Positions 1 to 30,373 of a stretch of 30,373 bases of DNA are shown in pieces. The position numbers were made by a program, and so were the translations under genes. The DNA lies in the IMG/VR virus record IMGVR_UViG_3300036940_000489, positions 1-30,373 of that record. One strand, written 5' to 3'. The DNA comes from a virus (Duplodnaviria > Caudoviricetes). Below the pieces are notes generated by a model. That model did no database searches, had not been told where the DNA came from, and saw nothing but the letters and a program-made list of their open reading frames with translations. Each line of letters begins with the position of its first letter. Position 1 is the stretch's first letter.

Positions 1-11
1 CATTTTATAAC

Positions 12-63
12 ATTTCAAACAATTTGAGATAAAATTTCAAACAATTTAGGATAAAATACCTTT
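12..63 (+). repeat. Tail-side end: two tandem 22-bp putative transposase-binding sites
   Basis: ATTTCAAACAATTTGAGATAAA (12-33) and ATTTCAAACAATTTAGGATAAA (34-55), followed by ATACCTTT; same motif recurs at the other end. Confidence 0.85.
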
Positions 64-75
64 ATAAAGCGAATA

Positions 76-282
76 TTATTTTTTTACTTTACCGCTTACA
101 GGCTGTTGTTCTTTTTCGGGATTGTTTAATTTTAACATTCTAAGACTAATCCCATTCTGACTTGCTTTTTGTTCCAGATTGATAATCTGCTGGAATAGAG
201 CCTCTTCCCGAAGCCAGATATTTTGTGATTGTTTTTCTTTCAACTCTTTTTCTAACTGTTTGATTCTTTCTTTATCTGTCAT
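76..282 (-). CDS. Small coiled-coil protein, possible tail fibre chaperone
   Basis: 68 aa, AAGGAG SD, heptad-like charged pattern, last gene after the large fibre gene. Confidence 0.6.
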   Translation of the reverse strand: MTDKERIKQLEKELKEKQSQNIWLREEALFQQIINLEQKASQNGISLRMLKLNNPEKEQQPVSGKVKK

Positions 283-298
283 AGCAAAACTCCTTTTT

Positions 299-3200
299 TT
301 AACTTATTTGAACGCCCTTCCAAAACAACTCACCGTTTTCGGCTGTAAGAAAATTCCCACCAATATTCAATCTGCCAACCTTAAAATCGGTATCTCCGAC
401 CAACCCTATTCCGCCTTGTATTTTTTCAATAGTAGTAACGTCAATCGTTCCAAATTGTAAATTACCTACAATAGAAAAATTACCAGATGAACGTAAACCG
501 CCACTAATTGCAGATAAGTGGCACTTTAAAATGTTGTTATAGTAAAACCGAATCTGTCCGTTACTATTTATTTCAATTCTTTCACCAGTAGTATTGTTAC
601 CAGTTTTTATTAATCCGCCGACCAAATTTAATCCCGTCACTGTTCCAGTTGCAGTTATCGTTTTCGCAAATAAACCAGTAACATCTATTCTATCAGCAGA
701 AACAATTCCAGTTGTAATGTGATTACCATCAATTTGTGTTAAATTTGCTGCCGCCCAAGCAGAAACACCAATTTTTATATAAGGCTTGTTTCCTTCATCA
801 GTTTTGTAACAAATATCGCCTACAACAGCGTCTGACGGGAAAGAATCTTGTCGATAAACTGCTGACTTCCCATTAACCGTATCTTGCAAACTAACAAAAC
901 TTGTATTTCCAGCAATGTTAATATTGTTTCCGTGCATAACCCAACCATCTACATCAGCAGCCAATACAGTTAAAATCGTTTTTCCTTCGGATAACGTGAA
1001 CCCGAAACTGTTTGCAGTTTGCGTAATTTGCGTAGAGTGTTGAAAAACAATATTACCCAGATTATCAAACTCCGTCTGGCTAACTTTAGAGGAGATAGCA
1101 TTTGCAACAACTTGTATTTCTGCACTGTTATCCTGAACCGTATTACTTAAAGCAGATACAGATGATTTGCTCGCTTTCAGTGTAATAGCGTCTGCATTAG
1201 CAGAAATCCTTGTTCCCCAATTTCCATCATCATTAAAAGCAGTTAAATTAAAGTCTTGAGTATTGAAATCAATAACATTGCCTTTAAAAGATATTTTTTT
1301 GGTATCAGGGTTATACATGAGATAACTGGATTCATCTAAAGCACCTGTAAAAAAATGACCAATATTAAAAAATCCAAACTTATCAGATACCCAGTTGCCG
1401 TTTCCATCGGTATTCCAACCTTTAAAAGTCTCATTTGCAGTTACACAGCCAAAAAGATTGCCAGACCTATTAACAAGGTTACTTATGTTATCTATCTTCT
1501 CTATGGCGTTTATATTTGCATAAAGACTATTGTGAGGAGCGTGAGCATTTTCATTCCAATCATCAGTTGATTTTAGGATATAGCCCTGTTGGCTTACATC
1601 AGAAACATGGCCCGTCTGAACGAATTGTATATATTCGCCATTTCGCTCAAAAGCCTCAAAATCAGATTGCTCACCAAATACAGCTATGTCATATTCCCCT
1701 TCTGCTGGTATTCTCATTACCATAGCAACAAGGTCATAAGTATCAATCACGCTTCCATATTGGTCATAATCTTTTAACCTGGCCCGAAGAATAGCACCAA
1801 TGCCCCAACCAGGGCCACCGACTTCTGTTTCAATAGGGAAAAAGGCGCATTCTGTTCCATTGTAAAAGGTTTTAAAATCTGAATTATAGGTTGTTTTTGA
1901 TTCAGAGATATACCAGACATTAATTTTTCTTGCTAATTCAACATCTAAACTCGAAACAGGCTTGCAAGAAATATTAAAACGAATATCGTTTTTTAATCCA
2001 ACATTGCAATTTGTTTCTGAATTAATTGTTGTATGAAAAGGTTCAACTGCACCAAGAACTAACAAAGCCCTGTATTGGGAATTAGAAATAATCGCCGATT
2101 TAAAGGGAGTAATAGTAGAAAAATCAGCATTGTGATTTATTCCTGGTTCAATAGCAGTGTTAAAAGCCTCTGCTTTTCCGAGAGTGATATTTACATAATC
2201 GTCTGATTGGCCAGATATATCAGGAATAAAACTTACATTTGTTGAAAGAGCAACTTCATAATTGTCTTTTGCTATACAGGTACAAGCAAAAAAACAAGAT
2301 TCACCAAGTGTTAAATTCATAATATAATCAGAAGAAATCGCAGGATTGACAAGAAAAGATACATTTCTTTTTAATGAGCAGTCCTGATTAGTAGAAGCAT
2401 TAATATTTGTTTCAAAAATACCATTACCAGATAAAACAGAATCGGTTTCAATATCTATGTTTATATTCGTTTGAAATCTTTGATTAGCACCAAGAACCAA
2501 AGCACAATTAATCCCTGTGGACGGAGAAATATTAGTATTAAAGGCTTTTTGCAAAGATAAAGAAATATCTTGATTGGTTGATACTGCTTGAGAAGTATTA
2601 AAAGAAAAATATTCAGGAATATAAAAGGTGTAATCGGGACTTGTTACTGTATCAGTCCCATCACAAACCTGAACATACCAACTATAATCATTACCAGCAA
2701 CAAGGTTACTCCACGTTACCGAAGCCTCCGTTCCTTGAGTAACATTAGAAACTGTTCCAATAACGCTATTATCAGAAGCATTCCGAAACGTATAAGTCAG
2801 ACTATCGCCATCAGCGTCAGTGGCAGTACATTTTAACGCAACAGAAGAAGCGTCAACACGGCTATTAGAAGCGGGAGAATAGGAAGTTATAACAGGAGTT
2901 TCGTTAGGGATTGGTGCATATTCCTCTATTTGACCTACATCTCCGGTTTTATCCTCGTCCCAAATAAAAAAATTCTTAATATCTGCTTGAATATAATGAT
3001 TACGAGGAGTTCCGCCGTTTCCTATAACCAGAGGATAATAACTTTCGATATCATTACTACCTATAGCAGACTTCCATTTTGTTAAGTCATCAGCAGCCTT
3101 GTAATAACCATCTATATAGCATTTTGCATACCAATTTAACGAAGAGGTTTTTCGCCTAACCATAATAGTTATTGTATGCCAGTTTCCATCATCAATGTCT

Positions 3201-3601
3201 AAAGTTGCTCTATTCCACATAGCAGTATGCCGTGTATCAGAAGAATAAACATCAAGCCACCATTGACCATTAGTTCCAAAATCACCAATAAATCCAAAGT
3301 TTACTCCCGCTTTATCTCCATCTGCTGCAAACTGTTTACAACCCCAAAGACATTTCCGGTCAGTGCCACCAAGAGTTTCATTAATTTTGAATTTCATGTG
3401 AAAGGTATGATATTCTGCTGACCAATCCATATCAGCAGAATGTATTAATTCAATCTGGTCATCAACTCCATCAAAAGAAAACATATCATTAGCAGAATCA
3501 TAAGTTGTACCATGAAGTACAGACGTATGATTACCAATAATAGGAGTAGCCTGATTATCTGTGAAATTGTTAGCGTATATTAATCCATCATACCAAGCCA
3601 T
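299..3601 (-). CDS. Large tail fibre / receptor-binding protein (N-terminal LamG-like domain, Ig/FN3-like domain, repeat stalk, C-terminal tail-spike-like region)
   Basis: FSFDGVDDQI...DDGNWHTITI...YIDG...IGNG LamG-type motifs; NETPVI...DADGDSLTYTF...YSWYVQV Ig-like segment; eleven 20/22-aa repeats; ITTGIVSADRIDV-type C-terminal spike motifs. Confidence 0.75.
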   Translation of the reverse strand: MAWYDGLIYANNFTDNQATPIIGNHTSVLHGTTYDSANDMFSFDGVDDQIELIHSADMDWSAEYHTFHMKFKINETLGGTDRKCLWGCKQFAADGDKAGVNFGFIGDFGTNGQWWLDVYSSDTRHTAMWNRATLDIDDGNWHTITIMVRRKTSSLNWYAKCYIDGYYKAADDLTKWKSAIGSNDIESYYPLVIGNGGTPRNHYIQADIKNFFIWDEDKTGDVGQIEEYAPIPNETPVITSYSPASNSRVDASSVALKCTATDADGDSLTYTFRNASDNSVIGTVSNVTQGTEASVTWSNLVAGNDYSWYVQVCDGTDTVTSPDYTFYIPEYFSFNTSQAVSTNQDISLSLQKAFNTNISPSTGINCALVLGANQRFQTNINIDIETDSVLSGNGIFETNINASTNQDCSLKRNVSFLVNPAISSDYIMNLTLGESCFFACTCIAKDNYEVALSTNVSFIPDISGQSDDYVNITLGKAEAFNTAIEPGINHNADFSTITPFKSAIISNSQYRALLVLGAVEPFHTTINSETNCNVGLKNDIRFNISCKPVSSLDVELARKINVWYISESKTTYNSDFKTFYNGTECAFFPIETEVGGPGWGIGAILRARLKDYDQYGSVIDTYDLVAMVMRIPAEGEYDIAVFGEQSDFEAFERNGEYIQFVQTGHVSDVSQQGYILKSTDDWNENAHAPHNSLYANINAIEKIDNISNLVNRSGNLFGCVTANETFKGWNTDGNGNWVSDKFGFFNIGHFFTGALDESSYLMYNPDTKKISFKGNVIDFNTQDFNLTAFNDDGNWGTRISANADAITLKASKSSVSALSNTVQDNSAEIQVVANAISSKVSQTEFDNLGNIVFQHSTQITQTANSFGFTLSEGKTILTVLAADVDGWVMHGNNINIAGNTSFVSLQDTVNGKSAVYRQDSFPSDAVVGDICYKTDEGNKPYIKIGVSAWAAANLTQIDGNHITTGIVSADRIDVTGLFAKTITATGTVTGLNLVGGLIKTGNNTTGERIEINSNGQIRFYYNNILKCHLSAISGGLRSSGNFSIVGNLQFGTIDVTTIEKIQGGIGLVGDTDFKVGRLNIGGNFLTAENGELFWKGVQIS

Positions 3602-3925
3602 TTATAAACTCCAAATATCTCCAATTTCACAAGGAAGATTAATATTAGCAGCATGATAACAGTCGTGTATTCGTGTTCTGCAAGAAGAAAAGTCATTTCG
3701 ATTATATTGAATGTAGTTTTTCAACCAAGTGTGGAATTCATTCGCTTGCGTAGCATTGTTAAAATCAGCATTTACACCAAGCGTTATGCCAACATTATTA
3801 TTCCCATCATTCACCTCGCTATCATGGCAGGAATAATCTGACAATTTATTTTTAATAACTTCTTTATGTATTTTAATAGCGTCAGAATCTTTTCCAACGC
3901 TATTCATTTGTACTACTCTGTGCAT
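3602..3925 (-). CDS. Hypothetical protein in tail-fibre module
   Basis: 107 aa, AAGG SD, stop codon abuts the next start. Confidence 0.65.
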   Translation of the reverse strand: MHRVVQMNSVGKDSDAIKIHKEVIKNKLSDYSCHDSEVNDGNNNVGITLGVNADFNNATQANEFHTWLKNYIQYNRNDFSSCRTRIHDCYHAANINLPCEIGDIWSL

Positions 3926-3936
3926 AAATTAACCTT

Positions 3937-4725
3937 TTAGAAATTAGTTAAAATTATGTCAAAATCTCCTGCATTAAATTCAGCAGTATCTTTGTTAGCA
4001 ATATTGTGAGCCGTCGCTGTTGCCCCGTAAAAGAGGATATTGCCGCCAGTTAAAGCATCTGCTATTCCAGTAGCAACCAGACTACCCCAGGAAGCCGTTG
4101 CCTCTGGGAATGAAAAATAACTGGAGTTCTGGCTGGCCTTGTTAGCAGCGATGTCCCAGGCATTCACATTCTGCCTTGCATAGGTATTAGCAGGTTCTGT
4201 TATATCAGCACCAGTATCAGAATCACTTATTGCAGCAGTCGCAAAAAATACATAGAGATTAGTCGCTGGCGTATAAGCAGAATTCATAAAAACATGGTCT
4301 AATATTGCATTAGCCAGGTAATCACTCATTCCACCGCTGGATATTGAAATAGCAAAATCACCAACGGCAAATTTGGAATCAACGCCTACATCAATACTCT
4401 TGGAGTTATTTAATGCGCCGCCAAATACAAAATTACCACCAGTTTCAGCATCCATGATGGCAAAATGAGTAATTTCTCCCCAATTGCCAGTTGCTTCGGG
4501 GAAATCAATTACGATTGAGTTTTTCGTTTCTCTGTTAACTGCTGCGTCCCAGTTATTACACTGAACTCTAACGTAAGCATTCCCAACGGGTTCACTTAAC
4601 CCAATTCCATCAGACAAAGGGTCTGCTGTGCTTAATGCTATCCAGAGGCCAGTAGGCTGTGCTAAAGTAGCATTACCTAAAATATGGTCTAAAATTTGAT
4701 TTCCGAAACTTATACTAAAAGGCAT
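3937..4725 (-). CDS. Virion structural protein with two tandem copies of a fibre-associated domain
   Basis: Internal duplication: ILDH...EP..Y.R...W...N....FPEAT..WG...I.DA.TGGN occurs twice; AAGGAG SD. Confidence 0.75.
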   Translation of the reverse strand: MPFSISFGNQILDHILGNATLAQPTGLWIALSTADPLSDGIGLSEPVGNAYVRVQCNNWDAAVNRETKNSIVIDFPEATGNWGEITHFAIMDAETGGNFVFGGALNNSKSIDVGVDSKFAVGDFAISISSGGMSDYLANAILDHVFMNSAYTPATNLYVFFATAAISDSDTGADITEPANTYARQNVNAWDIAANKASQNSSYFSFPEATASWGSLVATGIADALTGGNILFYGATATAHNIANKDTAEFNAGDFDIILTNF

Positions 4726-4736
4726 AATTTATCTCC

Positions 4737-5168
4737 TTAAATTTCTGTTGTAGTTAATCTTCTAATTGCTTTTATCTTTCCTGCTTTTCCTGTCTGCACA
4801 GAGCCACCCTGTCCGACTAAAGCAGCATATTCCTGGTGAGGGTCAACCACTTTTTCCCTGGCCCTGACAATATCAACTTCAATGTTGGCTTTTCCCATAT
4901 CATCAAACCAAATGTCAACACCACGTCCGTCTTTAATCCCAGATTTAAAAGTTTCTGAAAACAACTCACCAAGATTTAACAGTGTATCAACCAATTTCTC
5001 AGATGAAAGAGGTTCAATAGTTGTGATTATATTTTCTACATCTTTAGACAGTTTAGACCTGTCTCTTAATCTCTCAACCGCAACACTAAGCCTTGCCCTG
5101 CCAGCCCTATCAAGACCAATGATATAATCACATATTTTTAATATATCATTAAGAGTAAAATCCATCAT
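4737..5168 (-). CDS. Hypothetical tail-region protein
   Basis: 143 aa, ATGA overlap with upstream gene. Confidence 0.65.
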   Translation of the reverse strand: MMDFTLNDILKICDYIIGLDRAGRARLSVAVERLRDRSKLSKDVENIITTIEPLSSEKLVDTLLNLGELFSETFKSGIKDGRGVDIWFDDMGKANIEVDIVRAREKVVDPHQEYAALVGQGGSVQTGKAGKIKAIRRLTTTEI

Positions 5169-6091
5169 CCCTTCTCAACAATAACACTATTAATATTTAT
5201 AGAACCGGCAAGAGGATAAAAAATAATTTCGTAATTGTGTATTTGTATCTGATTTCCGAGAAAAAAATCAACACTATAAGTATCCTCTGCGGGATTAACA
5301 AGAACCATTTTGGACGCGATAACAGAGCCATCCAATGTCATTCTTACACCACATTCAGTCCCGTTTTCAGTACCGGAAGCCAAAAAAGACACCCTTATAC
5401 GTTGCTGGACTTTTGATTGCAGGAGAATATCATCGATCGCTTTCCAGGTGCCACTCGAAAAAAAACCACTGCTCTCCATATTTTTTTCAAGTAAAATTTT
5501 ACCGTCAAGGCTGACATTCTCATCACCGTTAATAGCCATATACAATGTTTGCAGAGAACCTTTGAGAGATGACAGTTCAGATTTTATATTTTCGCATTCT
5601 GATTCAATGCCAGCCAGGTCTCCGGCAGTCAAAAACCCACTGACAGACGGAATTGATCCGGCGATTTGATCGAGCGCAATTATCAGATTCGCAATGCCCG
5701 TAACAGAATCAATATTATTAGTAGAGACCGCTGCCATCAGTCCTTCAATATAAGTTTTAATTTCACTTAGTGTTTTATGGACATCATTATTCTGGATATG
5801 CACGATCACATCTCCTGTCAGATGAGCCTTATTACTGACAATGTCCTGTTTTACCTGATTCACCCAGACATCAATCTCAGCCATTTCCACATCGCCATAG
5901 AGCATACCCGTTTGAGTAAAATAGAGATTTGCCACCGCTTCTCCGGTCTGCCATGTTGACGCCAGCAAATTACCCAAATCCCCCCAGTTTGCGTCTTTCC
6001 GAAAAATATCCACCTTATCATCGTCACCCAGTGGAACTTTTCCGCCAGCCCCGTCATCCTTAGTCAGATATAGATGTAATCTGTTTTTCAT
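5165..6091 (-). CDS. Putative tail structural/fibre protein
   Basis: 308 aa, AGGTG SD, central coiled-coil-like stretch and beta-rich C-terminus, tail operon position. Confidence 0.6.
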   Translation of the reverse strand: MKNRLHLYLTKDDGAGGKVPLGDDDKVDIFRKDANWGDLGNLLASTWQTGEAVANLYFTQTGMLYGDVEMAEIDVWVNQVKQDIVSNKAHLTGDVIVHIQNNDVHKTLSEIKTYIEGLMAAVSTNNIDSVTGIANLIIALDQIAGSIPSVSGFLTAGDLAGIESECENIKSELSSLKGSLQTLYMAINGDENVSLDGKILLEKNMESSGFFSSGTWKAIDDILLQSKVQQRIRVSFLASGTENGTECGVRMTLDGSVIASKMVLVNPAEDTYSVDFFLGNQIQIHNYEIIFYPLAGSININSVIVEKG

Positions 6092-6103
6092 TTTTTCACC
6101 TTT

Positions 6104-6553
6104 TTAAATATTATATGGAAAAACCACTGTTACAGGATCGCAAACCACAAGGTTATTTCGTGTTGTCCGATGACTTGTAGTATTGATTTGTTTCAGGTCT
6201 ATCTGAAATCCCGCCAGATGTATTTTCCCGTCAAAATTAACTTCCTGCATATCACAAAAACATTCAAACCGCTGCATAGGAATATCCTCATAAGGAATCC
6301 ATACACACTTATCGCCGGCAACCCCAAGGCTATATGCCAGTTGTTCTATCATATCCCTGTCAACCCTGGGGAACAGATATTTACCGACAAATCTGTATGC
6401 CGGCTTTCCCTGTGCCACACGTTTCTGGACATTGATGATAGACCTGGTTTCTTTCTTTTGATACTCAGTGATCCTTCCGCCCTCATCCGGTTTGGGTAGC
6501 GGAAAAACATGGTTGCCCACCAATATTACAGGTTTACCTTTACCCGGTATCAT
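6104..6553 (-). CDS. Putative distal-tail (Dit-like) protein
   Basis: 149 aa, beta-rich, coupled to upstream gene, downstream of tape measure; function inferred from size and position. Confidence 0.5.
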   Translation of the reverse strand: MIPGKGKPVILVGNHVFPLPKPDEGGRITEYQKKETRSIINVQKRVAQGKPAYRFVGKYLFPRVDRDMIEQLAYSLGVAGDKCVWIPYEDIPMQRFECFCDMQEVNFDGKIHLAGFQIDLKQINTTSHRTTRNNLVVCDPVTVVFPYNI

Positions 6554-7977
6554 GCATTCCTCTTTTCTATTTCCACCGTGACGCTATCCTGCGAGACGCT
6601 TTTATTGATTACAAACCCCAGACTGACATCGCCGACAAACACCTCGTCGTCCACATTGATAAAATCATCCCTTATATCATATCCTGCCGTGGTCACAGTT
6701 AGCGGTGTATTGATTACCTTGTTATAGTGCGCCTCCACCTCCTCGTTGACACTATACCCCACCTGGTCAAAAAATCGAAACTGGGAAGGAGCCGAGACAG
6801 ACCTGTCAAAATACCGGGAAGCCCGGGTAACATACTCGCTCAGATTATCTTTATTCAGATATTTCTTAGGCCGCTCTGCCGAGCGATCTTTGATAGAAAC
6901 AAACCCTCTTACATCAATAGACAGTATAGAATCCGACAATATACACAACCCCCGAAAAACCTCACCAATTGTCGTATCCTGAAAATCATACTTAAACAGG
7001 TCTGCTTTATCCAAAAAAAAGGCAAACAAGCCTTCTTCATCGTTGATTTTCACAGTGGCAACCATCTTGCCGGGAGCCCCCAGGCTGGAGACAATCTCTA
7101 CAGAAGCCTCATCATCAGAAACAACCCGCTTGATTTCCTCCTCAAAAAATCCGCGCCACTCATCAGTAGTTACAGCCGTGTTGCGCCTGATATAGCTTCG
7201 CGGGCTATCCTCAGTGCTTCGAAAAGGCAACTCAGGCAAAAACACCGTCCCTGTACGGATTATTTGAGTATTACCGGCAGAAAACACAAACCCATCCTTA
7301 TAATCTATCTCAAAATACCCCTCTTTTACCCTTAATGTTGAAGTATCAATATTGCATATTCTGACCTTTGATACCAGAGCGCGACCCTCGCGGTAATCTT
7401 TCTTAAAAACCAAAAATATAAGGTCTCTTTCAGAATCTCTTGAGGATTGATACAGGCCGAGAAGTTCCCAGCCACGAAACTCCGGAATATCCCTTCTCAC
7501 TGTTTGAAAAGATTGATAAGAAATAAAATCTATATTATCGATCACCGCAATATTATCCGGAGCAGAGAGAGTATCAGGTATTTCGTACTCGCTATTACTG
7601 ATATGTTTCATCGCTTTCAGAACCACAGTGCGGATGTCATCGCCTTTTTCCCGGTTATCTTCTGACATATCCTTTATCCTGGTATTACAGATAGCATTGC
7701 CGAGAGAGATACAATCCAGGGTTATTGTCTCGTCACCCTTATTATCCTCCACCGAGCGGACAAAGCCGTTAAATTTCATAGAATCATCATAGTAGAGTTG
7801 CACGTCCATTCCCCACATATCAGCGCCCAGCACACTCCCCACAGTATTGAGAAAAGACAGAGAGACATCGCCGAGCCAGTAGCAAAAAAGCATTTCAGAA
7901 TCTTTGCCTGTAGTAAAGGATATATTATCCTCCATGAAATAAGAGACATCCACACTATTTATCACACATCTCCACAT
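6550..7977 (-). CDS. Putative tail tip/hub protein
   Basis: 475 aa directly after tape measure (TAATG overlap); FNGFVRSV...ITLDCISL and D.RG.V.I hub-like motifs. Confidence 0.6.
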   Translation of the reverse strand: MWRCVINSVDVSYFMEDNISFTTGKDSEMLFCYWLGDVSLSFLNTVGSVLGADMWGMDVQLYYDDSMKFNGFVRSVEDNKGDETITLDCISLGNAICNTRIKDMSEDNREKGDDIRTVVLKAMKHISNSEYEIPDTLSAPDNIAVIDNIDFISYQSFQTVRRDIPEFRGWELLGLYQSSRDSERDLIFLVFKKDYREGRALVSKVRICNIDTSTLRVKEGYFEIDYKDGFVFSAGNTQIIRTGTVFLPELPFRSTEDSPRSYIRRNTAVTTDEWRGFFEEEIKRVVSDDEASVEIVSSLGAPGKMVATVKINDEEGLFAFFLDKADLFKYDFQDTTIGEVFRGLCILSDSILSIDVRGFVSIKDRSAERPKKYLNKDNLSEYVTRASRYFDRSVSAPSQFRFFDQVGYSVNEEVEAHYNKVINTPLTVTTAGYDIRDDFINVDDEVFVGDVSLGFVINKSVSQDSVTVEIEKRNA

Positions 7978-10007
7978 TAGCCCAGCATATCCTTCTGCGC
8001 TTTTTTATTAGCAAGGTAAATATCACCACTCCTTATAACCCCCTCAATAGGGATTTTTCCGCCGTCGATATGTATCACAGGATTTGACTGTCTGCCCGCC
8101 ATCGCCACCAATTTTTGGATATTTTCATTATTTATGATAGTTCCGGCTGTTTTCGGAACAAACATCTCTGGCCCGCGCTCACCCACCAGGGAGATTTTTC
8201 CCAGGGGAGGTTCACCGCCGTCAGCAAAGCCACCACCAAAAAGGCCCTTCAAGAGAAAACTTCCCAAACTCAGACTGCCAAAATCACCTTTCCCAAACAT
8301 CTTTAGACCGGCGAAAATCATTGACAAAGTCGCCGCTTGTGCGATCAACTGTTTTATTGTCTGCGAAAAATTCTCGGAAGCGCTATTAGAATTTAGCAGG
8401 GCCGTTGTCATTGTATTTCCCGCCAGCGTCATCACACCGATTAAGCCCTGGTTTTTTGTAAAAAGACGTGAGAGTTGTTCCTCTTCTTTTTGCAGGTTCT
8501 CTATCCGGATATTTTTGATAGCCTCCTCGATTTGCCAGTATGCCAGGCTTTCACGGTTTAATCCGCCCTGTAATTCCTTCAAATATGCCAGATACTTTGC
8601 ATTATCACCTGTTGCGCTGGCCTGCATAGCAAGCAGGGTCAGCCGATCCTGTTGCGCTACTGTCAATCCTTTCTCGGAATCCAGGGAAAAAGACCTTAAC
8701 TCCCTCTCGATTTGCCAGTATTCCACCTGTTTTTCATTCAGCCCCGTCTGGAGTGATATTAGATACTTCACGTACTCACTATAATCCTCGGTAGCCTCTG
8801 CTTTTGTTCGCAGTAGTTCCAGATGATCTTGTTCAGTCTCAGTCAGCGCACTTGCTTTATCCACTGCCTCGCTATCACTTTCCGCGCCATTGTTCTGAAC
8901 ATCCACGATTTGCAGATTGAGCAGTTTACGTTTGTTCTCATTTTCCAGCAGCGCCGTTGACAGTCGCAGTTGCTCGCCTTTCAGAATCCTTGCCAACTCC
9001 TCAGCATCCGCCACATCCTTCACATTCAGACCAAACCTCACGACAATATCATTGAGTTGCTCAAACTGTTCCTCAGTCAGTCGTAGTTCCTCGCGCCCGG
9101 CGTGAAGAGGCATAAAAGCACTCACCTTACCACCCTTAGCCATCATATCCTGTTTTTCAGCAAGCCTGTCAGTAAATGTTAATAGATCCTTATAGTTATC
9201 TATCTGTTCCCTGTACAGAGCATTCTGTTTGTCTATATTATCTATCCGGTTTTTGGCCTCCTCAGGGTCAGTGATGTCCCGTATATCTTTTAGACTGTCC
9301 AGATATTCTTTATGCGCTTTTTCTGCCTCTTCAGCCGCTTTCTCATCCTTTTTAAACCACGCTACTAACTTTGGGATCACCATCGTAGCGATTGTGATAG
9401 CTGCAATAATTCCTGTTGGCCCCATCAGACTGCTTGCCAATTGTCGAAAAATTGTCCGGTTACTGGTGCCCTCTGCCCTTAGTTCCCGCATGTGTTCCAG
9501 CATTGGCGTGATATTATTACCGATACCCATCATACCCATGCGAATATCTACAAACATCATTGGGAGATCACTCAGCGCATAAGCAAATTGGCTGCCCATC
9601 ATGCGCATATAGCCACCCATTTCCCTGGATTCCTCTTTCACAAAATTCATAGACTGGTGGATTTTCAGAAAATCCTCCACAGCCTCATCAGCCAGATTTC
9701 CCGTCGCCATCTGTATATTACGAAAATTCTCTACTGCCTGAGATGACAGTTCTCCTGACGAAACCGCCATTTTCAGAAACTCTTCCACAGCCTCATCAGT
9801 ATGAAAACTATCAGCCGTCTGTTGAATGCGAAGAAAATCATTAATAGCCTCTTTAGAAAACTCCTTTAAAGCCTTTTGAGTTGCGACGAAATCACCGGTA
9901 TTAAACTTTGGAATACTTTCCGTTTCCTTCTTCAGTTTTCCCAGACTTGCCAGAGCCTTATTAATGTCATAAATGACTTGTATTTCCAGTTGACTATTAT
10001 CACTCAT
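7977..10007 (-). CDS. Tail tape measure protein
   Basis: 676 aa, helical; LMGPTGIIAAIT segment; C-terminal GFADGG...LVGERGPEMFVP motif; follows tail chaperone. Confidence 0.9.
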   Translation of the reverse strand: MSDNSQLEIQVIYDINKALASLGKLKKETESIPKFNTGDFVATQKALKEFSKEAINDFLRIQQTADSFHTDEAVEEFLKMAVSSGELSSQAVENFRNIQMATGNLADEAVEDFLKIHQSMNFVKEESREMGGYMRMMGSQFAYALSDLPMMFVDIRMGMMGIGNNITPMLEHMRELRAEGTSNRTIFRQLASSLMGPTGIIAAITIATMVIPKLVAWFKKDEKAAEEAEKAHKEYLDSLKDIRDITDPEEAKNRIDNIDKQNALYREQIDNYKDLLTFTDRLAEKQDMMAKGGKVSAFMPLHAGREELRLTEEQFEQLNDIVVRFGLNVKDVADAEELARILKGEQLRLSTALLENENKRKLLNLQIVDVQNNGAESDSEAVDKASALTETEQDHLELLRTKAEATEDYSEYVKYLISLQTGLNEKQVEYWQIERELRSFSLDSEKGLTVAQQDRLTLLAMQASATGDNAKYLAYLKELQGGLNRESLAYWQIEEAIKNIRIENLQKEEEQLSRLFTKNQGLIGVMTLAGNTMTTALLNSNSASENFSQTIKQLIAQAATLSMIFAGLKMFGKGDFGSLSLGSFLLKGLFGGGFADGGEPPLGKISLVGERGPEMFVPKTAGTIINNENIQKLVAMAGRQSNPVIHIDGGKIPIEGVIRSGDIYLANKKAQKDMLG

Positions 10008-10034
10008 ATATCACCTTTCACATCCCACGCCCCA

Positions 10035-10115
10035 GTCATTGCGGGCCTGCCCGCCCTTCGGGAGCAGGCGGGCCTGCCCGCCCTTCGGGAGCAGGCGGGC
10101 CTGCAAAGCAATCTC
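10035..10115. repeat. Composite palindromic element: GTCATTGCG...AAGCAATCTC shell containing tandem 27-bp GC-rich hairpin units
   Basis: GCGGGCCTGCCCGCCCTTCGGGAGCAG at 10041-10067 and 10068-10094, plus a partial copy at 10095-10104. Confidence 0.85.
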
Positions 10116-10131
10116 AGAAACAACGAGCATT

Positions 10132-10640
10132 CTACCTGCTACTTTCCAGGCCAATCAAAAGCCACTCAAGAGCCTCTTCATAGGTTGCCTTTGATACCAT
10201 ATCCTTTCGGGTAATATCACCTTTCGCCAGCGCGTATATTATTTCTCTGATTGTTTCGATTGGGCTTTTCGAAAAAAGTCCTTCATCACCTTCATCTTCG
10301 CAATCATTGCGGAGCTGTATTCGAGTAGTATATTGCTCAACTCTTTCAGCAGTTCGCTGTTGCAGAAAAAAAAATCACTCACAATCTTTAGCACTTCCAT
10401 TCCGTCCAGTTTATTGACATTGATATTTTCACTGCCTGTGAGAATGATTTTAAAGAATGCATAAACCATATCGTTTTTATTTAAAAAACTGACAATAGAG
10501 AAGATTCCCCCCGCCATTGCTTTCTGAACGTCCTCTAAGGCCAACTGTTTCTCTTCCAGCAGTTCAAAAAATTGTAGCCATTGTTCCAGTGTCAGACTGG
10601 ACTGCTTGACTTCGTGGCCTTGAATTTTATAAGTCTTCAT
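10132..10640 (-). CDS. Tail assembly chaperone, -1 frameshifted long form (gpGT-like, ~169 aa)
   Basis: Slippery T9 run (GAT TTT TTT TTC) at 10366-10374; the -1 frame stays open to TAG at 10132 and encodes ...IYALAKGDITRKDMVSKATYEEALEWLL... Confidence 0.75.
10239..10640 (-). CDS. Tail assembly chaperone (lambda gpG-like, 133 aa)
   Basis: Upstream of tape measure; DFFF slippery motif. Confidence 0.8.
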   Translation of the reverse strand: MKTYKIQGHEVKQSSLTLEQWLQFFELLEEKQLALEDVQKAMAGGIFSIVSFLNKNDMVYAFFKIILTGSENINVNKLDGMEVLKIVSDFFFCNSELLKELSNILLEYSSAMIAKMKVMKDFFRKAQSKQSEK

Positions 10641-11053
10641 CAGTAGCCCTTTCTCATCAGATCAGCCAAAGCATTGGCTCGTTGGCCTACCTGTTTCGCC
10701 CATCGGCTATTTAACATTTCATCAGCCGCACCGTCGAAATCTTCTTGCTCAACCTTTGCAATCATATTGCGAAAGCCCCGCAAACCCTTTGCACCCAGGT
10801 TAAAAACCATCTCAATGAGGACTTCCTGCCTGATTTCAGACAACTCCCGGAAATTGCTAAATATCTTAGAGGCTTCTACTTCACACCGGTTTACATCAGT
10901 CAGCAGCATTCTCTCCGCCTCTTCTTCTGTGATTCCCACATCCTCCAGATTGCGCCCCACACCAATAGTCAGTTTCCCTGCAGTACAGCGATAGGGTTTC
11001 AGTCTTACTCCCTCATGGGCTTTGATTCGGTCAAAGATTCTTTCATAATTCAT
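10640..11053 (-). CDS. Endolysin, T4-type lysozyme (GH24)
   Basis: HEGVRLKPYRCTAGKLTIGVGRNL, MVFNLG, SRWAKQVGQRA motifs. Confidence 0.95.
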   Translation of the reverse strand: MNYERIFDRIKAHEGVRLKPYRCTAGKLTIGVGRNLEDVGITEEEAERMLLTDVNRCEVEASKIFSNFRELSEIRQEVLIEMVFNLGAKGLRGFRNMIAKVEQEDFDGAADEMLNSRWAKQVGQRANALADLMRKGY

Positions 11054-11083
11054 TTTTACCCCTACGGATTTCCTTACACATCT

Positions 11084-11113
11084 ATCCGTGTTTATCCGCG
11101 TTAATCTGTGGCT
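11084..11113. repeat. 10-bp periodic repeat (ATCCGTGTTT ATCCGCGTTA ATCTGTGGCT)
   Basis: Intergenic; same family at 22399, 23366 and 24844. Confidence 0.85.
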
Positions 11114-11122
11114 CTCTTTTGG

Positions 11123-11560
11123 TTATACTTCTGGTTCTTTTACAACAACATTCTTATTATCAGACCGCAAGCCGACTACAAATTTATTAGTCATTTTCAC
11201 GATCAGTGTGCTCAGTTTATCCAACAATACGGACAACAGGCGCAAAACGCCCTCAATAGAGATTATGAGAATAGGTTCGAGCAACTTTTCATAAATCCAG
11301 TTTACCACAGGTGTTTGATTGATCCACACCGTGAAGCCCACACCCCAGTTGTAAGCCACCAGGCCAGCGCCACTGATAAACTTATCCAGAGATGATTCCA
11401 TTCGTGCTTCAGCCTTATCCAGCCACCGGGTAAACCTCTCCGGAATTTTATATTTAGACAAAACCCAGTTAAACACGAGAAAAACAAGTCCGGACATACC
11501 CATCACCTGTACTTTTCCCAGCGCGTTATTACTGATAAAATTGACAATGCTACCAAACAT
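11123..11560 (-). CDS. Membrane protein in lysis cassette (holin/spanin-like accessory)
   Basis: 145 aa with hydrophobic segments, AAGGAG SD, between candidate holin and lysozyme. Confidence 0.6.
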   Translation of the reverse strand: MFGSIVNFISNNALGKVQVMGMSGLVFLVFNWVLSKYKIPERFTRWLDKAEARMESSLDKFISGAGLVAYNWGVGFTVWINQTPVVNWIYEKLLEPILIISIEGVLRLLSVLLDKLSTLIVKMTNKFVVGLRSDNKNVVVKEPEV

Positions 11561-11570
11561 GATAGTCTCC

Positions 11571-11741
11571 TTATTTTTTTCTTAATTTTTTTATCCACCA
11601 GATCATAGAGCAGACAGCCACCACAGTACTACAAAAAAGAGTAATACCCTGCAAAATCACAGCAGCGTGAAAAAACAGATAGTTGACAACACTTGCCAGC
11701 ACACCGGCAGCCGTTACACCCACTTCTTTTAGACGCTCCAT
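11571..11741 (-). CDS. Putative holin (56 aa; not in ORF track)
   Basis: MERLKEVGVTAAGVLASVVNYLFFHAAVILQGITLFCSTVVAVCSMIWWIKKLRKK: two hydrophobic segments, basic tail, AGGTGG SD, fills the gap between flanking genes. Confidence 0.75.
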   Translation of the reverse strand: MERLKEVGVTAAGVLASVVNYLFFHAAVILQGITLFCSTVVAVCSMIWWIKKLRKK

Positions 11742-11752
11742 AAAAAGACCAC

Positions 11753-12157
11753 CTACACAATTTCCGTCACACTATAGGGTCGCCCACCGCTATAATCCAC
11801 CTTCTCAAGACTGATTTTAGTCTTCAGCCCGTCCAGCGAAGTTGTGATAGTGTTAGGCGTATCCACCACCAGTTTCCTTCCTTTTGCCGTAAACGAAATT
11901 TCCACACTCGCCACGCCGCCATCTTCTATTTCATCTTCCCTGGCAGTATCCAGTTCTGATAGTGTGATGTCACAGGTCAGTTTTTTTGCATAGACATCCT
12001 TACTGCCATCTTCCAGGTCTTCCGATAGATTTTCAGTACTCAGCGATATAGCATCCTTTAGCCTGCCAGTTATAGGAGTAGTCAGCACAGATTCACCCGT
12101 GCTGTCGAGAAAATCCACACTAAAAGGCCCATTCATCACTTTTGTTTTATCTACCAT
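11753..12157 (-). CDS. Major tail tube protein (putative)
   Basis: 134 aa, acidic, beta-rich, GGAG SD, between capsid and chaperone/tape measure. Confidence 0.65.
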   Translation of the reverse strand: MVDKTKVMNGPFSVDFLDSTGESVLTTPITGRLKDAISLSTENLSEDLEDGSKDVYAKKLTCDITLSELDTAREDEIEDGGVASVEISFTAKGRKLVVDTPNTITTSLDGLKTKISLEKVDYSGGRPYSVTEIV

Positions 12158-12177
12158 AATTTTTTCTCCATTTTAAT

Positions 12178-12214
12178 GGTTGACGGCCACAAAAAATTGA
12201 TGACCGACAACCAA
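12178..12214 (-). terminator. Hairpin after capsid gene (attenuator or mRNA stabiliser)
   Basis: Minus-strand RNA UGGUUGUCGGUCAU / GUGGCCGUCAACCA pairs 13 of 14 with G-U pairs; no long U tail. Confidence 0.55.
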
Positions 12215-12218
12215 ATGT

Positions 12219-13115
12219 TTATAAATAAAGTCCGGCGATCCGGTTCACAGCATGTTTGCGGTACTTCACCGGAGTACCATACAGTTCGATCATACCCTCC
12301 TGCTTCACCATACTGCCGCGAATTTCCAGGTCAGTTACATCCACACCTACAGTAGTGTGATAGCACAGATCGTCCAGTTCGGCAAACTTGGATAGAAAAA
12401 GACTCGTACATTTTCCCGTAGCCGCGCCCTGGTCTTCGGTAAAAGTGATACCATTATTTCGAATGGCATACATAGGCCGTCCGGCATACTTCAGAATAGG
12501 AGCACCAAACTCATTCTTATCCCAGGTCAGTGCGTGCCGTTCCCGCGCCTTCTCCTGCATCCACGCCCACATTAGCGGAGCCATTGATAGCGCGTCAGGG
12601 TCTGTCTCGGCGATTCTCATATCCAAATGCCGAAAAAACCATTTCTCACCCTCACTGGTAGAGAGATCAACGCCATCAGTCTCGGCAAAAGTTTCATCTT
12701 CACCGGCCAGTACAGACAGTCCTTTGATTTTGCCATCGGCGCCTGTACCATTATGAACCAGAGCCTCCAGTTCTTTGGCAAACCGGCGGGCAACACCCAG
12801 CATTTTGCTCTGCATTAGCGCCGGAATATCATAATGCGTCTGCAATTCCAGTTTATCGATTGTCACCGGCAGCCCGTGCATTTTGATTGCCTCACTCTGC
12901 GGAGTTTTGTTCAGGCTCTCTTTTGTTCCATATTCATTGGCCTTTGTTCGCGCCTGCATACTCCCGCTTGGATCATCGGTCTCTTTGTATGCCACGGCCT
13001 CTGCAGAGGTACGAAAAAACTCCAACTCTGCCAAAAATGGTGATTCCCTCAGGATTTCATTGGCCACAGCAGATACATTATCGCCGCTTCCTACAGATAT
13101 TCTGTCAAGTTTCAT
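12219..13115 (-). CDS. Major capsid protein (HK97 fold, putative)
   Basis: 298 aa after protease/scaffold; ESPFLAELEF, HNGTG...IKGL, AVNRIAG motifs; AAGGAG SD. Confidence 0.85.
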   Translation of the reverse strand: MKLDRISVGSGDNVSAVANEILRESPFLAELEFFRTSAEAVAYKETDDPSGSMQARTKANEYGTKESLNKTPQSEAIKMHGLPVTIDKLELQTHYDIPALMQSKMLGVARRFAKELEALVHNGTGADGKIKGLSVLAGEDETFAETDGVDLSTSEGEKWFFRHLDMRIAETDPDALSMAPLMWAWMQEKARERHALTWDKNEFGAPILKYAGRPMYAIRNNGITFTEDQGAATGKCTSLFLSKFAELDDLCYHTTVGVDVTDLEIRGSMVKQEGMIELYGTPVKYRKHAVNRIAGLYL

Positions 13116-13127
13116 AGTAAAAACTCC

Positions 13128-13547
13128 TTACTTTTGATATTTATTCCGGTAATAATTCTGCAGTTTTTCTGCATTGCTCGCCGGAAGTTTATTGTTAGCC
13201 GGTTCTCCCACCGGTTGAGCCAGCGTGTTGGCCGGTATCTTATCCAGTCGCTCACAATTGCCGGCAAAATCATCATTGAGGGCCTTTGCCCATACAGGTT
13301 TTTCATCTTCAGTGATTTTGCCCTGTGCCACTGCACTATTCAGTTTTTCCTGGATTTTTGTCTCACGCTCAGCAGTTATTGACTTTTCCAGGTTTACGAT
13401 CCGTTTTTCCAGAGCCGTCTCAGCCTCAACCTTAGCCTCAGCCTCAGCCTCAGCCTCAGCCTTTAATTCCTTCACCCTGTTCAGGACTTCCTCCTCTGTA
13501 GCCGCTTCAGGCATATCCAGAAGGTTCCTCAGTTTTTCAATATCCAT
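13128..13547 (-). CDS. Nested in-frame scaffold protein (Mu gpZ-like, 139 aa)
   Basis: Internal ACAGGAGTAAAAAAG-ATG (MDIEKLRNLLDMPEAATEEEV) at the protease/scaffold boundary. Confidence 0.65.
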   Translation of the reverse strand: MDIEKLRNLLDMPEAATEEEVLNRVKELKAEAEAEAEAKVEAETALEKRIVNLEKSITAERETKIQEKLNSAVAQGKITEDEKPVWAKALNDDFAGNCERLDKIPANTLAQPVGEPANNKLPASNAEKLQNYYRNKYQK

Positions 13548-14126
13548 CTTTTTTACTCCTGTCTTCCCCAATCCTTCGTGAGGGATAAGGGGATGTTCTA
13601 TTTGGTTTAGAAATGCTGCATAATTCTTAGCCCTGTCCACCTGTTTAATTATCTCAGTGGCAAAGCCCTTTTCCACCGCCTGATCAGCGGTCATATAGGT
13701 TTCCACACTCATTAGGTCATTGATCTCATTATCACTCATACTTACATGAGATTGATAAGCCTTCACTATATTATCTTTGATCATCTTCATTTCTGACTGG
13801 ACTTTGGCAAAATAATCCTCATCCCCACCGGCAAAAGTCCAGGGATTATGGATCATCACCATAGCCGATTCATTGATATAGATATTATTGCCCGCCATAG
13901 CGATCACGCTTGCTATACTGGCAGCAATGCCATCGATATAAACATCCACATCATATGCCCTTAGCAGATTATAGATAGCCAGCCCGTCAAAAACATTTCC
14001 CCCGTTACTGCTTATATGCAGATCAAAAGAGGTTTTACCCTCATTTCGAAAACTCTCTACCCGCCCGGCTATTGAGCGAAGAAGGAAATCATCAACAAAG
14101 TCATAAAGAAACAGTTTAGGTCTCAT
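13128..14126 (-). CDS. ClpP-like (S14) prohead protease fused to scaffold domain
   Basis: ISSNGGNVFDG, DGIAASIAS, MIHNP motifs; charged coiled-coil C-terminus. Confidence 0.92.
   Translation of the reverse strand: MRPKLFLYDFVDDFLLRSIAGRVESFRNEGKTSFDLHISSNGGNVFDGLAIYNLLRAYDVDVYIDGIAASIASVIAMAGNNIYINESAMVMIHNPWTFAGGDEDYFAKVQSEMKMIKDNIVKAYQSHVSMSDNEINDLMSVETYMTADQAVEKGFATEIIKQVDRAKNYAAFLNQIEHPLIPHEGLGKTGVKKMDIEKLRNLLDMPEAATEEEVLNRVKELKAEAEAEAEAKVEAETALEKRIVNLEKSITAERETKIQEKLNSAVAQGKITEDEKPVWAKALNDDFAGNCERLDKIPANTLAQPVGEPANNKLPASNAEKLQNYYRNKYQK
13419..13460. repeat. Hexamer tandem repeat CT(C/T)A(G/A)C x7, in frame (AEAEAEAEAKVEAE)
   Basis: Direct reading; same family at 21717-21786. Confidence 0.85.
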
Positions 14127-14548
14127 GCGTTCACCTTTATTTTTATAGATACAATCCCGGCAGATACCAGGTTATCTTCTATTTTATCATCAAAAAGCCG
14201 CCCCGCTTTGATACTGTCATCCGGCCACCATTGCAAAAAATTCCCGGGCACTTCGGTATAATCACACAACCGGCCTATAACCCAGTCAAGCAGATCAAGG
14301 ATACTCTTTGCAAAATTATCGGTTGAAGCATAATTGGTATCAAAACAAATAAAATCCATTTCTACCCCGCTTTCCTCAGTATCGACGGTTACACTGTCCA
14401 AACTGACTAACACCGCAGGGGTCAGTGGCATATTCTCGGCAAGATTAGCCAACTCACCATTATAAGGTGTTATAATAGCGGGATAGCTATTCGTCACACC
14501 CGATTTGAGAAATTCAACCATCTCATTCTGAAGTCTTGCCAAAAACAC
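14123..14548 (-). CDS. Mu gp37-like head-tail completion protein
   Basis: 141 aa, PYNGEL...PAVLVS motif, directly after gp36-like gene. Confidence 0.6.
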   Translation of the reverse strand: MFLARLQNEMVEFLKSGVTNSYPAIITPYNGELANLAENMPLTPAVLVSLDSVTVDTEESGVEMDFICFDTNYASTDNFAKSILDLLDWVIGRLCDYTEVPGNFLQWWPDDSIKAGRLFDDKIEDNLVSAGIVSIKIKVNA

Positions 14549-14982
14549 TACCGGTATCCTCCAAACAATCTTGGTTTAGAATAAAAAGAACCCTTAAAAT
14601 CAGGTGATTCTTCATCAACTGTTTCAGACACCGCCCCAATGTCGATTTTTCCGCTGGCAACCTTATCTAAGTACTTGACATTGGATTCATAGAGAGACAC
14701 ATCACTTTCAGACACACTGCCGAACCGTTTCTTTTTCATCTGATACCAGGCGATTTCCATATTGAGTGACTTCAGTATTACAGGTACAGGCTCTGCCAGC
14801 GGCAGGGAAATTCGTTTACGCAGATAAGAATCTATTTCACTTTTACCGGCATCTATATATTTCTGCAATATATCAGTATTGACCGTTACGCCGGAGGCGT
14901 CCCCCGTAGCCTGGGCAATCTTCTTTTGTCCATACTCGTTTATCATATTTTGTGGCGTGCAATAGTCCAATTTTCTCTCCAT
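14548..14982 (-). CDS. Mu gp36-like (DUF1320) head-tail adaptor
   Basis: YCT...EIDSYLRKR..LPL..VP..L......IAWY...Y....KYLDKVASGKIDIG signature. Confidence 0.88.
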   Translation of the reverse strand: MERKLDYCTPQNMINEYGQKKIAQATGDASGVTVNTDILQKYIDAGKSEIDSYLRKRISLPLAEPVPVILKSLNMEIAWYQMKKKRFGSVSESDVSLYESNVKYLDKVASGKIDIGAVSETVDEESPDFKGSFYSKPRLFGGYR

Positions 14983-15146
14983 GATATTGGCCGGCCACCG
15001 ACAAACGATAACCGGCCCAAGAGGTTCTTAATGTCAAATCAAGAGAAAACTAAACCAAAATAATCCATCCTCCAGGACATATACGGATATATCCTTTTTG
15101 TGAAAAAAAATATTTTTATACTACCATAGAAACCAAAGGATTTACT
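14983..15146. promoter_or_regulatory. Divergent late promoter region
   Basis: 164-bp gap between divergent structural operons; tandem GGACATATAC/GGATATATCC at 15075-15094; leader hairpin at 14989-15017. Confidence 0.6.
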
Positions 15147-15611
15147 ATGAAGGACATAAAAGACAAAAAAGAACTGGCCCGCTATCTCTATTTCAGCCGG
15201 AGACTCGACAACACCACCATCATCACCACCACAGGCGTTACAAAAACATCCCTGTACCGGTGGATAAAGGAGGAAAACTGGGACAAACTACGCCAGGCAA
15301 ACACTGTTAGTCCCATGGACACGGCCAACAAACTAAGAGAACATATTGTCTGGATAGAACAAAACGCTCGAGAACTCAACCGGCCGCTTAATGGAAAAGA
15401 GATAGACGGCATTATAAAACTGCAAAACATTATCGAGAGAGTATCAAAAAAGAGCGCCTATATTGATCATGCCTTTACAGTAATGACAGAGTTTGTTATT
15501 CATCTGAAGTCAGCAAAACCTGACCTCTTTGACCAGCTATCAAACACAATCAGTATCTTTATGGAAAACCTGACCAGAAATTTCCAAAAGGATATAAACG
15601 CCGATGAATGA
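15147..15611 (+). CDS. Terminase small subunit-like HTH protein
   Basis: KKELARYLYF...GVTKTSLYRWIKEENWD HTH; upstream of TerL; AAGGA SD. Confidence 0.78.
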   Translation: MKDIKDKKELARYLYFSRRLDNTTIITTTGVTKTSLYRWIKEENWDKLRQANTVSPMDTANKLREHIVWIEQNARELNRPLNGKEIDGIIKLQNIIERVSKKSAYIDHAFTVMTEFVIHLKSAKPDLFDQLSNTISIFMENLTRNFQKDINADE

Positions 15612-15717
15612 CAGGAATCCTTGCAAAGTACTTGCGAAGCCTTGCATTTTAATTATCTTGCAAAACAAAGGGGAATAGTTGGGTCAGACATTATAGCCGC
15701 TTAAAAAGGATATTAGC

Positions 15718-17268
15718 ATGAATACCAAAATACATAAAAAACTGGAAGAATTTCAGGAATTTCTATCCAAAGAGACCACTCCCTTTTCATTAGACGGGCC
15801 AACTCTGGAAGACAGAAACACTCTGGGCCGGCAGGATGTATTTAAGTTTGGTACACTTTATACACCCCACTACTTCACACTGCCGCCGGCACAATTTCAC
15901 CAGGAACTGTTTACCATGACCGAGCACAGAAAAAAGCACCTGTTTGTAGTTACAGGGCCGCGGGAATTCGGCAAATCTATTCTTCTCAGAGTGGCAAAAC
16001 TCCGCATGGTACTCTATGGATTACGGCACTATATATTCAAAATCTCCGAAACCCTGACCCTTGCCAGGAACGACATAGACTTCCTGGTTAGCGAACTCTT
16101 GTTCAACTCACGAATAAAAGGTGACTTCAAAATAAAAATACTAAAAAATGATGATGACGAAACCCGCCTCCGGATCACAAATAAATTCACCGGCCGGTCG
16201 CACTTCGTAAAGTTGGAACCCAAATCCTACGGTACTCCCGTAGTAGGCTCTATCTTCATGCAATACCGTCCTGATTATGCAGAAATAGATGACTTCGAAA
16301 ACACAAAAACCGCCAGAAACCAGAAAATAGGTGAAAAAAAGGTTGACTGGGTAATTGAAGAATTATATCTCGCCGTCAGCAAAGCCGCCCCTATTGTATG
16401 GGTGGGAAACAACCACGCCAAAACATCAGCCATCAATCAGGCTATCGAAAATGAATGTAAAAAAATTCCCTATGGAAGTTTTCTCCAGTTTGACAAGCGG
16501 TCAAAAACAGCCCACAAATATTCCGCTATCCAAAAAACAAAAAACAAACGTTACTCACTATGGCCCGAGAAAATGACCGTCGCGGAACTGGATCAAGTGA
16601 AAAAAGATATAGGTTCACGTAGGTTTGCAGCACAGATGCAACAACAGCCCATAGAAGAAGGTAAATTCTTCAAACCGGAAGACGTCCATCGCTACGACAA
16701 ACTACCGGACAATTTAGAGTGGATAGCCACCATAGACCAGTCCCTGGGAAAAGCAAAAACATCAGATTACAAAGCCATCATAATCATGGCCGCCGATACC
16801 CGCTATTTTTATGTAGTGAACGCATTCCTGAGACAGACCACACTCAGGGCAATGGTGGACGGCGCCTATTACTTTTATGATATGTATGCAAAAAAAGGCC
16901 TTAGAGTATTCAAAATAGAAAACAACTTTGGCCAATATACAGAAATCAGCAAAAGAGACTTTGACGAAGGGGCAAAAAGACACAAATTTCACCTGCCAAT
17001 TTCGCCATTTCTAAACACCATTAACAAAGAAATTAGAATAGAGGGATTGCAACCCCTTTTTGAAAACGGACGCATACTCTTTCCGGAGCGGCTAAACAAA
17101 GACCTACAGGAACTATATGACCAACTACTCGGCTATCCCGACGCGCCCCATGATGACGGCCCCGACGCTATGGAAGCAGCCCAGATATTCCTCCAAAAAA
17201 GAATTCGCCAGCGCGGAGCAAAAAACTACATATCACTCAAAAAAAGAAGGTACAAAACCAGGAGATAA
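15718..17268 (+). CDS. terL: Terminase large subunit
   Basis: Walker A-like GPREFGKS, Walker B RPDYAEIDDFE, nuclease motifs ATIDQS...SDY and HDDGPDA. Confidence 0.93.
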   Translation: MNTKIHKKLEEFQEFLSKETTPFSLDGPTLEDRNTLGRQDVFKFGTLYTPHYFTLPPAQFHQELFTMTEHRKKHLFVVTGPREFGKSILLRVAKLRMVLYGLRHYIFKISETLTLARNDIDFLVSELLFNSRIKGDFKIKILKNDDDETRLRITNKFTGRSHFVKLEPKSYGTPVVGSIFMQYRPDYAEIDDFENTKTARNQKIGEKKVDWVIEELYLAVSKAAPIVWVGNNHAKTSAINQAIENECKKIPYGSFLQFDKRSKTAHKYSAIQKTKNKRYSLWPEKMTVAELDQVKKDIGSRRFAAQMQQQPIEEGKFFKPEDVHRYDKLPDNLEWIATIDQSLGKAKTSDYKAIIIMAADTRYFYVVNAFLRQTTLRAMVDGAYYFYDMYAKKGLRVFKIENNFGQYTEISKRDFDEGAKRHKFHLPISPFLNTINKEIRIEGLQPLFENGRILFPERLNKDLQELYDQLLGYPDAPHDDGPDAMEAAQIFLQKRIRQRGAKNYISLKKRRYKTRR

Positions 17269-17272
17269 AAAA

Positions 17273-18514
17273 ATGAAAAACCCCTTTAAAAAACTTATCA
17301 AAAAAAACGCCAGCAGAGCCATAACTATACCGAGAAAAAAATCATCACCCTACTTTTCTGTAGTCAGCCCCGATGAGTTCCGGTCCGCATTCAACGCCGC
17401 TGCACATGGACGCCCGGAAAAACTTTATGGAATCATGGATTTTTTCCTAAAAGTGGACGGCCACCTTGCAGGAGTACTTCAGAGCCGGATCGCTGCTGTA
17501 TTAAATAGTGGCGGAAACATTGTCACTGATGACAAAAAAAAGAAAGCCATTATAAGGAAAATGTTTGAAAACTTTGGTCTTCACGACATGATGAAAGAAC
17601 TTCTTGAAGCCCCTTATTTCGGACTGCGGGCCATCGATATTATATGGGGAGATATGCAGATTGATAAAAAAAACTACTTCGCGCCAATAGAATGGAACAT
17701 TGTTCCACACCAGTATATCGAATCAAAAAAAATAAACCACAATGACACCCATACAACCCTACATATCTTTGACCGCCCTGTTCAGGACTACCAGACCGGC
17801 AAACTATTGATTTCCATTCACGGGCATATATCCCGGTATGATGACATAGATTTTACCACCCTGGGAAAAGGCCTGGGAGCCCTTCGGTATTCCATATATA
17901 AATTTTATGATGTGGAGGACTGGGCCGCTTTCAACGAAGTCTATGCCATGCCTCTCAGACTGGGAAAATATTCCCAAAACGCCGGAAAAGAAGAAATTGC
18001 CACACTCACAAGCGCGGTAAAAGAAATGGGAACCGACGCCTCCGCCATTATTTCCGAAGAGACCGATATAACCTTTCCGGAAGTCAACCGCGCAAACTCC
18101 ACGGATTCCTATGAACGGTTTGAGCGGGCCTGTGACCAGAGCATATCTACCGCCCTGCTTTCAGAATCCAGGACAACAAACGATGGCAAAAATGGCACCT
18201 ATGGCAGTATGAAGACAGCCAATGGTATCAGGGTGGACGTAGCTGCTGGCGATGCAAAAAAAGCCACCAAATTAATTAACACACAGCTTATGACACCCTT
18301 TTTGAGACACAACTTTTCCGGAAACACCGAGGCCAGTATATCCTTCCCTGTCAAGCCCCATATTAGCCCGGAGCAACTCGCCGCCATATATTCCAATATC
18401 TATAACATGGGACTGGATATGTCAAAAAAAGACCTGTACGAAAAATTTGACCTGGCAATGCCGGAAGATGAAGAAGATACCCTCTCCGGCGGCACGGGAC
18501 TATTAGGACTATAA
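17273..18514 (+). CDS. Portal protein (Mu gp29/DUF935-like)
   Basis: DGHLAGVLQSR, DWAAFNEVYAMPLRLGKY motifs; start moved to ATG 17273 (AGGAG SD) from the track's 17117. Confidence 0.9.
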   Translation: MKNPFKKLIKKNASRAITIPRKKSSPYFSVVSPDEFRSAFNAAAHGRPEKLYGIMDFFLKVDGHLAGVLQSRIAAVLNSGGNIVTDDKKKKAIIRKMFENFGLHDMMKELLEAPYFGLRAIDIIWGDMQIDKKNYFAPIEWNIVPHQYIESKKINHNDTHTTLHIFDRPVQDYQTGKLLISIHGHISRYDDIDFTTLGKGLGALRYSIYKFYDVEDWAAFNEVYAMPLRLGKYSQNAGKEEIATLTSAVKEMGTDASAIISEETDITFPEVNRANSTDSYERFERACDQSISTALLSESRTTNDGKNGTYGSMKTANGIRVDVAAGDAKKATKLINTQLMTPFLRHNFSGNTEASISFPVKPHISPEQLAAIYSNIYNMGLDMSKKDLYEKFDLAMPEDEEDTLSGGTGLLGL

Positions 18515-18571
18515 ACAAAAAAAACTTTCGAGGTCTTGGAGGCCTGTTTAACCTATTCAACCAGGAATAAA

Positions 18572-19045
18572 ATGGAACTAAAAATTAACAACGATCAAGT
18601 CAGCCAGTATTTAGAAAACAATCTGGAAAACCTGCTTACAACCGAAGATATATCCGATTTAGCCGCCTATATTGAGCATGCAGTAAAGATGAGAACCTCT
18701 AAGGGGAAATATTTAAACAAAGGTGCGAAAACATCCTACACCCGCCAATACGCCGCCTGGAAACGACAAAAAGGACACCCAAATACAGGCAGAGTAAACC
18801 TCTTTCTTTCCGGAAAAATGCTGGACGCTATGACAACTACAGTCACTCACAAAAAAGGAAAATCAATCATCACAGTGGGTTATATAGAAGGTAAATCCGA
18901 TGAAAAAAAAAGAACCCTGGCCTCCTATCACCAGTACAAGGGCGTAGCCAAAGCCGGAAAAAATATCCGAAAATTCATTGGCCTCACTGCCAGCGAACGC
19001 AAAAAAGCCAGAGAAATAATAGCCCTCAAAATCAGCCAAAAATAA
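18572..19045 (+). CDS. Virion morphogenesis protein (Mu gpG-like neck/tail completion)
   Basis: Basic; L..SGKML, A.YHQ..G, RKFIGL motifs; start at ATG 18572 with AGGA SD. Confidence 0.75.
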   Translation: MELKINNDQVSQYLENNLENLLTTEDISDLAAYIEHAVKMRTSKGKYLNKGAKTSYTRQYAAWKRQKGHPNTGRVNLFLSGKMLDAMTTTVTHKKGKSIITVGYIEGKSDEKKRTLASYHQYKGVAKAGKNIRKFIGLTASERKKAREIIALKISQK

Positions 19046-19048
19046 AAA

Positions 19049-19083
19049 TCCCCTCCTTATTAGGGAGGGGACAAAGGGGAGGT
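19049..19083 (+). terminator. GC-rich hairpin between convergent operons (REP-like)
   Basis: TCCCCTCCTT-ATT-AGGGAGGGGA followed by CAAAGGGGAGG, 3 nt after the gpG-like stop. Confidence 0.6.
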
Positions 19084-19139
19084 TTCTAATACTTATTTAA
19101 GCGAACCCAATCACTTAAACCCTTATTAAAGCGGCTTAG

Positions 19140-19484
19140 TTATTCCAGCAAAACATTTTCTATTGTTTCCTTCATTTGCTTAAAGGCAATATTCCAACCA
19201 AACCTTGCCATATACCCGCTTATTGCTGTTCTCAATCTTTCATCAGGGATTGCCTTTACATATTCTTCATCACTCATCGGAAAGATTGATTTTGGATAGG
19301 GATTTTCGGGAAATGACGCATATATTTCATCAAACCACTGACGCCGTTTAATAATTGATGGATCGAACGTCTTGTCCTGTACCGAACCATCAGAGAGTAT
19401 CATCGCCAAATCGTTGATTCCAAATTCTCCGGTCACTTGCTTTATTTCCTTTGCTACTTTCAACAATTCATTCTTGTCTATCAT
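19140..19484 (-). CDS. Hypothetical protein
   Basis: 114 aa, GAGGAG SD. Confidence 0.7.
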   Translation of the reverse strand: MIDKNELLKVAKEIKQVTGEFGINDLAMILSDGSVQDKTFDPSIIKRRQWFDEIYASFPENPYPKSIFPMSDEEYVKAIPDERLRTAISGYMARFGWNIAFKQMKETIENVLLE

Positions 19485-19537
19485 GTTATTGTTCTCCTCT
19501 TGTTACGCCGTCGCTCATCATCGTTAATTATACGACA

Positions 19538-19900
19538 CTACAATAAACCTAGGCTTTCCTCAATCATTTTCAAAGCAATCGTTCTCACGACATCAAACGG
19601 TAAACTCTTAGCTTTACTAAAGACGTTCTTTTTGACCTTTCTCCAGACATTATCATTCTTAATAGAGGCAAGAAATTGATGTCCCTCCCATGTGAGGCGA
19701 TATAGCACAACCGCTCCAAAATGACCGTCGCAAGTTTCGTCAATATCGCCCTTTATCAGTTCGGCTTCCAGAAGTAAACAAACCTGGTATCCCACATTAT
19801 CAGAATCATATCCAGCGATGTCAGGATTAATTATTGGCTCCCCCACATTATCTTCTACCATGATAAGTATTTTCCTGATTAAATCCATATCACACTTCAT
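19538..19900 (-). CDS. DUF2513-like winged-helix protein
   Basis: MK.DMDLIRKIL...LTWEGHQFL..IKNDNVW.KVK signature. Confidence 0.85.
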   Translation of the reverse strand: MKCDMDLIRKILIMVEDNVGEPIINPDIAGYDSDNVGYQVCLLLEAELIKGDIDETCDGHFGAVVLYRLTWEGHQFLASIKNDNVWRKVKKNVFSKAKSLPFDVVRTIALKMIEESLGLL

Positions 19901-20094
19901 ACCGGCAGAACACCCTCCTCGTCATCAGATATCTTTACATAATTATCCAGCAGGTCAACCGCCTCGTCAGTGGTGAGCAGTCCTATACGTGCATAAGCCA
20001 TAATAAAGCCATACCATGCCGCTCTTTGAGCCTCTGTATCACCAGGAAAATCTTCTATAGATTCCCTTATATTATCATACTCTTTTTTACTCAT
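19897..20094 (-). CDS. Small acidic protein, candidate immunity partner of MuF toxin
   Basis: 65 aa, ATGA-coupled to the MuF-like gene; function inferred from position. Confidence 0.55.
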   Translation of the reverse strand: MSKKEYDNIRESIEDFPGDTEAQRAAWYGFIMAYARIGLLTTDEAVDLLDNYVKISDDEEGVLPV

Positions 20095-21431
20095 TGTTTC
20101 ACCTTTATTATTTCGTTGTTATTTATGATCCATAGTTTTTTATTATAGCGCACACACCATATTTTTAGTTCTCTCACTACTCGTTCCAGCGATATATCAT
20201 CACAGGATTGTAAATTTAGTAGATAATCATCTGACTGATAATTCTGTCCTTTCTTTTTATACCGAATCCTGTTTAAAATTGTGCTTTCTTTCATTTTTTG
20301 TGGAGTTTTAACCTCTATCAACCTCTCTTTCCAGATCAAATCCACATCTCCGCCGCGATAGTTTTTCACATCCGCGACAAACTCAACCACATCACCGGTT
20401 ATTTCACATAACTTTTGTCCGGCCGCAAACTCTTCATCATAGATTTTTCTCTCGTTCTTCAGAGCCTTATCACGTTTAAAAGTCCAGTTCGAATGAACAG
20501 CCACAAACCCCGTATCATTGCTTTGAGCATTAAAAAAAAACATTTCACCCGTCTTTTTCATCTCGTCCTGTACTTCCAGCCTTTCTATTGCCTCTTCACT
20601 GGTCACCACCTTGATTATACGGTAGCCTGTATCTATAGTTTTCACACTGTCACCCCGCACAGGCTTTATATCATCATCCCACGCCGGATTTACACCCAGC
20701 AGACTGTGAATACACCGATAGCCCCCCTTAAAGGTCATCACAGGGTCAAGCATACCATTACTCATCATCTCCAGCTGCTTCCTGGAAAAAGTCTTATTGA
20801 TACAGAGCCGGCAAAAATAGCGCGAATGCTCCAAAATCTCACCATAATAATAAAAATAATCAAGCCCGGCGTCTTCAGCAACTTTATTTCGTGCTTCCTG
20901 GGCAATAGCAGAAACAGCCATTTTACTATTTGTATAAGCATGATGTTTCGGCAGCCCGGCTTTTTTCTCCAGGTTTTTCCGTAGTCGCATACTATCAAGC
21001 AGACCCGATTCTATCTCTTTAATCGTTTCCTTAATAATACCCTGCTTCATCGCCTTATTTGCCACGCGAATATTATCAGAAAAAAGTTTTGATATCCGCG
21101 CCACCTCTTTACGTTTCAGAGTTTGCTGATACAGATTATCCAGCCTTGTATTGACACGGTCTTTATAAAAAGCCTGGGTTTTCTGTATATTATCTCTCAC
21201 CAGGTTCATTATCTGTCGCTGCCAGGCCTTTTGATTTTTCACTGCCGAATCGGCCAGGGCCTTATTTACCAGAGATTCAATGTCTTCCGTATTAGTATTA
21301 TCATCTATCATCGATAGTACACCATCCACCACATGCTGAAAATACCTATTTACAGAAGACAGATTATCACACCTGGATAGGATAGCAGCGCACTCTTTTT
21401 CCAGTTTTTCTATATCATTTTTCAGGGACAT
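20091..21431 (-). CDS. MuF-like minor head protein with C-terminal PD-(D/E)xK toxin-like domain
   Basis: YYYG...SRYFC...GGYRCIHSL (MuF Cys/His motif); ~190-aa extension with GGDVDLIW...IEVKTP. Confidence 0.75.
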   Translation of the reverse strand: MSLKNDIEKLEKECAAILSRCDNLSSVNRYFQHVVDGVLSMIDDNTNTEDIESLVNKALADSAVKNQKAWQRQIMNLVRDNIQKTQAFYKDRVNTRLDNLYQQTLKRKEVARISKLFSDNIRVANKAMKQGIIKETIKEIESGLLDSMRLRKNLEKKAGLPKHHAYTNSKMAVSAIAQEARNKVAEDAGLDYFYYYGEILEHSRYFCRLCINKTFSRKQLEMMSNGMLDPVMTFKGGYRCIHSLLGVNPAWDDDIKPVRGDSVKTIDTGYRIIKVVTSEEAIERLEVQDEMKKTGEMFFFNAQSNDTGFVAVHSNWTFKRDKALKNERKIYDEEFAAGQKLCEITGDVVEFVADVKNYRGGDVDLIWKERLIEVKTPQKMKESTILNRIRYKKKGQNYQSDDYLLNLQSCDDISLERVVRELKIWCVRYNKKLWIINNNEIIKVKQ

Positions 21432-21618
21432 CTTTTATCTTTCTATAGTTTTTACCCTCAATCGCCACAATCTCCTCACAGGTACGGAAGGTCTTTCGGC
21501 AGTTTGCATTGTCACACACACGCACACGAATGATAAAATTATTCCAGTTATCAGTTTTCAGTACCCGTGAGCCGCTCCCGCACTCCGGGCATTCGATCCC
21601 CACTCTCTTATCTGCCAT
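21415..21618 (-). CDS. Ogr/Delta-like zinc-finger, probable late transcription activator
   Basis: CPECG...R.RVCDNANCRKTFRT.E. Confidence 0.7.
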   Translation of the reverse strand: MADKRVGIECPECGSGSRVLKTDNWNNFIIRVRVCDNANCRKTFRTCEEIVAIEGKNYRKIKDVPEK

Positions 21619-21620
21619 TA

Positions 21621-22385
21621 TTACTCCTTATCCCCATAGTTAAAACTATCCAGAGCCTTATAAAAAGCCCTCAAAGACCGATCCAGCCGCTCTATTTCAC
21701 CCAGTACAGACGAGACCTCAGCCTCAGCCTCAACCTCAGCCTCAACCTTAACCTCAGCCTCAACCTTAACCTCAGCCTCAGCCTCATAAACATACATTGT
21801 CAGAAACAAGGTTTTTTCATTCTCCGGTAAATCCTTGAGTATCTCATAAATCTTTTGAAATCTACTGCCTACCAATTTCATCCCCCCGTCATTACGAGGC
21901 GTAATCGCCGAAGCAATCCCACACCCCTCTTTAGCAAACTCCCTATACATAGCCTTGCAACACTTTTGCAACAGCATTGCATTTAGAGTTATTATACAGG
22001 TTTGTGCGCTTTTTCTTCCCAGGTTTTTATACCCCTTTTTCACACCATACTTATTATGTACAAACCTGTCAAGTCGCTCTTCCCACTCATTCACATTTCG
22101 GCATACTCTCTGCCAGAGCACCACGATCTTATCTAATTGTTCAGCAGTAGCAACCTCCGAGGTCTGGATAGACCTCCGCGGTTTACTATCTGCATGATTG
22201 TAGCCTTTCGGTTTCACACTTTTCCGAAAAGTTTTGATTAAATCTTCTATCTGTATTACGCTCAGGCCGGACATCGATTCCACCTGAAATACTTCGCTAG
22301 CCAGGTCGCTCAGTTCCTCATGTCCATATCCGGCCTTCAGTGCCACAGCGTGCAACTCACGCATTCTTTTATTGCGCAGTCTCAC
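21621..22385 (-). CDS. GemA/gp16-like (DUF1018) protein with repeat-rich C-terminal extension
   Basis: LHAVALKAG...ESMSGLS...ATAEQLDKIVVLW...LDRFV...AQTCIITLNAM; GGGAG SD, GTG start. Confidence 0.8.
   Translation of the reverse strand: MRLRNKRMRELHAVALKAGYGHEELSDLASEVFQVESMSGLSVIQIEDLIKTFRKSVKPKGYNHADSKPRRSIQTSEVATAEQLDKIVVLWQRVCRNVNEWEERLDRFVHNKYGVKKGYKNLGRKSAQTCIITLNAMLLQKCCKAMYREFAKEGCGIASAITPRNDGGMKLVGSRFQKIYEILKDLPENEKTLFLTMYVYEAEAEVKVEAEVKVEAEVEAEAEVSSVLGEIERLDRSLRAFYKALDSFNYGDKE
21717..21786. repeat. Hexamer tandem repeat x11+, in frame (EAEAEVKVEAEVKVEAEVEAEAE)
   Basis: CTCAGC/CTCAAC/CTTAAC units. Confidence 0.88.
21887..21938. repeat. Palindromic element copy, in frame (GIASAITPRND)
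   Basis: CGTCATTACGAGGCGTAATCGCCGAAGCAATCCCAC; 35/36 identical to 23078-23113. Confidence 0.88.
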
Positions 22386-22398
22386 CTGTCTCCCTCAC

Positions 22399-22428
22399 AT
22401 CCACATTTATCCGCGTTAATCTGCGGCA
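22399..22428. repeat. 10-bp periodic repeat upstream of GemA-like SD
   Basis: ATCCACATTT ATCCGCGTTA ATCTGCGGCA. Confidence 0.8.
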
Positions 22429-22442
22429 GGCATTGTTTTCCA

Positions 22443-22643
22443 CTATCTTTTCTCCTTATATTCACAGATACTGCATTTATAAAGGCTAAAATTATGTCCG
22501 TGACCTTCATACTGCATATCATGGTCACAGATACTCTGAAAATGCCTGATACTGCGATCTATTGTCCTCATGCTTTCTTTCAGTCTGTCTCTCTCCTCCA
22601 TCAGGCCCAGTATTGCAGCCCTGATTTTTGCTTCCTTATTCAT
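22443..22643 (-). CDS. Small coiled-coil/Zn-ribbon protein
   Basis: Start at ATG 22643 (GGAGGG SD); CDH...CSIC C-terminus. Confidence 0.65.
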   Translation of the reverse strand: MNKEAKIRAAILGLMEERDRLKESMRTIDRSIRHFQSICDHDMQYEGHGHNFSLYKCSICEYKEKR

Positions 22644-22902
22644 TACAAATTCCCTCCATAGCCGGTTCTGCAATTATTAACGGCTGACTTGATTGATATT
22701 CATCTTTTGACCAGAACTTCTCTTTAGCAAACAATGTAATCACATCGTCAAAATCAGTACCTGTATAGACTTCAAAAACGCCCCTCTTTTCGACATAAAG
22801 TTTACCTGATTTCCAGTCATCGCGTAATTTTTTCAGATCAAACGAGCGCCTTATCCTTTTATACATAATAACACAACAATTTTTCATCACTTCACTTTCC
22901 AT
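22636..22902 (-). CDS. Hypothetical protein
   Basis: 88 aa, overlaps both neighbours in the operon; start uncertain. Confidence 0.6.
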   Translation of the reverse strand: MESEVMKNCCVIMYKRIRRSFDLKKLRDDWKSGKLYVEKRGVFEVYTGTDFDDVITLFAKEKFWSKDEYQSSQPLIIAEPAMEGICNE

Positions 22903-23588
22903 TTCCCTGATTTGATTTTGCCCAGTCTCATCTTTAGCAGCGCCTTCTCGCCCCGCTCCGCTACAGACATCCGGCTATTATCCATCTTCTCCAGTTCCGC
23001 CAGCCGCGCCTCATCTTTTTCCAGCCACTCCGGTATATTGCTGTCATTGTCCCGATATATCGGGATACCCGCTTTTTCGTCATTGCGAGGCGTAATCGCC
23101 GAAGCAATCCCACCCTCTTTACCAAAACAACCATCACCAAACAACACCTTCCCAACCGCCTTCTCCAGTCCGTTCCGCTCCGCCTTTTCTTTCTCATATT
23201 CCTCCGCCAGTTTTTCCAGCCTGATTCGCTCCCAGCGACACACCTTACTATCTGTTCCCTGAAGAAAGTAGTTGAGCGACTTTATTTGTGGCCTCTCGTT
23301 TATCATATTCTCCATATCCTTCACCAAAAATCCGACACCCAGAGTGTGACAATATCGCGCTATTTCTTTGCGTTGATCCGCGTTAATCCGCGTCAATCCG
23401 CGGCCACCTTTCAACTCATCAAACTTGGAAACCACACGGTTGACAGCATTGTCATATCGCTTCATCAGCGCGTAGCCATCCTTATTCCACTGCTGCTGAG
23501 CGTATTTTTTCACAACACCCCAGTCGTGCCGCTTAATGGCCCACACAATCTTTTCCGGTAGTTTCAGTTTTACTGCTAGTTCCTTCAT
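22887..23588 (-). CDS. Hypothetical early protein carrying several in-frame repeat insertions
   Basis: 233 aa; contains repeat-encoded peptides GLTRINADQR, GIASAITPRND and GIPIYRD. Confidence 0.75.
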   Translation of the reverse strand: MKELAVKLKLPEKIVWAIKRHDWGVVKKYAQQQWNKDGYALMKRYDNAVNRVVSKFDELKGGRGLTRINADQRKEIARYCHTLGVGFLVKDMENMINERPQIKSLNYFLQGTDSKVCRWERIRLEKLAEEYEKEKAERNGLEKAVGKVLFGDGCFGKEGGIASAITPRNDEKAGIPIYRDNDSNIPEWLEKDEARLAELEKMDNSRMSVAERGEKALLKMRLGKIKSGKWKVK

Positions 23589-23621
23589 AGTATTATCTCT
23601 CTGTGTTCTCTGTGGCTGGAA

Positions 23622-24008
23622 TTACTCCTCCACCAACTCTATGTTTTCGTGACGGCCCTTATATTGGCTTTTCAGAGTACGAAAAGAACCAAATGTAGGC
23701 ACAATGAATTCCATTTTATCTAAAAGACCCATTCTCTTAGCCTTTCGTTTACCAAGAGATTTAATTATTCTCTTGTGGTGTGAGTAGAGATTCGTTGACT
23801 TTTTACAATAATACTTCTCTGCAATTCCACAATCTCCATCTTCAGTAAACCATTCGCCTTTAATCTCACCATTGACAAAAATAGTATAGACCAATTTCAA
23901 TTTGTGGCGACCCAATTTAATAGTAATCACATCGTCACCAATCTTGATTTTTCCACTACCACCTTTATTGACGAATTCTTCTAACTTTTTCCAATCTTCA
24001 TTTGTCAT
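23622..24008 (-). CDS. Hypothetical early protein
   Basis: 128 aa, AAGGAGGT SD. Confidence 0.8.
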   Translation of the reverse strand: MTNEDWKKLEEFVNKGGSGKIKIGDDVITIKLGRHKLKLVYTIFVNGEIKGEWFTEDGDCGIAEKYYCKKSTNLYSHHKRIIKSLGKRKAKRMGLLDKMEFIVPTFGSFRTLKSQYKGRHENIELVEE

Positions 24009-24021
24009 TTTTCACCTCCTT

Positions 24022-24100
24022 GCCATGCGTAGTCCCGATTTATCGGGACAAAGCATGGGCTTTCAACTTTTCACTTTCAACTTTTCACTTTAGATCACTT
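24022..24100. repeat. Hairpin element (with nested GTCCCGATTTATCGGGAC palindrome) plus heptamer repeats
   Basis: Related copies at 25298-25334, 26304-26354 and 28156-28184. Confidence 0.85.
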
Positions 24101-24105
24101 CTTAG

Positions 24106-24158
24106 AACCGGTGGCGGGATTCGAACCCGCTTGTCATACCCACGCTGTATCACCGGTT
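24106..24158 (-). ncRNA. tRNA-like mini-RNA (acceptor stem, T arm, one short hairpin)
   Basis: AACCGGTG ATAC AGCGTGG GTAT GACAA GCGGG TTCGAAT CCCGC CACCGGTT; canonical T arm, perfect 8-bp closing stem, no anticodon arm, no encoded CCA. Confidence 0.55.
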
Positions 24159-24177
24159 ATCCAGTCAGTTAAGACAT

Positions 24178-24828
24178 CTATATAAGGGAGGTATTCACAC
24201 CAATAGCCGAAAAATTCACCTCCAGCGGCTCCCAGCCCCTGCTTTGGTCTTGATCCGGTTTGTACCAGAAGCGGTAATACACACGGGAACCCACGATGAT
24301 GATACTGTCAGCGATCAAATCCATAGCCTCCCGCCATGGCTCATCATCAAACTTATGCCGCCGTAATCCCAATAATTTTCGAGCATTCACATTACCCTTT
24401 TTATCAGTCTTAAAGGCGTCATCAACGATGGTTTTTAGTTTATGGGCGCCGGTCTTACTACCCTTGCTCCACATGCTGAAACACTCGCCGATTTTCTGAC
24501 GGGCCACCTGTAGTTTCTCATCGAAATCAACCCGCTCATTCACATTGATTTCTATCTTCAGAGTGTGCGAAAAATCATAGATCGTAGCATTACCCTTCCA
24601 CTCCTCGTTATATTTCTCAGCCACCCGTTCTAAGTAGCTATCAATTATCTTAGCAATCTCCGCCTTTTCCTTTTTTGTATTCCGGTGAATGCGAAAAGCC
24701 CGTGTAAACACCATGTTTACAGTTTTATCGCGGTCTCTGTCACCTTTTGATACATAACGGTAAGGCACCATCAACCCCTGAGGGTCGAGATAACACCTTA
24801 CACCATCTACATTATCACTTACAGCCAT
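24178..24828 (-). CDS. DUF3164 family protein
   Basis: DPQG.MVP, KGN.T.YDF, FDEKLQVA, DAF.TDKKGNVN...LLGLRR, W.EAMD.IADS motifs; start moved to ATG 24828 (AAAGGAAG SD). Confidence 0.88.
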   Translation of the reverse strand: MAVSDNVDGVRCYLDPQGLMVPYRYVSKGDRDRDKTVNMVFTRAFRIHRNTKKEKAEIAKIIDSYLERVAEKYNEEWKGNATIYDFSHTLKIEINVNERVDFDEKLQVARQKIGECFSMWSKGSKTGAHKLKTIVDDAFKTDKKGNVNARKLLGLRRHKFDDEPWREAMDLIADSIIIVGSRVYYRFWYKPDQDQSRGWEPLEVNFSAIGVNTSLI

Positions 24829-24841
24829 AATACTTCCTTTC

Positions 24842-25036
24842 TTATCCGTGTTGATCCGCGTTAATCTGCGGCTCATCTTCTATCATTACATCATTCATAT
24901 TTATCAACTTACGTCCACAATCAGGACAGCGGCCAAAGTAATCGTGTATGCCTTTACAGTTCGGGCACACATAGACACCATACATTCGGCGCATTTCCTC
25001 ATCAGTACGCTCGATATATCTATCTACAGATTCCAT
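24842..25036 (-). CDS. Small Zn-ribbon protein
   Basis: CPNC...CPDC; its C-terminus EPQINADQHG is encoded by the 10-bp periodic repeat at 24844-24873. Confidence 0.65.
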   Translation of the reverse strand: MESVDRYIERTDEEMRRMYGVYVCPNCKGIHDYFGRCPDCGRKLINMNDVMIEDEPQINADQHG

Positions 25037-25282
25037 TTACCCCCCCCCCAGTTCTAATTGTTGAAACACCTGTGGTTTACTTCTGCCAAACCGCCTCTCT
25101 ACACAACCCTTATAGATTCTATATGCCACACCATCAGGATAGTATGGATTAGCCTGATTAGCCAAAATTATCGCCTCCTTCACAGACAAGCCCTCCTTAC
25201 CTTTCAGGGCTTCCCTGATTACGCTGCGGCTATTTTGCTCAATTATCCTTATTTCACTCTCAGATACATAATCAACTTTCAT
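25037..25282 (-). CDS. Hypothetical early protein
   Basis: 81 aa, AAGGAGG SD. Confidence 0.72.
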   Translation of the reverse strand: MKVDYVSESEIRIIEQNSRSVIREALKGKEGLSVKEAIILANQANPYYPDGVAYRIYKGCVERRFGRSKPQVFQQLELGGG

Positions 25283-25389
25283 AATAATTCCTCCTTACCC
25301 TGCGTAGTCCCGATTTATTGGGACGAAGCATGGGTCTTATATTCGTTTTATTCGTTTCATTCTTGGAAAAATTCCGTGGTCAATAATAC

Positions 25390-26289
25390 TCACGCCACAC
25401 TCCCACGCGTCATCATATCAGCGTCTATAATGTCCTTTTCCATTACATCGCCATTAGCCAGAAACCGCGCCATTTTCACCAGATACGCCACCTTACGAAT
25501 AGACACATGACGGCAAAAACCAACCAGTTTCTTAATAGCACCTTTATCATATACACCATACGCCTGGGCAACGCTGACAATATCATTCTTAGGGACTTCA
25601 ATATTGAACCGCCGCTTAATCGGGATTCTATCGTCCACCTCTTCCAGTACATGCCCATATCGCTCATCCACCAGCCGGTCATAGACAGAGTGAGTACCCA
25701 CCAGGATAATGGCGCACCCGGTTTGGTCGTGGACGTGTTTTAGTTCCTGGTAGCTATCATTCACCAGTTTATGAGCCTCATCTATCAGGATAGCCCTGTC
25801 AGCACCTTTTAGTCTGTTGATAATAGCCTGACGTCCGGCTCTTGCAGTACCCCTTAGTTCCTTTCCCGCTACCTTCCAATACAGGTCAGACACGATACCC
25901 TTGATACTCTTACCATCCACACTGGCGGTCACGAGAATCACACCCGGATTAGACTGCTGATAAGCCTCACATGACTTAGTCTTGCCGATACCAGCCGGCC
26001 CCGTGATCAGGCCCATCACCCGCATATTATGCACCAGCCGAATTGTTCTCATCACATTATCCATCACAGAAGTATTAACTATAATATCACTCCACGCGTC
26101 ACCCCGTTCTGACACTCTGGATAGATAAGAGCCTATCTTATTCTCCAGATTATCCAGATTTCCGTTATACTTGCCATTCACATACCGGCTCACAGCCGTA
26201 TCAGATACACCTATGGCCGTGGCTACTGTCACCAGGCTTTTTTCCGCTACCATCTGCCTCACTTCATTTTGATACTTGTAATTTGACAT
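25390..26289 (-). CDS. MuB-like AAA+ transposition ATPase
   Basis: N-terminal HTH (VATAIGVSDTAVSRYVNGKY), Walker A GPAGIGKT, Walker B ILIDEAH; AAGGAGGT SD. Confidence 0.95.
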   Translation of the reverse strand: MSNYKYQNEVRQMVAEKSLVTVATAIGVSDTAVSRYVNGKYNGNLDNLENKIGSYLSRVSERGDAWSDIIVNTSVMDNVMRTIRLVHNMRVMGLITGPAGIGKTKSCEAYQQSNPGVILVTASVDGKSIKGIVSDLYWKVAGKELRGTARAGRQAIINRLKGADRAILIDEAHKLVNDSYQELKHVHDQTGCAIILVGTHSVYDRLVDERYGHVLEEVDDRIPIKRRFNIEVPKNDIVSVAQAYGVYDKGAIKKLVGFCRHVSIRKVAYLVKMARFLANGDVMEKDIIDADMMTRGSVA

Positions 26290-26352
26290 TTTACTACCTC
26301 CTTGCCCTGCGAAGCATGGGCTTTTAACTTTTCACTTTAGATCACTTATCAC

Positions 26353-28800
26353 TTAAATCCCTATCCTATCTTGAGCCGCAGCCAACCGATCCCAATAACT
26401 CTCATCATCAGATTCAACCTCAAGCCGTTGGCTCATACGCTCGTGAACATCACTCATTCTGTCGATATTCTCTTTATATTTTTCTGATAGTGATTTTTCT
26501 GTGTTTTCCGAACCTTTGTGGCGAATAAACTCCACCATCTCATAAATCTCACCAGTCTCTTTATTGTACTTCACCTTCGGTGGTTCGTGTATATCTGCCC
26601 GTTGCATCAAATCCATTGGCTCCAGTGACTTACCAAGATTTTCTTCAACACGTCTGTCAATATCCTCTTTCATTTTCTTGATTTCTTTCTCGCGATGCCG
26701 TTTTTCTTCCTGGTGTTTACCCACCAATTCACCACCGTCGAGATAAGAAACCTTACCATATCTATATTTTGGTACTTCGCCGATCAACGCGCCGCTTGGC
26801 TCATAAAGCCAGATTTTACTGTCATCATTAGCATTATATTTGATAAAAAACTCTTTACCTGCCGGTAATTGACTGAGCCAGTTATCCCAGTAATATCTGT
26901 ATTTATCTCTGCCACGTCTGTCTTTACCATCTTTACCGAATTGAATAAGGCCATTTTTACGGACAACATAGGGTTTATCAGACACCGGCAATAGACAGTG
27001 ACGCAAGTCTTCATACGGCATTCGTTTTTTAGGATGATCTTCAAACCATTCGTCCCACATCTCATTAGGTGATTTACTGCCATTAGGTGCCCAGTTATTA
27101 GCAATATCAAAGAGATAATGATTCATAGTCTCGATCAACTCTTCACGACTGGGAAATTTGCCTTTACTCTTATCCACAATCCATTTATCAGGACGCTTAC
27201 GGAGCAACTCAGCAGTATAACCATTGAAATGGCTCTTATCGTGTACTCGCGCCATATCCCGGAATTTTCTTTCGATATATTTTGCTTTGGCATTATGAAC
27301 AATTGAGAAATAGACATTTTCCGGCCCGTGGATTTGGGCAATTGGTGAAAGCAGTTTTTCCTCCACATCATCTTTACTGGCCAGTTTCGAACGCCCGGCT
27401 TTTAGATAATCACTACCATTATCCATTTGCACCACAGTTCCCACATGGTCACTATCAGCCTCCAGGAGACCGTCAAGTACAGACTGTACATTAAAGTCTT
27501 CGGGATAAGTCACACTGAGAAATTTACCTGTAGCCCCATCCATCCATGCTTGTACTTTCAGTCTCATTCCAGCCTTACCAGCACCAAAACTCACATCTAT
27601 GATACGACCATCAGCCACATACAAATCACCCGGATTCAGACTGTCAGGATCACGAAGAATTGTTGGGAAACCATAGTCATCAAAAGCCTTATGCCCTTCG
27701 CGGAGCCTGATAGTAAAATCCTGGGGATGAGATTTGATCCAGCGATAGACCGTCACCCTGGCCGGCACATTCCAGCCCTTTTCCTTAGCCCGCCAGAGCA
27801 GGTTCTGATAGCAATGGTCAAAATCCCGCTTCTCCTCAGTAAAATAGATAGAGGAGAGATAGTCCTTAGCCCCCTGGCTAAAGGCTGCCTTTCCTTTACC
27901 TCTATTACTATATTGACGAACAAGCCCGTCTTTGCCACCTTTTTTGAGATCACCATACCACCGGTGCAGACTGCTTTTACTCACCTTCAGGTCATCGCCG
28001 TGATCCATATTCCACAGCCTGACAAAATCACTATCAGCCTTATCTTTATTTTTTCGCTTGCTAAATTTTCTGTATCTCTGCCATTCCTCAAGACACCGCT
28101 CAATCATATCCACCCGAATACGCTCATCCATATTCGCCCGCGCATATGCACCCGCGCCCTGCGTAGCCAAAGGCGAAGCATGGGTAAAACCCTCTGCGCC
28201 ATCTGTGCCTCTGTGGCTATTTATCTTGCCTATTGAAGCCAGAAACCGCACCTTCACATCTTCATCCAGGTTATCCAACCCATAAAATTTCTTCAATCCA
28301 CCATTATCAGGAACCTGGATAAATGACCAATGATTGCGCTTTGCTTTAATAATCACACTATTCTTTTTTACGCTTAAAAGTGTCACCACCTTTGAAGCAC
28401 TAAGGTAATATGCGTTATTATGATAAATAATTGATTTATCGCCGTTTAAATACTCAAAACCAGTGTCACCACCTTTGTCACCACCTTGAGAATTATTTTC
28501 CTTTGAAAATTTCACACAATTTGGGATATTACCTTGTAGAGACAGGGCACGCTCTGTCTTAGACAAAACAGAGGTTAGATTGTCACTGCTTTTTGATAAG
28601 ATATGAGAAGATGGATATTCCTTTATTAAGTCGAGGAACCGCTCACGCTGGAGATATTGCACAGGCACCACGGCACACCTGCCGCCCTTGCCTTTGCCCT
28701 TCACATACACGATATACCCCAGTTTCTTATACCGGTTATATATCGTGCGACGGGTCGAGTACAGCGCCTGAGCCAGATCAGTTACCGGGATAGCTTCCAA
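26353..28800 (-). CDS. MuA-like DDE transposase
   Basis: Catalytic motifs YVADG, QMDNGSDY, AKAKYIERKF; Mu-type N-terminal DNA-binding domains; start placed at TTG 28800 (GGGAGG SD 6 nt upstream) rather than 28827. Confidence 0.95.
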   Translation of the reverse strand: MEAIPVTDLAQALYSTRRTIYNRYKKLGYIVYVKGKGKGGRCAVVPVQYLQRERFLDLIKEYPSSHILSKSSDNLTSVLSKTERALSLQGNIPNCVKFSKENNSQGGDKGGDTGFEYLNGDKSIIYHNNAYYLSASKVVTLLSVKKNSVIIKAKRNHWSFIQVPDNGGLKKFYGLDNLDEDVKVRFLASIGKINSHRGTDGAEGFTHASPLATQGAGAYARANMDERIRVDMIERCLEEWQRYRKFSKRKNKDKADSDFVRLWNMDHGDDLKVSKSSLHRWYGDLKKGGKDGLVRQYSNRGKGKAAFSQGAKDYLSSIYFTEEKRDFDHCYQNLLWRAKEKGWNVPARVTVYRWIKSHPQDFTIRLREGHKAFDDYGFPTILRDPDSLNPGDLYVADGRIIDVSFGAGKAGMRLKVQAWMDGATGKFLSVTYPEDFNVQSVLDGLLEADSDHVGTVVQMDNGSDYLKAGRSKLASKDDVEEKLLSPIAQIHGPENVYFSIVHNAKAKYIERKFRDMARVHDKSHFNGYTAELLRKRPDKWIVDKSKGKFPSREELIETMNHYLFDIANNWAPNGSKSPNEMWDEWFEDHPKKRMPYEDLRHCLLPVSDKPYVVRKNGLIQFGKDGKDRRGRDKYRYYWDNWLSQLPAGKEFFIKYNANDDSKIWLYEPSGALIGEVPKYRYGKVSYLDGGELVGKHQEEKRHREKEIKKMKEDIDRRVEENLGKSLEPMDLMQRADIHEPPKVKYNKETGEIYEMVEFIRHKGSENTEKSLSEKYKENIDRMSDVHERMSQRLEVESDDESYWDRLAAAQDRIGI

Positions 28801-29002
28801 AGCCTTCCTCCCTGCCGATTCTGGCAAAAGTCGCGTCAGTAAAGAGACGAATACTCAGTTCTATATCGGGATTACGTCGCTGGCCCTTTTTTACGTAAGT
28901 AATCATTGCGGGAGAGACATCAAATCGCTTAGCAAAATCCGATTGCGTCATTCCAGCCATCTTCAGAGCCGCTGCAAACTTCTTTTCATTGATTTCAAAC
29001 AA
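28778..29002 (-). CDS. Ner/Cro-like HTH regulator
   Basis: LKMAGMTQSDFAKRFDVSPAMITYVKKG HTH; TTG start with GAGG SD; divergent from repressor. Confidence 0.85.
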   Translation of the reverse strand: MFEINEKKFAAALKMAGMTQSDFAKRFDVSPAMITYVKKGQRRNPDIELSIRLFTDATFARIGREEGFGSYPGN

Positions 29003-29097
29003 TATGCAACCTCTTGTTTTTCGAGAGGTAAGAAAAAATTAAAGGCTTGGCGGCTTTTTTTTTCTTACCTTAGTTAAAATTGTTAACAATGTAATTT

Positions 29098-29142
29098 ATG
29101 AAAATACTTCATAATTACAAATAAAAAATGAAAGTTCTTCAT
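29098..29142. promoter_or_regulatory. Two candidate repressor operators ATGAA-N5-TTCAT
   Basis: ATGAAAATACTTCAT (29098-29112) and ATGAAAGTTCTTCAT (29128-29142), 30 bp apart, in the repressor/ner divergent region. Confidence 0.7.
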
Positions 29143-29145
29143 TTT

Positions 29146-29535
29146 ATGTTTAAAGACCGTCTAAAAGAGGCTATGAAAAAAACTGGATACACCCAGCAAA
29201 AATTAGCTACGAAAATAGGCGTAGATCAAGGTACTATTAGCCATTATGTTAGAGGAGTATCTGAGCCCGATATAAATAGAGTTGCGGAGATAGGGGATGC
29301 ACTTGGAATTAACTTAAATTGGCTACTTCTAGGCAAAGGAGAGATGTTAGTTGAGGCAATTGAAAAAATCATAGATCAACGTGTAGAAACCGAGAAAAAA
29401 CAACTATTAAAAGAAAAGGCTCGCGCAGAATCAGAAGATAAAGTACTCCAAAGGGAGATTGAAAATCTTGATAAAGAAGAGCAAGAATTACTTCTTAGGT
29501 TTCTTGCTAAACGAAGACCTTTGACCACCCTGTGA
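29146..29535 (+). CDS. XRE-family immunity repressor (no peptidase domain)
   Basis: FKDRLKEAMKK.GYTQQKLA.KIGVDQGTISHYVRG.SEP...NLNWLLLGKGEM; start at 29146 or 29128. Confidence 0.9.
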   Translation: MFKDRLKEAMKKTGYTQQKLATKIGVDQGTISHYVRGVSEPDINRVAEIGDALGINLNWLLLGKGEMLVEAIEKIIDQRVETEKKQLLKEKARAESEDKVLQREIENLDKEEQELLLRFLAKRRPLTTL

Positions 29536-29663
29536 TACGATCCGCTATGTATATATCACACGACTTACTATTTGTATTCATGGGGATGCCTGGTGAGAAT
29601 GTTGACTTACTTATTAGATGTTATTTCAATTGCTTACAAACAATTTTAGGAGTACTATCATGA
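29532..29663 (+). CDS. Possible 43-aa peptide coupled to both neighbours
   Basis: GTGA overlap with repressor stop and ATGA overlap with next start; no clear SD. Confidence 0.3.
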   Translation: MIRSAMYISHDLLFVFMGMPGENVDLLIRCYFNCLQTILGVLS

Positions 29664-30040
29664 TGAGAAGAGTCTTATTTATACTATTTACAATTTGCCT
29701 TATTACCTCTACCACTTCCGCTCAAAACAGAACATATACAATTAGAAAATACATGAATAAACCAACAACATTTAAAACTGCTGATAGTCTGGTGGTTACT
29801 AAAAGCCATTATCAGTTTGGTGTTGCAAAATTCAAACTCAGCCCAGTAGTTATAATATCCTGTGATTCAGATACCCTTTACTATAACAAGACTCTTAGAC
29901 ACTTAGAAGAGACAAATATTCCAGACCCTGATCTCCGTTCAGCAAAATCATTAGAATCTATCGCTAAAAGCATGAGAGTTATGACTACCATTCAAGTAGG
30001 CATATTGATAGCAACAATTGTTATTACTCTTTTATCTTGA
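29660..30040 (+). CDS. Exported, C-terminally membrane-anchored protein (lysogenic accessory gene)
   Basis: AGGAG SD before ATG 29660; signal peptide MMRRVLFILFTICLITSTTSA; hydrophobic C-terminus. Confidence 0.72.
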   Translation: MMRRVLFILFTICLITSTTSAQNRTYTIRKYMNKPTTFKTADSLVVTKSHYQFGVAKFKLSPVVIISCDSDTLYYNKTLRHLEETNIPDPDLRSAKSLESIAKSMRVMTTIQVGILIATIVITLLS

Positions 30041-30160
30041 TGTGTATATATCCATGTTCTCTGCTATCCCTATATTGTTCGTGATTACACTACAGTCTGC
30101 TCCACACCCACCGGAAGCATCCCCATTATTATATTCGGCACATTCCGTACCGTTTCCCAC

Positions 30161-30337
30161 AAAGGTATTTTGTCCTAAACTGTTTGAAATTTTCGTTCCA
30201 GATATTCCCATTTTTTCCATATTTTTCCCATTTCACGATTTCACACAATTTGGGATATTTACCTTTATAACTCATTATTATTACAGCCAATTACCCCATT
30301 TCCAGACAAAGGTAATTTCATCCCAAATTGCATGACA
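30161..30337. repeat. Repressor-side end: three transposase-binding-type sites and terminal CA
   Basis: 30161-30190 (inverted relative to 34-63), 30238-30266 (direct), 30308-30337 (inverted; reads TGTCATGCAATTTGGGATGAAATTACCTTT from the terminal TG). Confidence 0.8.
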
Positions 30338-30373
30338 CGCCATAGGACGGCATTCGACAAAACCAGGAATATA

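Follow-up and report, generated by a model that had tools for sequence, protein, structure and literature searches.

The phage window and its repeats

The DNA analysed here, referred to as the window, is a stretch of 30,373 nt (IMG/VR record IMGVR_UViG_3300036940_000489, positions 1–30,373; Caudoviricetes) from a Mu-like transposable phage, recognized by its MuA, MuB, GemA, Mu portal and gp36 genes together with inverted end repeats. The completeness of the phage is estimated by CheckV at 48% and is hence uncertain. Run X1 equals the window across 22800–26500, with zero differences, and may be its source; a portal query against metagenome contigs returned no relative. At least seven kinds of short repeat lie within 20 kb of this phage. 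Families A (10-mers or 9-mers), D (hexamers) and E (heptamers) are arrays; B, C and F are hairpins; G is a 27-nt palindrome nested in B, and H is a palindrome of the type found in C loops. The features are as follows.

1–30373, Mu-like transposable phage
31–63 and 30161–30193, inverted end repeats
10010–10143 (+), spacer patch: heptamer-like remains and a B shell (10035–10113) enclosing two tandem 27-nt G palindromes
11083–11114 (+), A 10-mer array upstream of the endolysin gene, also in the related phage L492
13419–13462 (+), D hexamer array that keeps the frame of the head protease gene (13128–14126, minus strand)
18517–18566 (+), spacer within a plus-strand operon, from alignment with the related phage L001 and from runs X4 and X5
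19049–19086 (+), F hairpin of the DUF559-arm type
21715–21787 (+), D hexamer array that keeps the frame of GemA, close to its C terminus
21879–21942 (+), 64-nt patch including B, in frame in GemA
22398–22427 (+), A 10-mer array, intergenic
22880–22905 (+), weak heptamer array at a stop/start overlap
23044–23113 (+), H palindrome (23051) and B (23079), in frame in a 233-aa gene
23366–23404 (+), A 10-mer array that keeps the frame of the 233-aa gene
23596–23620 (+), A 9-mer array, most of a 33-nt spacer
24015–24100 (+), module of an SD-like CCTCCTT, a C hairpin with an H loop and an E heptamer array
24843–24874 (+), A 10-mer array that supplies the final codons of a 64-aa ORF (24842–25036)
25290–25382 (+), module of an SD-like site, a C hairpin with an H loop and a 9-mer array
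25390–26289, MuB
26296–26356 (+), module upstream of MuB: SD-like site, loop-less C and E array
26353–28827, MuA
28154–28237 (+), C hairpin and A 9-mer array, in frame in the variable MuA linker

The family patterns matched four A 10-mer arrays, three A 9-mer arrays, three B, four C, two D, three heptamer and one F copies and two nested G copies, with about 22 copies over all families. The tight patterns averaged 0–0.04 matches per shuffle in 200 dinucleotide shuffles, a figure that speaks for non-randomness and not for family limits, because the patterns were derived from the copies themselves. All of the sites listed in the preliminary description were found, 1–10 bases from the coordinates given there; a pattern scan of the window also agreed with its statements that the repeats are absent from positions 1–10000 and that each family has a single orientation, the non-palindromic families having no minus-strand copy in the window. 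Its list was nevertheless incomplete, because further copies and remains are present: an H palindrome at 23051 that sits outside any C, heptamer-like remains flanking B at 10010–10034, and a degenerate motif with an 8/9-mer at 18520–18566. For family E, heptamer matches were obtained at 24062, 26323 and 26341, whereas the array reported near 22886 is weak, amounting to about two units, and was missed by the pattern. The 54-nt repeats at 9661–9856 are coding repeats of a tape-measure-like gene and are not part of the set. Rfam and ARAGORN scans gave no match, and a scan for promoters did no better than chance (42 vs 39.6).

Alleles in related phages

Empty and alternative alleles at the repeat sites, sought by aligning related phages, were found in L001 and L492, each about 90% identical to the window, and in the runs. 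Against L001, nine of the 11 indel clusters fall on repeats, which make up 7.7% of the 9,230 aligned bases, an enrichment that is inflated because spacers tolerate indels anyway; against L492 only two of the seven internal clusters fall on listed repeats.

At two sites one family is swapped for another while the flanks are unchanged: positions 10009–10143 hold B with G in the window and a 9-mer A array in L492 (the joints being present in runs X4 and X6), and positions 28186–28237 hold an A 9-mer array in the window and an F-type hairpin in L001. The C loops differ between the window and L001 at all four sites; in the 25290 module the loop is missing from L001, in the 26296 module the C of L001 carries an H loop whereas that of the window is loop-less, and in the MuA linker (28154–28237) L001 has a C with an H loop plus the F-type hairpin and is 10 aa longer. 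The D array at 13419 contains a 39-nt C-type hairpin in L492, with a net gain of 15 aa, and the array at 21715 corresponds in L001 to a shorter D array with a nested C-type hairpin. Because these variants of the relatives, with C-type hairpins in both D arrays, are absent from the window, an outside donor is indicated.

Elsewhere, L001 is 59 nt longer at 18517–18566, where its 9-mer array is expanded and a G palindrome is present (compare runs X4 and X5); the F hairpin at 19049 is missing from L001, in which the adjacent accessory gene is replaced too; the B patch at 21879–21942 gives way in L001 and run X4 to a 22-nt non-repeat stretch; and the 23044–23113 site is 27 nt shorter in L001, X4 and X6. 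This last difference, at B, is compatible with deletion between short direct repeats, as are the empty C forms. Of the target-site duplications that, with terminal inverted repeats, would mark a MITE, the only candidates are the 4-nt AGCC at the 39-nt insertion of L492 and CG at the C loops, and the three larger events are replacements with no target duplication.

Repeats within proteins

The five coding indels found at repeats in comparisons with L001 and L492 are all multiples of three, in line with the earlier statement that coding copies keep the frame. That the repeats add peptides to proteins holds for B, which is predicted to lengthen GemA by 14 aa and the 233-aa protein by 9 aa relative to close homologues, but not for the A array at 23366, in whose place a 44%-identical homologue (P0004) has a stretch of near-equal length. 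The MuA homologue P0006 is without the repeat peptide; in the protein alignments, distant homologues lacked the repeat peptides. The repeats had also been described as retained for use as linkers, ribosome-binding modules and terminators; 'tolerated' is the better word, because relatives lack or swap them.

Gene partners in bacteria

Associations between repeats and genes were counted near each gene and in a control region 900–1100 nt away, in 101 sampled genomes, none taken as the host's, of one phylum that was chosen only for the C copy of one genome. With patterns written after the flanks had been viewed, and using the top-scoring locus per genome, A-type arrays were present at 19 of 29 GxxExxY genes (control, 3 of 23), period-7 arrays at 20 of 30 four-helix-bundle genes (control, 1 of 24) and F hairpins at 30 of 30 DUF559 genes (control, 0 of 19), and near families other than their own, A-type arrays were absent and F was seen at no more than 1 of 30 loci. 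The chromosomal genes of these three families are bracketed by inverted pairs of arms. The best flank matches of the phage copies were to GxxExxY genes for all seven A copies, to four-helix-bundle genes for all three E copies and to DUF559 genes for F; the phage copies are solo arms, and no gene lies between two inverted arms in the phage. The gene links given in the preliminary description therefore stand for A, E and F, whereas the link of B with GIY-YIG genes is weak in the sampled genomes. Its failure to recognize a cognate mobilizer was borne out, in that TIGR04256, PF05635, PF04480, PF01541 (GIY-YIG) and PF01797 were all unmatched in the phage record. Among open-access papers, taken without supplements, no title or abstract connected arrays with the GxxExxY, four-helix or DUF559 genes that they flank, or dealt with the turnover of such repeats in phage.

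Chromosomal copies of family B, up to 71 per genome, occur in 18 of 61 genomes, and H- and G-like loops are nested in the family. Its outer stem is short and encloses an inner hairpin; the phage copies carry a CGTC tag at 21887 and 23078 and AGTC at 10035, and the tail is GCAATC-CCA in the copies at 21888 and 23079 and TCA at 10035. GIY-YIG matches were absent from all 30 cellular and all 149 viral B loci. CGTC-type repeats lie near six of 30 GIY-YIG genes, with the B type at one (L335), and the published SRM pattern, which matched four of 30 GIY-YIG loci, had no match in the window even with a longer loop included.

Family C was found in 86 metagenome stretches and in one genome of the species collection, and a looser pattern recovered only that same genome among 151 of its phylum. 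Arrays lie within 50 nt of C in 20 of 81 distinct contexts, compared with 0 of 76 controls. No partner gene for C emerged from 87 cellular loci, which gave only one GxxExxY and one weak DUF559 match, or from 115 viral loci searched with the profiles of four families; the same was true of D at 69 viral loci, searched with those profiles, and six cellular loci. Partners for C and D were also not found at 11 further four-helix loci or at 30 Y1 loci (mostly IS200-like top matches), the latter having one C, three B-type and no D, G or H copies, no higher than in other locus sets. Orientation linked to transcription did not hold as a general rule: cellular loci with co-directional flanks divided 12 vs 14 for C and 5 vs 3 for B by rough ORF calls.

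Origin of the repeats

What is observed directly is the repeat sequences, how they nest and turn over between relatives, which genes they accompany in other bacteria, and that the phage record lacks those genes. On balance we favour the view, drawn from sequence comparison, that the repeats are single arms or hairpins of bacterial families, likely written in trans by host proteins and then filtered by selection. The host proteins would act on the phage while its Mu-like genome lies in the chromosome, and the small GxxExxY, four-helix-bundle and DUF559 proteins would each recognize their own arms. Insertion or overwriting would involve short patches of 20–135 nt, with sites that already hold a repeat preferred; loops may be lost via slippage and some modules duplicated within the phage; and selection would spare only those copies that lie in a spacer, at the end of a gene or, if in frame, within a linker. 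An ssDNA step during directional replication would be compatible with the one-strand polarity. A bolder form of this proposal, which we consider unlikely, is that a host system overwrites 20–135-nt patches in a strand-polarized manner, unrelated families succeeding one another at a given site and on one strand of the Mu-like genome regardless of the direction of transcription, and the small proteins serving as specificity factors, so that the phage would record interchangeable linker peptides and ribosome-binding modules.

Part of the repeat pattern looks like copying inside the phage, and the families might have entered once or twice by ordinary host recombination, with no dedicated mobilizer, and then have spread and changed there through gene conversion, slippage and hairpin deletion. 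The B copies in GemA and the 233-aa gene (21888 and 23079) have about 50 nt in common, including the 3' flank, and the C+E modules (24015 and 26296) agree at both junctions and in their SD-like site; deletion between CG direct repeats would account for the empty C forms, and copies in the same orientation are what such copying would give. However, unrelated families swap at sites without common repeat homology, the window has none of the relatives' variants, many separate entries would be needed to bring at least seven families into 20 kb, and 33 unrelated phage loci (362 kb) contained no A, B, D, E or F; we regard this explanation as possible, if rather unlikely.

It is distinctly improbable that the copies are scars, left when whole cassettes of a gene and two arms were inserted and later deleted apart from one arm. 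The phage arms do match those of intact cassettes, the status of decayed remnant is argued for REPIN singlets (PMC3116915), and an inverted heptamer-like pair at 12180–12218 could be a gene-less doublet, but a cassette gene remnant was not found in the phage, all seven A and all three E copies represent one arm on one strand where a mixture would be expected, and the copies in MuA and GemA would require a lethal intermediate. We hold it to be very improbable that the repeats are non-mobile, whether as old functional parts (linkers, ribosome-binding modules and terminators) or as low-complexity slippage products, even though an SD-like AAGGAGG overlaps C in each of the three intergenic cases, the minus strand of F resembles a terminator, a Glu-Ala codon repeat could have given rise to D and most A copies are common to the window and its relatives. 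Phages 90% identical to one another carry empty and swapped alleles, mismatches with L001 are more frequent inside the repeats (13.9%) than outside (6.8%), and the same repeat grammar recurs in unrelated bacteria, which contradicts this explanation as a general account, although it could still apply to D or to the overlap with the SD-like site.

Comparison with known systems

CGTC-tagged REPs have a CGTC (or TGTC/CCTC) tag at one end, an 8–9-bp stem, a 4–5-nt loop, with other loops in some families, and an unpaired CCA tail (Di Nocera 2013, PMC3733652). As with the REPs and Rickettsia palindromic elements described there, B has a CGTC head and a CCA tail in two of three copies, and the phage repeats are dispersed, 30–40 nt long, in some cases in frame, and of several families together. 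Unlike the REPs as described there, B has a short outer stem and an inner hairpin in place of the 8–9-bp stem and 4–5-nt loop, the phage copies are singlets, and A, D and E, being tandem arrays, fall outside the REPs. The presence of the phage repeats in frame in intact genes, for which empty orthologues exist, also resembles intragenic palindromes of the Rickettsia type.

The Ssn GIY-YIG nucleases cut ssDNA strand-specifically, and cleavage rather than repeat insertion is what that study demonstrates (Chenal 2025, PMC11893778). As in the Ssn/SRM-NTS system, where a small single-domain gene has its own oriented repeat on its flanks and solo copies of the repeat are numerous, the repeats here are oriented, and such strand-specific cutting is the best precedent for their polarity; in contrast, B does not follow the SRM pattern, the phage is without ssn, and A, E and F are associated with proteins of different families. 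REPIN–RAYT systems comprise non-autonomous short repeats for which mobilization in trans by a host-encoded enzyme is proposed (Bertels and Rainey 2011, PMC3116915), but the phage copies are single and on one strand rather than the inverted doublets of those systems, a Y1 transposase was not found in the phage, and C, D, G and H were not enriched at the 30 Y1 loci. The S23p intervening sequences of 23S rRNA, which are characterized by an ORF inside a long rRNA hairpin, involve a four-helix-bundle gene family (PMC4990558), and heptamer arrays are abundant in intergenic DNA of Xanthomonas and Nostoc (PMC4692102); neither abstract ties heptamers to a four-helix gene. Unlike S23p, the phage repeats come without an ORF, inverted pair or rRNA, and neither PF05635 nor Rfam gave a match in the phage.

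Families A, E and F of the phage have the arm sequences of the GxxExxY, four-helix and DUF559 cassettes but, unlike those cassettes, occur as solo arms of several families, with allele swaps and one-strand polarity. The very short mobile repeats of cyanobacteria, reportedly the subject of work by Elhai et al. in 2008, are said to form several families that nest and insert into genes with no known mobilizer, and to differ from the phage repeats in sequence and host. The phage setting, the family swaps and the strand polarity are new here. They suggest that a transposable phage can gain and lose short peptides in MuA, GemA and the head protease by way of host repeats, and the phage may ferry such peptides between hosts. 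GxxExxY (PF13366) is listed as a family of unknown function (PMC3424549). The phage provides matched empty, filled and swapped alleles within a 30-kb genome, which bear on the spread of solo repeats, and the exact boundaries of several families can be read directly as substrates for assays of binding, cutting and insertion.

Repeats in the phage genome

The virus record is a single sequence of 30,373 bases, the entire window, and the profile matches among the 39 ORFs scanned include MuA, MuB, GemA, Mu portal, gp36, a ClpP-type head protease and an endolysin. Because 33-nt inverted repeats lie near both window ends and the longest contig of one relative is 30,595 bases, the phage genome is probably near complete, although the CheckV estimate is 48%. 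Most genes are on the minus strand, the plus strand being used for 15147–19045. The features concerned are:

299–4725: tail-fibre-like module, GC 0.36 against 0.43
26353–28827: MuA gene
9–53 and 30161–30257 (both ends) and 28506–28528 (within the MuA gene): 23-nt sites, probable transposase binding sites

The repeats listed in the preliminary description are present: 9/10-mer arrays (A), hairpins (B, C, F), hexamer arrays (D), heptamer arrays (E) and nested palindromes (G, H). Family patterns found 22 copies and almost none in shuffles; the heptamer copy at about 22886 is weak. The same patterns bore out the reported lack of repeats in 1–10000, for which the low GC of the 299–4725 module may partly account, and the single orientation within families, with zero minus-strand copies of the oriented families in the window. 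The preliminary description had missed the H palindrome at 23051, remains resembling heptamers on the flanks of the B at 10035 and, at 18520–18566, a degenerate motif. The spacer at 10035 has three levels of nesting, with heptamers enclosing B and B enclosing two G. Among 33 unrelated phage loci (362 kb, retrieved as protease homologues), A, B, D, E and F had zero matches and the looser C and G patterns 11 and 4. Degenerate heptamer-like motifs also occur at 14985–15017 and at 12180–12218, the latter an inverted pair that follows the capsid gene and has another loop in the relative L492.

Turnover and derived state

Two relatives were aligned to the window, L001 over 17910–28743 (about 90% identity) and L492 over 6911–13550 (about 92%). 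With L001, excluding 19049–20652 (two non-homologous segments and the 380 nt in between) and with one repeat interval set from L001's own repeats, nine of 11 indel clusters fell on repeats, which make up 7.7% of the 9,230 aligned bases; the mismatch rate was 13.9% within repeats and 6.8% outside. With L492, two of seven internal clusters fell on repeats. Near the 3′ end of a tape-measure-like gene, L492 lacks 64 nt (8045–8108) at a site with no repeat; 54-nt coding repeats lie near that gene's N terminus (9661–9856).

The check for empty sites proposed in the preliminary description yielded both empty and swapped alleles, in L001, L492 and the sequencing runs X4 and X6. At 10009–10143 the window has B and G where L492 has a 9-mer A array, with concordant joints in X4 and X6, and in the MuA linker it has a 9-mer A array where L001 has an F-type hairpin. 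The B copy in GemA is a 64-nt patch, replaced by 22 unrelated bases in L001 and X4, and the B at 23079 is a 27-nt difference from L001, X4 and X6. The C loop differs at all four sites (the window lacks it at 26304, L001 at 25298); each D array holds a C-type hairpin in relatives; at 18525 L001 carries G, and its 9-mer array there is longer than the window's; and F at 19049 is missing from L001. Coding copies do keep the frame, the net coding changes at repeats being +6, +42, +27, −30 and −45 nt.

The repeat peptides are not present in two distant homologues, P0004 (of the 233-aa protein, 44% identity) and P0006 (of MuA, 51%), and the repeats in the phage are therefore, as judged from sequence comparison, derived. 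Close to the B site P0004 lacks 25 residues, and the MuA linker is shorter in P0006. The proposal that the repeats add peptides thus holds for some copies; others overwrite instead, as at the 23366 array, where P0004 has a stretch of near-equal length. Retention as linkers, RBS modules and terminators would be at most secondary, because relatives manage without the repeat or with another family; only F is terminator-like.

Strand polarity

Counted once per site over the three phages, each family has one orientation (A 8, B 3, C 6, D 2, E 3, F 2, G 2), for which the chance is about 2 × 10⁻⁶ if copies are independent, which not all are. Read on the plus strand, A and E correspond to the downstream arm of the respective cassette, a small gene between inverted repeat arms. 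At cellular loci there was no orientation bias relative to co-directional flanking genes (C 12 versus 14, B 5 versus 3). The plus-strand sense of G is unchanged whether the operon around it runs on minus (10046) or on plus (18525 in L001); these one or two G sites hint at a genome-strand rule.

Partner genes in bacterial chromosomes

The reference set comprised 101 genomes from the phylum of G001, a C-bearing genome titled Deltaproteobacteria MAG on which the sampling was centred; this phylum may not be that of the host. GxxExxY genes, present in 34 of the 101 genomes, lie between inverted 9/10-mer arms; four-helix-bundle genes, present in 61, between inverted heptamer arms; and DUF559 genes, present in 43, between inverted F hairpins. 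Using patterns composed after inspection of the flanks and the top-scoring locus per genome, we compared occurrence within 200 nt of the gene with that 900–1100 nt away: A type at GxxExxY genes, 19/29 near versus 3/23 far (one partial locus of 30 left out); period 7 at four-helix-bundle genes, 20/30 versus 1/24; F at DUF559 genes, 30/30 versus 0/19; and CGTC hairpins at GIY-YIG genes, 6/30 versus 0/23. Cross-family counts were low, the maximum being period 7 at 5/30 DUF559 loci. Local alignment, which is independent of these patterns, placed all seven A copies nearest GxxExxY flanks, all three E nearest four-helix flanks and F nearest DUF559 flanks; for B, C and D it gave no convincing match.

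The gene links suggested in the preliminary description thus stand, in the sampled genomes, for A, E and F. A link of B to GIY-YIG is at best weak here, no such gene having been seen near 30 cellular and 149 viral B loci, and B did not match the published pattern of the Ssn-related motif. B is chromosomal in 18 of 61 genomes, with up to 71 copies on both strands, its loop often containing H- or G-like hairpins. C was found in 86 metagenome stretches, mostly between ordinary genes; a short-period array adjoins it in 20/81 contexts versus 0/76 controls. C abuts a tRNA-like 3′ end in eight contexts; genes resembling tRNA or tmRNA have their 3′ CCA in common with the end of the C hairpin at L062, L075, L084, L089, L095, L112 and L118, and at L118 C appears to lie within a tRNA-like gene. 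No partner gene of C or D was found in the cellular and viral loci searched. Small GIY-YIG genes lie between a tRNA gene and its partial copy at L334, L336, L338, L339 and L350.

Origin of the repeats

In line with the preliminary description, none of five candidate mobiliser families turned up in the phage record, with zero matches to TIGR04256, PF05635, PF04480, PF01541 and PF01797. We consider it fairly probable, and the likeliest of the accounts, that the repeats are solo arms of host gene-plus-arm elements. They would be written in trans into the phage genome during its residence in the chromosome, with a preference for sites already holding repeats, and selection would then spare copies that lie in linkers, in spacers or at gene ends. 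The precedents, from other systems, are the strand-specific ssDNA nuclease SsnA (PMC11893778) and trans-mobilised REPINs (PMC3116915); the roles of the GxxExxY, four-helix-bundle and DUF559 proteins here are putative. Runs X1, X4 and X6 also have in common a contig that is not phage and bears an A-type array, which faintly suggests that the host is shared.

Copying within the phage is, to judge from shared flanks, a contributor: the two B copies in genes have about 50 nt including flank in common, and the two C+E modules share their junctions and an SD-like AAGGAGG overlapping the C end. That such copying accounts for the whole pattern is unlikely, since swaps between unrelated families are hard to explain in that way.

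PMC3733652 and PMC11893778 already describe palindromes in frame within genes, REP families that coexist and hairpins that flank genes. Our searches of an open library turned up no paper on arrays flanking GxxExxY, four-helix or DUF559 genes, and none on comparable repeat turnover in a phage. The present locus adds a many-family phage, matched alleles, family swaps and polarity. Work by Elhai in 2008 may overlap with these findings.

Features neighbouring the repeats

19897–21431: 446-aa gene and downstream small gene; the C-terminal part and the small gene are non-homologous in L001
24101–24160, minus strand: tRNA-like piece, acceptor-like stem and T-arm GGTTCGAATCC, adjoining a C+E module
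19140–19484: accessory gene within 19049–19540, replaced together with F in L001, X4 and X5

The 446-aa gene, presumably of MuF type, had no Pfam, PHROG or NCBIfam match; its product resembles a head-morphogenesis protein whose nuclease-like tip is swappable, and the small gene resembles an immunity gene. The tRNA-like piece drew no ARAGORN or Rfam call and is conserved in L001. The replacement for the accessory gene and F is a 179-nt stretch (in the region 9160–9330 of L001; also in X4 and X5) with a long palindrome that looks attC-like. A DUF2513 gene adjoins this accessory region.
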